Positions 1 to 64,000 are shown, counted from the stretch's first letter. The stretch: DNA of 64,000 nucleotides from Blastocatellia bacterium (GCA_963765495.1 CAVXWP010000001.1:1088001-1152000); one strand, 5' to 3'. Program-made: numbers and translations. The notes: generated from the letters alone by a model not told the origin.

Positions 1-550
1 GTCAAATTTGGTGGCCGAAGCCTACTCCTGTTGGGTAAGCAAGTCAATTGCAATAGACAAACTCATCTTTAGCCTCCAAACATTGAGCAGTAAGCCTTAA
101 AAACCGACGGTAAACCTCCTCACATAAAGGAGATGAGGATAATTGGGGCGCAAGAGACGACGAGGCGGATCCTAAGCACTAGCTGGCTCAAAAAAATTCC
201 CCCAGAGAAAAAAGTAGAGCACTCAACATCGCAAACTTTGCCATTGAATCCGGCTCCAGTTTGCCTACAGGAGTGTCTATTAGCTCAATAAATGAGGCGT
301 GGCTCAGCCTAGGAGTGAATCAAGGGCGTTGGTTGGCAGGCAAGTGTAAGTAGGCCAAAAACACGAAAACAAAAGCGTCCATTTTGTCTCTAAATAGCCA
401 TTGAAAGATAGCTCTGAAAAGCCATAATAGAGTTGGTCACTAGCGAGGCAAACGGGAATGAAAACGGGAAGTAAACAACTGGTTGAAACCCAAGATTCCG
501 CTATCTCTTTGATAAGAAAAGGTTGAAGCCCGTCGAACCAACAAAAATTT
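1..550. mobile_element. Probable end of an element inserted into tRNA-Pro (continues left of the window)
   Basis: Abrupt change to AT-richer, non-coding-looking sequence exactly at the tRNA break point. No integrase is visible in the window. Confidence 0.45.
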
Positions 551-596
<46 letters not shown>

Positions 597-608
597 CAAC
601 CGTTCGTT

Positions 609-638
609 ATTCTAAAGGAGTCCGCAAGGATTGGTCAA
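609..638 (-). promoter_or_regulatory. sigma70-type promoter of the tRNA-Pro fragment
   Basis: TTGACC-N18-TAGAAT on the minus strand, ending 13 nt before the tRNA 5' end. Confidence 0.6.
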
Positions 639-777
639 AGGGAATCTAAATCAGCCACACAAGCTCGGCGCTAACGAACAGGGCTATTCAATTCTCAGAT
701 TTCCCTTGCCGAGATGACAGGAACCCATTGATTCCCTTATGAAAATGCTTTGCAGGCTTTTGCTCGGTCAATCTCCA

Positions 778-2556
778 TCACGATGCCGCTTGCGTGACCG
801 AGAGCTTGAGCGCTGCTGCGTTCTTCAGCGTTTCGTCAGACTTTACTTCCATTCGGTCGTAGGCGACGCCCCATTTTGAGGCCAGATATTCCGCGATTGT
901 TTTCGCGCGTTCTCCGGCAATGGTTTCTCGCTCGCCTCGCCCGTCGCCCATATTTATCTCAAGCCGCAATCCCGTCCGACGTTGCAATATCTGTCCGGCG
1001 AGGTCGAGCGCGGCTGAACTGGTCGCGGTCAATTCGGATTTATTTCTTTTGAACTCTATCTGTCCGACCAAAGCCGGGATACGCTCGAGGCTTACGGCGG
1101 CAGCCGGATAATTCAAACTCGCCTTGATCTGGTCTGCGATTAGCGATTCGGCGTCGGGTTCTATGTCGCGCTCGCTCAGATAGCTCACCGTTATCTGCAA
1201 AGGGTTGAGAGTACCTGTCTCGACTCTGTAATCGAGCATTTGAGCGGGCGGGGGAAGTCTCAACTCGCCCAGGGCCGATTCTATGCCCTGCAAGAAACCA
1301 GCTTGCAATTGAGCAACAGTGGGAGGGGCGGGCGGGCGGGATTCTTCTCCGACTTTGGCCGCAAGCTCGCTTGATGTAGTGGGTATCTCGACTATCTGCA
1401 AGTCTATGGAATCGGCGGGACGGTTGAGGCGGGCAGCTACAACCCGCGTGAATTCGTTTCTTTCGCTCGGAGAGTACGGCTTTTTGGTGAATACTCGCAT
1501 GAAGAGCGCGAGCTTGTCGGGCAGCATCGAAACTGAAAGCTGATCGAGATAAGATCTCGGTTCGCCCGACGGCAGTCGTTCGAAATCCTGCTGCCAAAGC
1601 TGGGTTGCCGCCAAGCGAATGCGATTGCTCTCCTGCTTCCGGGAAAAGTCGCGTCTGAGCTGGTTAAAGGATTCGGTGAGCGGGATCAGGATCACGAGTA
1701 TAGGGATGCCTATGAGTATGAATCGGCCCGGCAGACTGCCTATGCTTTTGATCTTGTCCGATACGCGAAACCGCCTTAAAACATCCTGACAGACTGCGCT
1801 CTCTTTATCTTCTTTGCACCATTCGTGGACTCGATTGCGGACCTCTTTCGTATCAATGTGGAGGGCCAGGAAGACCAGCATTGCGCTGAAGGTGATGGCT
1901 ACGAGGTTGGTCAGAAAGAGCAATCCGCCGCCGCGAGCCACCGTCATTCCCTGAGATACATTCAGGCTGAAAGCGACGCCCAGACCGTAGCCGACAACAC
2001 ACAGCGGCGGCATAAGGGCTACCGCAATCGCTACGCCTGGAATGCTTGTGACCACTCCTTTCACTTCCTTACAGGTGGCTATCGAGCCTATCGCGCCTGA
2101 AAAGAGCGCCACTACGAGATCGAGCGTGTTTGGTTGAGTGCGCGCCGCTATTTCAGGAGTCATCTCTTTGAAAGGAAGCAAGCCGACCAGCAGGACCGAA
2201 AATGCTACGGCCACTATGCTGCTTATCATAAGGCTTGTAATGGACCGCAATCCGAGCACGACGTCGCCCGCGGCAAGGGCGAGCCCGCCCGACAGTATCG
2301 GACCCATCAGCGGGGAGATAAGCATGGCTCCTATGATGACGGCGGGGCTGCCAAGCACAAGTCCTATAGTGGCTATGCCGCTTGCAAATAGAATTTGCAG
2401 CCAGTAACTCGCGTCTATGAGCGAGGCCGATTTGGAAAGCTCTATATAAATCTCTTCTTTGCGTTCGGGCCGGACCCCCAGACTCCTGGCAAACCAATTT
2501 CTGCGGCGACCTCGAAGCCCGGTCTCGGATTTTTTCGCCTGCTCAAAACTGCTCAT
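778..2556 (-). CDS. DUF389 (TIGR00341-like) membrane protein with C-terminal OmpA-like domain
   Basis: Motifs SPAVIIGAMLISPLMGPI, ARTQPNTLDLVVAL and PGVAIAVALMPPL. The C-terminus (IEFKRNKSEL...ERAKTIAEYL) resembles OmpA_C. Confidence 0.8.
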   Translation of the reverse strand: MSSFEQAKKSETGLRGRRRNWFARSLGVRPERKEEIYIELSKSASLIDASYWLQILFASGIATIGLVLGSPAVIIGAMLISPLMGPILSGGLALAAGDVVLGLRSITSLMISSIVAVAFSVLLVGLLPFKEMTPEIAARTQPNTLDLVVALFSGAIGSIATCKEVKGVVTSIPGVAIAVALMPPLCVVGYGLGVAFSLNVSQGMTVARGGGLLFLTNLVAITFSAMLVFLALHIDTKEVRNRVHEWCKEDKESAVCQDVLRRFRVSDKIKSIGSLPGRFILIGIPILVILIPLTESFNQLRRDFSRKQESNRIRLAATQLWQQDFERLPSGEPRSYLDQLSVSMLPDKLALFMRVFTKKPYSPSERNEFTRVVAARLNRPADSIDLQIVEIPTTSSELAAKVGEESRPPAPPTVAQLQAGFLQGIESALGELRLPPPAQMLDYRVETGTLNPLQITVSYLSERDIEPDAESLIADQIKASLNYPAAAVSLERIPALVGQIEFKRNKSELTATSSAALDLAGQILQRRTGLRLEINMGDGRGERETIAGERAKTIAEYLASKWGVAYDRMEVKSDETLKNAAALKLSVTQAAS

Positions 2557-2921
2557 GCGACTCTCCTCAACTTTGGAAGGAATTTCGGCAAAGAGTGTAG
2601 TTGAAAGCTGCCGGACTGTCTAACTTCGGAGCCGAAAAGGCCGTTTAATCAGAGCGCAAGAGCCGGGCCATACGGTCTTCCAAAATGTAGGAGGGGGAAA
2701 TTGAAACAGGCCACGGATGAACGCGGCCCGTTCCGATCTGCCTTTCAATCAAATTCATTTGCAACGATAGACCGGGAACAGGCGCGGGTTGGATGAAAAC
2801 AATCGGGCCAGGGTAAACTGGCAAAAACCGGCCTGTCGTCGCGCTTTATCTTTGGACGATTATGAGTGTCTTTATATTTTGTGGTTCTGCGTATGGGCCG
2901 ATGATTCGATCCCGAACCGGG

Positions 2922-3566
2922 TCAATGCCTTGCGACAGCCTTCTTGATCATATCGGCAATCTCTTTATGCTTCTGGCTCGAGGCGAAGTCTGCGGCCACG
3001 TACCCGGATTTGTCTTTCTCGTCAACTCTGGCCCCGTTTTCAAGCAGCGTCTTTACTGCCTCTGTATGGCCCCAATAGGCCGCAAGCATCAGGGCGGTGC
3101 GTCCCTCTTCATTCTTGGCATTGATGTCGGCCTTGTGTTCGAGCAGAGCTTTAAGAGGCTCGACGCGGCCACGCGCGGCGGCCTCGATCAGGGCGGTACG
3201 CCCCTCTTTGTTTTTTAGCTTCACATCTGCGCCTCTGGTCAGCAGTTCCTGAACAATCTCAGTATGACCATTCTGCGCCGCATCCATAAGGGCAGTGTGT
3301 CCGCTCGAATCCTGGCCGTTTATGTCAGCGCCTTTCTCGAGCAACATCTTCACGGCATCCAACCGGCCCCAGTAAGCCGCCTCCGTAAGCGGGGTCCGTC
3401 CGGTCGTGGATTTCGCATTGACGTCAACGCCGTCCTTTATCAGCGATTCTATCTGCTTGATATCTCCTTTTTTGGCTGCCTCAGCCAGATCGGAGTTCCG
3501 ATCCGCCCCGTAGACGGTCAGCGAAATCAGGAGCGCCATTAACAATCCTGCCACGCGTTTGCACAT
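2922..3566 (-). CDS. Secreted ankyrin-repeat protein
   Basis: Signal peptide plus about 5 ankyrin repeats (GRTPLTEAA, GHTALMDAA, GRTALIEAA, GRTALMLAA). Confidence 0.9.
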   Translation of the reverse strand: MCKRVAGLLMALLISLTVYGADRNSDLAEAAKKGDIKQIESLIKDGVDVNAKSTTGRTPLTEAAYWGRLDAVKMLLEKGADINGQDSSGHTALMDAAQNGHTEIVQELLTRGADVKLKNKEGRTALIEAAARGRVEPLKALLEHKADINAKNEEGRTALMLAAYWGHTEAVKTLLENGARVDEKDKSGYVAADFASSQKHKEIADMIKKAVARH

Positions 3567-3920
3567 GATAAGGTTTCCTCCTTAAATGAGATTAAGAGTT
3601 ATTACTATTAAATTGGCTGTGGCCGTTTGCGCTGCTGTAGGAGTGCCGCCGCTCCCGGCCGTTTCTCTTAACAGTATATTCGTCTGTTTAGAGCATCATC
3701 TCTTTTGAGATGAAACAGGTCGAAACCATTGCCCTTTTCGGCCTTTCTGAGGCCGGGGCAATTGAGCTGGTCTCGACTTTTGTATTGAACTCTGAAATAA
3801 AGATAGTTCTTTGCGCACCGATCTGCAACGCCAAAATTGCCTTCTTGCAAACTCTCCGGCCCCGCTAATGGTTTGCGCGCCCTTGAAACGGTGTGCTAGC
3901 ATCGCCTCTTAGGTGAAACG

Positions 3921-5195
3921 ATGAGCGAGCAAGAACGTCCCATAAGAAAAACGATACTGGAGAATGGACTCACCATTATCACTGAGCGGATGAGCCACGT
4001 AAGATCAGCCTCCGTAGGCATCTGGGTGCGCTCCGGGTCGCGCCACGAATCGGCCCCGCTCAACGGCATTTCCCACTTTATCGAGCACACGCTTTTTAAG
4101 GGCACGCGCAATCGCACGTCGCGCGAAATAGCCGTCGAAAGCGACGCCATCGGCGGTCACGTGGACGCATTTACGAGCCGCGAAGTGGCCAGCTATTACG
4201 TAAAAGTGCTTGACGAACATCTGCCGCGCGCATTCGATCTGCTCGGCGATCTTGTGACCGCGCCGCTTTTCGACAGCACCGAGCTTGACCGCGAGCGAAA
4301 CGTCGTGCTTGAAGAGATCAAGATGGTCGAAGACGCGCCCGACGATCTGGTCCACGAAACCTTCGTCTCAAATTTCTGGCCCGATCACCCGCTTGGCCGT
4401 TCGATACTCGGCACATCCGATACCCTGGCCACGTTTGACCACGAACGCGTAGCCAAATATTTTGACGATATTTACACGCCGCGCAATCTCGTGGTTGCGG
4501 GCGCGGGAAATCTCGATCACGACAGTTTCGTCGAAATGGTGAGCAGACATCTGGGCGGTATGCTTGATCGTCCGTGCGAATTGAGCGTATCCGTGCCTTC
4601 CTCCGACCCGTGCCGCATAATACTGCCCAAAGACCTGGAGCAGGCGCACCTCGTTCTTGGGGCGCGTTGCCCTTCGATGGTTTCCGAAGACCGTTACACG
4701 GTACATGTTCTGAACGTAATCTTAGGCGGCGGAATGAGCTCGCGGCTGTTTCAAACGATAAGGGAAGAGCACGGACTCGCCTACTCGGTTTATTCGGGCG
4801 TGAACGCTTACACGGACGCCGGATATCTGGCCGTCTATGCCGCAACCTCGCCCGATCAGATCACCGAGGTCATCCGTTTGAGCATGGAAGAGTTCAACAA
4901 ACTGGAGACCGAGCACGTGCCTGAATCCGAATTGCAACGGGCCAAAGATCAACTCAAGGTCTCGATAATGCTCAGCCTCGAATCAACCTCTGCGCGAATG
5001 AGCAATCTGGCCCGGCAAGAGATATTCTTCGGTCGGCAGTTTACGCTTGACGAGATACTCGACCGCATCGAGCGCGTCTCGGTTGAGGACGTGCAGCGGA
5101 TAGCGCGCGACATATTCGGCGGCAGCGAACTTGCTATCACTGCTCTCGGGCAGCTTGAAAACCTCGATCTGGAAAGCCTGCAACTTGCTTATTAA
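3921..5195 (+). CDS. M16 (pitrilysin family) zinc peptidase
   Basis: Inverted zinc motif HFIEH and GGGMSSRLF...IRE..GLAYSV. Confidence 0.92.
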   Translation: MSEQERPIRKTILENGLTIITERMSHVRSASVGIWVRSGSRHESAPLNGISHFIEHTLFKGTRNRTSREIAVESDAIGGHVDAFTSREVASYYVKVLDEHLPRAFDLLGDLVTAPLFDSTELDRERNVVLEEIKMVEDAPDDLVHETFVSNFWPDHPLGRSILGTSDTLATFDHERVAKYFDDIYTPRNLVVAGAGNLDHDSFVEMVSRHLGGMLDRPCELSVSVPSSDPCRIILPKDLEQAHLVLGARCPSMVSEDRYTVHVLNVILGGGMSSRLFQTIREEHGLAYSVYSGVNAYTDAGYLAVYAATSPDQITEVIRLSMEEFNKLETEHVPESELQRAKDQLKVSIMLSLESTSARMSNLARQEIFFGRQFTLDEILDRIERVSVEDVQRIARDIFGGSELAITALGQLENLDLESLQLAY

Positions 5196-5197
5196 GG

Positions 5198-5283
5198 CGG
5201 TGATCGGTGGTCAGTTGTGGATTTAGCTTTCAACAGCATTTTTCTTTTCTATAAACTACCGACCACCGGCCACCAACCACTGA
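5198..5283. repeat. Hairpin element with inverted heptamer-repeat arms (GGTGGTC/ACCACCG type)
   Basis: cggtgatcggtggtcagttgtgg ... ctaccgaccaccggccaccaaccact, directly after the M16 stop codon. Confidence 0.6.
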
Positions 5284-5290
5284 TTGCTAA

Positions 5291-6085
5291 ATGAGATTGA
5301 TCGTTTTAGGCAGCGGAAGCTCCGGCAACGCCGTTTATATCGAGACGGGTGAGACCCGCGTGCTTGTTGACGTAGGGCTTTCGGCCAAACAGACCGCCTT
5401 GCGAATGACCGAAGCGGGGCTCGATCCGGCAAAACTCACCGCCATCGTCGTCACTCACGAACACGCCGATCACGTCAAAGGCGTTCGCGTCATGTCAAAG
5501 ACAGCCGAAGTCCCGGTCTTTATTTCCGAGCCTACGCGGGCCGAATGCCGCTTCCCCGGTAACGGCGATGGTATACGCTGGGGTGAGACCATCTCTTCAA
5601 GCGAATCGTTTCAAATCGGGGAGATGAATTTTCATCCCTTCACAATCCCTCACGACGGAGTTGATACCTTCGCATTCACAGTCGAGTCACGCGGCGTCAA
5701 GGTCGCCATCGTCACAGACCTCGGCTACATAACGCAACTCGTGGCCGAACGGATGAAAGGCTCGAACCTCATAGTCATAGAATCGAATCACGACCGCGAC
5801 ATGCTTAAGGTAGGCCCCTATCCGTGGCCGCTCAAGCAACGCATAGCGAGCAACCTCGGCCACCTGTCGAATGACGAGACGGCGCGCTGGCTGAGGGAAG
5901 ATTTTGACGGGCGTGCCGAGTATCTGGTGCTTGCGCATCTTTCCCGGCAATGCAACCACCCGGAGCTTGCGCGGCTTTCAGCCCGTCAGGCGCTCGAATC
6001 GCGCGGGCCTTCGTTTTTTCCTGACGCCGACCGCCGTGTCGAGGTTGCCTTTCACGACCGCCCGACCCGGTGGTTTGAGCTTTGA
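5291..6085 (+). CDS. MBL-fold metallo-hydrolase (YycJ/WalJ-like)
   Basis: LGSGSSGN, THEHADH, TDLG, ESNHD, GHLSN and LAHLS motifs. Confidence 0.88.
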   Translation: MRLIVLGSGSSGNAVYIETGETRVLVDVGLSAKQTALRMTEAGLDPAKLTAIVVTHEHADHVKGVRVMSKTAEVPVFISEPTRAECRFPGNGDGIRWGETISSSESFQIGEMNFHPFTIPHDGVDTFAFTVESRGVKVAIVTDLGYITQLVAERMKGSNLIVIESNHDRDMLKVGPYPWPLKQRIASNLGHLSNDETARWLREDFDGRAEYLVLAHLSRQCNHPELARLSARQALESRGPSFFPDADRRVEVAFHDRPTRWFEL

Positions 6086-6108
6086 GATTTTAACCCTGGG
6101 ATTTTAAG

Positions 6109-7404
6109 ATGATTTCGCGTTATACATTGCCCGAAATGGGCGCGGTCTGGACCGAAGAGAATAGATTTCAAAAATGGCTCGACGTAGAGATAGCCGTGTG
6201 CGAAGTCCACGCCGAGATGGGAACTATCCCTCGCGAGGCGGTCGATGTCATTCGCAAAAAAGCGAGCTTTACAGTCGAGCGCATAAAAGAGATAGAGCGC
6301 ACCACCCGCCACGATGTTATAGCCTTCACCACGGCTCTTGCGGAAAATATCGGGCCTGAATCGCGCTTCGTGCATTACGGGCTTACCTCTTCCGACGTGG
6401 TCGATACCGCCAACGCCCTGCTTATGCGGGATGCGGCTGCGCTTATCATCAGCGACCTTGAGCGGCTGGCCCCCGTGTTTCGCCGCCGCGCGATGGAGCA
6501 CAAACAGACTCGCATGATAGGGCGCACGCACGGTGTTCACGCCGAGCCTACTACGTTCGGCATGGTGATGGCGCTTTATTACGCCGACAACGAGCGCAAC
6601 CTTGAACGGATGCATAGAGCGAAGGAGCTTATCAGCTACGGCAAGATTTCGGGCGCGGTCGGCACATTCGCTCACCTCGACCCGGAGGTCGAAGAGCGCG
6701 TGTGTCAAAAGCTCGGACTGCGGCCCGCTCCCATCTCGACTCAGGTCATTCAACGCGACCGCTATGCGGAATTTCTTTCTGCGCTCGCGATCATCGCGGC
6801 TTCGATGGAGAAGATCGCCTTAGAGGTGCGCCACCTTCAGCGCACCGAAGTGCGCGAGGCGCAAGAGCCGTTTTCAGCCGGGCAGAAGGGGTCGTCGGCC
6901 ATGCCTCACAAGCGAAACCCCGTCACGAGCGAGCAGATATGCGGGCTTGCGCGGGTGGCGCGAGCGAATGCTCACGCGGGATTTGAAAACATAGCCCTGT
7001 GGCACGAGCGCGACATTTCGCATTCTTCGGTCGAGCGCGTCATCCTTCCCGATACCTGTATACTAACCGATTATCTGCTTCACAAAACCGAATGGCTGAT
7101 AGGCGGTCTGATAGTAAACGCCGACCGCATGCGGGCAAATCTTGAAGGGCTTGGCGGAGTGGCCGCAAGCGGGCAGTTATTATTAAAGCTGACCGAACGA
7201 GGGGTGACTCGCGAAGACGCCTACGCGCTTGTGCAGCCGCTCGCCATGCGCGTGTGGGATGAGGGAGCCAACTTTCAGGAACTCGTTTTTGAGGACAATC
7301 AGATCACGGAAAAGCTCACCCGGTCGGAACTCGAAGAGCTGTTTGACATAGATCGACAGCTACGCAATGTTGATAAAGTGTTTGATAGAGTCTTTAAGGA
7401 ATAG
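6109..7404 (+). CDS. purB: Adenylosuccinate lyase
   Basis: MISRY start, GRTHGVHAEP and GSSAMPHKRNP signature. Confidence 0.97.
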   Translation: MISRYTLPEMGAVWTEENRFQKWLDVEIAVCEVHAEMGTIPREAVDVIRKKASFTVERIKEIERTTRHDVIAFTTALAENIGPESRFVHYGLTSSDVVDTANALLMRDAAALIISDLERLAPVFRRRAMEHKQTRMIGRTHGVHAEPTTFGMVMALYYADNERNLERMHRAKELISYGKISGAVGTFAHLDPEVEERVCQKLGLRPAPISTQVIQRDRYAEFLSALAIIAASMEKIALEVRHLQRTEVREAQEPFSAGQKGSSAMPHKRNPVTSEQICGLARVARANAHAGFENIALWHERDISHSSVERVILPDTCILTDYLLHKTEWLIGGLIVNADRMRANLEGLGGVAASGQLLLKLTERGVTREDAYALVQPLAMRVWDEGANFQELVFEDNQITEKLTRSELEELFDIDRQLRNVDKVFDRVFKE

Positions 7405-7482
7405 GGGGCGGGGGCCGGGGGCCAGGAGCCGGTGCGTTTGAGCGCCGACCCCGCCCCCCGCCCCCTGACCCCCGACCCCCGA
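7405..7482. repeat. Hairpin element with G-rich/C-rich heptamer arms (GGGGCCG / GACCCCC)
   Basis: ggggcgggggccgggggccagg ... ccgaccccgccccccgccccctgacccccgacccccg fills the purB-purS spacer. Confidence 0.75.
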
Positions 7483-7484
7483 TT

Positions 7485-7742
7485 ATGAAAGCCAGAATCT
7501 ACGTCACGCTAAAACCTTCCGTGCTCGATCCGCAGGGCAAGGCCATTCATCACGCTGTAGAGACGCTCGGTTACAAGAGCATCACAGATGTTCGACAGGG
7601 AAAGTATTTCGAGATCACGCTCCGGGGTGATATGTCGAAAGAGGATGCCCGCGCCGAGGTCGAACGCATGGCCAGGGACGTTCTCGCAAATCCTGTGATG
7701 GAAAACTTCTCCATCGAGATGGATGCCGAAGAGCAATCTTAA
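7485..7742 (+). CDS. purS: Phosphoribosylformylglycinamidine synthase subunit PurS
   Basis: LKPSVLDPQG, VRQGKYF and LANPVME motifs; follows purB. Confidence 0.95.
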   Translation: MKARIYVTLKPSVLDPQGKAIHHAVETLGYKSITDVRQGKYFEITLRGDMSKEDARAEVERMARDVLANPVMENFSIEMDAEEQS

Positions 7743-7802
7743 ATTTACCGCTGCGCGATTAGGCGGGTCGTCGGGCTATTACAGTGTAGTTTGACATGTA
7801 TA

Positions 7803-7887
7803 GTAGGGGCAGGGCTTGTCCCTGCCCGGATCGCCCAAAGGGCGATGACTAACGCGCGATTCGGGCAGCCACAAGGGCTGCCCCTAC
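7803..7887. repeat. GTAG-type REP doublet (REPIN-like)
   Basis: GTAGGGGCAGGGCTTGTCCCTGCCC (7803-7827) and inverted GTAGGGGCAGCCCTTGTGGCTGCCC (7887-7863); each is GTAG plus a palindrome. Confidence 0.8.
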
Positions 7888-8001
7888 ATTTTTGCTTGCC
7901 TAGCTTCCTTTCCGGTCCGGCTTTACAACGCGGGAAGAGTTTTATATCCTGCCAGGACGCAAAAAAACGGGGATTCGACGCACCCCTCAGGGAGACCGAG
8001 T

Positions 8002-9561
8002 GTGAGTATAGTCAGCAGCCTCAAGCAAACCATCGCCTCGAAACCTGAAAGCCCGTCCGTAATATGCGGCGACACGCGGCTGAACTTTAAACAGCTTGAC
8101 GCGCGAATAAACAGGCTATCGAGCGCGCTTGAGCATCTGGGCCTTCGACAGGGTGATCGCGTGGCGATCCTTGCTTTCAACTGTCACCGCTACATCGAAC
8201 TCTATTACGCTCTCGCGCAAATGGGCGCAGTCGTGGTGCCTATAAATTTTCGACTCCCCGCACAGGAAATCTCCTACATCGTAAACCATTCAGGCTCGCG
8301 AGCCATCGCCGTAGACGATCAACTCGCGCCGCTTCTCGAATCCGTTCGCCCGCAGCTTGAGACCATAGAGCACTTCATTTCGCTCAGCCCCGAGGCGCGC
8401 GCGGGTTATTTCGCCTATGAAGATTTGCTCGACATCGGCTCCGAAAAATTCGACGCGCCTCGCATAGGCAAAGACGATTTGCTCGGATTGTTCTACACGT
8501 CAGGCACGACGGGCGAGCCCAAAGGAGTGATGCTCACGCACGAAAACATTCTGGCAAACGTGCGGAATTCAGAGCCGTTTTGGGAGCATAAACCGGAGGA
8601 TGTATATCTGCACGCCGCGCCCATGTTTCATCTGGCCGACGGCGCGGCGATATTTTCAAACATCGCAAGAGGGACCGCGCAGGCTTCGATCCCGCGTTTC
8701 GATCCGAAAGAGGTTCTTGAAATGATAGCGCGCGAGCGAGTAACTACGATAGTGCTCGTGCCGACGATGATCAATTTTCTGTTACAACAGCCCGCTCTTG
8801 CCTCATACGATCTGTCATCGCTGCGCCAGATCACTTACGGCGCAGCCCCCATCGCGCCCGACCTTTTGCGTCGAGCTATGGATGCGTTTGGCTGCCGTTT
8901 CGGGCAGGGGTATGGGTTGACAGAGGCCTCGCCGCTTCTGACCGTGCTGACATCCGAAGACCATATCATCACGGATGAGAAAAGCCTGCGCCGCTTGAGT
9001 TCGTGCGGAAAGCCCGTGGCGGGCCTTGAGGTGCGGGTCGTAAAAGAGGGCGGCGCTGATGTCGCTCCCGGCGAAGTGGGAGAGATAATCGCTCGCGGGC
9101 CTAACATCATGCTCGGCTACTGGAAGCGGCCCGAAGATACCGAGCTTGCGATTCGCGATGGGTGGCTACACACGGGCGACCTCGCTACGGTTGACGAAGA
9201 CGGCTATCTCTATCTGGTTGATCGCAAGAAAGACATGATCGTCACGGGCGGCGAAAACGTCTACTCGACCGAAGTCGAGGCCGCGCTTTACGCTCACCCT
9301 TCGGTGAAAGAGGCCGCCGTAATAGCGGTGCCCGACGAAACGTGGGGCGAGGCGGTTCATGCCTGTGTGGTCTTAGGCGACCGGGAGCGGCTGACGGCCG
9401 AAGAGTTGATAGAATTTTGTCGCGGCAGACTTGCCGGTTACAAGCTGCCGCGCGAAGTGGAATTTATCGAAGGCGAATTGCCCAAAGGTGGCTCGGGAAA
9501 GATACTCAAGAAAGAACTCCGCGAGCGCCACTGGCAAGGCCGTTCGCGCAGGATCAGCTAA
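8002..9561 (+). CDS. Long-chain fatty-acid--CoA ligase (AMP-binding family)
   Basis: YTSGTTGEPKG, GYGLTE, GWLHTGD and GKILK motifs. Confidence 0.92.
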   Translation: MSIVSSLKQTIASKPESPSVICGDTRLNFKQLDARINRLSSALEHLGLRQGDRVAILAFNCHRYIELYYALAQMGAVVVPINFRLPAQEISYIVNHSGSRAIAVDDQLAPLLESVRPQLETIEHFISLSPEARAGYFAYEDLLDIGSEKFDAPRIGKDDLLGLFYTSGTTGEPKGVMLTHENILANVRNSEPFWEHKPEDVYLHAAPMFHLADGAAIFSNIARGTAQASIPRFDPKEVLEMIARERVTTIVLVPTMINFLLQQPALASYDLSSLRQITYGAAPIAPDLLRRAMDAFGCRFGQGYGLTEASPLLTVLTSEDHIITDEKSLRRLSSCGKPVAGLEVRVVKEGGADVAPGEVGEIIARGPNIMLGYWKRPEDTELAIRDGWLHTGDLATVDEDGYLYLVDRKKDMIVTGGENVYSTEVEAALYAHPSVKEAAVIAVPDETWGEAVHACVVLGDRERLTAEELIEFCRGRLAGYKLPREVEFIEGELPKGGSGKILKKELRERHWQGRSRRIS

Positions 9562-9562
9562 A

Positions 9563-9658
9563 GTGATTCGTGATCTGGCAGACTTGCAAATAGTCTTGGA
9601 CAGGTGGCCTATCTGAAAATCACGGATCACGGATCACGTGGGCGCATCACGAATCACG
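9563..9658 (-). repeat. GTGA/TCAC heptamer-armed element with conserved 44-bp core (copy 1)
   Basis: Arms gtgattcgtgat / atcacggatcacggatcacg; core 9575-9618. Confidence 0.85.
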
Positions 9659-9670
9659 TAAAGGAGAGCT

Positions 9671-11257
9671 ATGGACCTGACCCTTACCCCGCTCAGATTC
9701 AAAGAGCGCGCCGTCACTCATTACGGCAATAAAGTAGGAATAATAGATGGCGATGTGCGGCTGACCTACCGCGAATTTGGCGAGCGCGCCGACCGTCTGT
9801 CGAACGCGCTTGCGGAGCTTGGCACCAATCGAAGGGACCGTGTCGCGTGGCTCGGTTATAACAGCCACGCGCTGCTCGAAGCCTACTACGGCGTAGTGCA
9901 GATGGGTGCGGTCCTGTTACCGCTAAACATCAGGCTTACGCCGCAAGAGATTGAATTCATACTCAATGATTCGGAAGCTACGACCCTCGTCTATAACAGA
10001 GATTTTTTGCCAATCGTCGAAGCGGTGCGCGCCGGGGCTAAAACTATAAGGCATTATATCCCGATTGAATCCGGCTCAGTGGCGGGCGACGAGATGGATT
10101 ATGAGACCCTGCTTTCAGCCGCAGGAGCCGATTTCACGCCTCCCTCAGACATCAAAGACGATGACCTGGCGGAACTCTTCTACACATCGGGCACGACGGC
10201 AAATCCCAAGGGCGTGATGATGACGCATCGCAATCTCTATCTCCACGCCTTGCAGGTGCTGGCGGGGATGGGCGTAAAAGACTCGAACGTACAGCTTCAC
10301 ACCATACCGCTTTTTCACGTCAACGGCTGGGGCACTCCGCACACCATCACGGGCGCGGGCGCTCGCCACGTAGTCGTAAAAAAATTCGACCCCGCGGAGG
10401 TTTTACAACTCGTCGAGCGAGAGCGGGTCACTCATTTTTCGATGGTCCCGACGATGGCCACGGCGCTCGTCAACTGCCCCTTGCTTGGCCAGTATGATCT
10501 GTCGAGCCTGGAATATGTAGGCATAGGAGGGGCGGCTGCGCCCACGGACCTGATCCGCGAGATAGAAGAAAAGCTTGGGTGTCGCGCCTACGGCGGTTAT
10601 GGCCTTACCGAAACCACCCCGGTGCTGACGTTCTCTTTTATAAAGGATCATTTGAAGGACTTGCCCGATGAAGAGCGATGGAGACGACAGGCGATGACCG
10701 GCTACCCCATGCCGGGCGTCGAGATGAGCATAGTCGATGCGGATGACAACCACCTGCCGCGAGACGGCGCAAGCGCAGGCGAGATAGTCGTCCGCGCAGA
10801 CAACGTGATGGCCGGTTATTGGAAACAGCCCGAAGATACGGCGCATGTTATGCGCGGCGGCTGGTTCCACACGGGCGATATGGCCACGATTGATGAGGAA
10901 GGCTACTTTCTGATAGTAGACCGCAAGAAAGACATAATCATATCGGGAGGCGAAAACATCTCTTCCATAGAAGTGGAAAAAGCGATCTTCTCGCACCCTT
11001 CGGTCTTTGAATGCGCGGTCATTCCCGTACCCGATGAAAAATGGGGTGAGGTTCCGAAGGCGCTCGTTGTCGTAAAGCCGGGCGAAACGCTCGACGAGAA
11101 GGAACTTATTGATCACTGCCGGACGAGGCTGCCCGGTTTCAAGATTCCAAAGTCAGTGATCTTTATGGATTCACTTCCAAAGGGAGGGACCGGAAAGATA
11201 CTCAAGAAAGAACTGCGCGAGAAATACTGGGAAGGTTACGAAAAGCGCGTCCACTAG
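9671..11257 (+). CDS. Fatty acyl-CoA synthetase (AMP-binding family), tandem paralogue
   Basis: YTSGTTANPKG, PLFHVNGWG, GWFHTGD and ISGGENISS motifs. Confidence 0.92.
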   Translation: MDLTLTPLRFKERAVTHYGNKVGIIDGDVRLTYREFGERADRLSNALAELGTNRRDRVAWLGYNSHALLEAYYGVVQMGAVLLPLNIRLTPQEIEFILNDSEATTLVYNRDFLPIVEAVRAGAKTIRHYIPIESGSVAGDEMDYETLLSAAGADFTPPSDIKDDDLAELFYTSGTTANPKGVMMTHRNLYLHALQVLAGMGVKDSNVQLHTIPLFHVNGWGTPHTITGAGARHVVVKKFDPAEVLQLVERERVTHFSMVPTMATALVNCPLLGQYDLSSLEYVGIGGAAAPTDLIREIEEKLGCRAYGGYGLTETTPVLTFSFIKDHLKDLPDEERWRRQAMTGYPMPGVEMSIVDADDNHLPRDGASAGEIVVRADNVMAGYWKQPEDTAHVMRGGWFHTGDMATIDEEGYFLIVDRKKDIIISGGENISSIEVEKAIFSHPSVFECAVIPVPDEKWGEVPKALVVVKPGETLDEKELIDHCRTRLPGFKIPKSVIFMDSLPKGGTGKILKKELREKYWEGYEKRVH

Positions 11258-11365
11258 GGAAAGGATGAAGGATGAAAACATGCCAGGGATACATTCTGAT
11301 TATTGCGGTTGATCATTTATCAGGATTTCTTCCTTGCAGCTTTTTATCCTTCATCCTTCATCCTT
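11258..11365. repeat. Hairpin element with AGGATGA/TCATCCT heptamer arms
   Basis: aaggatgaaggatgaa ... tttatccttcatccttcatcctt. The right arm supplies the last codons and stop of the 11344-11808 ORF. Confidence 0.75.
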
Positions 11366-11808
11366 AGCTTTTTTTTGAGCCGCCAGAGGGCGCGGGGCAT
11401 CGTGATCCACGCCGAACGGGGCAGACGCGACAAAGCCCGGGTGAGCATCTGTCGTTCGGGCTGGTCGAGTTTGATTTCACAACTCCAATCCCTTAGCCGT
11501 TCGTTTGCCTGCTCGAATCTTGCCTGCTCTTCACTCGAACTAGCTTGCTGTCCGTTCTGCTGGGCGTTTGCCATCAATTCAAAAATGCCGCTTTCGATCA
11601 ATCCTTCACGCAGGTGATTGTTCAGATGCCGAACGAGTTGCTTTTCGGGCGCGAGCGCGTTTATGCCCGTCAGATGCTCGAAGTCCTCGACTATGGGACA
11701 CGCCTCTTCACACGATGGAGATTCTGCCGACGTGGCTTCGGCAGGCGGGCCGCCTTCCAGTAAAAAGAGCAGCAGGCTTAGCTCTTGATGCGAAAACTCA
11801 ACTGTCAC
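11344..11808 (-). CDS. Hypothetical protein
   Basis: 154-aa ORF downstream of tatD with a GAAAGG RBS-like motif; no family recognised. Confidence 0.6.
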   Translation of the reverse strand: MTVEFSHQELSLLLFLLEGGPPAEATSAESPSCEEACPIVEDFEHLTGINALAPEKQLVRHLNNHLREGLIESGIFELMANAQQNGQQASSSEEQARFEQANERLRDWSCEIKLDQPERQMLTRALSRLPRSAWITMPRALWRLKKKLRMKDEG

Positions 11809-11828
11809 TTTAAGGTTCGCCTTTCAGA

Positions 11829-12617
11829 TCAGGGCTCCTGATCAAGCCGGAACAAACGCTTGAAGTTTGCGCTCGTCACGCGGCCTATCTCTTCGACCGC
11901 GAGGTTGCGAAGCCCTGCAATGCAACGCGCGGTCTCTACGACATAAGCGGGTTCGTTTCGGCGTCCGCGAAAAGGGACGGGCGCAAGAAACGGGCTGTCG
12001 GTTTCAATCAACAGTCTTTCAAGGGGAATGCTTGCGGCCGTCTGGCGTAAATCGTCCGCTTTTTTGAAGGTCACGACACCGGAAAACGATATAAAAAAGC
12101 CGAGCTTGATCGCCTCTTCGGCAAACCACCCGGTGCCGGTGAAACAATGAATTACTCCCGGCAATTCAGCGCCCGCCCATTCTTCGTGGAGCAGGGCAAG
12201 CGTATCCTCTTCCGCCTCGCGAGTGTGAATGCTCACGGGTAAGCGCAGCTTGCGCGCAAGCTGTAATTGTTTGCGAAAAGCCACGGCCTGAGCGTCACGC
12301 GGCGAGTTGTCGTAATGATAATCAAGCCCGATCTCGCCAATGGCGATCACCTTCGGATGCCGGGCGAGGTCCGCGAGTCTGTTGTAGAGATCGTCATCGA
12401 GCAGGCGAGCCTCGTGCGGATGGAGGCCAACGGTCGTGTATATAAACGGATGTTTTTCGGCTACGCGAAAGGCGGCCGAGTGAGAATCGCGAGCAACATC
12501 TCCGTTGCCTACGTTGACGATTATCTCGACTCCGGCATCCCTTGCGCGTTTTATCATCTGCTCGCGGTCGCCGTCGAAGTCTTCCATTTCAATGTGCGCG
12601 TGTGAATCTATATACAT
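11829..12617 (-). CDS. tatD: TatD family deoxyribonuclease
   Basis: DSHAH, GEIGLDY, IHTRE, HCFTG, ETDSPFLAP and RNEP motifs. Confidence 0.93.
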   Translation of the reverse strand: MYIDSHAHIEMEDFDGDREQMIKRARDAGVEIIVNVGNGDVARDSHSAAFRVAEKHPFIYTTVGLHPHEARLLDDDLYNRLADLARHPKVIAIGEIGLDYHYDNSPRDAQAVAFRKQLQLARKLRLPVSIHTREAEEDTLALLHEEWAGAELPGVIHCFTGTGWFAEEAIKLGFFISFSGVVTFKKADDLRQTAASIPLERLLIETDSPFLAPVPFRGRRNEPAYVVETARCIAGLRNLAVEEIGRVTSANFKRLFRLDQEP

Positions 12618-12635
12618 ATCGGTCCATCAGAAAAC

Positions 12636-13577
12636 TTAAGAGCCAAAGCTGAATCCGCCGCCGCCGCCGCTCGATTGCGAAGGAAAGAACGGCTTGAGCA
12701 GCCCGGCGAGCGCCGCAAGGTTTCGGGTCTGGATCAAAAGCTCGCCCGGCCCCTGAAATTCTGCGACTATGCCTTCCCCGCTCACAAGGCTGCGGAAGAA
12801 CCCCGCTGCCGCTTTGCGTAGCTGGTACTGCGTAGAGCCTTCCCATGCCACGAGATGTCCCGTATCGACTACATATCGCTCGCCCGGTCCCAATCGCTTG
12901 CGATGAATCGCGCCGAATGATGAGAGCAACAACAGCCCTGTGCCGTAAACCTGCAATACGAAAAGCCCCTCGCCCCCGAAGAAAGATTTCGCGCCGCCCC
13001 ATTTCGTATCAACCGTGAGCCCCGCGTCTCCGGCGAGGTATGAACTTGATTGCACGAAAAACATCTGATTGTTCATCTCTATCGCGGCGATGTCGCCGGG
13101 CGCGCCGGGCGCGAGCGTCACTTCGCCGGGGCCGCCCCTCGCCGTAAACGTAGAGACGAAGGCCGATTCGCCTCCCACGGCCCGCTTTAACGCGCCCATC
13201 AACCCGCCTTTCATCTGCGATTGCAACTCTACGTTTGCCGACATAGAAACCATAGCGCCCGCTTCGGCAAGAATCGATTGCTCTGCCTGCAAGTGAACCA
13301 CCGCAAGCGAAAACGCCGGTTGATGAAGTATCTCGTAGCTGTACCCGCGTCCCGTCCCTTGCGCATCATCGTCAATATGTATGCCGTGCCCGCCCCCCGA
13401 AGGATTTGGCTGCGGAGCGTTTGAGCCGTAGCCGGGCGGTGGGTTTTCATAGCCGGGCGGCGGATTGTTAGCGCCGTAGCCGGGTTGCGGATTGCCTGCT
13501 GCTTCAACGCGATTGCCGCAGAGTGTGCAAAACTGCGCGCCCGGAGCCAGTGCTCCACCGCATCTGGAACAGTTCAT
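12636..13577 (-). CDS. TIGR00266/AIM24 family protein with N-terminal zinc ribbon and Pro-rich linker
   Basis: CSRC...FCTLCG, then AEAGAMV, GGES.F, FGGEGLF and VDTGHLVAW. Confidence 0.88.
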   Translation of the reverse strand: MNCSRCGGALAPGAQFCTLCGNRVEAAGNPQPGYGANNPPPGYENPPPGYGSNAPQPNPSGGGHGIHIDDDAQGTGRGYSYEILHQPAFSLAVVHLQAEQSILAEAGAMVSMSANVELQSQMKGGLMGALKRAVGGESAFVSTFTARGGPGEVTLAPGAPGDIAAIEMNNQMFFVQSSSYLAGDAGLTVDTKWGGAKSFFGGEGLFVLQVYGTGLLLLSSFGAIHRKRLGPGERYVVDTGHLVAWEGSTQYQLRKAAAGFFRSLVSGEGIVAEFQGPGELLIQTRNLAALAGLLKPFFPSQSSGGGGGFSFGS

Positions 13578-13814
13578 GTCTTCCCTCCTTTATCAAGAAT
13601 CGACTGTCTCAAGCCCTAGTTGATACTCTACCATTCCAGGCGCGAAATCGACAGACCATCGGTTTGGCGATTCAAATCCGTATGAGTTGCTTTGCTCTCC
13701 GGGGCAATTAATGTATGATCGCCCTTCCCGATAATTTCGCGCTGCGATTCCTGCGCCAGAAACTCGATACTGTCGTCAAGCAGTAGGACTCTAATTCAAC
13801 GAAGGAGAATACTC

Positions 13815-14282
13815 ATGGGAAAAATCAACGTGGGTCGTGTGCTGCTCGGAGGTTTGCTTGCCGGTCTGGTGTTGAATATAGGTGAATATCTGGCTAACGC
13901 AGTATTGTTTGCCAGACAGATCGAAGATTCTATGCGCGCTTTGAATTTGCCGACTGCAAGCGGCAGCTTCATCGCGCTGGCCGTAACGGTCACTTTTGTG
14001 TTGGGCATTGCCATGGTGTTTTTGTACGCGGCGATACGGCCACGGTTTGGCCCCGGCATCAAGACCGCCGTCATCGCCGGGTTGATGGTATGGTTGCTTG
14101 CCTATGCCTATAACTCGGTATTGAATGTCGGTCTTGGAATATTTCCTCTGAATCTGACGTTGATCGGGCTCGTCTGGGGATTGGTGGAAGCGCCCCTTGC
14201 GGCTGTGGTCGGAGCCTGGGCTTACAAAGAAGAGGAGAGCGAAGCGCGCGTGTCGGACGCTTATCAGCAACGAGGGGCTTGA
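13815..14282 (+). CDS. Four-TM membrane protein of unknown function
   Basis: GAAGGAG RBS, four hydrophobic segments, YAAIRPRFGPG motif. Confidence 0.75.
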   Translation: MGKINVGRVLLGGLLAGLVLNIGEYLANAVLFARQIEDSMRALNLPTASGSFIALAVTVTFVLGIAMVFLYAAIRPRFGPGIKTAVIAGLMVWLLAYAYNSVLNVGLGIFPLNLTLIGLVWGLVEAPLAAVVGAWAYKEEESEARVSDAYQQRGA

Positions 14283-14315
14283 AGACGAGGGGCTTGAAGA
14301 CGAGGGACTTGAAGA
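14271..14315 (+). repeat. 15-bp tandem repeat CGAGGGGCTTGAAGA x3
   Basis: Read directly between the convergent membrane-protein and priA stop codons (third copy has one mismatch). Confidence 0.8.
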
Positions 14316-14327
14316 GGCGCTTGACGC

Positions 14328-16790
14328 TCACATCAAGCTTACGGGATCGACTTCGATAGAGATTGATCGCGGATTGTGGCCGAGCGCCGTAGCTTTGTCC
14401 ATCGCTATATCGAGAATCTCGCGGGCGCGGCGGCGACTACGCGCCTTTATCAATATCTGAAATCGGTGCTCGCCTTTGAGCCGGGCAAGCGGAGCGGGCG
14501 CAGGCCCAAGCACTCGAAGAGAGGAGTCGCGGGCCGCCTCTCTGAGTTCGCGCGCCAGATCGGTGGCCGCAAGATTTGCGCGATCAAACTCCTTATCACG
14601 CACGCAAATGTTTATGAGCGCGCTAAAGGGCGGATAGTGCATCGCCCGGCGAAAGCTTATCTCTCGCTGATAAAACGCGTCGTAATCCTGCGCCCGGGCA
14701 CAGACCAGAGAGTAATGCTCCGGGTGATAGGTCTGAATTATCACGCGGCCCGGCAACTCGCCGCGACCGGCTCTTCCGGCCACCTGCGTGAGCAGTTGAA
14801 ACGTCCGCTCGGCGGCTCGAAAATCGGGCAGCGACAGCCCCACGTCAACCGAGATCACGCCTACGAGTGTGACGTTATGAAAATCGTGACCCTTCGCAAG
14901 CATCTGCGTGCCGACGAGCATATCAATGGTCCCGGCTGCAAACTCCATCAGGATATGTTCAAGGCTGCCGCGCCGCCTGGTGGTGTCGCGGTCTACGCGG
15001 GCGATGCTCAATTCGGGAAATAATTCCTGCAACTTCGATTCAAGTTGCTCGGTCCCTTCGCCTACATACTGGATGTAAGGCCCGTCACAGGCAGGACAGG
15101 CGCGCGGCACGGGGCGAATGTAGTTGCAGTAGTGGCAGAGCAGGCTCGAATTATAACGATGATAGGTGAGCGTCACATCGCAGTTCGGGCAGCGCATAGC
15201 CGTGCCGCACGACCGGCACAGCGCGAACGAAGAATAGCCGCGCCGGTTCAAGAGGATCATGCTCTGCTCGCCGCGCTCGTGCGTTTCGGTGATGGCTGTC
15301 TTTAGCTCGTCGGAAAAGGTCTGAGACTTGCCGTATTTCTTGAAGACCTCGCGCATATCGACCGTCTGCACTTCGGCCAGCGCCCGGTTGCCGTAGCGGG
15401 TATCGAGCCTTATATAAGTAGACTTGTTTGTGCGCGCGTTGTGAAAGGATTCGAGCGAGGGCGTGGCCGAACCTATGACAACGACCGCGTGGGCCTGAAC
15501 GGCGCGCACTATAGCGGTGTCGCGTCCGTGGTAGCGCGGCGTCTCGTCCTGTTTGTAAGAAGTCTCGTGTTCTTCGTCTACGATGATGATGCCGAGGTTT
15601 TCAAGCGGAGCAAACACAGCCGAGCGAGTCCCGATTACCACACGCGCATCGCCGTCCTTGATGCGCCGCCACTCGTCGGTGCGTTCGCCTTCCGACAGGC
15701 TCGAATGAAGTATGGCAACCGCTTCGCCGAAATGCGCTCGCAGCCTGCGCGAAAAGACCGGCGTAAGCGCAATCTCGGGCACAAGCATCAAGGCGCTCAA
15801 CCCGCGATTCGTGGCCTCACGCATTGCCCGAATGTAAATCTCCGTCTTGCCGCTTCCCGTGACTCCGTGGAGCAGAAACGTAGCGTACTGGTGCTCATTG
15901 AGTTTTGCGACTATCTGATCGAGCGCGTGTTGCTGGTCTTCGTTGAGCGAAACAAGGTCAAGCTGATCCTGCCGAATGTGAGCGAGCGGGTCGCGTCGAA
16001 CCTCGCGGGGAAAGACTTCGATCAGGCCGCGCTTTTCAAGCGTCCGAACGACCGAAGCCGATACGTCAGCCTCTTCGAGCAATTCGCTGAGCGAAACATC
16101 GGTCTCGGCCATTTCCAGAAAGTCGATCACGCGCTGTTGCTGCTCTGTGAGCGGGCGGGGGCTTTTCTGGGGGCCAGGGGCCGGGGGCCCCCCCCTGAGC
16201 CGGACAGCATTCTGGAGCTTTGGCTTGAGACCGCTTTCGCCTACGCGATGGGCTACGTGGACGAGGCCCGCGCGTTCGAGTTGCCGGATGAGCGCCGCGG
16301 CGTGAGATTTCGAGAGTTGTCGTTCAAGCTCGCGGGAACTGATCGAGCCGGTATCGGCGAGCAGTTCGAGCGCCTGATGTTTTGAAGAGGACCACGCAAA
16401 CCCGGCCTGCGATTGAGCAACCATCGAGCGCCCCGCTTCCGTGATCGTCAGCACCTGTTCGGTGGCTACGGTAGCGCCAGCGGGCAGAGCCGTCCTCAGA
16501 CATTCGCCCCAGGGCGCGTGGTAATAATCGGCCATCCATTTTGTCAGTTCCAGAATATCGGGCGTGATGATGGGAGATTCGTCTACGAGTTCTTCGACAT
16601 CTTTTATATCGGAAGAAGCGATTTCTCCATCGAGTTGTTTATGCAGAGAGACGATAAAACCGGTCAGGAGCTTTTTGCCGAAGGGAACGATTACGCGGCA
16701 GCCGGGGAGGGCACGAAGCGCCATATCGCCCGGCAGGTGATAAGTAAACGTCTGTCTGACATGGACGGGAACCGCAACCTCCGCAAACAT
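14328..16790 (-). CDS. priA: Primosomal protein N' (replication restart helicase); start corrected to ATG at 16790
   Basis: MFAEVAVP...FTY start, [13 protein letters not shown], two CxxC pairs, GTQMLAKG. Confidence 0.95.
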
Positions 16791-16816
16791 CAGCCGTATT
16801 GTACACGATGCGGGCG
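16755..16816. repeat. Direct repeat copy A: priA -10 box plus first ~12 codons
   Basis: 57/62 identical to 20540-20601. Confidence 0.92.
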
Positions 16817-16848
16817 ACAGCCGAAAACCTGAACGGCGAACAAGGAAA

Positions 16849-19651
16849 TTACATGTATAGAGACTGTTGATTTGATGTGAGAAGGAACAGATCAACTTCC
16901 TGACGGTAAACCCATTCGTCGTCGTGTTGTGGACCCTCTCTGGAAATATACCGATGATTGAACTCGCCCATAATCTCTTCTGAAGAAGGCGGAGGATTTG
17001 TTGTCAGGTCATTATAAACCGCGATAGCGCGATCACGTTCCCCTAGTTCACCAAAAGAATGGAGGCGCAAGATATTAGCCTGCGGTTGAAGCATCGGAAA
17101 TGTGATTTGCTCAAGTACTTCACTGGCTTTCCTGAATTCATTCTGTCGAAGCCATGCAGCGCCCAAAGCTGTAAGAAAGTATTGCCTGCTGGAGGGCCAA
17201 GGACAACCTATCGCGCCATGCTCAAACACTTGTAATGCCTCATCTGTTTGGCCCATTCGTAACAGAATCATCCCGCGTATGTGGTAGCCAATCCAGTCTT
17301 CGTGGCTAGTTGGAACTTTATCCGGCAGATATGAAATAGCCTCCTCGTAACGTCGCAAAGCGGCAAGAACGCAACTCCGTCCATTTCTAGCTATAGAATC
17401 TTGCGGATGCGCAGTAACAATGTCGTTGTAAGCGGCAAGAGCATTTTCAAAACGGCCAAGTGCCTTCAATACCTCTGCTCTTCCAGTCTTGGCGATGACA
17501 TCCTCAGGATGCTCGACAATGACCTCATCATAGGCAGCAAGAGCATTTTCAAAACGGCCAAGTGCCTTCAATACCTCCGCTCTTCCAGATCTTGGCGATG
17601 ACATCCCCAGGATGCTCGACAATGACCTCATCATAAGCGGCAAGAGCATTTTCAAAACGGCCAAGTGCCTTCAATACCTCTGCTCTTCCGTCTTTGGCGA
17701 TGACATTTTCAGGATGCTCGACAATGACCTCATCATAGGCAGCAAGAGCATTTTCAAAACGGCCAAGTGCCTTCAATACCTCCGCTCTTCCAGTCTTGGC
17801 GATGACATCCTCAGGATGCTCGACAATGACCTCATCATAGGCAGCAAGAGCATTTTCAAAACGGCCAAGTGCCTTCAATACCTCTGCTCTTCCGTTTTTG
17901 GCGATGACATCCTCAGGATGCTCGACAATGACCTCATCATAGGCAGCAAGAGCATTTTCAAAACGGCCAAGTGCCTTCAATACCTCTGCTCTTCCGTTTT
18001 GGCGATGACATCCTCAGGATGCTCGACAATGACCTCATCATAGGCAGCAAGAGCATTTTCAAAACGGCCAAGTGCCTTCAATACCTCTGCTCTTCCGTTT
18101 TTGGCGATGACATCCTCAGGATGCTCGACAATGACCTCATCATAGGCAGCAAGAGCATTTTCAAAACGGCCAAGTGCCTTCAATACCTCTGCTCTTCCGT
18201 TTTTGGCGATGACATTTTCAGGATGCTCGACAATGACCTCATCATAGGCAGCAAGAGCATTTTCAAAACGGCCAAGTGCCTTCAATACCTCTGCTCTTCC
18301 GCTTGGCGATGACATTTTCAGGATGCTCGACAATGACCTCATCATAGGCAGCAAGAGCATTTTCAAAACGGCCAAGTGCCTTCAATACCTCCGCTCTTCC
18401 AGACTTGGCGATGACATCCCCAGGATGCTCAGCGATGACCTCATCATAAGCAGCAAGCGCCTTATCAAGGTGACCGAGTGCTTTCAGTACCTCTGCTCTT
18501 CCCCTCTTAGCTACGGCCCCAGCCCCAAATGAATATGCTTGTTCATATGCCCTTAATGCTTCATTTGGTTCTTGCATGTTTAAAAGCGCATCTCCGTATT
18601 GCGTCCAGGACCAGGCATCGTCAGGCTCCAGATTGATACTTCGCTCTGTCAGTTCTAGCTGCAAAGAGTACATGCCTAGAGCTTTTGCTTCGACTGCCAG
18701 ATCACATAATGACTTAACCAAAAACTTAGAACCGCCGTACCGTAGCTGATACTCAATGAGTTGATCTATAATTTCGCGAGCGCGTCCAATTTCTCGCCGT
18801 TGCATGGAATCAATTATTAATCTCTTCTGGCTTTCGACGTTTGCGAGTACAACTTCACGATTGATACCTGCTCGACGCCCTTTGCTTTTCCTTGATGAAC
18901 GGTTGCTTTCGGTTTCTTCTTCTATTTCGGGCCTTATGACTTGCGGCTCTTCTGTGATGCGAAAGGGTTTTACCCATTGCTGCAATATCGTTCGATGGTT
19001 TTTCAGCGCCTTTATTGAAGGTTTCCACAAAGAGTTAATGAGAAATTGGTTTACCTCTTCATTGCCGCGCCTGATGGCGAGGTCGCGGAAAAGCCCTTCC
19101 TGAATTGCAGTGTGGTGGAATTTTGTCTGTTCCTCAACTCCTCCGAACATCGTCACGGGGATACCGTCCCAGGATGAGCAGGCGAGACGTATAGACGGCT
19201 GATTCTCTCTGAGTCGTTCCAGCAGAGTGTATGCTCTGTTTGCCTGACTCTTATCGCGTAAACTCAAAGCTCCGTCAATATCGGCTGCATCGGGCAGGGG
19301 CCGCCCATAAAGTACGCTTTCCAGTTTCAACTCAATATCCGCGTCAATAAGCAATTCTTCGAGCGCATCTATGGCTTCGGCTCTGGTTTCATCCGAAAGC
19401 TCGGAGTCAAGCGCGATCAACGTCAGGTCAAGCGCAGCAGATGAGTTATAAGCTCGTTCCAATTCCTGCGCGACCTGAGCGCGGTCTACGTCTTCGAGAA
19501 ATTGAAGGTCGCTCGCATCGCCGAAGAGGAAGGGAAGGTCCGCCTGACGTCTGGGCACACAGGTATTCGGGTCGTCCACGTCGAACGACATCAGTGTGTT
19601 GCCTTCTATCAGTAGCGCCATTCCTGCGCGCCCGGAAATCGCTGCGTTCAT
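16849..19651 (-). CDS. Large TPR-repeat protein (~930 aa if continuous), broken by three frameshifts within the repeat array
   Basis: ORFs 18263-19651, 17977-18375, 17549-17980 and 16849-17664 join into one protein with the 34-aa unit [34 protein letters not shown]. Indels near 18300 (-2), 17998 (-1) and 17589 (+1). Confidence 0.8.
17425..18505. repeat. 102-bp tandem repeat array (10 near-identical copies plus 1 degenerate)
   Basis: aaaacggccaagtgccttcaatacc recurs about every 102 bp from ~17450 to ~18365. Confidence 0.95.
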
Positions 19652-20511
19652 CGCTTTACCTTCAGTGTGGCTCCCGTCTTTTCGAGCCTCTGCCTCAGAG
19701 CTTTAATTCTAACATTTTGGATTGTATTCTTGCGCGGGGTAAAGGTGACTCGCTCTATAGTCCGAGCGGTCATTGGCCCCCAAATATGTACCTCTACAAA
19801 TTCATCTTCTTCGGAGGTCGCGCCCTGGCGCAACAGCAGTCCAGAGTATTCATCTGCTCGTGTCGTGCTGTCAATACTCCCGGCGAGCTTGGCGACGCAG
19901 AGTTTATGCCGATTTTCCCACGTCGCACGGTAGCCTTTAGGAAGGGTTGGTGTATCGTACACCTCGACATTCCGGTGTTTCATGAACATCACCGAGTTCT
20001 CTTCAAATACAGAGGCGCGATGCGCGATCATATCGGTGCGAAAGACTAGCCAGCACTCGCCGTAGTTAGACAAACCAACCCCATCGAGTGAAAGCGCGGC
20101 GAACCGGATATGCTTTTTATAGCCGGGAAAAAGCGCGCTATCAGTTACGGCGCGCAAGATGTCCCATTTGTTGCCTTCGGGCAATCTGATTTCTGCTTCT
20201 GTTAGCTGGTAGTATGTTGCGTAAAGCTCGTTATCGCTTGTAGCGAGCCTCTCGACTTCGGCTAAGGAGCGCGAGATGACAACCACTGTGTTTGCCAAAG
20301 CAGCCTCAAAGTTATTAACGGCTTCATCTGCTCCGCGAGTTGCGGCCTCTGTTCTGGCTGTCTGGTAGCGATCTTCTAATGCTGAGTACTCGTCCGGGTC
20401 TTCGGCGGCGCGAACATTCGGAGGAGGACACCATCTTCCGCAATGCGGGCATCGATCAACCGAGGATGGGATATGATTATTACAATTAAGGCATAAATAC
20501 AATCTGCTCAT
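19648..20511 (-). CDS. Zn-ribbon plus DUF3626-like (putative ADP-ribosyltransferase-fold) protein
   Basis: CLNC..CPHC N-terminus. R..TDSALFPGY, IRFAALS..G...YGECWLVF, HRASVFEENS and DEFVEVHIWGP parallel DUF3626 motifs as recalled. ATGA overlap with the TPR gene. Confidence 0.55.
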   Translation of the reverse strand: MSRLYLCLNCNNHIPSSVDRCPHCGRWCPPPNVRAAEDPDEYSALEDRYQTARTEAATRGADEAVNNFEAALANTVVVISRSLAEVERLATSDNELYATYYQLTEAEIRLPEGNKWDILRAVTDSALFPGYKKHIRFAALSLDGVGLSNYGECWLVFRTDMIAHRASVFEENSVMFMKHRNVEVYDTPTLPKGYRATWENRHKLCVAKLAGSIDSTTRADEYSGLLLRQGATSEEDEFVEVHIWGPMTARTIERVTFTPRKNTIQNVRIKALRQRLEKTGATLKVKR

Positions 20512-20539
20512 GAGCGTTTACACCACGTTTTGCTGTCGT

Positions 20540-20601
20540 TCTGTCATGGACGGGAACCGCAATCTCCGCAAACATCAGCCGTATTGTACACAATGTAGGC
20601 G
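20540..20601. repeat. Direct repeat copy B: displaced priA promoter and 5' fragment (MFAEIAVPVH)
   Basis: tctgtcatggacgggaaccgcaatctccgcaaacatcagccgtattgtacacaatgtaggcg. Confidence 0.92.
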
Positions 20602-20641
20602 GGTGGCGAAAGATATTGAAACGATGACTCAAGCCCTGTGA

Positions 20642-20670
20642 TTGCCCTCGCGGTTTTATCTCTCTATAAT
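20642..20670 (+). promoter_or_regulatory. sigma70 promoter of the GNAT gene
   Basis: TTGCCC-N17-TATAAT. Confidence 0.6.
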
Positions 20671-20735
20671 CTGGTTCTGGAGCAGAGGGTGCAACCCCAG
20701 CCCGCTTCTCTTCTTCTCAAAAACAGGTAACTTTA

Positions 20736-21731
20736 ATGGCAACTGTCGCGCTCTTAAATCCTGATACTCGCATATTGCCGCTCGCACAGGCGGACCTCAC
20801 GGGTCTTGAAGCTCTCTTCGATCAACAATGTGCTGAATGGCTCTCTCTGCTCAGATGGGATTACAGCGGGCCGAGCCGCTTGATACGCGAAGTGGCGCGT
20901 CAGCGCGATCTGTCCGGCTTTGTAGCGATGGCTGGAAACACAACTGTGGGCTTTGCCTTTTACGTGCTTGAGAGCAATCGCTGCTCGATAGGCGACGTGT
21001 ATGTTGCTAAATCGTGGCGCAACATGGGTGTGGACCGGCAGATGATCGAAGCCATTCTTGAAAAGCTCAATCACACCCCCCGACTCCGCCGCATCGAAAG
21101 CCAGTGCGTAAGCATAGACAACGATGAGGCGAATCGGCTGCTTGAATCCATAGGCTTTGAGCGCTTTGAACGTCTTTACATGCTGGCTGACCTTGCGCCG
21201 CTCGACAAATTCAAGCCTCGGCCCGAAGTCTCGGAGTATAAAGGCGCGAGCCAGATTGACATAAATATCAGAGGATGGAAAGAGGAAGATTTCGCGCAGG
21301 CGGCCCGGATCATACACGGTTCGTATCGTGGCAAACACGACAGCCGCATCAACAGCCAGTACCGCACGGAAGAAGGTTGCGCCGAACTTCTCTCAATACT
21401 GACCGATCATATCTGGTGCGGCGATTTTCTGCCCCAGGTAACGCGAGTGGCGGTCTCTCGCGCAAGCGGCAACAGGTTGGGCGTGTTGCTGGCCTCGCGC
21501 ATCGCATCGGGCATCGGGCATATCGGGCAGATTTCGATCCTGCCCGCTTATCAGGGGCTTGGCCTCGGATGCCGCCTCGTCACCGAAGCCCTGACAGAAT
21601 TCAAGCAACGCGGTTTCCGCTCTGTGACGCTTGCCGTCACTGCCGCAAACGAACGGGCGTTTCGCCTATATCAATCCACAGGCTTTCGCACGATCCATCA
21701 ATTCCCGGTCTTTTACCGCGAATTAAGATGA
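20736..21731 (+). CDS. Tandem GNAT N-acetyltransferase
   Basis: Two acetyl-CoA motifs (V..SWRNMGV and I.PAYQGLGLG) plus N.RA.RLY...GF. Confidence 0.88.
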   Translation: MATVALLNPDTRILPLAQADLTGLEALFDQQCAEWLSLLRWDYSGPSRLIREVARQRDLSGFVAMAGNTTVGFAFYVLESNRCSIGDVYVAKSWRNMGVDRQMIEAILEKLNHTPRLRRIESQCVSIDNDEANRLLESIGFERFERLYMLADLAPLDKFKPRPEVSEYKGASQIDINIRGWKEEDFAQAARIIHGSYRGKHDSRINSQYRTEEGCAELLSILTDHIWCGDFLPQVTRVAVSRASGNRLGVLLASRIASGIGHIGQISILPAYQGLGLGCRLVTEALTEFKQRGFRSVTLAVTAANERAFRLYQSTGFRTIHQFPVFYRELR

Positions 21732-21760
21732 ACCCGACTATTCATAAAGAGAGATAATTT

Positions 21761-21829
21761 GCCACAGAGGCACCGCAGACACAGAGATTTCTTACAATCT
21801 TTTCTCTGTGTCTGCGGTGCCTCTGTGGC
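21761..21829. repeat. Perfect 27-bp inverted repeat between convergent genes (CCACAGAG-type palindrome)
   Basis: gccacagaggcaccgcagacacagaga-N15-tctctgtgtctgcggtgcctctgtggc. Confidence 0.9.
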
Positions 21830-21857
21830 TATTCTGCGTTTTTACGGATGAACTTGT

Positions 21858-23714
21858 TTACTGGCCCGCGATCACCATGAGCGTTACGGTATTCGATGAT
21901 TTCCCGTCCGCGTTGCGAACCTGAATTGTGTGGTCGCCCGCCTCCCTGAGCATCTTCTTTTCAAATTTGCCTATCAATTCCGTGGTCGTGGCGCTTTCGA
22001 TTTCGAGCGCCACGCCGTCGAAGAGCAACTGGGCGCCCGCGTCAAAATCTGTCCCTTCGACTACGAGCCGGAATTTGTGGGCCTTCTTCAGCGTAGTCAC
22101 AGGATTGAAGATGCGGTTTCTGGTCTTCTTGAAAACCTCGAACGACGAGATGTGCGGAAGGGAATCGCCCGGCGGATTGCCGGACTTCGTTACGGCGAGC
22201 GTCTGCTGATTTGAATGCGTGCCGTCGGGATTCTTTACCTCGATAGAGATTAACCGCTCCGTGGAAGTCGTTCCCGCAGGCAGTATGCCTGAAAGCTCAA
22301 AACGGTCAGCGCCCGGAGTCGTGGGTATCTGGACGCCGTCGGCGAGGATAACGGCTCCCGGTTTCAGGTGTCTCCCTATCAAATCGATGGCGACGGCCCC
22401 GGGTCCGCTCTTTACGCTTGCGGGATGCAGCGGGCCTATGAAAGGCATCGCGTCGCTTCCCGTGCGATGTATCCGATAGATGATGTGGTGATGCTCCGTA
22501 TCAATCCTGTGATGTACCGGATCGTAGCGGACTACGTAGATGTCGCCACTGATTGGATTAATAGCCGTCTCGACCGGGCCGTCGAACGGGTCTATCGGAT
22601 TGAGCCGCGCGATAAATTCATCCTCAATTACCTGGAATCCGTTTGCGGAATCGCCTTCCAGCTTGAGCCTGCGCAGGTCGCCGCCCAGATTTTGTGCGTT
22701 GGGCAGGTTTTTGTAGAGCGTGAGCAATAACTGATTTTCGAACTCGCCCGCCTGCGGCCCGGTGTAAAAGGCGAGCGATGTCGGCGTGAGGTGTCGCGGA
22801 AATTGAGTTATGGGAGCGGTGACCCCGGCGCAGTCGGCTCTTTCAGGCGAAGGCGTTCCTTCGCAAAGCGGGAAACCGTAATTGCCGTTTTGGACTACGT
22901 GATTGACCTCTTCGGGCGGGGCGTTATCGGGCGGGCAGTTGTTGCCCTGGCATATCTCTCCCGATCCGCCGTCGGTAGAAAAGAGTTCTCCGTTAACTGG
23001 ATGAAAGGCCATGCCGAAAGGGTTTCGAAGCCCGGCGGCGAAGACCTCGGGCGCGGGGTTTTCCGCGTCAACATCAACGCGCAGCATCTTGGCGTTTAGC
23101 GGGCCTTCCTGCGGGCGTCCGGGCTTGGCCTCACCGGCGTCGGTGGCCGATCCCTGTCCGAAATAAAGCAGCCCCTCGGGACCGAACTTCAGCCGGTCGG
23201 TCTGATGATCGCCGCCGCTCGGCAGCCCGTCTAGGATTACCTTTATGTCATCGGCAACATCATCCCCGTCAGTGTCTCGCAGGCGGATTATGCTCCCCCG
23301 CCCGTCGTAGGAATTGCTTGTGATAAACAGATCACCGTTGTCTCTGAATTCGAGGCCCAGAAATGCGGAGGGCAGAGGATTTCCCGGATGAATCTCCTTA
23401 TCGGTGATAAATGTCTTTACCTCATCAACGACCCCGTTGTCGTCATTGTCGAGGAGTATGAGAATCTTTCCCGCCGTGGTCCCGACAAACATCCTTCCTC
23501 GCGCATCGAATGCCATGCCGACCGCCCCTGTTACCAGCCCTCTTCCAAACTCTTCTACGTTATGCTGGTCGGCGAATACATTGAACTCAAAACCCTCGGC
23601 TATATTTACCGGGTTTAATTGCGCGTTTGTATGAGCGGGAAAAATTATTGGTGCGAGCGCAAGCGCCAGTATCAAAAACGCGCTCGCCGTCTGTGCAGTT
23701 CTTATCTTGAGCAA
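21858..23714 (-). CDS. Secreted PQQ-dependent sugar/sorbosone dehydrogenase-like beta-propeller with two C-terminal IPT/TIG-like domains
   Basis: Signal peptide, FGPEGLLY, GLRNPFGMAF, NYGFP; C-terminal V.NPDG..SN motifs. Confidence 0.75.
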   Translation of the reverse strand: MLKIRTAQTASAFLILALALAPIIFPAHTNAQLNPVNIAEGFEFNVFADQHNVEEFGRGLVTGAVGMAFDARGRMFVGTTAGKILILLDNDDNGVVDEVKTFITDKEIHPGNPLPSAFLGLEFRDNGDLFITSNSYDGRGSIIRLRDTDGDDVADDIKVILDGLPSGGDHQTDRLKFGPEGLLYFGQGSATDAGEAKPGRPQEGPLNAKMLRVDVDAENPAPEVFAAGLRNPFGMAFHPVNGELFSTDGGSGEICQGNNCPPDNAPPEEVNHVVQNGNYGFPLCEGTPSPERADCAGVTAPITQFPRHLTPTSLAFYTGPQAGEFENQLLLTLYKNLPNAQNLGGDLRRLKLEGDSANGFQVIEDEFIARLNPIDPFDGPVETAINPISGDIYVVRYDPVHHRIDTEHHHIIYRIHRTGSDAMPFIGPLHPASVKSGPGAVAIDLIGRHLKPGAVILADGVQIPTTPGADRFELSGILPAGTTSTERLISIEVKNPDGTHSNQQTLAVTKSGNPPGDSLPHISSFEVFKKTRNRIFNPVTTLKKAHKFRLVVEGTDFDAGAQLLFDGVALEIESATTTELIGKFEKKMLREAGDHTIQVRNADGKSSNTVTLMVIAGQ

Positions 23715-23808
23715 AACGGTGATCTCCCTGATGATGTTTGACCTCTGGTTGCCGGTAGAAAACCATGACTATAGCCTGCCGGATTTCGAAAGCACAATAT
23801 CCTGTCGA

Positions 23809-25281
23809 TCAATCCGGCGCTATTTCGATGGAGAGTTGATTCGAACGCACGCCGTTGGGATTGACTACCTCGACTATGAGCAGCCCCGGCGCGGAGAGAG
23901 TGTCGCCGCGCAGCCGGGCTACGAGTATCGAATCTCCGTTGTCGGATGTCTTGAGCTTGGTCTTCACCTCCCGGTCGTTTATCACCACAACCGATGCGTC
24001 AACAAACCCCTCGCCGGAAACCACCAGTTGATACTTCTTTCCCTTCTTTTTGACCGTCACCGGCTGTAGCAATGCGTGATCGGATTTCTTGCGAACGAGG
24101 GCCGAGGTGATCTCTATCGAAGAGGGCAGCGGGCCGTTCGGATTGGCTATGCGAGCTACGCTTCCTCCAAGCCCGACGACATAAATCTCTCCGTCCCGAT
24201 CCTCGCCGAATGAAGAGATGTTGAGATCGGTATCCAGAAGCACGCTCTCGACGCCGCCGTCGAGCAGGAATATCTCGCCCGTGCAATAATCACCGAAAAC
24301 ATATGACCCGACCGGCAAAGCCCCTTTTGTGCCGCGATAGACATATCCTCCCGTAAGCGAGCATCTCCCTTGCGTGTGCCCGTATTCGGCTATGGGGGTG
24401 GTGAACCCGGCCGTAGAGCACTGGCCGTTATTAAAGCTCGGGTTGCAATGATTTCCTTCCATCACGCGCCAGCCGTAATTTCCGCCGCGCGTGACCTTGT
24501 CAATCTCTTCAAAACTGCCCTGCCCAACGTCGCCCACGTAAAGCTCGCCGGTTGCGCGGTCGAAAGAGAAACGAAACGGATTGCGCAAACCGACTGCGAA
24601 AATCTCATCGCGCCCCGCCGTTCCGTTAAACGGATTATCGGGCGGCGAAGAGTATGCTTGAGCGCCGTTTGGATGATCTACATCAATTCGCAGCATCTTT
24701 CCTAAAAGCTCCTTTATGTTCTGCGCGCGATTGCCGGGATCGTTGGCCGAACCGCCGTCTCCCATGCCGATGTAGAGATAGCCTTCGGGGCCGAAGGCTA
24801 TCATTCCGCCGTTGTGATTGGCAAAGGGCTGCGGAATCGTGAGCAGCACGGTTTCGGCGGGTTCGGCTACATTTGGGTCTTGCGCCGAAACGTGATATTC
24901 GGCGATCACGGTTGCTCCGTCAGGTTCGCGAGTATAGTTGACAAAGAAGCGGCGGTTCTGTTGAAACTGGGGATGAAAGGCGAGCCCGAGCAATCCGCGC
25001 TCTCCGCCGAAATTCACCTTCGAGGTTATATTGAGAAATACGGTCGGGACGGTTGCATCCGCTTGAAGCACTTTTATGCGTCCGGGCTGTTCGACTACGA
25101 ACAGGCGGTTGCTTGCATCGGTCGCGTGCGTAACAAATACGGGATTGTCCAGCCCGCCAAGCACGGGCACGAGCGTTATATCTACGGCAGCGGCAACCGA
25201 GGCTTTTCCATCACGGAAGAGTGTGGAGCCATAAGCGGCGACAATCGCCATAGAGATCAGAATCATTCTCGCCCTTTTCAT
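23809..25281 (-). CDS. Secreted PQQ-dependent sugar dehydrogenase (GSDH family) with C-terminal IPT-like domain
   Basis: [34 protein letters not shown] and ISSFGED motifs. Start taken at MKRAR. Confidence 0.88.
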
Positions 25282-25482
25282 AAGGCACCTCTTTTTACTG
25301 CACTCAGCGTCCGGCACAGGACCATGTTTTTTGGGGAGAGATAGAGCGCAACAGCCGATGATTATTTCTCGATTTACAGCCTTTGCGATTCGCCCGGGAC
25401 AGTCGAAAGGCTTGAGTAATACTAGCCGCCGTCTTTGGAATTGTCCACTGAATGAATTGGAGAACGGGGCTTTTTGACAGGA

Positions 25483-26358
25483 TTAACAGGATTTCATGTC
25501 ACGGGTTCGCTCGATGGACAGTATGCGCGGGATGCCTTGCAGGTCGGCTGTGACTTCGGCTTCACTCCACAGGGCAGGATCAATCATAGCGCGAATCCGG
25601 TCGAGCTGCTTGTAGCCGATTTCGCAAACCATGTAGCCTCCCGGCATCAGGTATCGGGGGGCTTCGGCAAACAGGCGATGATAAAAATCGAGCCCCTCCG
25701 CGCCGCCGTATAAGGCAAGACCCGGCTCCCAGTCCCGCACCTCGCGTTGAAGCAAGGCCAAATCCTCTGCGCTGACGTAAGGCGGGTTTGACACAAGAAA
25801 ATCAACTCTGTTTTCAAGCCCACGATCTACAAGTCCGTCAAGCAAATCGCCTTCGATAAACTCGATCCGATCAGCTACCCGGTGATTGTGAGCATTCGCG
25901 CTCGCAACCTTGAGCGCCGCCCCTGATATGTCGATTGCCATTACACGAGCGGTTTTGAGCTTTACGGCGAGCGTCACGGCTATCGAGCCCGATCCCGTGC
26001 CGATGTCAACTATCAATGGATCGTCCTGCCGCGAGAGCGCGAGCACGCGTTCGACTAGAAACTCGGTTTCGGGGCGTGGGATCAAAACATCCGGGTTGAC
26101 GATGAAATCGAGCCCGTAAAATTCCTGATGACCTGTAATGTACTGTAGCGGCTCGCCCGAAGCGCGCCTGTCAATAAGGCTCAAATACTCTCCGAGCCGC
26201 GCTTGATCAACTTCCATATTCGACTCAATGAGCAGGCGGGCGCGGTCCATCCCCAACACATGCCCGAGCAATACGCCTGCGGTGCGGCGATCTTCGTCTA
26301 CGCCGCAGGCGCGCAGCCGACTGGCTCCCGTGTCAATGGCTTGAGTTATAGTAGGCAA
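25483..26358 (-). CDS. prmC: Release factor glutamine methyltransferase
   Basis: EPLQYI, LIPRPETE, DIGTGSG and SNPPY; directly downstream of prfA. Confidence 0.95.
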   Translation of the reverse strand: MPTITQAIDTGASRLRACGVDEDRRTAGVLLGHVLGMDRARLLIESNMEVDQARLGEYLSLIDRRASGEPLQYITGHQEFYGLDFIVNPDVLIPRPETEFLVERVLALSRQDDPLIVDIGTGSGSIAVTLAVKLKTARVMAIDISGAALKVASANAHNHRVADRIEFIEGDLLDGLVDRGLENRVDFLVSNPPYVSAEDLALLQREVRDWEPGLALYGGAEGLDFYHRLFAEAPRYLMPGGYMVCEIGYKQLDRIRAMIDPALWSEAEVTADLQGIPRILSIERTRDMKSC

Positions 26359-26359
26359 G

Positions 26360-26474
26360 GTGATTTGTGAAGAGTGATACGTGAAGAGTGATGCGTGAGA
26401 TTTGCAATCAGCCTGTAAATGCCATCTGTAAATGCAATTTCCTGAAAGTCACGAATCACGAATCACTCTTCACG
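26360..26474 (-). repeat. GTGA/TCAC heptamer-armed element (copy 2, diverged core)
   Basis: gtgatttgtgaagagtgatacgtgaagagtgatgcgtga ... cctgaaagtcacgaatcacgaatcactcttcac between prfA and prmC. Confidence 0.8.
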
Positions 26475-26477
26475 TGG

Positions 26478-27557
26478 TTACGCAGCGGCTTCCGTATCGG
26501 CCTTGAGCTTTTCGGCCTGAAAGTGGGCGACGAGCGCGTCTATCAGATCGCTGATGTCGCCTTCCATAAACGTATCCAACTGGTGAACCGTGTAACCTAT
26601 GCGATGATCGCTCACGCGATTCTCTTTGAAATTGTATGTGCGAATCTTTTCTGAGCGGTCGCCTGATCCGACCATAGACCGGCGTTCGCTGGCTATGGCT
26701 TCGTGCTGCTTGCTCTGCTCCATTTCGAGAAGCCGCGACCTCAACACCCGCATGGCCTTTTCGCGGTTTTTGATCTGAGATTTCTCGTCCTGCATCGAGA
26801 CGACCGTATTCGTAGGCAGGTGCGTCAGCCGCACTGCCGAATAAGTGGTATTGACCGACTGGCCGCCCGGACCCGACGAGCAGAAGGTATCTATGCGAAG
26901 GTCTTTCGGGTCTATCTGAATGTCTACCTCTTCGGCTTCGGGAAGTATGGCGACCGTCACGGCCGATGTATGTATGCGGCCCGAGCTTTCCGTCTGAGGA
27001 ACGCGCTGCACGCGATGAACGCCGGATTCGTGCTTGAGTTTGGAAAATACGCGGTCGCCTTCGATCAGCAATATGGCTTCCTTGACTCCGCCTATGCCGG
27101 ATTCGGAGGCGTCGAGCACCTGGACCCGCCATCCTTGCCGTTCGCTGTAACGCGAATACATTCGCATGATCTCGGCGGCAAAAAGCGTAGCCTCGTCGCC
27201 GCCGGTGCCCGCTCTTATTTCGAGTATGACGTTCTTTTCATCATTCGGGTCTTTGGGCACAAGCAGGACTTTAAGCTCCTCTTCGACCTCCGAGAGCCGC
27301 TTTTCAAGATCTTCGAGTTCTGTGCGCGCAAGTTCGAGCATCTCAGAATCTTCTTCCGCTTCCAGAAGCTCTCTGGTTTCAGAGATGCCGCGATCAAGCG
27401 CCTTGTACTCGCGATACTTCGCCACGACTTCTTCCAGTTCGCGGTGCTGCTTTGCGATCTTGGCATACTTCTGCTGGTCGGCCAGCACTTCAGGGTCGCC
27501 AAGTTGCTTTGCGATGTCTTCGTATCTCTCTTCTATTGAATCCAGTTTTTCTAACAT
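26478..27557 (-). CDS. prfA: Peptide chain release factor 1
   Basis: GGQ motif (SGPGGQSVN), PxT motif (VPQTE), EIRAGTGG. Confidence 0.97.
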
Positions 27558-27581
27558 AAATCCTCTGCTGATCGGCTCGGG

Positions 27582-28676
27582 TCAGGCCAGGGGCGCGGGC
27601 TCGTGTTCGCGTGAAGGCTCAAGTTTGAGCGATTCATTTAAGGCGAAGATGGCCACTTCCAACTGCTCGTCGTCCGGCTCTTTCGTCGTGATATTCTGGA
27701 GCCAGATTCCCGGCCTCGTAATCACCGAGAAAAACCATTGGGCGCGGCTGCGCGCCGAAGCCCGGATGATCTCGTAGGACGCGCCCGCAATCACCGGCAT
27801 AAGCCCCAGGCGCACGAGGAAATTTAAGAAGAGCGAATCGAATTTCACTGCCGAAAACGCTATGATCGAAACCAGCATCACGATCATCAGAAAGCTTGTG
27901 CCGCAGCGCGGATGCTGGCGCTGCTTTGTGCGCGCGTTCTCTACGGTCAAGGCTTCGCCCGCTTCCCAGGTGTAGACTACTTTATGCTCCGCCCCGTGAT
28001 ATTCAAAGACGCGGCGAATGTCGCGAAGAAATGAGAAGCTTGTGATCATGATGAGAAAGAACGACATGCGAATGAGGCCGTCAACAAGATTGAAGGCTAC
28101 CGACGGGCGAATCGGGTGCAGCGCCGCCTGAATCCAGGCCCACGCGTCCCCGTACCATGTGCCGCTTGCGGAAGCCGCTCCGATAGTTCCTCCGCTGAAA
28201 TAGACAAAGAGCATGTTTGTGATGACAAGCGGCAGGACTATGAACAAAAACACGTTGAATATGACGGCGAAGACCATCGAGCCGAGCGCAGCCGAAGTAG
28301 AGGTTTTCTTCTCCGCGACGGGCTTCGTTTTGGTAGCGACCGCGACCGGCGCTGCCGCGATTATGCCTGACGTAGCGGCTGCCGCCTGTAGCTCGGCCTC
28401 TTCCAGGGCTTCGCTTTCTGCTTCGTGAAATACTACGTTGGCCGAATAGTTGAGCGCCTTTATGCCCAAAATCATGGATTGAATCAACACGGCAGCCCCG
28501 CGAAGCACAGGCAGTTTCAGGATAGGATACTGATCGGAGAGCACGGGTAATCGCTCGCCTTTTGAAACTATTTTGCCGTCGGGACGGCGCACGGCGACCG
28601 CATACGAATGCGGGGCGCGCATCATAACGCCTTCGATGACGGCCTGCCCGCCGACTATGATCTCTTCTTCCCTCAT
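27582..28676 (-). CDS. DUF1385 (YqhQ-like) membrane protein
   Basis: [18 protein letters not shown] and HPRCGTSF; rpmE-DUF1385-prfA synteny. Confidence 0.9.
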
Positions 28677-28712
28677 AATTTATAGCCTCCGGCAATCAAA
28701 CGCCTGCAAAAA

Positions 28713-28775
28713 AATATTGGTTGCCGGATGCCGCTTTATACATGTTGATACTTGCGGCATTCGGCAACCAATATT
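28713..28775. repeat. 22-bp inverted repeat between rpmE and DUF1385
   Basis: aatattggttgccggatgccgc ... gcggcattcggcaaccaatatt (one mismatch). Confidence 0.75.
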
Positions 28776-28789
28776 CGGTTGTTAATTGC

Positions 28790-29002
28790 TTAAGCTTCGG
28801 CGGACTTGCGCCCGTATTTCCGGTTGAATCGTTCAACGCGCCCGGCTGTGTCAACGAGCTTTTGCTTGCCCGTGAAGAAGGGGTGGCAATTCGAACAGAT
28901 TTCAAGCCTGATTTCTGGCCTGGTCGAGCGCGTCTCCCAGGACTCGCCACAAGCGCAATGCACGGTCGTCTTCTGGTATTTCGGATGTATATCTGGCTTC
29001 AC
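28790..29002 (-). CDS. rpmE: 50S ribosomal protein L31 (Zn-binding type); GTG start
   Basis: MKPDIHPKY...CACG...[13 protein letters not shown]. Confidence 0.95.
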
Positions 29003-29051
29003 CTTGTTACCCTCGCTCCTGTTACAAGTTTGTCTTCGGTCGAAACACTTA

Positions 29052-29081
29052 AGACTAACCAATCCCCCGCTTATCTGTCAA
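29052..29081 (-). promoter_or_regulatory. sigma70 promoter of the rpmE operon
   Basis: TTGACA-N18-TAGTCT on the minus strand. Confidence 0.6.
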
Positions 29082-29119
29082 GGAGGGTTCTCGCTTCTGA
29101 AGATTTCGATGATTTGGAG

Positions 29120-29159
29120 AAAAAAATAGGCGACGCAGCGTGGGAAGACTGCGTCGCCT
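29120..29159 (-). terminator. Rho-independent terminator
   Basis: 11-bp GC-rich stem followed by ATTTTTTT on the minus strand. Confidence 0.8.
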
Positions 29160-29243
29160 TGTGTCCGGTTACCGTCCTCACCCCGGTAACCGAAGAATCG
29201 AGAACAGGAAGTGATGTTGTCATCACCCGTATCTCTTGCCCCA
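29120..29243 (-). ncRNA. Candidate sigma54-dependent small RNA (~125 nt, three hairpins)
   Basis: Lies between a -24/-12 promoter and an intrinsic terminator. Stems GTGATG/CATCAC, CGGTTACCG/CGGTAACCG and AGGCGACGCAG/CTGCGTCGCCT. Confidence 0.65.
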
Positions 29244-29253
29244 CCCACCCTTG

Positions 29254-29270
29254 TGCAATCAGGATGCCAA
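29254..29270 (-). promoter_or_regulatory. sigma54 (-24/-12) promoter
   Basis: TTGGCATCCTGATTGCA has the exact GG-N10-GC spacing of TGGCAC-N5-TTGC. Confidence 0.75.
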
Positions 29271-29550
29271 AAAACCGGATTACTCGTATCGGGTATAAAG
29301 GACCGGTTTTTCGCAAACTTTCCCGCTTTTTCAATAGCCTTTCCTTCCCTGTAGAGAATGGTTGCGTGTAAAAAATACATATTTTGGATGAAATTTTTAC
29401 TTGCATCCTGTGTAATTTCTCTAACTATTCTACGCGAAGGCCTTCGATTGTAGCGGAGCTGCGCTGAAATTTAAGACGCAAAAACGAGCGCCCGGCTTGT
29501 TCTGGTATTGGACGGGATCAACATCGCTTCCGCGTGTTATACTGAAATCA

Positions 29551-30165
29551 ATGCGCATTTTGCTTGCAACGACAAACAGGGGAAAGATCAGAGAGCTTAA
29601 ACAAATACTCGGTCAAGAGGGGCTTGAAGTGATTGGTCTGGACAAACATGTCACTACGGAAGAGCTTGAGGTCGGCTCGACATTTGCCGAAAACGCCCTT
29701 CTAAAAGCCCGTCACTATCACCTGGCGACAGGGTTCGTAACGATCAGCGATGATTCCGGTCTCGAAGTTGACGCGCTCGGCGGCGCGCCCGGCATCGCTT
29801 CGGCCCGCTACGCCGGACCCGAAGCATCGGACCACGACCGTATAAACAAATTGCTCGGCGCGCTCGAAAACGCAGGGGAGGGCGAGCGGGGTGCGCGTTT
29901 TGTATGTGCGGCTGCGATCAGATGGAGCAGTGGCGAGCGCGTATTTGAAGACGAGGCTCGCGGGCGCATACTGAGGGAGCCTCGCGGTGACGGCGGGTTC
30001 GGTTACGATCCCGTATTTTACTATCCGCCGCTTGATCGGACTTTCGCGCAATTGAGCGAGGAAGTGAAGGCGAAAGTCAGCCATAGAGGGCTCGCTTTTC
30101 GCCGTCTTGCCGACTGGTTAAAGCAGTCTGCCTTGCTTGACACCTTAAAGCGGTCTGAGAAATAA
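29551..30165 (+). CDS. rdgB: Non-canonical purine NTP pyrophosphatase (HAM1 family); start corrected to 29551
   Basis: ATTNRGK, SDDSGL, PGI.SARYAG, GFGYDP and SHRG motifs. Confidence 0.93.
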   Translation: MRILLATTNRGKIRELKQILGQEGLEVIGLDKHVTTEELEVGSTFAENALLKARHYHLATGFVTISDDSGLEVDALGGAPGIASARYAGPEASDHDRINKLLGALENAGEGERGARFVCAAAIRWSSGERVFEDEARGRILREPRGDGGFGYDPVFYYPPLDRTFAQLSEEVKAKVSHRGLAFRRLADWLKQSALLDTLKRSEK

Positions 30166-30218
30166 TAGTCATTCCCACAATAGGATGAAGCCTCTGCTTC
30201 CTCGTTTAGAGGTGATGT

Positions 30219-31919
30219 ATGAAACAAGCGATTAAATTATGGGCGCTGATCGCAATTGGGGCGATAGCCTGTATACACATGCCTGATGCTCAGGCAGCGG
30301 CCAGAGGATCAATTCGCGGCCTCATCAAAGACGGGCTCGGGAATCCGCTTGCGGGCGCGGCGGTCCTTGTGCTGACTGCCGGTGAAGAGGCGAAGTCCGA
30401 AAAGCTGATAAAACGGGCCAGCACCGACAGTGAAGGCAAATTTATCGCTTCGGGCATACTGCCCGGCCAGTATCGCCTGAAGGCCGAAGCCGATGGCTTC
30501 AAACCCGTCGTTTTTGACGCGAGCGTCCAGCCTAATAAAGTCACGGTATTCGATTCAATCAAAATGCGCCGCGAGGGCACGCTTGCCGAAGAGACAAATC
30601 TCAACCTCGGCACAAAATACGCGACTCGAAAAGCCCGAGGCTCGATATTCCACTTTGAAGAACCCGGCACTACGCCCGCCGAAGCCGATGAAGAATCGGT
30701 CGTGGCGCTTACCGACCGCGCATCCGACATGCACGGCTATGTTCACACTTTCGCTCAAACCACAGTCGCTACAAAAGGCGACGCCAGTTCCTTTGTTGGA
30801 GCAAACTTTGCGGTCGCCGAACAGTTGGGACGCTCAGCCAACCTTGTCGTCAGCGGGCAGGGTGGTCTGGGCGACGGGGCTATGCAGAGCCTCAAGGTTG
30901 TGACCACGGCGCACGCGGGCGACCGACACCGTTTTGCCGTCGCGCTCGGTTACGGGCGTTTCACCTTCTCTCGCCGAGGCTCTATTCCCAACCTCGGACA
31001 GTTTTCGCTTTCGGCCACCGATACCTGGCAGGTGTCGGGCCCGGTCCTTATTGTTTACGGGCTTGAAGTGGCTCGCTTCACCGAAGGGGCTACGGGTACG
31101 AGCGTTCTTCCGAGATTTGGAATCGCCGTAGATGCAACCCCGCGCACCAGATTATTTGCAGGACTGGCGCCCGGCTCATCGGTTGATGCTCAGGAAAAAG
31201 TCAATCTCGAAAGCGGCGAGATCGTATTTGCCGAGCCCAAGACGGTTGCTCTCAGAGAGAATGGCGAGAATGCCGAGCCGGTAATGGACCGCAGCTATCG
31301 CCTGCAATTTGGCGGCGAGCAGATTTTGTCCGACAAATCATCGGTCGAGATGATGGCCTTCTTCGATACGGTTTCCGGCCACGGAGTAGGGCTGCTGGCT
31401 GTTCCGCTTGATCGCCCTGAGAGCCGCGAGATAATGCGCAACGAGGCTCAATCGGGCCGTTCGCGCGGAGTTCGTGTGGTCTATCACAGACGCCTGACCG
31501 ATGTGGTTGATGGCTCAATCGGGTATGCCTTTGGTGAAGGGCAGCGTCTTGATCCGCGCGGCATAACCGACCCTGGCGACCTTTTTGAAAACAGCCTGTT
31601 TCACATCTTCTCTGCAAAGATCGACGCAAACTTTGTCCGCACCGGCACAAAGGTTTCGACCGTTCTGCGGATCGCGCCCGAACAGGCCGTCTTTGCGATT
31701 GATCCGTTCGAAGGCCAGATAGCAACCAATGATCCCAACCTGAGCGTTTCGCTGATACAGGATTTGCCCAGATTCGGGTTTATGCCCGGACAGTTGCAGG
31801 CAATCGTTGATCTGCGCAATCTGCTCGATCAGCAGGCCTCGGTTGCAGACGACCAGCAGGAGTTGCTGACGAGCCGGTTTCACAGACTCGTTCGCGTGGG
31901 CGTATCGCTTCGGTTTTAG
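30219..31919 (+). CDS. Outer-membrane protein with N-terminal carboxypeptidase-regulatory-like (prealbumin-fold) domain and C-terminal beta-barrel
   Basis: Signal peptide, G.I.G.I.D..G.PL.GA.V motif, amphipathic strands, terminal VGVSLRF. Confidence 0.7.
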   Translation: MKQAIKLWALIAIGAIACIHMPDAQAAARGSIRGLIKDGLGNPLAGAAVLVLTAGEEAKSEKLIKRASTDSEGKFIASGILPGQYRLKAEADGFKPVVFDASVQPNKVTVFDSIKMRREGTLAEETNLNLGTKYATRKARGSIFHFEEPGTTPAEADEESVVALTDRASDMHGYVHTFAQTTVATKGDASSFVGANFAVAEQLGRSANLVVSGQGGLGDGAMQSLKVVTTAHAGDRHRFAVALGYGRFTFSRRGSIPNLGQFSLSATDTWQVSGPVLIVYGLEVARFTEGATGTSVLPRFGIAVDATPRTRLFAGLAPGSSVDAQEKVNLESGEIVFAEPKTVALRENGENAEPVMDRSYRLQFGGEQILSDKSSVEMMAFFDTVSGHGVGLLAVPLDRPESREIMRNEAQSGRSRGVRVVYHRRLTDVVDGSIGYAFGEGQRLDPRGITDPGDLFENSLFHIFSAKIDANFVRTGTKVSTVLRIAPEQAVFAIDPFEGQIATNDPNLSVSLIQDLPRFGFMPGQLQAIVDLRNLLDQQASVADDQQELLTSRFHRLVRVGVSLRF

Positions 31920-32281
31920 CAGGCCGCTGTACTTCAGTGGAACGGGCTAAGGCGCGGGTAGGTGCCTTTAGATTGCTGCTTTTTAGTGGGAAAGCCCTCG
32001 TCATTATTTCCTTCAGGCTTTTCCTGATTTTGTGCCCCTACTCATGCCTGTAATTTCAGCCATAGGCCAGTAATAGAAAGGTTAAACAGGAAATTTCGGC
32101 ATCCAAATAATTGGAAAACGTATCCGAAAATATGGAAAGCGCCGATGCGCTAATCCCTATAAATAGTAGCAAATCCTTATTTTCGGCTATTCTTTGCTGT
32201 ATTTGGAGTAGGAATAGCAGTTGCACAAAATCTGCCGGATAGAACTGTCTACCCAAATAGCGGCTTTTTGGGGCAAAGATA

Positions 32282-35200
32282 ATGAGAGACCTGGCGAACA
32301 AGACAAAGCCTATCGCGATCCTGGCGATAACTGTTTTGCTCGTTGTCATCGGGGTGCTCAATCTGCGCGACCGATTGAGCGCGCATCCCATAGCCGACGA
32401 TGGCGTCGAATGGGTGGATACCGAAAACGGCGTTCAGGCTAAATCGATAAGCCCGCAATCACCGCTCGCGCCGGTCCTCAAAAAAGGCGACTACGTTCGA
32501 GCGATCTTCTATCACGACAAGTACGAAAAAATAGACAGAGCAGAAACGCTCGCGCTCTATCTTGACAGGCAGGGCGTGGGAAACGATGCCCGCTACGTAA
32601 TAGAGCACGATGACCCTGTGTTGCAATCCATCTACGGCATGCAGGAGCCGCTTTTTGACTTCGATTTCAAGATCATATCTCTGCAACAGAAACTGGGGCA
32701 GGGATTGTATCTGGCCTTTATCGGAGTGGTTTATCTGATAATAGGTCTGTTCGTTCTCTTCAAACAGAGCCGCGCTCAATTGACATATCATTTCTTCGCC
32801 TGGTCGCTTGTCTCTTTTGTTGTCTATTTCTATGATTCGACCGGCGAATTTACCCGTATAGACAAACTGGTGAGTTTGCTCGATGGTGGAGCCCTCGCCT
32901 TGCTGGCTCCGATCTTTCTGCATTTCTGCGCCAATTTTCCCTCCGGGAAAAAGCTCTCCCTGCGTGAGCGCCCCGCTGTAGGGCTTTTATACGTGCCTGC
33001 GTTTGCAATCATCCTTGTCGAAATACTATGGCACTATAAACCGGCTATCTTCGGCGGCGGCTCGCTGGTTCGAGTGCGCAATTTTTTAGAGCCGTTGGAA
33101 CTGGTGCAGTATGCGCTCTTTTTCCTTGCCGGAAGCGCGCTTCTGGTTCGCACCTTTGTTCGCTCGCACAACACGCTGCTCAGGCAGCAACTCAAGTGGA
33201 TCATCTGGGGGCTTGGTTTATCGGTATTGCCCTTTGCGGCGCTCTATGTCCTGCCTTACATATCCAATGTCGAGATCACGCCGCTGATTGAAACGCTGGC
33301 TTTTGCGCCTCTGATTTTGATCCCGCTCTCTTTCGGATATTCGATAGTCCGCTATCGCCTGATGGATGTGGATGTGATAATGCGCCGCAGCTTCGTCCAC
33401 GTGGTTGCAATCGTCCTGGTCGCGGCGCTCTACATGGCGGTGCTTCTCGGCGTAGGCGATCTGGTCAAGTTCATCTGGGCGACGGCGGATTTGAATTCCT
33501 GGAATACGCGAGCCGTGGTCATCCTCGGCATGTTGATCGTGACAATGTTGTTTGCGCCCATCAAGAACAGGCTCCAGACGCTGGCCGACCGATGGTTTTA
33601 CGGCGAACGCTATACGGTCAGGGCGGGGCTTCAGGATTTCGGCAGGACTCTTGCGCAGACTACGGCGCTTCCGCAACTGCTCGATTCGCTTGTGCGGCGG
33701 TTGTCGGACATGCTCTCTGTCAGCAAAGTGGCTATCTTTATCGAAGACAGCCGCTCGCCGTCGGGTTTTAGCCTGGCTCACGCGCTCGGAATCAGTCGCG
33801 ATATTCATCTGCCAAACGGCATCAAGAATATAATTCGGACTCGTTCGATAGGACGCGGCTATGTTTCGGCCAACGATCTCGATCTGAAATATGAAGGCGA
33901 GATGACGCCCGAATTGCTTCTCGAAGCGCGAATGAGCGTAAACGATCAGTCACTCGTGCGAGCGGCAACCACAGACAGGAGTTCCAGCTTTTATCTGCCT
34001 TCGTCGGAAGAAACGCTCGCGCAGGACGAGCTTTACTATTATGTGCCCTGCGTGGTCCGCGACCGTATGGTGGCGATCATCGGGGTGGGGAGGGAATCGT
34101 CGGGCGCGCTTCTGACGAGCGAAGACACCGACCTGCTCAGGGCGCTGTCTGGCTATGTAGCCATAGCCATAGACAACAGCCTGCTCTACAGATCAGAGCA
34201 GGAGAAGGCCGAAGAGCTTGCGCGACTGAAAGAGTTTTCGGAAAACATCATCGAAAGCGTCAATGTTGGCATACTGGTGATAGATTTCGATGGCCGCGTC
34301 ACTACGTGGAACAGCGCCCTCGAAGAGATATTCGGCATGTCGCGCGAGCGGTCGTTTGGGCGAAGCATATTCGAAATATTCGACCGTGATTTGATCGAAA
34401 CCGTTCAGAATGTTATCGGAGAGGAAGGCTGGGCGCTCAGTGAAGCGCGCCACATCTACAAATACAGCGCCGCGACCGAAGACGGGCGGCCTCTGACTCT
34501 CAACATATCGCTCGCGCCTTTCGAAGCCGCGCCCGGCGTTGTGACCGGAACTCTCGTGGTGTTTGAAAACGTCACCGAGCGTATGCAGCTTGAACAGCAG
34601 TTGCTCGAACGCGAAAAGCTCTCTTCAATCGGATTGCTTGCCGCAGGAGTGGCGCACGAAGTCAATACGCCGCTCGCCGGAATATCTTCTTACGCGCAGA
34701 TGTTGCTCGCGCAGATTGCCGAAAACGACCCCAAACGCAAATTGCTTGAAAAGATTCACGTCCAGACGCTCAGGGCTTCGGGGATAGTAAACAACCTGTT
34801 GAATTTCTCTCGCACGGGCGATACGCAGTTCCGCGAAGTCGATATAAGCGAGGTGCTTGAAAACACCATACAACTGCTGGAGCCGCAACTGAGAAACTCG
34901 ATGGTCGAGATTGTCTGCAATCACGGAGAGGATTTGCCGCCTGCTCACGGCAACGCGTCGAAATTGCAGCAGGTCTTCATGAACCTGATCCTGAATGCGC
35001 GTGACGCTATGCCCGGAGGCGGGCAACTGACGATCAACTCTCGTCTGATAGAGACATCTATCGTAGTAGATTTCCGCGATACGGGGATGGGAATAGCGCC
35101 CGAGCACATCGCGCGCATCTATGACCCGTTCTTCACCACAAAAGAGGTAGGGCAGGGGACCGGGCTTGGTCTTGCGCTCTCATACGGAATAATTCAGGAA

Positions 35201-35305
35201 CACAGCGGGCGCATGTTTGTCGAGAGCCGACCCGGCGAAGGCGCGCATTTCACAATTAAACTTCCCACCGCATTCGCTCGACAGATGCAAGCCGCCAGCG
35301 ATTAG
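32282..35305 (+). CDS. Membrane sensor histidine kinase (PDZ-like, multi-TM, GAF, PAS, HisKA, HATPase)
   Basis: AHEVNTPL, LQQVFMNLILNA, DTGMG, PFFTTK and GTGLGL motifs. Confidence 0.92.
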   Translation: MRDLANKTKPIAILAITVLLVVIGVLNLRDRLSAHPIADDGVEWVDTENGVQAKSISPQSPLAPVLKKGDYVRAIFYHDKYEKIDRAETLALYLDRQGVGNDARYVIEHDDPVLQSIYGMQEPLFDFDFKIISLQQKLGQGLYLAFIGVVYLIIGLFVLFKQSRAQLTYHFFAWSLVSFVVYFYDSTGEFTRIDKLVSLLDGGALALLAPIFLHFCANFPSGKKLSLRERPAVGLLYVPAFAIILVEILWHYKPAIFGGGSLVRVRNFLEPLELVQYALFFLAGSALLVRTFVRSHNTLLRQQLKWIIWGLGLSVLPFAALYVLPYISNVEITPLIETLAFAPLILIPLSFGYSIVRYRLMDVDVIMRRSFVHVVAIVLVAALYMAVLLGVGDLVKFIWATADLNSWNTRAVVILGMLIVTMLFAPIKNRLQTLADRWFYGERYTVRAGLQDFGRTLAQTTALPQLLDSLVRRLSDMLSVSKVAIFIEDSRSPSGFSLAHALGISRDIHLPNGIKNIIRTRSIGRGYVSANDLDLKYEGEMTPELLLEARMSVNDQSLVRAATTDRSSSFYLPSSEETLAQDELYYYVPCVVRDRMVAIIGVGRESSGALLTSEDTDLLRALSGYVAIAIDNSLLYRSEQEKAEELARLKEFSENIIESVNVGILVIDFDGRVTTWNSALEEIFGMSRERSFGRSIFEIFDRDLIETVQNVIGEEGWALSEARHIYKYSAATEDGRPLTLNISLAPFEAAPGVVTGTLVVFENVTERMQLEQQLLEREKLSSIGLLAAGVAHEVNTPLAGISSYAQMLLAQIAENDPKRKLLEKIHVQTLRASGIVNNLLNFSRTGDTQFREVDISEVLENTIQLLEPQLRNSMVEIVCNHGEDLPPAHGNASKLQQVFMNLILNARDAMPGGGQLTINSRLIETSIVVDFRDTGMGIAPEHIARIYDPFFTTKEVGQGTGLGLALSYGIIQEHSGRMFVESRPGEGAHFTIKLPTAFARQMQAASD

Positions 35306-35424
35306 AGTGACGCACAATACTTGATGCGTGAAGAGTGATTCGTCATTAACCAGGCTTGCAAGTTGTCTAAAACATGCAGCCTGCCTGAGAGTCACGTATC
35401 GCGCATCAAGAATCACGCGTTACG
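35306..35424 (-). repeat. GTGA/TCAC heptamer-armed element with 44-bp core (copy 3)
   Basis: Core 35347-35390. The right arm overlaps the stop of the amine oxidase gene. Confidence 0.85.
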
Positions 35425-36908
35425 TAAATTGCCTGCTGGCTATCTGCTTCGTTTACTTCTTCGGCGGCGCGATTGCCCGATTCCAGGGCTCCATTCATCC
35501 ATCCGTGCCACAGCGACGTATGCTCTCCGGCAAAATGTATAAGGCCTTCCGGGCGCTGGGCCGCAGGCAATAGCCCGGTTATCTGCCCGGGTTCGAAATA
35601 GGCGAATGCGCCTCGCGCCCATTCGTCTTCGTGCCATATCTGGCTCGTGCCCGATTCGTACTGGCTGTCGAGGCCGCCAAACAGATTTCCCATTCGGCGC
35701 AAAACCAGATTCTGCCGGTCCTTTTCGCTCATTGCTCCCAAATCGAGCGCCCGCTGCCCGCCGGTGTAGGAAGCGAGTATCCCTCGCTGGCCGCCTTGAA
35801 TCAGTGTGGGCGAATAGGTGTCCTGGATGTTCAGGTCCGTTATTCCGTAGCCGTCAAGCCCGTCCTGTTCCCATACGCGTTTGCGAAATTGCAGATAAGT
35901 GCGCGTGACCGGCGTCAGCTTGATCTCTGATATGGCTCGCTGTTTCTCTTCGGAAAACGAAGGCGAGACTTCTATTTCGCTGAGCAACGGAAACGGAAGA
36001 GTGCAGATGACGCGATCTGCCTCGATGGTTAAGACCTCGCCGTTGCGCAGGTAAGTTACCTTAACGCCAGTTTCATTCTGCTCCAGGGCGATGACCTGTG
36101 ATTTCTTCTTGAAGTTCTTTTTAACGCGTTGTTTTAGAGCCTTTGGCAACAGGTCGTTTCCCCCTACGATCTCATAAAAGACTCCGCCCGACGCAACCTG
36201 TTCAGTCACTACGCCGTCGAGCGCTGAAAAGGAATCTAGTCCGAATCCGAGAATGCCCAATTGCGAGGCGGCGATTATGGCAATCGCCCCGTCGGATGCG
36301 CCCTGATCGCGCAGTAATTGCTCGAGCGAAATATTGTCCAGGTCTCTTAAACTGTCGGGCGGCCAGCCCTCTTTTCGAGGATTGCCTACCTGCGCCATGA
36401 ATTCTCCCAGATAGAGCGCCGTCAAATTATAGATGCCAACTTCTCTCTCTCTCGATTTAAGGTTAAAGGGGACACTTGCCGCGCCGCCCGGACCTATGCG
36501 AAAGCGACTGCCTTGAATGTAGGCTACCGAATCAAGCCCGAATCTGACCGAAGGCTGAAGGAGCAATCCGAAATCCGTAGCATAGCCCCAGGTGAATGTA
36601 TGGTCTTGAGGGAAGCTGAGCGGACCGGCTTCCGCGTATTGCCCGTCGGCAAAATTTCTGAGAGTCCGCACTCTGCCGCCCGGTTTTTTCCGCGCTTCCA
36701 GAATGGTCACGTTATGCCCGGCGCGTTTAAGCTCGTAACCGGCGGCAAGCCCCGCCAGCCCCCCGCCGAGAATCACTACGTTTTTTGGCGGTCCGACCAG
36801 CTTTATTCCGCGTCTCTGAGCTCTTGATACATAAGGCATCAAGGCGAGCGCGGCGGCGCTGAGACTCGCTTGCCTGATAAATTCACGGCGATTGATGAGC
36901 TTCGACAT
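35406..36908 (-). CDS. Flavin monoamine oxidase / L-amino-acid oxidase family protein with Tat signal
   Basis: NRREFI twin-arginine motif, GGGLAGL, EAR..PGGRV, FAGEHT and GWMNGALESG. Confidence 0.9.
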   Translation of the reverse strand: MSKLINRREFIRQASLSAAALALMPYVSRAQRRGIKLVGPPKNVVILGGGLAGLAAGYELKRAGHNVTILEARKKPGGRVRTLRNFADGQYAEAGPLSFPQDHTFTWGYATDFGLLLQPSVRFGLDSVAYIQGSRFRIGPGGAASVPFNLKSREREVGIYNLTALYLGEFMAQVGNPRKEGWPPDSLRDLDNISLEQLLRDQGASDGAIAIIAASQLGILGFGLDSFSALDGVVTEQVASGGVFYEIVGGNDLLPKALKQRVKKNFKKKSQVIALEQNETGVKVTYLRNGEVLTIEADRVICTLPFPLLSEIEVSPSFSEEKQRAISEIKLTPVTRTYLQFRKRVWEQDGLDGYGITDLNIQDTYSPTLIQGGQRGILASYTGGQRALDLGAMSEKDRQNLVLRRMGNLFGGLDSQYESGTSQIWHEDEWARGAFAYFEPGQITGLLPAAQRPEGLIHFAGEHTSLWHGWMNGALESGNRAAEEVNEADSQQAIYVTRDS

Positions 36909-37221
36909 CCGGCCCCTCCTCATTTTTCGTTCACGTAATGCTATAACCTCAAGGGGCTCATTTCAAGCCTGCTCAATAGCTTATGGAGCGAGACTGTTGC
37001 AAAAGTCTTGTATTGCGCTGACTCGGCTTGAATCATTCTTTGAAACAACATCAAAGTATATGCGTGTAAGAGAGTGTCCGAATTCAAGAAGGCCGAGGCC
37101 GTTTCCCTGTTATTGTGGTTAAAAATGAACCGGTTGTGTTATGATTTCGTTTGGCTGCGTATAGCCCCAGAACGCAAGCGCCCGGCTGCTACAGGCCGGG
37201 ATTCACAAAGAGTTCAATCTT

Positions 37222-38457
37222 ATGGCTGAATATGTTTGCCGGTTAGGCACGCCCACGGGCGAGGTAGTAACACGAACGATTGAGGCCACGGCAGAGCGTG
37301 ACCTGAGGACGAAACTCGAACGCGATGGGTTTCGTGTCTTTTCGATCTCGGGTTCGGGCGGGCAGAGCGTTCGCAAGGCATTCGGAGGCGAATCGGGTCA
37401 GCGCAAGATCAAGACGGAAGACTTTCTGCTCTTCAACCAGCAGTTATCGGCGCTGCTGCGCGCGGGTCTTCCGATCATTCAGGCGATAGGGATACTTCGC
37501 AAGCGCGTTCCAAACGAACGGCTGCGGCTGGTGCTCGAAGATGTCGAGGAAAAGATACGCGCGGGGCAGGCGCTGTCGCAGGCGTTCGCCGCGCAGGGCG
37601 ATGCCTTCCCGCGAATCTATATAGCTTCGATACTTGCGGGCGAGCGGTCAGGCTCGCTTGATGAAGTCCTGCTTCGATACGTCAGCTATCAAAAGACGAT
37701 CTCTGATGCACGGCGAAAGATCAAAAAATCGCTCGCCTATCCGATGGTGCTCGTGGGCGCTTCGATCATTCTCGTGATAGTGCTTTCGACTTACGTCATA
37801 CCGAAATTCATGCAGCTTTACAGTGGAGTGGGCGCGCAAGAGCTGCCCTTTATTACGGTCATGGTCGTAAGCACAGCCGAATTCGTCAGCAAGAATCTTT
37901 TGTGGATCGTGCCAAGCATATTAGGCTTTTTGATCTTCAGCTTTTTCTGGCGACGTACCCCGAACGGGCGGCTTACGATTGACCGATGGATTATGAAGTT
38001 GCCGATTGCGGGCGAAACCGTTCGCCAGCTTACCATAGCGCAATTCACGCGCAGTCTGGCCACGCTGCTTGCGGGCGGAATCACGCTGCCCGAATCCGTG
38101 GAAATTGCGAGCGAATCTATCACCAATCGCGCGCTCAGTCAGGCGAGCAACGGTGTGCTGGTAGGCATACGCGAAGGCCGCGCCTTCACCGACAGCCTCG
38201 CCGCCTCCGGCTGGGTGAGCGAACTTGCGCTCGATATGATCGGCGTCGGCGAACGTTCGGGCGCGCTCAGAGAGATGCTCGACGAGGTGGCCAATTTTTA
38301 TGACGCGGAGCTCGATGTGCGATTGAGCACGATAACGACATTTATCGAGCCGGTAGTGCTGGTCTTTATGGGCAGCCTGGTTATGACTATTCTGCTTGCC
38401 ATGTATCTGCCGCTCTTCAACATGATCGGCAACATGGGAGGCGGTGGAGCGCACTAA
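37222..38457 (+). CDS. Type II secretion F / PilC family platform protein
   Basis: AGERSGSL, SLAYP, GERSGAL and EP......AMYLPLF motifs. Confidence 0.92.
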   Translation: MAEYVCRLGTPTGEVVTRTIEATAERDLRTKLERDGFRVFSISGSGGQSVRKAFGGESGQRKIKTEDFLLFNQQLSALLRAGLPIIQAIGILRKRVPNERLRLVLEDVEEKIRAGQALSQAFAAQGDAFPRIYIASILAGERSGSLDEVLLRYVSYQKTISDARRKIKKSLAYPMVLVGASIILVIVLSTYVIPKFMQLYSGVGAQELPFITVMVVSTAEFVSKNLLWIVPSILGFLIFSFFWRRTPNGRLTIDRWIMKLPIAGETVRQLTIAQFTRSLATLLAGGITLPESVEIASESITNRALSQASNGVLVGIREGRAFTDSLAASGWVSELALDMIGVGERSGALREMLDEVANFYDAELDVRLSTITTFIEPVVLVFMGSLVMTILLAMYLPLFNMIGNMGGGGAH

Positions 38458-38562
38458 GTGATTCGTGAAGAGTGATCGATGATCCGTGATTTTCAGGTAA
38501 GCCGCCTGTTATAGACATCTTGCATGTCTGGTAAATCATGGATCACCGATCACTCTTCACGG
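38458..38562 (+). repeat. GTGA/TCAC heptamer-armed element with 44-bp core (copy 4)
   Basis: Core 38491-38534; begins immediately after the TAA. Confidence 0.88.
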
Positions 38563-38587
38563 TCAATATTTTGGGAAGCGAATTCGA

Positions 38588-40291
38588 ATGTCAGAAACAA
38601 GCGAAACAACCACAGGAAATAAACAGAATCTGGCAAGCGCCGTTCAGATACCGCCTGAGTTGACCGCAAGCGAGCGCAGCGCGGTTCAGATGGGGCAGGA
38701 AGAGATGGTCGCGCGCGAGAAGGCGCGAAGATACAGGCTCCGGTTCATCGACCTGAAAGAAGATGCCGACGAGATAGATTATCACCTGATCCACGAACTG
38801 CCGGTTGATTTGATGATCCGTCACTGTTTTGTCCCGCTCAAGCGCGTCAATAACACGCTCTTCGTAGCGATGGCGGACCCGACAAATCTCGAGATTATAG
38901 ATGAGCTTCAAGCGCAATTGCACCTGCGGCTCAAGCCTGCTGTTGCCACGCAATCGGCCGTGGAAGAGGCGCTCAAACGAGGCGATACTGCCGCCCGCAT
39001 CCTCCAGACGGCGACGGCAAGTTTCCGCACAGACACTCTGGCTCTCGTACGCGAAACCGAGCAGGGCGAAGAGGTGCTCGACCTCGACCGGCTCGCGGGC
39101 GACGAAGAGATGTCGCCTATAATCAAGCTTGTCGATACGGTGGTTCTAAACGCGCTCGAACGTCGCGCATCCGATATTCATATCGAGACGCGCGACTCCG
39201 ATGTCATGGTCAAGTATCGCATAGACGGTGCGCTCTATCGCGCGGCAGACCCGATTGACATAGCTCATCATCAGACCATCATTCAGCGCATAAAGGTTAT
39301 GAGCGAGCTTGACATCGCCGAGCGCCGCGTTCCGCAGGACGGGCGTTTTCGCATGCGAATTCGCGGACGCAAGATAGACTTCCGCGTCTCGATCATGCCT
39401 TCGGTTCACGGCGAAAATTGCGTTATTCGTATTCTCGATAAAGAGCAGATCAACGAAGCCTTCCGCGAATTGAACCTCGACGTGGTGGGATTTGCTCCGC
39501 AAGACGTCAAAAAGTTTCGCAAGTTCATCGCCGAGCCCTACGGCATGGTGCTGGTCACGGGGCCTACGGGGTCCGGTAAGACGACGACTCTTTACGGCGC
39601 GCTCAACGAAATCAAGAACGAAGAAGATAAGATTATAACCATCGAAGACCCGGTCGAGTATCAGCTTCAAGGGATCACTCAGATACCCGTAAACGAGAAG
39701 AAGGGGCTGACCTTTGCGCGCGGGCTTCGAAGCATACTGCGCCACGACCCTGATAAGATAATGGTCGGCGAAATCCGCGACTCCGAGACGGCGCAGATAG
39801 CCATTCAATCCGCGCTTACGGGCCATCTGGTCTTTACAACCGTCCACGCAAACAACGTCATTGATGTCATAGGCCGATTCCTCAACATGGGAGTCGAGCC
39901 TTACAACTTTGTTTCGAGCCTGAATTGCGTGTTGGCTCAGCGTCTCGTGCGTATACTCTGCGCTCATTGCAAGATCAATTACGAACCGGAAGATCAGGAA
40001 CTGGTCGAGTCGGGAATCAGCCCTGAGAAGTATCGCAAACAGGTCTTCTATAACGCGGTCGGATGCGAGGTGTGTAACTTCACGGGGTATCGCGGGCGAA
40101 CCGCGATACACGAATTGCTGGATGTGACCGATCACATACGAGAGATCATATTGGAACGGCGGCCCGGCTCGGAGGTGCGCCGCGCGGCCCGCGCCGAAGG
40201 GCTCACATCTTTGCGCGAATCCGCGCTCGCAAAGGTGTTTTTGGGAGTGACGACACTGCACGAAATAAACCGGGTCACGTTTGTCGAATGA
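38588..40291 (+). CDS. GspE/PilB family secretion ATPase
   Basis: ASDIHIE, PQDGR, GPTGSGKTT, EDPVE, LRHDPD and tetracysteine motif. Confidence 0.93.
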   Translation: MSETSETTTGNKQNLASAVQIPPELTASERSAVQMGQEEMVAREKARRYRLRFIDLKEDADEIDYHLIHELPVDLMIRHCFVPLKRVNNTLFVAMADPTNLEIIDELQAQLHLRLKPAVATQSAVEEALKRGDTAARILQTATASFRTDTLALVRETEQGEEVLDLDRLAGDEEMSPIIKLVDTVVLNALERRASDIHIETRDSDVMVKYRIDGALYRAADPIDIAHHQTIIQRIKVMSELDIAERRVPQDGRFRMRIRGRKIDFRVSIMPSVHGENCVIRILDKEQINEAFRELNLDVVGFAPQDVKKFRKFIAEPYGMVLVTGPTGSGKTTTLYGALNEIKNEEDKIITIEDPVEYQLQGITQIPVNEKKGLTFARGLRSILRHDPDKIMVGEIRDSETAQIAIQSALTGHLVFTTVHANNVIDVIGRFLNMGVEPYNFVSSLNCVLAQRLVRILCAHCKINYEPEDQELVESGISPEKYRKQVFYNAVGCEVCNFTGYRGRTAIHELLDVTDHIREIILERRPGSEVRRAARAEGLTSLRESALAKVFLGVTTLHEINRVTFVE

Positions 40292-40469
40292 CGCCCGGGC
40301 GAATGTAGCAGATCCGTGCAAAGAACAGCGAATTTGAAAGTTTTGCGTTTTTTTTGAAACTAACTCGTGGTAGAGTAGTTCTTAAAAAACGAGTGATACA
40401 AACTTCAAGGATACGGACCGGGCGCGGGCGCGCCTCCCAAAGGGAAAATCAATAGTTGAGGGTAGAGCG

Positions 40470-43118
40470 ATGATTAACAGATCGGTGAAGATGCGAAAGG
40501 CAATGACGATAGCGCTGACGCTGGCCTTTATGGTAAGCGTTTCGGTGCCGGCCTTTGCCGCTGACGGTAAGAAGTATTTCAAGGAAGGCATGAAGTATGC
40601 CGAGAACCGTCAGTGGGACAAGGCCGCCGAAAGGTATGCGCTCGCGGTTGCCGAGAAGCCGGGTAACATCGAATACCAGTTGCATCTTCAGCGTGCCCTC
40701 GTCAATGCCGCGATAATGCTGGTCGAGCGGGGCGACAACTTCGCCGAGCAGAAAGATTACAACGCCGCTTATCTGGCTTACCGTCAGGCTTTCGCCTTCG
40801 ATCAAACAAACGAGCTTGCGCTGGTCAAGATGCGGAGAATGCTGGAAACTCAGGGTCTGCCTACGACAGACCTGCCGAGCGGCAGCGACCCTGCCGGGCC
40901 GAGTTATTCTCCAAACAAAGAAAAGAACGTAGAGGCCATCTACACGCCGACGGTTGCGACCTATAAAGCGGGTTCGCTTCGAGCAGACCTGCCGGGCATC
41001 TCGCCGCGCCGCTTTCCGAAAACCACCGTCATATCCCGAAGCGACAGCCTGCTCTCTTTCATCGAGCAACTGGCTCAGGACATAGGGCTGAACGTTATGT
41101 TCGATCAGCAGGTCTCCAATCAGATGAAGTCTCAGAAACTGAATGTGGACCTGCGAGGTGTGAGCAAGCCGAAGGCGCTGGAGATGATCCTCCAGACCAA
41201 TAACCTTATGTACGCGCAACTCGACACCAAGACCATAGTGATCGCGGTTGACAACCCTCAATCCAGAATGCGCTACGAGCCGCTTGCCGTGCGAACTTTT
41301 TACGTCAAGAACGGCGATATTCAGGAGATGCGCAGCGTGATTACGGCTACGCTTGCCTCAAAGCAGGTAGTTCCGGTCAAACAGCTTAACGCGCTTGTCG
41401 TGCGCGACACACCCACCAATTTGCAATTGATCGAATCGCTTATAGATTCGATGGACAAGGCCAAGGCCGAGGTGTTGATTGATATCAACATCTATGAAGT
41501 GTCAAAAAATGATCTGCTGCAAATCGGCAACCAGTTCAATACCGGGGGGAATTCGGGCCAGCAGGGCGCTCTCTCTCTGGATGCTCTCGGCGGACTCGGT
41601 CAGACGGGATTGGTCGATACCAGCGGATTGGCCCATAAATTCCTGAGCAACGGTCCTCTGGGGCTTGCGCTCGGGCTTCCGCCAAGCTTGATAAGCTTTT
41701 TCCAGGACAAGGGTAAAGCGAAACTGCTTGCGTCCACACAGGTCCATATACTCGATAAAGAGCAGCACACGATAAACATCGGCCAGCGTGTGCCTGTGCA
41801 ATCGGCTTTCATCCCGACCTATTCAACCACGGTCGTAAACCGTCGCGGCAATAATACGGGCACTGTTCCTACCAATCCGAATGACATCACTCAGGGTGTC
41901 AACCCGTTTGGATTTGGCGGCTCGGGCTATCCGCAATTCCAGTATGAAAACGTCGGTCTGAACATAGACATGACGCCCGAGGTTTATGAGAACGAAGTCC
42001 AGATGAAGATGAAGATCGAATCTTCATCGCTCGACCGTAGCACGGGCAATTTCACGCCGTCGTTCAATCAGCGCACGATGTCTTCTGTGGCCCGCATCAA
42101 AGACGGGCAGACGACGCTCGTAGCCGGTGTCAGCCAGACTGAAACGGCGAAGCAGGTAAAAGGAATTCCTCTTATCGGATTGATACCGATTCTGGGACGG
42201 TTCTTTGCTACTCCTTCCACGACCGACCGGCAGAGCGATGTGATCATTACCGTGACACCTCATATACTCCGTCGCGCGGACATAACTGAAATGGACCATC
42301 TGGCCAAAGCCGCCGGTACGCAGGCCGACCCGAGCACACAGTTGACGCTTGAGCAGATTCTATATCTGGCCGATCAAAACGAGGCCGGGGCAAGTCAGGT
42401 GGCCTCAACCGCCGAGCCGCCCAAACCTGTTGTCTCGCCTCCGGTGGAGAATCGCAACGTCAGCACATCGCCTGCGGGCAATACCGGCACGCCGGGCGTG
42501 GTTGTAATGCAACCGACACAGATGACGACGCCTGTCGCTCCGGCTTCGAGTCAGAGTTTTACACCACAGGTCGAGCGTCAGATCGTGGAAAAACCCGGTG
42601 CCACGACTAACAATCCCGTGCTTGATGATGACGACGATGATGACGACGACGATGACGATGACGACGGCAACGGACAGGCCGTTCAAAACAATCAGGCTGT
42701 CCAGCCGATTGAAGTGAGCGTCAGAAGCGCGTCGAACGTGGCGGTAAAGAATCAGGATATATACGCTGCCATAATCGTCAACGGCAATTCCGAGATTTCA
42801 TCCACGACCGTTTCGCTCAGCTACGACGCGAATGTGTTGGAGGTCAAGGGAGTGCGCGACGGCGGATTGCTCAGAGTCGGAGGAGCAAATCCCGATCTTC
42901 AATTCACGGCCGAAGGCGGAGTGTTGAACGTGCAGATGAGCCGTCCGGCAGGCTCCAACGGTGTGCCTGCGCGCGGGCAGTTGCTGTTGATAATATTCAA
43001 GGTGAAGGGACAGGGCACATCGCCTCTGACTCTTAACGAAGGCCAGACGGTCTTTTATTCTGCCAGTGGTCAGATGGTGCCGCTCAGGCTGCAATCTTCG
43101 CAGATCGAGGCAAAGTAA
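40470..43118 (+). CDS. Secretin (GspD/PilQ family) with N-terminal TPR region, poly-Asp linker and C-terminal cohesin-like domain
   Basis: Signal peptide, N3-type domain, GIPLIGLIPILGRFF...ITVTPHI secretin signature, C-terminal beta-sandwich. Confidence 0.85.
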   Translation: MINRSVKMRKAMTIALTLAFMVSVSVPAFAADGKKYFKEGMKYAENRQWDKAAERYALAVAEKPGNIEYQLHLQRALVNAAIMLVERGDNFAEQKDYNAAYLAYRQAFAFDQTNELALVKMRRMLETQGLPTTDLPSGSDPAGPSYSPNKEKNVEAIYTPTVATYKAGSLRADLPGISPRRFPKTTVISRSDSLLSFIEQLAQDIGLNVMFDQQVSNQMKSQKLNVDLRGVSKPKALEMILQTNNLMYAQLDTKTIVIAVDNPQSRMRYEPLAVRTFYVKNGDIQEMRSVITATLASKQVVPVKQLNALVVRDTPTNLQLIESLIDSMDKAKAEVLIDINIYEVSKNDLLQIGNQFNTGGNSGQQGALSLDALGGLGQTGLVDTSGLAHKFLSNGPLGLALGLPPSLISFFQDKGKAKLLASTQVHILDKEQHTINIGQRVPVQSAFIPTYSTTVVNRRGNNTGTVPTNPNDITQGVNPFGFGGSGYPQFQYENVGLNIDMTPEVYENEVQMKMKIESSSLDRSTGNFTPSFNQRTMSSVARIKDGQTTLVAGVSQTETAKQVKGIPLIGLIPILGRFFATPSTTDRQSDVIITVTPHILRRADITEMDHLAKAAGTQADPSTQLTLEQILYLADQNEAGASQVASTAEPPKPVVSPPVENRNVSTSPAGNTGTPGVVVMQPTQMTTPVAPASSQSFTPQVERQIVEKPGATTNNPVLDDDDDDDDDDDDDDGNGQAVQNNQAVQPIEVSVRSASNVAVKNQDIYAAIIVNGNSEISSTTVSLSYDANVLEVKGVRDGGLLRVGGANPDLQFTAEGGVLNVQMSRPAGSNGVPARGQLLLIIFKVKGQGTSPLTLNEGQTVFYSASGQMVPLRLQSSQIEAK

Positions 43119-43188
43119 TCTGATCCTGGATGTGAGTTTTCAGATGTTTACAAGGGTTCTAACGACCGGCATCCGCCTTGCGGATAAA

Positions 43189-43722
43189 ATGGCGCGAATT
43201 GGCAAAGATCGCTATTCTGTCTGGTCTCGCGTCTTAAAATCCGCGCCGCGAGCATCGTCAGGTTTCACGCTTGTCGAGCTTATAATCGTCATAACGATTC
43301 TTTCGGTCCTGACGGCGGCAGCCGTGCCTATGGTGCGAAACTCCGTCAGACGCGAGCGCGAGATGGAGTTGAGGCTTGCGCTCCGCCAGATACGCCAGGC
43401 CATAGATGCCTACAAGAAATACAACGACGAGACCGGAGGACAGGCGATCCCGATTGAGTGGAGGACGCAGAGCGGGTACCCGAAAGAGCTTAACCTGCTG
43501 GTCGAAGGATTTATCCCTGCAAACGTAGTCGGCGCGAGCGGCAACAAGAAGCGTTTCCTGCGCCGCTTGCCTATTGATCCCGTAACGGGCAGTGACGAGT
43601 GGGGATTGCGCTCATATAAGGACAAACCCGACTCGACCTCCTGGGGAGGCGATGACGTTTTCGATGTCTATTCAAAGAGCGATAAAGAGGCGCTCAACGG
43701 GACCAAGTATCAAGACTGGTAA
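43189..43722 (+). CDS. Type II secretion pseudopilin (GspG-like); start uncertain
   Basis: Prepilin cleavage motif GFTLVEL and FLRRLPIDP. Confidence 0.85.
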   Translation: MARIGKDRYSVWSRVLKSAPRASSGFTLVELIIVITILSVLTAAAVPMVRNSVRREREMELRLALRQIRQAIDAYKKYNDETGGQAIPIEWRTQSGYPKELNLLVEGFIPANVVGASGNKKRFLRRLPIDPVTGSDEWGLRSYKDKPDSTSWGGDDVFDVYSKSDKEALNGTKYQDW

Positions 43723-43751
43723 AGGCGGGAAACAGCAAGCGGGAATTTATA

Positions 43752-44174
43752 ATGAAGTATCAGCATCCGACAAAGATAAAGAATTGTAAAAACCGGGCGG
43801 AGCGCGGCTTTACGTTGATCGAACTCGTCATGGTGATGACGATTATCGTGATCCTCGCGGCGGTCGGGGTGGCTTCCTATCAGCAGATTCAGTTGAAGGC
43901 CAGAGAGGAAGTGCTCAAAAAAGACCTGAAAGAGATGCGGATAATGCTCGATCAGTATGCCGCCGACAAAGAAGCGCTCCCGCAGTCGCTTGACGACCTC
44001 GTCTCTGCCGGATATATGCGCGAACTCCCGATTGACCCGATCACCGGACAGTCGGACTGGGTCGTCGAGTCTGGAGAGGATGACGTTTCAATAGAGGGTG
44101 GACAGGGCGTAGTTGATGTTCACAGCAACGCCGCCGGAGAAGGCAGCGACGGGAAATCCTACCGGGAATACTGA
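43752..44174 (+). CDS. Type II secretion pseudopilin (GspG-like)
   Basis: GFTLIEL and LV.AGYMRELPIDPITG. Confidence 0.88.
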   Translation: MKYQHPTKIKNCKNRAERGFTLIELVMVMTIIVILAAVGVASYQQIQLKAREEVLKKDLKEMRIMLDQYAADKEALPQSLDDLVSAGYMRELPIDPITGQSDWVVESGEDDVSIEGGQGVVDVHSNAAGEGSDGKSYREY

Positions 44175-44176
44175 CC

Positions 44177-44260
44177 TGATTTGTGAAGCGCGATGCGTGA
44201 CTTTCAGGCAATCACCTGTTAAATAAGGTTCTCGCTGGCTTCATAAATCACGGATCACGG
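44177..44260 (+). repeat. GTGA/TCAC heptamer-armed element (copy 5, 45-bp core)
   Basis: gtgactttcaggcaatcacctgttaaa ... atcacggatcacgg. Confidence 0.78.
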
Positions 44261-44279
44261 AACATGCATATCTGAAAAT

Positions 44280-45215
44280 ATGGCAACAGCTATACAGAAA
44301 TATTTACTGGCTCCGCGCGTGCCTAACATCGCGGCCGGATTTGTTGACAACCAGTTTGCCGTAGTGGATGTCAGGCGCGGGCGTCGCGGCTACTCGCTTG
44401 CCGCCAGCGCAATCACTCAACTGCCGCAAGGGGTGGTGACGGCAAGTTTCGACGAACAAAATATCGATAACCCAGACGAACTTGCCGAGATAATTTTGCA
44501 AACGGCGGAGGCCGCCGGGCTTGGGAACAAGAAGCGATGGTCAATTGCCTTGCCCGAAGGCGTACTGCGTACCTTTGTGGTCACGCTTGAGAGCAAACCC
44601 TCCGGGCGCCGCGAACTGAACGAAGTGCTGGAGTGGAAGATAGAGCGCGTCATCCCCGCGCCTCCTTCCGCATTGCGTATCAGCCGACAGCGATTAACCC
44701 CCCTAAAGGGGCAGGAGCGTTATCTGGTGAGCGCCGGTCGTGAAGATGTGATTTCGCAATACGAATCAATCTTTGACGCGGTACGCTGGCACGCGGGGCT
44801 TATTTTGCCGCGTCATCTGGGCGAGGCGCAGTGGATTATGCTCGATCAAACGCCGGGCGATAAGATGCTAGTATCAGCCAACCACCTTGGCTTTACTGCC
44901 CTGATAGTCAGAAACGGCGAGCCCGCGCTAACCCGCACATACGAATGCGAGCCCGATTCAATCATAGACGAATTGCATCGCTTTGCGCTCTACTATCGCG
45001 ACCGCTTGGGCGATGGAGGCGTTGTCGATCTTTCAGGATTACTGGTGCTTGGCGGCATCAACCTGGCCGAGGCTTTGAGCGCCATCGTTGATGCTACGGA
45101 AAGCGAGCCGCAGCCCATTGATCCGGCGCGGTTCGGATTTGATCTGATCGGCGAGCCTATAGAATTCGATGATCTCGCGGGTGTGGCGGGACTGGCAAGC
45201 ATCGCATATCAGTAA
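44280..45215 (+). CDS. PilM/GspL-like cytoplasmic actin-fold assembly protein
   Basis: Position at the end of the operon; IALPEGVLRTFV...EVLEWKIE pattern typical of PilM-like proteins. Confidence 0.65.
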   Translation: MATAIQKYLLAPRVPNIAAGFVDNQFAVVDVRRGRRGYSLAASAITQLPQGVVTASFDEQNIDNPDELAEIILQTAEAAGLGNKKRWSIALPEGVLRTFVVTLESKPSGRRELNEVLEWKIERVIPAPPSALRISRQRLTPLKGQERYLVSAGREDVISQYESIFDAVRWHAGLILPRHLGEAQWIMLDQTPGDKMLVSANHLGFTALIVRNGEPALTRTYECEPDSIIDELHRFALYYRDRLGDGGVVDLSGLLVLGGINLAEALSAIVDATESEPQPIDPARFGFDLIGEPIEFDDLAGVAGLASIAYQ

Positions 45216-48200
45216 TCAGTTGCTCTTTGTTTTGGGTTTGCCTTTCCAGACGCGGACCGAACTCCCGAGCGGGAGCGCGCCCTCCGGCGGGGTCCCGTAA
45301 AGATCTATCCACAGGGCAAATTTCTTCCTGACCACCAGTCCCACCTCTAGCCGCGCCTCGATTGTTTCTCCCGGCGCAAGCAAATTGCCTTCGCTCGTGG
45401 TGAGTGATTGCCGCGCACCCCCGACCGGCTTTGACTTCAGATCGCGAGAGAGCAAAACATTATTGCGGCTCAACTGGGAAACGCGCAGGAAGGGATTCGT
45501 TATGGGTATGTCGCTGTGGTTTTTTATACTCAGGTTGATGACGAGCCGCGACGAACCGCTCGATTGAGTGTTAAACCCGTCGCTTGAAGTGTCGGACCAG
45601 TTCAAATCCACAAGCTCCGAAGAGATAAAAGAAATATCTACCGCGGAGTTGACGTTCGAGCCTACTGAAAACTCTGCCTCGTTGTCTCCGAATACGGCAT
45701 TGCCGCCCACGCCGCGCACGATCACTCGCAATCGCGCGTGATCGGTGGAGATGGCCGGAAGCACGACCATCGATTTCTCGGCATCGCCGGGTATTCCCGT
45801 AGCGATGCGGTTAAAATTCACGCCGCCGTTTGTCGAGAGCCATACCTCGTTTTGAGCCGGTATAAAATTAGCAGTTTTTGTTGTCGTCCATGTCACCAGA
45901 TAGGGGTCGCCCCCGGCCAGTCGTTCGCCGCCTGTCGGGGTCCCCACAAAAACATAAACGAAACCGGCGCGCAAACTCGGCGACATCACATGTTGAGTAT
46001 CGAAGCCGCCTGTTGTGCCTGCACCGTTCGAATCTTCGTAACCCTGCCACGCTCCGGTTCCCGTGGCGTAGCTTGCAATTGTCGCGGGCGCTGCGTCGAG
46101 CGAATCACCTTCCGCATCCTTTGCTTCAACCTTGAGTTGCCAGGCATTTGTCAGATTGTCGTCCTGAGGGATGACCGTGTCGCCTATCCAGGTGTCGTTT
46201 GTGTAGTCGGTCTTTTTCCATCCCCCGACTTCGACCGCATCGGCAAAGCTCGCTTCGTTGATCTGTTCGTTGCGTCCGAGCGTAGCCACAAGCGAAGATG
46301 TGTCCATCGGTTTTGAGAACTTTAACTCCACCCGTAACGGGCTGCCCGGCTCAAGGACCGGGCTTCGAGTGTCAACCTTCAATTGCCTCAACCCGCCCGA
46401 TGCTGCGGTCGGCCTGGCCCAGTTGGCGGAATATACAAGTTTCGAAAAATCGCCGCCGGGCGCTTTCTGATAAGCCTTTACCGATTCCAGAATGGGCGGC
46501 CCTACGGCCCATTCCAGAACGGGCAGAGCGCCCGCCCAGTTTTCGCGGTTTATCGGCTCGATCTCGCTTTCAGGCACATTGAAATTGCAGCAGGCGGGCC
46601 GCATCTCGACCACAATCGGAGCGGCCACGCGATTGACCTCATAGGCGTAATCGCTTGAAGAGCCGGTCGTGACATAGAGATCAAAAGCCCGCTGGGCTTT
46701 GTAACGTACGCCATTTACATTAAAAATATCGTCCGACATACGTTGGGCCATGGGAACGAGCAAAGCCGAATCCGGCGTATTGCCGCGCTGGTAGCCCCAC
46801 GGATAAAGGATCAACTGAGAGAAATTATGGTAATCAATCTCCACGCGGAAGTGGCGATTGGGATCGTCCACAAGCGATTTTATCGCCTTTATTTCCGGCT
46901 CGCTTTCGGCCTTGGGGCCGCGATAAAGCTCATTAACGGGGTCATCGCTCGCCCCACGGTCGTCGTTATAATTCGGGCAGGGGTCGTCTCCTTGCAGCCG
47001 CCACTGAAAAGCATAATTGCGATTAAGATCGACTCCTATGCCGTTGGCGCAGCCGCTCGCAGATACGGGGCGACGGCTCTTGCGCCACATCCTTGTCGCG
47101 TCTATCTGATCGTTTGGCGAACTCTGGCTGTACTCAAGACCATCCGGGTTGACTATAGGCACGATCCATATTTGCAGAGTGTTTACGAGGAGCCTTATTT
47201 TCTCGTCGGTCTCGTACCCGCCGATCAGTTGATTGGCAAAATAGACGGGGGGTTCGACCGATATCCATTCGCGCGCGTGATGGCATCCGGTGATGAGAAC
47301 ATCCGGTTTGCTGGAATCGTCAATCTCGGGGTCTTTTGCGATCTTGAGCGCGAATATCTGGCGGCCTTCAAAGCTCGGCCCCAGATTGACGACTCGCGCA
47401 AGTGTGGGGTGTGCAGCGGCCAGAGCCTTGAATTCCGCGAGCGTCTCTTCGTAGCTGTGGAACTTTCCTTCGGCAAGCGCAAGGTGCACATTGCTCGATT
47501 CTTTAGCGCCCGATCCTTTTGTGTCTGATTCTTTAGCGCGACCATGACCGGGATCGAAAGTCTTGCCGTGGAAAAACCGTGTGACCGTGGCGGCAAATTC
47601 ATCCAGAGTGAAAAAGCCCGCAAGCGTATAGCCTCGCCGCCCGTACTTCTCTTCGATATGCGAATTTATTGAATTATCCGAGCCGTCGGATGGAAAGATG
47701 TCCAGATAAGCGAGGAAAGAATCATTGCTCATCAGGATATTTTCCTGATCGCCGAGCCAGTCGGAGTAGCCCGCCTGAGGCGGCCTTTGTTTAGAGAGAG
47801 AGACGACCGCGATACGGACCTGTGATACCACCTCTTCGGATTGATAGGCGGGCGTGATCGCTTTTGCCAGTTGATCTCCGGTTGCTCGCGCCCGTTGCCA
47901 GTCGGCTATCGAGGGGTAAAGCACTTCGGCGTAGTAGCCTTCGCGGCGCAATCGTTCGATCAGAAAATCGGGCGCGGCGACTACGGTGTCATTGCCCGCC
48001 TTTGACCAGATATTTGCGTCTATCCCGACCGATTGAGCGATACTTAAAATCTCGTCAGCCGGAGCGGGGATACGCGCGACACGCGGGATGGTCTCCCGTT
48101 CGATTAGAGAGCGGCGTACTTTCTGGTACTTTGCCCACGCTTCCCGTCGCAACTCAATGTCAGGAGTCTTGAGCGCCTCTTGCCAGACATCGAGCGCGCC

Positions 48201-48449
48201 CGGCTCGTCCAGTCTGGAAAGAGATTCGAGCGCCTTGCGGAATTCATCCCCGCGCGCGGCAGATAATTCTGCTTTCAGGCGCACCTGTCTTGCGCGCCTG
48301 AGGCCGTCATCAAAAGCCCCGCGTTGTTTTCCCGTATCGGTTTGAGCCGAGACAGTGAGATAAAAACTAAATCCGGCGATCAGCAGCGCCAGGGGAGCTA
48401 GAAAGACCAGCAGCGCAACCAAACGGCGAGGAATGAACTTCTTCATCAA
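45216..48449 (-). CDS. Secreted M14 zinc carboxypeptidase with N- and C-terminal accessory domains
   Basis: HHAREW, NPDG, GVDLNRNY, DYHNFS and VEMRP motifs; signal peptide. Confidence 0.88.
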   Translation of the reverse strand: MMKKFIPRRLVALLVFLAPLALLIAGFSFYLTVSAQTDTGKQRGAFDDGLRRARQVRLKAELSAARGDEFRKALESLSRLDEPGALDVWQEALKTPDIELRREAWAKYQKVRRSLIERETIPRVARIPAPADEILSIAQSVGIDANIWSKAGNDTVVAAPDFLIERLRREGYYAEVLYPSIADWQRARATGDQLAKAITPAYQSEEVVSQVRIAVVSLSKQRPPQAGYSDWLGDQENILMSNDSFLAYLDIFPSDGSDNSINSHIEEKYGRRGYTLAGFFTLDEFAATVTRFFHGKTFDPGHGRAKESDTKGSGAKESSNVHLALAEGKFHSYEETLAEFKALAAAHPTLARVVNLGPSFEGRQIFALKIAKDPEIDDSSKPDVLITGCHHAREWISVEPPVYFANQLIGGYETDEKIRLLVNTLQIWIVPIVNPDGLEYSQSSPNDQIDATRMWRKSRRPVSASGCANGIGVDLNRNYAFQWRLQGDDPCPNYNDDRGASDDPVNELYRGPKAESEPEIKAIKSLVDDPNRHFRVEIDYHNFSQLILYPWGYQRGNTPDSALLVPMAQRMSDDIFNVNGVRYKAQRAFDLYVTTGSSSDYAYEVNRVAAPIVVEMRPACCNFNVPESEIEPINRENWAGALPVLEWAVGPPILESVKAYQKAPGGDFSKLVYSANWARPTAASGGLRQLKVDTRSPVLEPGSPLRVELKFSKPMDTSSLVATLGRNEQINEASFADAVEVGGWKKTDYTNDTWIGDTVIPQDDNLTNAWQLKVEAKDAEGDSLDAAPATIASYATGTGAWQGYEDSNGAGTTGGFDTQHVMSPSLRAGFVYVFVGTPTGGERLAGGDPYLVTWTTTKTANFIPAQNEVWLSTNGGVNFNRIATGIPGDAEKSMVVLPAISTDHARLRVIVRGVGGNAVFGDNEAEFSVGSNVNSAVDISFISSELVDLNWSDTSSDGFNTQSSGSSRLVINLSIKNHSDIPITNPFLRVSQLSRNNVLLSRDLKSKPVGGARQSLTTSEGNLLAPGETIEARLEVGLVVRKKFALWIDLYGTPPEGALPLGSSVRVWKGKPKTKSN

Positions 48450-48622
48450 TATCCCCTACAAGTATTTCCCCTACAAGGGTTTATCAAAACCCCGGCGATA
48501 CGTCAAGAATTTTTGAGATTCCTTGACAACCGCCCGGCCTTTCGATAACTTTTCTTGTTGCTTTTTTAATGATCTCGGCAGCATAGGGACACCACTCTTA
48601 GTAGATTTAGTTTTGGAGGTAA

Positions 48623-49639
<1,017 letters not shown>

Positions 49640-49643
49640 AAAC

Positions 49644-49748
49644 TGATGAAGCGTGATGCATGACGGGTGATTTATCCGGGCTGCAAGTTATCTTTAACAA
49701 GCGGCCTGTCTGAAAATCACCCGTCACGCATCACGCATCACGAGTCAC
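49644..49748 (-). repeat. GTGA/TCAC heptamer-armed element with 44-bp core (copy 6)
   Basis: Core 49672-49715 between gap and pgk. Confidence 0.88.
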
Positions 49749-49753
49749 TTTCT

Positions 49754-50956
49754 ATGTCCAAGCTTTCAATATCTGATCTGGACCTCAAGGGTCAGCGCGT
49801 CTTTATGCGCGTTGATTTCAACGTGCCTCTGGATGAGGACGGAAACGTCACCGACGACACGCGGATACGGGCGGCGCTGCCAAGCATAAAGTATGCGCTC
49901 GACCACGGCGCGCGGCTGGTGCTTGCCTCTCATCTCGGCAGACCAAAGGGGAAGCCCGACCCTAAATATTCGCTCGCGCCCGCCGCCCGCCGCCTCTCAG
50001 AGTTACTCGGGCGCGAGGTAGAGCTTGCGCCCGATTCCGTTGGGCCGGAAGTCGAAGCTATGGTAAAAGACCTGGGCGAAGGCGACGTGCTGATGCTCGA
50101 AAACGTGCGTTTTCACGCGGGCGAAGAGAAGAACGACCCCGAGTATGCGCGCGGTCTTGCATCGCTCGCCGATCTTTATATCAACGATGCCTTCGGCACT
50201 GCCCATCGCGCTCACGCTTCCACGGAAGGCATAACTCATTTCGTCGAAAAAGCGGCTGCCGGTTTCCTGATGGAGAAGGAGTTGCAATACCTCGGGCAGG
50301 CTCTGGAAACCCCCGAGCGCCCGTTTGTGGTCATTCTCGGCGGAGCCAAGGTGTCGGACAAGATCGCCGTGATCGAAAACCTTTTGAAATCTGCCGACTC
50401 GATTTTGATCGGCGGCGCTATGGCCTATACGTTTCTCAAATCACAGGGGCTTGAGACGGGGCGATCTCTTGTCGAAGATGATAAACTCGATCTCGCCCGC
50501 AGTTTACTCGCCCGCGCAAAAGAGAGCGGCGTCGAGCTTTTGCTGCCGGTAGACAATGTAGTTGTGGATAAAGGCAAATGGGACAGCGACCCGCAATCCG
50601 TAGAGCCGCGCGTCTGTTCTGTGAAAGAGATTCGCCCCGAAGAAGCAGGGTTTGACATTGGCCCCGAGGCCATAAAGCAATTTACCGAAAAGATAGCCGG
50701 AGCAAAGACGGTTGTCTGGAACGGCCCCGTCGGTCTGTTTGAGCGAGAGCCGTTTGACCGGGGTACGAGAGCCGTCGCCGAAGCCGTTGCCTCGACCGAT
50801 GCCACGACGATCATAGGCGGCGGCGACTCTGTAGCGGCAGTGACCGAAGCCGGGGTAGTGGACCGCATCGCGCACGTCTCTACAGGCGGTGGCGCATCGC
50901 TTGAGTTTCTTGCAGGCGAGCGGCTTCCCGGTGTGGCCGCTCTGACCGATAAATAG
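49754..50956 (+). CDS. pgk: Phosphoglycerate kinase; start corrected to ATG 49754
   Basis: RVDFNVP, SHLGRP, GGAKV and STGGGASLE motifs. Confidence 0.97.
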
Positions 50957-50991
50957 GCCCGATTATTTACGAACCAGAGGATTTGTTAGAA

Positions 50992-51624
50992 GTGAAACCC
51001 CCTAGAAAATTAATTATGTCTTTGCTGCTCGTTGCGGCGGCTGTATCGCTTCCGGCCTGCGGAAAGAAGCCGGCTTATGACAATATTCAACTCAATCAAA
51101 ACAGCGCGCCTCAGCCGACTGATGCTGCCGCAAGCAATACCAGTGAGACGCAGCCCGACGCGCCCGCTCAACCCGAAGCGAACCCCCAGCCCGATCAAAC
51201 CGCTCCGGTTCCGGGGCAACCGCCTGCGGGACAACCGCAACCGGCGCCTGCTCAGCAGGGCGAGAGAAAGTTGCCGGATTTCGTCAATCCAAACACAGGG
51301 CAGATCAAAGACCTGCCCGATTATCCCAATGCTGTCAGGGTCAATGTGCAGGTTGGACCTGCATCCAGTGGCAAAATGGCTTCTGTCGTCATGCAGGCGA
51401 ATACCACTATAGAAGAGGTAGACAAGTTTTATGGGAAGGCGATAAAGAGCAACGGGTGGAGTGTGAATCGCGAAAGCCGCCAGCCGGATTCGATAAGAAT
51501 TGAACTCAAAAAAGGCGAGCTTCAGGAGGGGCTGATACAGATCATGAAATCTCCCCAGACCAGCAACATAACTATCTCACTGACTCGGCTCGAAAAGGAA
51601 GCGCCGCCAAAAGTGATCAAGTAA
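50992..51624 (+). CDS. Pro/Gln-rich lipoprotein of unknown function
   Basis: Lipobox LPAC after a hydrophobic stretch; low-complexity linker; C-terminal P.YP.A...FY......GW domain. Confidence 0.72.
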   Translation: MKPPRKLIMSLLLVAAAVSLPACGKKPAYDNIQLNQNSAPQPTDAAASNTSETQPDAPAQPEANPQPDQTAPVPGQPPAGQPQPAPAQQGERKLPDFVNPNTGQIKDLPDYPNAVRVNVQVGPASSGKMASVVMQANTTIEEVDKFYGKAIKSNGWSVNRESRQPDSIRIELKKGELQEGLIQIMKSPQTSNITISLTRLEKEAPPKVIK

Positions 51625-51650
51625 TCCCGCCCAGGATATTGGAAATTACC

Positions 51651-52415
51651 ATGCGAAGACCTGTCATAGCCGCAAACTGGAAGATGTACAAGACGATTTC
51701 TGAAGCGGTGGAATTCGTCCGAGAATTTAAGCCTCTTGTTGTGTCGTCAACTCACTCGGACATAGTGCTGGCCCCGCCCTTCACTTCGATGAAGGCGATA
51801 GCAGACCGCCTTGAAGGGTCGAATATAGCCGTCGGTGCGCAGGACGTGGCGGCAGAGGGTGGGCCGGGCGCATTCACCGGAGAAGTGTCTGCCGCGATGG
51901 TCAAAGATGCCGGGGCGAGTTACGCGATCATAGGTCATTCGGAGCGACGGCAATATTACTGCGAAACCGACGAATGGGTAAATCGTAAGATTAATTCTGC
52001 GACAAAGGCCGGACTCCTCCCCATAGTCTGTTGCGGAGAGCGGCTTGAAGATAGAGACTCGGGCCGAGCCGAAGATGTGGTAAAGCGGCAACTCGGCGAA
52101 GGATTGCAAAACTTGACAGTAGAGGAAGCCGCCCGTATCATTATCGCTTACGAGCCTATATGGGCAATCGGCACAGGGCGCACTGCAACACCGGAAACTG
52201 CCGAACATATGCACGCCTTTATCCGATCCCGCATACGCGAGATGTTTGGTGAAAAGGTGGCCGCAGATTTGAGAATAATCTACGGCGGCAGCGTGAAACC
52301 GGATAACATCGCCTCGCTGATGAGCGAGGCCGATATTGACGGCGCGCTGGTTGGCGGAGCAAGCCTTGAGGCGGGCTCGTTTGCGAAGATAGTAAATTAC
52401 AAAGAGAACAGGTAG
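51651..52415 (+). CDS. tpiA: Triosephosphate isomerase
   Basis: ANWKM, GHSERR, AYEPIWAIGTG and YGGSV. Confidence 0.97.
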   Translation: MRRPVIAANWKMYKTISEAVEFVREFKPLVVSSTHSDIVLAPPFTSMKAIADRLEGSNIAVGAQDVAAEGGPGAFTGEVSAAMVKDAGASYAIIGHSERRQYYCETDEWVNRKINSATKAGLLPIVCCGERLEDRDSGRAEDVVKRQLGEGLQNLTVEEAARIIIAYEPIWAIGTGRTATPETAEHMHAFIRSRIREMFGEKVAADLRIIYGGSVKPDNIASLMSEADIDGALVGGASLEAGSFAKIVNYKENR

Positions 52416-52423
52416 GTTTAATA

Positions 52424-52879
52424 GTGATTGGTTATATCTTAATGGCGCTTTATATTATTTCCTGTTTTGTCCTGATACTGTTCGTGCTTTTACAGCCGGG
52501 CAAATCGGATGCGGCAGCGGTTTTTGGCGGTGGTGCGAATTCGACGGCCTTCGGGCCGCGCGGCACGGCGACTGTGCTTGCGAAGGTGACTATAGGAGCT
52601 GCAATAGTATTCTTCTTAACGGCCTTCTTGTTTTCGATTCCCGGATTGTTTGCAAAACGCTCGCTCGGCGAAGGCGTAGGCCCCGCAGAGCAGACGGCCC
52701 CGGCCCCGCCCGCGACACCCCTTCCGGTGACGCCGGAATCCAGTGCGCCTCCGACCGCACAGCCCGGAGTGAATGATAAAGGGTCCACGACTGACTCAAC
52801 GTCGTCTACGGACAGCGGGGCGAAAAAGGAGCAACCGGCACCGCCAAAACAGGATTCTCAAAAGCCTCCGAACAAGTAG
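52424..52879 (+). CDS. secG: Preprotein translocase subunit SecG with Pro-rich C-terminal extension
   Basis: VLLQPGK...FGGG.....FG.RG...L.K.T; tpiA-secG-tRNA-Leu synteny. Confidence 0.9.
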   Translation: MIGYILMALYIISCFVLILFVLLQPGKSDAAAVFGGGANSTAFGPRGTATVLAKVTIGAAIVFFLTAFLFSIPGLFAKRSLGEGVGPAEQTAPAPPATPLPVTPESSAPPTAQPGVNDKGSTTDSTSSTDSGAKKEQPAPPKQDSQKPPNK

Positions 52880-52959
52880 CTAGCGATTTATTAGCGGCAA
52901 AAGCAAAGACGGTTTGCAGTTGGGAAGTAAGCATTGTTGTTTGAGAGATTGAATTTTTT

Positions 52960-53041
52960 GGGGATGTGGCGGAACAGGTAGACGCGCACGTTTGAGGGGC
53001 GTGTGGGGCAACCCGTGAGAGTTCGAGTCTCTCCATCCCCA
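52960..53041 (+). tRNA. tRNA-Leu(GAG), CCA not encoded
   Basis: Acceptor GGGGATG/CATCCCC, anticodon loop TT-GAG-GG, long variable arm, GTTCGAGTC T loop. Confidence 0.95.
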
Positions 53042-53172
53042 TTGACAAAACATTATCAGTGCATCTGGGACAAGTAATTCCTTCGGCACCAATTACATCT
53101 CTATTTTATAGATAGGCCTGAGCCAGAAAGCTCAGGCTTATTTCATTACCGGCCTATTTCCATCTAACCGAA

Positions 53173-53238
53173 TTGACACCTGCAAAGCGTGACCATATTA
53201 TTAACAGCCTTGTTACGTGTTTGTTAATAAAATGTAAA
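53173..53238 (+). promoter_or_regulatory. sigma70 promoter followed by Pho-box-like triple direct repeat
   Basis: TTGACA-N17-TATTAT (53173-53201), then TGTTAC/TGTTAA/TGTAAA at 53211/53222/53233 (11-bp period). Confidence 0.65.
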
Positions 53239-53248
53239 GAGAGGTGTT

Positions 53249-53860
53249 ATGGGGCTGTTTCCGCGAGACGAGAAATACTTCGGCCTGCTCAGCCAACTGG
53301 CGGGCAAAGTTCGGCAGGGTGGCGAACTGTTTGTGAAGTTATTCCAGGATTACGAGAATCACGCCGGATACGCCGATCAGATCAAGCAGATAGAGTTGGA
53401 ATGCGATGATCTTGCGGCAAAGATCACGGCGAAGTTGAATTCAAGCTTTATTACGCCCATTGATCGAGAAGATATATTTCTGCTCGTCACGGAACTCGAT
53501 GACGTGATTGATATGACTAATGATCTGGCGCGCAGGCTTGAGACATACGGAGTGGCTGCGCCAAAGCCGGAAGCCATAGAGGTGGCCGGTCTTCTGGGCC
53601 GGGCCACGGCTGAGATCGAGAGCGCGTTCCTTATGCTTGAGCAACACGAAGCAATGAACGAACACCTCCGAACTATAAGCCAGCTTGAGAAACGCGCCGA
53701 CTCGCTTTTCAGCGATGCGATTCGCCGTCTCTTCAGAGAAGAGAAGGACCCCATCGAAGTCATAAAATGGAAATCCATCTTTGAAGAACTCGAAGAATCT
53801 GTTGACCGATGCAAGGATGTGGCCGAGGTGCTTGAGGCCGTCATGGTTAAAAACAAATGA
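53249..53860 (+). CDS. DUF47 family phosphate transport regulator (PhoU-like)
   Basis: FITPIDREDI and LDDVID motifs; upstream of pit. Confidence 0.9.
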   Translation: MGLFPRDEKYFGLLSQLAGKVRQGGELFVKLFQDYENHAGYADQIKQIELECDDLAAKITAKLNSSFITPIDREDIFLLVTELDDVIDMTNDLARRLETYGVAAPKPEAIEVAGLLGRATAEIESAFLMLEQHEAMNEHLRTISQLEKRADSLFSDAIRRLFREEKDPIEVIKWKSIFEELEESVDRCKDVAEVLEAVMVKNK

Positions 53861-53965
53861 TCCGTGATCCGTGATTGTCAGGCAGGCCATCTGTTAAAGA
53901 TGACTTGCAAACCTGCCGTATCAGCATCACGCATCACGTATCACGCATCACGTATCACGTATCAC
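53858..53965 (+). repeat. GTGA/TCAC heptamer-armed element with 44-bp core (copy 7)
   Basis: Core 53876-53919. The TGA stop is part of the left arm; the right arm has about 6 ATCACGY units. Confidence 0.88.
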
Positions 53966-53990
53966 CTATCACTTCTGGAGGTCCAATCCT

Positions 53991-55022
53991 ATGACAACGC
54001 TGATGGCGTTTGTCGTAACTATAATCCTAGTCGCCCTCATTTTTGATTACGTCAACGGATTTCACGACGCAGCCAATTCGATTGCGACCGTAGTATCAAC
54101 GAGAGTGCTTTCGCCGGGGATAGCTGTAATCTGGGCGGCATTTTTCAATTTTATTGCCTTCCTGGTATTCGGGACCCGTGTGGCCAAAACCATCGGCGGC
54201 GACATGATCAACATCAAACTTATTGCCGAAGAGTGGCAGTTGTGGGCATTGATGTGTGGCCTCCTGGGGGCGATCATCTGGAATATTATTACCTGGTATT
54301 ACGGTCTGCCGTCGAGTTCCTCGCACGCGCTCATAGGCGGATACGCAGGCGCGTCCGTGGCCGCGCATGGCGGTTTTAGCGGTCTCTTTATAGCCACAGG
54401 ATGGATAAAGACAATAGCCTTCATATTCATCTCGCCGCTTGTCGGCATGTTTCTGGGATTTTCGTTTATGGTCGCCATAATGTGGATTTTCCGCCGTCGT
54501 TCGCCCGACCGTGTTGACAGCATATTTCGCAAGATGCAATTGATGTCGGCGGCGCTTTTCAGCCTCGGACATGGCGGAAACGACGCGCAAAAGACCATGG
54601 GCATCATTGCCGCCGTACTCGTAGCCTCAAATATCAATGCCGGTGCGACAAAAGAGATACCGCTCTGGGTGGTCCTGGTCTGCCACGCGGCCATCGGGCT
54701 GGGAACCCTTTCAGGCGGCTGGCGCATAGTCCATACGATGGGGTCGCGCATAACCAAACTCAAGCCCGTGGGCGGGTTCGCCGCTGAATCCGCCGGAGCT
54801 ACCACCATGTTTATGGCTACCTTTGGCGGCATACCCGTAAGCACTACGCATACGATAACGGGAGCCATCATGGGCGTAGGCTCTACCCGAAGGCTTTCCG
54901 CCGTGCGATGGGGGGTCGCAAGGACGGTCATCTGGGCCTGGGTACTGACCATACCTCTTTCGGCGCTGATTGCTGCCCTCTGCTTTTACCTCGTTCAATT
55001 CGCCGATAAAGCGATAAAGTAG
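53991..55022 (+). CDS. pit: Inorganic phosphate transporter, PiT family
   Basis: GFHDAANSIAT, PSSSSH, HGGNDAQK and PVSTTH motifs. Confidence 0.93.
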   Translation: MTTLMAFVVTIILVALIFDYVNGFHDAANSIATVVSTRVLSPGIAVIWAAFFNFIAFLVFGTRVAKTIGGDMINIKLIAEEWQLWALMCGLLGAIIWNIITWYYGLPSSSSHALIGGYAGASVAAHGGFSGLFIATGWIKTIAFIFISPLVGMFLGFSFMVAIMWIFRRRSPDRVDSIFRKMQLMSAALFSLGHGGNDAQKTMGIIAAVLVASNINAGATKEIPLWVVLVCHAAIGLGTLSGGWRIVHTMGSRITKLKPVGGFAAESAGATTMFMATFGGIPVSTTHTITGAIMGVGSTRRLSAVRWGVARTVIWAWVLTIPLSALIAALCFYLVQFADKAIK

Positions 55023-55126
55023 TCCGTAGTCCGTGGTCCGTTGCCCGCCGTTTGCCGCAGAGTATTCGTTATCAGGAATTCGCAATTTTACAACACACCA
55101 CGAACCACGGATCACGGACAAAGGAC
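55019..55126. repeat. Hairpin element with GTCCGTA/CACGGAC heptamer arms
   Basis: gtagtccgtagtccgtggtccgttg ... ccacgaaccacggatcacggacaaaggac; the pit stop TAG is part of the arm. Confidence 0.72.
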
Positions 55127-55522
55127 ACAGGGCTTATCAGAGATTATTATTGACATGCCACGAGCCTGATGTTACAAGGTTATCGGCTATAAGGCTGACC
55201 GAATATTCTGTCTTTGCCGTTCCCCACGGCCATTCAATCAGAGATCGGAGCAGCCCGGTTAGTTTTCAAACTGCCCCTGCGGTTACTGAGCTGTTATCTG
55301 TCGAACAGGTCGCTTCCCCCAGAAGTCTCTCAGTTAGCAAACAATTTATAAGTTACCAATAGCGCGCCCGCCCCCCAGGGTTTGTGGACGCGGGTGAAAG
55401 GTTTTCGGCGTATTACGCCGATTATCACGGGTGCACGGCAGGCAAGAAAGCTTGCGTTGCCGGAACCCTTCGAAAGGTGACTCCGCCTCGAATCAACAGC
55501 GAAGGCGGAACATTGTTTTAAT

Positions 55523-57262
55523 ATGTCGGCTAAACTGGGAGAGACCCTCCTAAAAGACAATCTAATAACGCCGCAGCAACTCAAAGAGGCGCTTGACTAT
55601 CAACGAGTCAACGGTGGCCGGCTCGCCTCTACGCTGGTTAAGCTCGGCATGCTATCGGATGAAGAAGTCACTGCCGTGCTGTCTCGCCAGTACGGCGTGC
55701 CCTCGGTCAATCTGGATCTGTTCGAAATTGATCCTGCGGCAGTGGCGCTCGTGCCTCAAGAGACTGCCGAACGTTACTGCGTGCTTCCGCTCTCTCGTGT
55801 CGGGGCTACGCTCACACTTGCCATGGTGGACCCGACCAATGTCTTTGCCATAGACGATATAAAGTTTATGACCGGGCTCTCGGTAGAGCCTGTCGTGGTC
55901 AGTGAAAACACTCTGCTTGCGGCAATCGCAAAGTATTACGGCACGTCACGCGAGATCGAACTTGCCCGCGTGATGGAAGACCTCGTCGCCGAGACCACAG
56001 GTAAGAACGATTACGGCGAGGAACTGGACCAGCTTGAACTTGAAGACGAAGAAGAGATAGACCTCGAAAATCTTGAGAGGATGGCCGAGGACGCTCCCGT
56101 CGTCAAACTTGTAAACGTCATACTGGTTGACGCGCTTCGACGCGGCGCTTCCGATATTCATATCGAGCCCTACGAAAAAGAGTTCCGCGTGCGCTTCCGC
56201 ATGGACGGTGTGCTTTACAACATAATGAATCCGCCGCTCAAGATGCGCGATGCGCTCACGTCAAGGATGAAGATCATGGCGCGACTCGACATCGCCGAAA
56301 AGCGTCTTCCGCAGGACGGGCGCATAAAGCTCAGAGTGCGACTCGACAATCGTTCGCGCGAACTGGATTTTCGCGTCTCGACACTGCCGACCATCTTCGG
56401 CGAAAAGATGGTGCTGCGCCTGCTCGATAAAGAGAACCTGCGGTTAGATATGACCAAGCTTGGCTTCGAAGCTGAAAGCCTTGACAAATTCAAACGCAAC
56501 ATCTCTAAACCATACGGCATGGTGCTTGTCACAGGGCCTACGGGGTCGGGCAAGACCTCTACGCTTTATTCCGCGCTTCAGAGCCTGAACACGCCGGAAA
56601 CAAATATAATGACCGCCGAAGACCCCGTAGAATTCAATCTGCCCGGCGTCAATCAGGTGCAGATGAAAGAGTCTATCGGGCTCAATTTCGCAGCCGCCCT
56701 GCGTTCGTTCCTCAGACAGGACCCGAACATCATACTGGTAGGTGAAATCCGGGATTTCGAAACCGCCGAGATAGGCGTCAAGGCCGCGCTCACAGGCCAT
56801 CTGGTCTTATCAACGCTTCATACCAACGACGCGCCTTCGACCATCAGCCGTTTAATGAACATGGGTATTGAGCCGTTTCTTGTGGCTACGTCTGTGAACC
56901 TGATTCAGGCTCAACGCCTCGTGCGCAGGATATGCAAGGATTGCAAGGTCGACCTGGCCGCGCCCGATGAGGCGATGATTGACGTGGGGTTTGCCGCAAG
57001 CGAAGTGGGCAATATAAAGACATTCAAGGGAACCGGATGCCCCAGTTGCAACGGGACCGGATACAAGGGCCGCGTGGGGCTCTATGAAGTTATGGAGATA
57101 ACCGACGAGGTGCGCGAATTGATTCTGGTCGGGGCGTCGGGCCTCGAACTGCGCCGCAAGGCGATTGAAGAGGGAATGCTGACCCTCAGAATGAGCGGCC
57201 TTGAAAAGATACGTCAGGGACTGACAACCATCGAGGAAGTGGTGAGAGAAACAGTGAAATGA
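55523..57262 (+). CDS. pilB: Type IV pilus assembly ATPase with N-terminal MshEN-like region
   Basis: KLGETLLKDNLIT..QL.EAL, GPTGSGKT, LRQDP and CxxC..CxxC. Confidence 0.95.
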   Translation: MSAKLGETLLKDNLITPQQLKEALDYQRVNGGRLASTLVKLGMLSDEEVTAVLSRQYGVPSVNLDLFEIDPAAVALVPQETAERYCVLPLSRVGATLTLAMVDPTNVFAIDDIKFMTGLSVEPVVVSENTLLAAIAKYYGTSREIELARVMEDLVAETTGKNDYGEELDQLELEDEEEIDLENLERMAEDAPVVKLVNVILVDALRRGASDIHIEPYEKEFRVRFRMDGVLYNIMNPPLKMRDALTSRMKIMARLDIAEKRLPQDGRIKLRVRLDNRSRELDFRVSTLPTIFGEKMVLRLLDKENLRLDMTKLGFEAESLDKFKRNISKPYGMVLVTGPTGSGKTSTLYSALQSLNTPETNIMTAEDPVEFNLPGVNQVQMKESIGLNFAAALRSFLRQDPNIILVGEIRDFETAEIGVKAALTGHLVLSTLHTNDAPSTISRLMNMGIEPFLVATSVNLIQAQRLVRRICKDCKVDLAAPDEAMIDVGFAASEVGNIKTFKGTGCPSCNGTGYKGRVGLYEVMEITDEVRELILVGASGLELRRKAIEEGMLTLRMSGLEKIRQGLTTIEEVVRETVK

Positions 57263-57317
57263 TTTTATATTTTGGATTTTGGATTGGCGGCTAATCTAAA
57301 ATCTAAAATCCAAAATC
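57260..57317. repeat. Hairpin element with GATTTTG/CAAAATC heptamer arms
   Basis: gattttatattttggattttggatt-ggcggct-aatctaaaatctaaaatccaaaatc. Confidence 0.82.
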
Positions 57318-57329
57318 CCGGGAGGGAAA

Positions 57330-58496
57330 ATGCCAGAGATTGTTTTGAGTGATTTGTTGAGGAAGATGATCGAGATGGGCGGGTCTGACCTGCACATTAC
57401 GACCAATTCTTCGCCAATGGTCCGGGTGCACGGTGTGCTCAGGCCGCTTGAATTTGGGGAGCTATCCCCGGCCGATACGAAGCAACTGGCCTATTCTGTG
57501 TTGACCGACGCGCAGAAGCATCGCTTCGAAGAGACGCTGGAACTCGATTTCTCGTTCGGCATCAAGGGGCTGTCGCGTTTTCGCGCAAACATCTTCAACC
57601 AGCGGGGCGCGGTCGGCGCGGTATTTCGATCAATCCCGTACGAAATAAAATCATTTGAAGAGTTGGGACTGCCGGCGGTGATCGAAAAGCTTTGCGAGAA
57701 GCCACGCGGCTTGATTCTGGTCACAGGGCCTACGGGGTCGGGCAAATCGACTACGCTCGCGGCTATGATAGACAAGGTCAATCGTGACCGACACGAGCAC
57801 ATCATAACGGTCGAAGACCCGATTGAGTATCTGCATTCGCACAAGAGCTGCCTGGTGAATCAGCGTGAAGTACACGCCGACACACACTCGTTTTCAAACG
57901 CGCTCAGAGCGGCGCTTCGCCAGGACCCGGATGTTGTGCTCATCGGCGAAATGCGCGACCTCGAAACCACCGAGACCGCGCTCCGCATAGCCGAGACCGG
58001 CCACCTGACCTTTGCCACTCTGCACACCAATTCCGCGGCGTCTTCGATCAACCGCGTGATAGACATTTTCCCCGCGCACCAGCAGTCACAAATACGAACG
58101 CAACTTTCGATGGTGCTCGAAGGGATTGTCACTCAGGCCCTGCTTCCGAAAGCAAACGGACAGGGTCGCGTGCTTGCTATGGAGATACTGATTCCGAATT
58201 CCGCCATAAGAAACCTTGTGCGCGAAGATAAGGTCCACCAGATTTACTCGATGATGCAGACGGGCCAGGAAAAATACGGAATGCAGACCTTCAATCAGGC
58301 GCTTGCGAGCCTCTATTTCAAGCGGCAGATAACGCTTGAGATGGCTATGATGCGTTCGGGAGTACCGGACGAACTTCAGGATTTGATAAGTCGCGGGGCC
58401 GCCGCTCTGCAAACCGGCCAGCCGCAAATGGGAGCCCGGTCCGGCCAGGCGCAAGGCAACAGGCCGCTTTCGCCGCTCGGACGTGTGGGAAGATAG
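57330..58496 (+). CDS. pilT: Type IV pilus retraction ATPase
   Basis: GSDLH, GPTGSGKSTT, LRQDPD, AIRNLVRE and GMQT motifs. Confidence 0.95.
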   Translation: MPEIVLSDLLRKMIEMGGSDLHITTNSSPMVRVHGVLRPLEFGELSPADTKQLAYSVLTDAQKHRFEETLELDFSFGIKGLSRFRANIFNQRGAVGAVFRSIPYEIKSFEELGLPAVIEKLCEKPRGLILVTGPTGSGKSTTLAAMIDKVNRDRHEHIITVEDPIEYLHSHKSCLVNQREVHADTHSFSNALRAALRQDPDVVLIGEMRDLETTETALRIAETGHLTFATLHTNSAASSINRVIDIFPAHQQSQIRTQLSMVLEGIVTQALLPKANGQGRVLAMEILIPNSAIRNLVREDKVHQIYSMMQTGQEKYGMQTFNQALASLYFKRQITLEMAMMRSGVPDELQDLISRGAAALQTGQPQMGARSGQAQGNRPLSPLGRVGR

Positions 58497-58500
58497 CATA

Positions 58501-58630
58501 AGGGATGAGGGATGAGGGATGAGGGATGAAAAGGACTCTTAGTAATTATCATATTGATTACGGAACTGCCTGTATGACATTGCGTGGTCAGGCTCCTTTT
58601 CATCCCTCATCCCTCATCCCTCATCCCTCA
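58501..58630. repeat. Hairpin element with GGGATGA/TCATCCC heptamer arms (4+4 units)
   Basis: (agggatg)4-aaaagga ... tcctttt-(catccct)4. Confidence 0.88.
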
Positions 58631-58681
58631 AGAGTTGCCCCTTTAGCAGAATGCTAAACAAAAAATCAGTGAGGTTGTAAA

Positions 58682-59908
58682 ATGCCGACTTATGTATTTA
58701 AGGGTCGTAATCGTTTGAACGAAATAGTCGTCGGCGAGCGGGTGGCAGCAGACCGTGGGACGCTTGAGGCGATGTTGCGCCGAGAGCAGGTCATCCTGAC
58801 CAGCGCGCGCGAAAAAGGGCGCGAGATCAGCTTGCCAAAAGTGGGACGCGAAAAGGTAAAGAGCAAAGACCTGGCGCTGTTCACCCGGCAATTCTCCGTC
58901 ATGCTCGATGCGGGTCTCCCGCTCGTGCAATGTCTGGAGATACTCGGCCAGCAGCAGGACAACAAATATTTTCAGAAGGTAATTTTCCAAACGCGCAGCG
59001 ATGTGGAATCCGGTATGACGCTGGCAGACGCTATGGCCAAACACCCTCGCGTGTTTGAATCGCTCTACACCAATATGGTGGCGGCAGGCGAGACCGGCGG
59101 TATACTCGACATCATCCTCCAGCGCCTGTCAACTTACCTGGAAAAGATGGTCAAGTTGAAGAGCGATGTCAAGAGCGCGTTGATCTATCCTATAGCGGTC
59201 ATTGTCATCTCGATATTGGTGATTTCGGTAATCATGATCGTGGTCATCCCGGCCTTCAAGAATATATTCGAAGGTTTACTGGGGCCGGGCGAAAAATTGC
59301 CCTGGCTGACGGAATTCGTCGTCATGATATCGCAATTTATGGCCGGTTACTGGTGGCTGATAGGCATCGTGATCGGCATCTTTGTCTTCGCCATGAAGGC
59401 CTGGTACAAGACCGAAAAGGGCCAGCGCATAATTGATAGTATTATGTTGAAGCTGCCGGTTTTCGGCCCTATCCTGAGAAAGATTGCCATCGCGCGATTC
59501 AGCCGTACGCTCGGCACGTTGCTCTCTTCGGGCGTTCCGATACTCGAATCTCTCGACATCACTGCACGCACAGCGGGCAACGTAGTCGTAGGCGAGGCGA
59601 TCACGAAAGTGCGCGTAGGCGTAGAGCAGGGACAAACATTCGTCGAGCCGCTCAAGGCTACCGAGATATTTCCCGTTATGGTCAGCCAGATGATAGGCGT
59701 AGGCGAACAGACCGGCGCGCTCGATGCGATGTTGTCAAAGATAGCCGACTTTTACGAGCAGGAAGTCGACGCGGCAATCGCAAACCTGTTGAGCCTGATG
59801 GAGCCTGCGATGATCCTGTTCCTCGGCGTCACGATAGGAACTATCGTCATAGCGATGTATCTGCCGCTCTTCACACTTATCGGCAAACTCGCGGGCGGGG
59901 GGCACTGA
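58682..59908 (+). CDS. pilC: Type IV pilus inner-membrane platform protein
   Basis: FTRQFSVMLDAG, AGETGG, GEQTGALD and AMYLPLF; pilB-pilT-pilC order. Confidence 0.95.
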   Translation: MPTYVFKGRNRLNEIVVGERVAADRGTLEAMLRREQVILTSAREKGREISLPKVGREKVKSKDLALFTRQFSVMLDAGLPLVQCLEILGQQQDNKYFQKVIFQTRSDVESGMTLADAMAKHPRVFESLYTNMVAAGETGGILDIILQRLSTYLEKMVKLKSDVKSALIYPIAVIVISILVISVIMIVVIPAFKNIFEGLLGPGEKLPWLTEFVVMISQFMAGYWWLIGIVIGIFVFAMKAWYKTEKGQRIIDSIMLKLPVFGPILRKIAIARFSRTLGTLLSSGVPILESLDITARTAGNVVVGEAITKVRVGVEQGQTFVEPLKATEIFPVMVSQMIGVGEQTGALDAMLSKIADFYEQEVDAAIANLLSLMEPAMILFLGVTIGTIVIAMYLPLFTLIGKLAGGGH

Positions 59909-60008
59909 AAAAAGAGCATCGGGGAGCTGTGGGGCAGCCACGATAAATGTATCCATTCAGGCTGCTCCTATCCCCCCTTGCTTCGGTCCCAAGGTCGGCT
60001 TGAAGGTC

Positions 60009-60037
60009 TTGAGCCGGATTCCGGTGCGTGGTATAGT
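60009..60037 (+). promoter_or_regulatory. sigma70 promoter upstream of pilS
   Basis: TTGAGC-N17-TATAGT with extended -10 TG. Confidence 0.55.
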
Positions 60038-60204
60038 CGGTGACGACTTTTTGAATTCATGCCTCTAAACTGTTTCTCGGTTGTAAGCGGGATGATTTGG
60101 GGTTGACCGCAAGTCGGTTCGTCCGGCTGCCGAAGGGCGTTCCAACACAAAGGCCGATAACTGAATTCGTTAAAGCCATGTGATGGACATCACGTGATTG
60201 TGTT

Positions 60205-61893
60205 ATGCGTAGAAAGCTGAAATGGTTAATGATTTCGCGGCTCATCATAGCCGGGGCACTGCTTGTGCTTTTGGGCGTGATTGAGCAGAGCACATCCAGG
60301 TCATTTCTGCCCGTCCTGACGATTGTAACCGCGTCTGTATTGCTGGTATCGGCGTTGTACTTTCTGGCTTTGCGCTCCTCAATACCTTTCACAACGCAGG
60401 GTTATCTGCAACTGTCGCTCGACCTTTGCATAATCACGTGGCTCGTTTATAACACGGGCGATGTCGAATCACCGTTTCTGGCACTCTACCTTGTGATCAT
60501 CTTTGCCGCCAGCGCCCTGTTTGGTCGCTTTGGCATCTCGTGGCTGGGCGTCTCGGCCGGGTTGCTTTATGCGGTTACGGGGCTGCTCACTTTGACAAGC
60601 GCTGTGCCTCGCGCAAAGGGCTGGCCGGCCTATGAGATGAAGATGCTGCCCTGGGTCGAGTTCATGTTTGCCCTCAACCTGATAGCCATCCTTGCTGTTG
60701 TTGCCCTGTCGTCACAGTTGGCCGAGTATGTGCGCCGCAGCGAATCCCAGCTTGCAACCGCTACAAGAGAACTGGCTGATAACCGCCTCTTCAATGACCG
60801 CATTATTGAGAGCATGAGAAGCGGTCTTGTCACAACCGATCTTCAAGGCAACATACGCACCATCAATCGAGCCGCCGAAGAGATAACCGCTTATAAGGGG
60901 CAGGATGTTCGAGGCAAACATATCTCTACGATATTCGGCGATATAGAAAAGCAGATCGAAGTGGGGCTTGAATCAATACGCACGCGCTCGCGGCTGCCCC
61001 GGTTTGATGTAGGGTGCAAGACCGCCGAAGGAGACGAAATACATCTGGGATTTTCGGTCGCGCCGCTTGTCGACGAGGCCAATCGTTCGGGCGGATACGT
61101 GCTGACTTTTCAGGATTTGACCGATGTTATGGAGCTTGAACGCGAGGTCCGTCGCCAGGAACGGCTTGCCGCGCTTGGCAAGATGGCCGCCGGGCTTGCG
61201 CACGAGATTCGCAATCCGCTTGCTTCCATGCGCGGGTCCGTGCAGGTGCTCGCAAGCGAATTGAGCCTCTCTCCTGACCAGTTGCAGTTGATGGACATTG
61301 TGTTGCGCGAATCCGACCGGCTCAATCGCATAGTCTCTGACTTTCTCACTTATGCCCGCCCGCCGCGCACCGAACGCACGGTGGTCGAGCTTTCCAGCAT
61401 CCTTTCCGAAACGGTAGCTCTGTTGCGTAACAGCCCGGAGCTGATGTCGTCTCATCAGATATTGGAAGAGTACCCGCAAGAGCCTGTCCATTATAACGGC
61501 GACCCGAATCAGATAAGGCAGATATTCTGGAATCTGTCGCGCAATGCGATTCAGGCCATGCCGATGGGTGGCGAGCTTCGCGTCACGCTTGATGAGGGTC
61601 GCGACGGAGAGGTGACTATTACATTCGGCGATACGGGCAAGGGCATGAGTCGCGAGCAACAAGAGAGGATGTTCGAGCCCTTCAATTCCTCAAGCGGCGG
61701 AACGGGGCTGGGAATGGCCATAGTCTATCAGCTTGTCAGAGACCACGACGGCAAGATACTCATAGATAGCGAGGCCGGGAAGGGCACGCGCATTTCGATC
61801 AAGCTGCCGGCCACGGGCCGGGTCACGCGAAACCCGGACCCGAATGCGCTCGCGGAGTCCCACTCGTCGCTGGCAACTTTAAGTCGAGTTTGA
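60205..61893 (+). CDS. pilS: PilS-like sensor histidine kinase (TM region, PAS, HisKA, HATPase)
   Basis: TGDVESPF in the membrane domain, AHEIRNPL, GTGLG; lies between pilC and a sigma54 regulator. Confidence 0.8.
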   Translation: MRRKLKWLMISRLIIAGALLVLLGVIEQSTSRSFLPVLTIVTASVLLVSALYFLALRSSIPFTTQGYLQLSLDLCIITWLVYNTGDVESPFLALYLVIIFAASALFGRFGISWLGVSAGLLYAVTGLLTLTSAVPRAKGWPAYEMKMLPWVEFMFALNLIAILAVVALSSQLAEYVRRSESQLATATRELADNRLFNDRIIESMRSGLVTTDLQGNIRTINRAAEEITAYKGQDVRGKHISTIFGDIEKQIEVGLESIRTRSRLPRFDVGCKTAEGDEIHLGFSVAPLVDEANRSGGYVLTFQDLTDVMELEREVRRQERLAALGKMAAGLAHEIRNPLASMRGSVQVLASELSLSPDQLQLMDIVLRESDRLNRIVSDFLTYARPPRTERTVVELSSILSETVALLRNSPELMSSHQILEEYPQEPVHYNGDPNQIRQIFWNLSRNAIQAMPMGGELRVTLDEGRDGEVTITFGDTGKGMSREQQERMFEPFNSSSGGTGLGMAIVYQLVRDHDGKILIDSEAGKGTRISIKLPATGRVTRNPDPNALAESHSSLATLSRV

Positions 61894-61977
61894 TCTGGTC
61901 AGAAACTAGAAGAGAGAGTGAAGAATCCTTTCTCGTCTTTGCTTATTTGCATAATCAGTTATAAATGAGGGGAAGTA

Positions 61978-63405
61978 ATGGAGAAGATTTTAGTTGTTGA
62001 TGACGAACGCAGCATGAGAGAACTGCTGGAGCTTGTGCTCAAGCGCGAAGGCTATGCGGTGCACACGGCCGAAAACGGCTCGCGCGCGCTCGATCTGGTC
62101 CGGCAGAACCTTTACGATCTGATAATCTCTGACGTGAAGATGCCCGACATAAACGGGATAGAGCTTCTCGAACGCGTGCGCGAGGTTTCGCCCGACACGA
62201 TGGTTATTATGATCACCGCCTTTGCCACGGTTGATACAGCGCGGCGCGCCTTTAAGCTCGGGGCGGAAGATTTTGTCATCAAAGATTCGGGATTCGATGT
62301 AGAAGAACTGAAGGTCACGGTCGGCAAGGTTCTGGAAAAGAAACACCTGCGTCAGGAAAATGTCCTGCTCAAGCGTGAACTGCGCCAGCGCAATTCTTTA
62401 GACAATATAATCGGGCGCTCGCCTCAAATGCAGGCCGTCTATCAGATGATAGAGACCGTGGCGGCGACGGCTTCGACCGTTCTTATCACGGGCGAGTCGG
62501 GAACGGGAAAAGAACTGGCGGCGCGCGCTATCCATCACATGTCTGACCGCGCAAGCCACCCGTTCGTATCCATAAACTGCGGCGCTTTTACCGAAACATT
62601 GCTTGAATCCGAATTGTTCGGTTACATGAAAGGCTCGTTTACGGGCGCAGTCGCCAATCGCAAAGGATTGTTCGAAGCGGCGGAGGGGGGAACCATCTTC
62701 CTGGATGAAATAGGCGAGACCACGCTCACCATGCAGGTAAAGCTGCTGCGAGTGTTGCAGGAGCGGTGCATTCGCAGGGTCGGCGGGCTTGAAGAAATAC
62801 CAGTAGACTGTCGCGTAGTCGCGGCCACAAACCGTGACCTCTCTCAGATGGTCGAAGACAACACGTTTCGCAACGATCTCTTTTATCGCATAAGCGTCAT
62901 TCCGCTCGAGATGCCGCCCCTGCGCGCCCGAAGGATGGACATACCCGAGCTTGTCCGCCATTTTCTGATCAAGTACAGCGCGGCGGCGGGCCGGTCTACG
63001 CTGGATATTTCGGAAGAAGCGGGCAATTATCTGGAAGGCTATGATTGGCCGGGTAACGTACGAGAACTGGAAAACACCATCGAGCGCGCCGTCGCGCTTG
63101 AGCCTACGGGCATCGTGCAGCCTCAACGCCTGCCCGAGCGGATATTGAAATACAAGCCGAGAACCATTACCGACATAGACCTGCCCGAAGAAGGCATAGA
63201 CCTTGAAGGCTATCTCGCGCAACTCGAAAAGGATTACATCATTCGCGCTCTGCAACGCACGGGAGGCAACCAGACCCGCGCCGCGGAAATTTTGAATATG
63301 TCTGTCCGCAGCCTGCGCCATCTGCTCGACAAACATAAGATACGTCAGACCGCGAGCCTCCTGCGCGAATCGAACGCTATGAGCGATAGCGCCGTTCACA
63401 AGTAA
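61978..63405 (+). CDS. pilR: PilR/NtrC-family sigma54-dependent response regulator
   Basis: REC domain, GESGTGKE, ESELFG..KGSFTGA, WPGNVREL and Fis-type HTH. Confidence 0.82.
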   Translation: MEKILVVDDERSMRELLELVLKREGYAVHTAENGSRALDLVRQNLYDLIISDVKMPDINGIELLERVREVSPDTMVIMITAFATVDTARRAFKLGAEDFVIKDSGFDVEELKVTVGKVLEKKHLRQENVLLKRELRQRNSLDNIIGRSPQMQAVYQMIETVAATASTVLITGESGTGKELAARAIHHMSDRASHPFVSINCGAFTETLLESELFGYMKGSFTGAVANRKGLFEAAEGGTIFLDEIGETTLTMQVKLLRVLQERCIRRVGGLEEIPVDCRVVAATNRDLSQMVEDNTFRNDLFYRISVIPLEMPPLRARRMDIPELVRHFLIKYSAAAGRSTLDISEEAGNYLEGYDWPGNVRELENTIERAVALEPTGIVQPQRLPERILKYKPRTITDIDLPEEGIDLEGYLAQLEKDYIIRALQRTGGNQTRAAEILNMSVRSLRHLLDKHKIRQTASLLRESNAMSDSAVHK

Positions 63406-63666
63406 AGACGCGAGAGTCGCGCGCCGGTTTCCTCTCTCTTTCGATTGCCGCACTTTGTCTGCTCTATATTTATCGGCTCTATATTTATTGGATGTTGGCG
63501 GAAATCCTATCCCAGATTGCCCTCCGTTCGTCAGACTCATAGTCGTACTTCGTTTTTCACCTCGTTTTTGAATTCAAGTTTTCAAGTTTTTCTAGTAGAT
63601 TTAGTGGGCGCTAAAGACTCTGCGCGTTGCTTGAATATAAGAACGACATTCGGGTTTGAGGTGAGA

Positions 63667-64000
63667 ATGACTTCGATATACTTCTGGACAATTGTAGCTT
63701 ACATGGTTTTCCTGGTCGGAATTGGCGCAATGCGAAGTCGCGGCGTCGAAAGCCAGGAAGACTTTTCAGTGGCCGGACGTCAACTGGGCCCCTTCGTCTT
63801 ATTCGGGACTATGCTGGCGACGTGGATAGGGACAGGCTCGATTTTCGGCAATGCCGGAAAGACCTATGAAGTCGGCATCGCCGCGATAATTCTGCCTCTG
63901 GGGGCGCTGGTCGGCATTGCGGCGCTCTCGTTTCTTGCCGGACGGGCGCGGAGCCTGCCTGCTATTACGGTGCAGGATATTCTTGAAGCGCGCTACAACA
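63667..64000 (+). CDS. Sodium:solute symporter family protein (5' part; runs off the window and is absent from the ORF track)
   Basis: MTSIYFWTIVAY...EDFSVAGRQLGP...ATWIGTGSIFG. Confidence 0.85.
   Translation, partial: MTSIYFWTIVAYMVFLVGIGAMRSRGVESQEDFSVAGRQLGPFVLFGTMLATWIGTGSIFGNAGKTYEVGIAAIILPLGALVGIAALSFLAGRARSLPAITVQDILEARYN

What the first reader, a model, noticed from the sequence alone, without database searches (positions are those of the whole stretch)
9563..53965. Dispersed ~100-bp element with inverted GTGA/TCAC heptamer arms and a fixed-length conserved 44-bp core (7 copies in 64 kb)
Seen: copies at 9563, 26360, 35306, 38458, 44177, 49644 and 53858, in both orientations. Five have cores of exactly 44 bp that align without gaps: tttcagataggccacctgtccaagactatttgcaagtctgccag; tctcaggcaggctgcatgttttagacaacttgcaagcctggtta; tttcaggtaagccgcctgttatagacatcttgcatgtctggtaa; tttcagacaggccgcttgttaaagataacttgcagcccggataa; tgtcaggcaggccatctgttaaagatgacttgcaaacctgccgt. 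The consensus is about TTTCAGRYAGGCCRCCTGTTAAAGAYAACTTGCAAGYCTG. Arms hold a variable number of 7-mers (GTGATNC/GNATCAC). All copies begin within a few bases of a stop codon, often inside conserved operons (gap-pgk, prfA-prmC, DUF47-pit). Inference: a non-autonomous mobile or RNA-level element, unlike classical REP or MITE families, that targets gene ends. The constant core length suggests a protein-binding or recombination site (attC-like), and the density implies hundreds per genome.
Basis: partly seen in the sequence, partly recalled or inferred. Interest (0 to 1): 0.75.

Follow-up and report, generated by a model that had tools for sequence, protein, structure and literature searches.

The report
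Heptamer-armed hairpins after stop codons
These are real, roughly 100-base hairpin inserts that sit right after stop codons inside operons and look like gene-less versions of a hairpin element that in other bacteria wraps a small four-helix-bundle gene, which offers a testable origin for the unexplained seven-base repeats of bacterial genomes.

Summary
The seven copies are real: inverted period-7 GTGA/TCAC arms; five share an ungapped 46-nt core (63-76% identical); two have other cores. The window holds six more inverted-heptamer hairpins with other units. All 13 start within 4 nt of a stop codon, none between divergent genes. No Rfam match, attC boxes, REP tag or target duplication. An exact core pattern found only three armless hits in GTDB, so the core looks lineage-private, while the arm type occurs across phyla. 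Inverted heptamer pairs at gene ends are published (Xanthomonas, Nostoc) without a mechanism. New lead: a sister hairpin of this window led to PF05635 four-helix-bundle (23S-rRNA-IVS, Avd-fold) genes. Of 21 such loci fetched, 16 score for inverted 7- or 8-mer arms and 4 more show enclosing inverted repeats, one inside a 23S rRNA gene. Best reading: empty, non-autonomous relatives of these IVS-like elements, acting as mRNA hairpins and perhaps copied through RNA. Not shown: a gene enclosed by this family's own arms, empty orthologous sites for these seven copies, or the mobility mechanism.

The parts
9563..9660 (-). Copy 1: GTGA/TCAC heptamer arms, 46-nt core at 9574-9619; 1 nt after the stop of the first of two tandem acyl-CoA ligase genes
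26360..26476 (-). Copy 2: same arms, divergent 50-nt core at 26399-26448; follows the prfA stop (minus strand), before prmC
35307..35423 (-). Copy 3: 46-nt core at 35346-35391; between a convergent histidine kinase gene and an amine oxidase gene whose stop lies in the arm
38458..38561 (+). Copy 4: 46-nt core at 38490-38535; directly after the stop of a gspF/pilC-type gene, before a gspE/pilB-type gene
44177..44262 (+). Copy 5: decayed arms, 47-nt divergent core at 44201-44247; 2 nt after a pseudopilin gene stop
49644..49749 (-). Copy 6: 46-nt core at 49671-49716; gap-pgk junction; strongest hairpin (z -11.1 on the transcribed strand)
53858..53973 (+). Copy 7: 46-nt core at 53875-53920; DUF47-pit junction; the first arm unit holds the DUF47 stop codon; long right arm
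57261..57318 (.). Sister hairpin with GATTTTG/CAAAATC arms at the pilB-pilT junction; the same heptamer encloses PF05635 genes in Gloeocapsa, Chlorohelix and Planktothrix plasmids
58498..58630 (.). Sister hairpin with AGGGATG/CATCCCT arms at the pilT-pilC junction, unrelated core
11259..11365 (.). Sister hairpin with AAGGATG/CATCCTT arms between convergent genes
55019..55120 (.). Sister hairpin with GTAGTCC/GTGGTCC-type arms overlapping the pit stop codon, unrelated core
7405..7485 (.). Sister hairpin with GGGGGCC/CCGACCC arms directly after the purB stop
5197..5283 (.). Sister hairpin with GGTGGTC/GACCACC-type arms after an M16-type peptidase gene stop

Best explanation
The seven copies are empty (non-autonomous) members of a broad class of heptamer-armed hairpin insertion elements. 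In their gene-bearing form the same architecture encloses a PF05635 four-helix-bundle gene, both between operon genes and inside 23S rRNA genes (the coding IVS). Shown: the anatomy, the position right after stop codons, copying of one core to five unrelated sites, and inverted heptamer arms around PF05635 genes in other bacteria. Inferred: the element is transcribed within the operon mRNA and folds into a long stem in either orientation, open to RNase III as the rRNA IVS is. A four-helix-bundle pentamer encoded elsewhere in the genome recognises its cognate heptamer and, like its structural homologue Avd, helps a reverse transcriptase in trans to copy the element to new gene ends. The 46-nt core is then simply the loop of the one ancestral copy that spread in this lineage. 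I put the family relationship at about 0.6 and the RNA/RT route at about 0.25; the confidence below is for 'empty relatives of PF05635 elements, mobilised in trans'.
For: 13 of 13 inverted-heptamer hairpins in the window start within 4 nt of a stop; 11 lie in 33 co-oriented junctions, 2 in 5 convergent, 0 in 6 divergent. A BLAST with the window's GATTTTG-arm hairpin hit a 'four helix bundle protein' gene that lies between inverted arms of that heptamer, starting at the upstream stop (PF05635, E 1e-17). Of 16 loci fetched from 32 plasmid records, 12 score >=4 for inverted period-7 arms and <=2 at periods 5, 6, 8-11; 27 window genes score <=3. Of 5 more loci, 2 score at period 7 and 2 at period 8. 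Four of the 5 low scorers show 24-72-nt inverted repeats around the gene. One, in Azospirillum, lies inside a 23S rRNA gene. The Coxiella IVS has heptamer repeats in its stem, encloses S23p and is cut by RNase III (PMC4990558). 66 of 120 homologues of one subfamily end in peptides read from CAAAATC-type arms against 1 of 120 controls, including proteins named Blastocatellia and Acidobacteria. In Chlorohelix the gene lies between two complete empty units, a 112-nt direct repeat at 97%. The DUF1156-Swt1 junction is filled in Gloeocapsa and Chlorohelix and has a 6-bp gap in Meiothermus. The model's next matches after 2RLD and 2GSC are Avd (4DWL, probability 1.00, TM 0.76/0.85, E 0.086) and DGR reverse-transcriptase complexes.
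Against: No gene enclosed by this family's own arms was found. A profile of one subfamily finds no PF05635 gene in the window. None of the 21 loci has GTGATCC/GTGATGC-type arms; the nearest is Euhalothece L020, with GTGACCA-type units. 0 of 120 PF05635 homologues end in TCACG-type peptides (one subfamily only), and 0 of the best 120 of 1157 proteins with such peptides carry PF05635. No empty orthologous site was seen for any of the seven copies. The loci were picked by me for taxonomic spread and are mostly cyanobacterial plasmids. Cross-pairing of arms between loci also scores >=3 in 15% of cases. Left and right arms of one copy are not more alike at variable positions than arms of different copies (permutation p 0.11-0.17), and the cores show no covariation support. 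PF05635 proteins have no known catalytic activity (recalled), and 90% of the Xanthomonas repeats sit at the same place in two species, so present-day mobility may be low. The Avd match has only 9% identity and E 0.086.
Confidence: 0.5

Rival explanations
1. REPIN/TIR-like DNA hairpins moved by an IS200/IS605-family HUH tyrosine transposase (RAYT or TIRYT) encoded elsewhere; four-helix-bundle genes are only passengers of similar elements.
For: No target duplication, hairpin fold, both orientations and a place downstream of genes all fit REP biology. TIRYT genes and TIR families are described, including an Acidobacteria group (PMC3733652). A GTAG-type REP pair lies at 7803-7887.
Against: No GTAG or CGTC tag at the ends of the 7 copies; arms are variable-number heptamer arrays, not a fixed palindrome; 'heptamer' does not occur in the main text of that paper; the genes found between heptamer arms were PF05635, though I only looked around PF05635 genes.
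Confidence: 0.2
2. Old, now immobile sequences kept by the host as mRNA hairpins that set processing, stability or translational coupling inside operons; arms grow by slippage, and no dedicated mobiliser exists.
For: Strong folding, strict position after stops with the downstream spacer left intact, 24-37% divergence among cores, and positional stability and transcription of the Xanthomonas repeats. A post-transcriptional role was proposed for TAACTGA repeats (PMC4679880).
Against: One 46-nt core at five unrelated loci needs a copying step; either orientation is tolerated; the core is absent from GTDB representatives; no covariation; the neighbouring genes share no function. This reading can also be true as a later role of a mobile element.
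Confidence: 0.2
3. attC-like recombination sites of a cassette system, with the fixed-length core as the recombinase site.
For: Imperfect inner palindrome; position after stop codons; in Chlorohelix a gene sits between two direct-repeat hairpin units like a cassette.
Against: 0 of 7 copies have the attC end boxes; orientations are mixed; the flanking genes are housekeeping genes; no integrase among the 48 ORFs scanned; the core is not conserved outside this genome.
Confidence: 0.07

Closest known systems
GGGAATC and GGGGA(C/T)T heptamer repeats of Xanthomonas and Nostoc (Rehm et al. 2015, PMC4692102; abstract and passages)
   Same: Variable-number heptamer arrays, often as inverted pairs (70 in Xcc, 75 in Xac), within 50 bp of or overlapping stop codons, between co-oriented genes, rare between divergent genes, transcribed.
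   Different: Different heptamer, not G-quadruplex-like; here a shared fixed-length core lies between the arms; in the passages read that paper gives no mobiliser or partner gene.
Coding 23S rRNA intervening sequences with an S23p / PF05635 ORF (Warrier et al. 2016, PMC4990558; passages)
   Same: Terminal inverted repeats with a variable number of heptamer units forming a long stem; the same arrangement is seen in Azospirillum 23S rRNA and around PF05635 genes in operons.
   Different: The window's copies have no ORF, lie in mRNA junctions rather than rRNA, and their RNase III cleavage is untested.
TAACTGA direct repeats of Beggiatoaceae, Cyanobacteria and Bacteroidetes (MacGregor 2015, PMC4679880; abstract and passages)
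   Same: Intergenic heptamer arrays in essential operons, patchy across phyla, transfer suspected with no mechanism.
   Different: Described as direct repeats upstream of start codons, with a single inverted case; no core.
REP/REPIN and TIR families with RAYT/TIRYT transposases (Di Nocera et al. 2013, PMC3733652; passages)
   Same: Small dispersed hairpins downstream of genes, non-autonomous, both orientations.
   Different: No GTAG/CGTC tag, heptamer arrays instead of fixed 20-40-bp palindromes, no HUH partner seen.
Avd of diversity-generating retroelements (PDB 4DWL; PMC10053308 passages)
   Same: Same fold as the PF05635 proteins found between heptamer arms.
   Different: No template/variable repeat or RT gene beside the PF05635 genes among the annotated flanking genes fetched; a role in retro-copying is inferred only.

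Membership tests
Integron attC site | RYYYAAC ... GTTRRRY end boxes (recalled consensus) | tested here: not met
   0 of 7 copies on either strand
Integron attC site | Array of co-oriented cassettes with an integron integrase | tested here: not met
   Mixed orientations, housekeeping neighbours, no integrase among 48 ORFs scanned
REP / REPIN | GTAG or CGTC tag at the palindrome end | tested here: not met
   0 of 7; definition
REP / REPIN | RAYT or TIRYT gene flanked by the repeat | not testable with these tools
   None among the 48 window ORFs scanned; rest of the genome not available
MITE | Target-site duplication | tested here: not met
   4 of 7 have a 3-5-nt repeat near the ends, at differing offsets; 981 of 2000 random spans do too. 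No empty sites were available, so a very short duplication is not excluded
MITE | Fixed terminal inverted repeats shared with an IS | tested here: not met
   Arms vary in unit number and sequence; no IS-end match in plasmids or phages
Rfam RNA family | Match to a covariance model | tested here: not met
   No hit on any of the 7 copies at gathering score or E<=5
Intergenic inverted heptamer repeats (Rehm-type) | Tandem heptamers, inverted pair, next to stop codons, avoiding divergent junctions | tested here: met
Intergenic inverted heptamer repeats (Rehm-type) | G-rich GGGNATC / GGGGAYT unit able to form G-quadruplexes | tested here: not met
   Units are GTGANNN
PF05635-bearing IVS-like element | Inverted heptamer arms forming a long stem | tested here: met
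   same architecture
PF05635-bearing IVS-like element | Encloses a PF05635 ORF | tested here: not met
   Cores are 46-50 nt; no hit in the window. Hence 'empty relative', not member
PF05635-bearing IVS-like element | A cognate PF05635 gene with the same GTGA/TCAC arms exists in the host or relatives | tested here: inconclusive
   Not found; nearest is Euhalothece L020; host genome not available
PF05635-bearing IVS-like element | Excised from the transcript by RNase III | not testable with these tools
   Shown for the Coxiella rRNA IVS only

The most novel reading that the evidence does not exclude
The abundant intergenic heptamer repeats of bacteria are the arms of one unrecognised superfamily of mobile hairpin elements that includes the coding 23S rRNA IVS. 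Each PF05635 (Avd-fold) subfamily reads its own heptamer code, and the protein licenses RNA-mediated copying of both gene-bearing and empty elements to positions just after stop codons. This genome carries at least seven arm types, the GTGA family being one burst of an empty element.
Probability: 0.35. Interest if true: 0.88.

Novelty: new variant of a known kind. Interest (0 to 1): 0.62.

Why it matters
Tandem heptamers were reported as the most abundant intergenic repeats across 7,006 prokaryotic genomes with 'no clear clue' to their function (10.1101/309039), and PF05635 proteins and the origin of rRNA intervening sequences are unexplained. If the hairpins here are empty forms of PF05635 elements, these three questions become one testable system: a small Avd-fold protein, a 7-base recognition code and insertion at stop codons. 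The GTGA family with its traceable core is a good marker for dating and mapping insertions. If the link fails, this is one more lineage-specific family of a described repeat class.

Tried and rejected
Rfam at two thresholds: nothing on the element. The single GTDB scan, with an exact core pattern: 3 hits, none with arms, two scoring only E 0.1 and 1.5 against the core HMM. About 9 chance hits are expected under a uniform base model (my estimate). Diverged cores would be missed, and no relatives' loci were obtained, so filled/empty comparison at the seven sites was not possible. BLAST of three GTGA copies and one arm against plasmids, and one copy against phages: no full-length match. Translated core plus arm against proteins: none; 13 arm-driven hits. 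Arm-peptide profile: 1157 proteins, none of the best 120 with PF05635; one RT (P0156) has arm peptides at its called N-terminus, a single case I do not weigh. A coding origin of the core was considered (one frame is open in several copies) and dropped: no start codon and no protein match. Arm concordance within copies and core covariation: not significant. Two cyanobacterial Swt1 loci fetched as possible empty sites had a different upstream gene and no arms, so they are uninformative. Host lineage was not determined; Acidobacteriota is only an impression from gene order (recalled). Metagenome and viral contig collections stayed unchecked. In one search the hand-entered purS coordinates were off frame, which affects only one start-side distance and the intergenic total slightly.
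Full report
Observation. Period-7 GTGA or TCAC pairs occur 29 times, all inside the seven copies, against 1.5 on average in 50 Markov simulations. Five copies have 46 nt between the innermost arm tetramers and align without gaps at 63-76% identity. The copies at 44177 and 26360 have 47- and 50-nt cores that a five-core HMM does not detect. Each copy folds into a long hairpin, z -3.1 to -11.1. Neighbours are housekeeping and pilus genes: acyl-CoA ligases, prfA-prmC, gspF-gspE, a pseudopilin, gap-pgk and DUF47-pit.

A wider pattern in the window. Printing all intergenic stretches showed six more inverted-heptamer hairpins with other units and unrelated cores; a generic detector found 6 close pairs in the window and 0 in 20 simulations. 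All 13 hairpins begin between 4 nt before and 4 nt after the end of a stop codon. Eleven lie in 33 co-oriented junctions, two in 5 convergent ones, none in 6 divergent ones, although those hold 1,774 nt of free DNA. In six of the seven GTGA copies the upstream stop is outside the arm, so the association is not made by the TGA in the repeat. The need to keep the ribosome-binding site explains part of the asymmetry.

What it is not. There is no Rfam match. None of the seven has attC end boxes or a GTAG/CGTC tag, and short flanking repeats are no more frequent than at random spans. The inner core is a loose palindrome without covariation support in five sequences, and arms of one copy are not significantly more alike than arms of different copies. 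An exact 32-letter core pattern found three stretches in 185,579 GTDB species genomes, none with arms. The core therefore looks private to this lineage, within the limits of exact matching. The arm type is not private: a Deinococcus plasmid has a GTGA/TCAC hairpin with another core just after a stop, and 1157 of 8000 candidate proteins match a profile of translated arms, with names from Anaerolineae, Desulfococcaceae, Nitrospirae and others among the best 120.

The partner lead. BLAST with the window's GATTTTG-arm hairpin listed a 'four helix bundle protein' under one match. That Gloeocapsa gene is PF05635 and lies between inverted arms of the same heptamer, starting at the upstream stop. It has relatives in 32 plasmid records, of which I fetched 16, chosen for taxonomic spread. 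Twelve score >=4 for inverted period-7 arms, with <=2 at other periods, while 27 window genes score <=3 and mismatched flank pairs average 1.25. Five further loci from searches with 41 and 44 records gave two with period 7, two with period 8 and one scoring 0. Of the five low scorers overall, four have clear inverted repeats around the gene and one is unclear. One of them lies in an Azospirillum 23S rRNA gene, which ties the intergenic form to the coding rRNA IVS. In one subfamily, 66 of 120 proteins end in peptides read from CAAAATC-type arms, against 1 of 120 controls; named members include Cyanobacteria, Chloroflexia, Blastocatellia and Acidobacteria. This suggests a pairing of subfamily and heptamer, but shared descent was not corrected for. 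In Chlorohelix the gene lies between two complete empty units that are 97% identical over 112 nt, so loss of the gene would leave a unit like those in the window. The DUF1156-Swt1 junction is filled in Gloeocapsa and Chlorohelix and empty in Meiothermus; I fetched 3 of the other 53 records, two of them uninformative, and the comparison is between distant genomes. A model of the protein (pLDDT 94.8) matches 2RLD and 2GSC, then Avd 4DWL and DGR reverse-transcriptase complexes, in line with PMC10053308.

What is missing. No gene between this family's own arms was found. The window has no hit to the one subfamily profile tried; none of the 21 loci has GTGATCC/GTGATGC arms, the nearest being GTGACCA-type units around a Euhalothece gene; and no PF05635 protein appears among the best 120 arm-peptide hits. 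These searches are weak for the question, because they cover one or two subfamilies, mostly cyanobacterial plasmids, and favour long arrays. No empty site was seen for the seven copies themselves. The host genome, its lineage, and the metagenome and viral collections stayed unchecked.

Mechanism. Shown: anatomy, position, copying of one core, and the same architecture around PF05635 genes in mRNA junctions and rRNA. From the literature: RNase III excises the heptamer-stemmed Coxiella IVS. Inferred: the hairpins form in operon mRNA in either orientation; a cognate Avd-fold pentamer binds the arms; copying goes through RNA with an RT in trans. HUH-driven DNA mobility and host-kept regulatory hairpins remain open rivals, and attC is rejected.

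Literature. I read the abstract and passages of PMC4692102 and PMC4679880, and passages of PMC4990558, PMC3733652, 10.1101/309039, PMC10053308 and PMC3542288 (nothing relevant). I read no supplements; repeat tables there could list partner genes. Nine searches listed no paper linking intergenic heptamer hairpins to PF05635 genes or describing this family; the library lacks most subscription papers. Cyanobacterial STRR and SDR repeats are recalled only.

Verdict. A real, lineage-specific family of a described but unexplained repeat class, with a concrete lead to a partner gene shown for the class and not yet for this family. Novelty: new variant of a known kind. Interest 0.62; 0.88 if the superfamily reading holds (probability 0.35).

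Noticed in passing
window 5197-5283, 7405-7485, 11259-11365, 55019-55120, 57261-57318, 58498-58630: Six more inverted-heptamer hairpins with other units, all at stop codons.
   Followed up: yes
window 7803-7887: Inverted pair starting GTAGGGGC and ending GCCCCTAC, resembling a GTAG-tagged REP doublet (label recalled).
   Followed up: no
window 21761-21829: Perfect 27-bp inverted repeat built of CACAGAG-like units between convergent genes; I recall such repeats beside GxxExxY genes, untested.
   Followed up: no
window 16849-19651 (minus strand): TPR-repeat gene appears as four overlapping ORFs across a 102-bp tandem array at 17435-18502 (10.5 copies, 94%): frameshifts or assembly errors.
   Followed up: no
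window 16170-16189: A single GGGGCCA heptamer array inside the priA ORF, with no partner arm nearby.
   Followed up: partly
window 514-595 (minus strand): Sub-threshold tRNA match (24 bits), possibly a tRNA fragment at an integration boundary.
   Followed up: no
window 28713-28775: 22-bp inverted repeat at the DUF1385 / L31-like gene junction without heptamer periodicity.
   Followed up: no
L009:480-591 and 977-1088: PF05635 gene between two 112-nt direct repeats, each a complete empty hairpin: a cassette-like unit-gene-unit layout.
   Followed up: partly
L025 about 19850-20400; L027 about 735-1250: PF05635-type genes with period-8 rather than period-7 arms.
   Followed up: partly
L006, L007, L009, L010, L012, L021, L027: Heptamer-armed genes or hairpins often sit inside defence operons (DISARM, BREX, type I restriction, DUF1156/DUF499) on plasmids.
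   Followed up: no
proteins P0134-P0233: Translated arm repeats occur inside many membrane glycosyltransferase and TPR proteins, several named Anaerolineae, suggesting in-frame insertions.
   Followed up: no
protein P0156: A reverse transcriptase from a Desulfococcaceae genome whose called N-terminus is about 85 residues of TCACG-type arm repeats.
   Followed up: no
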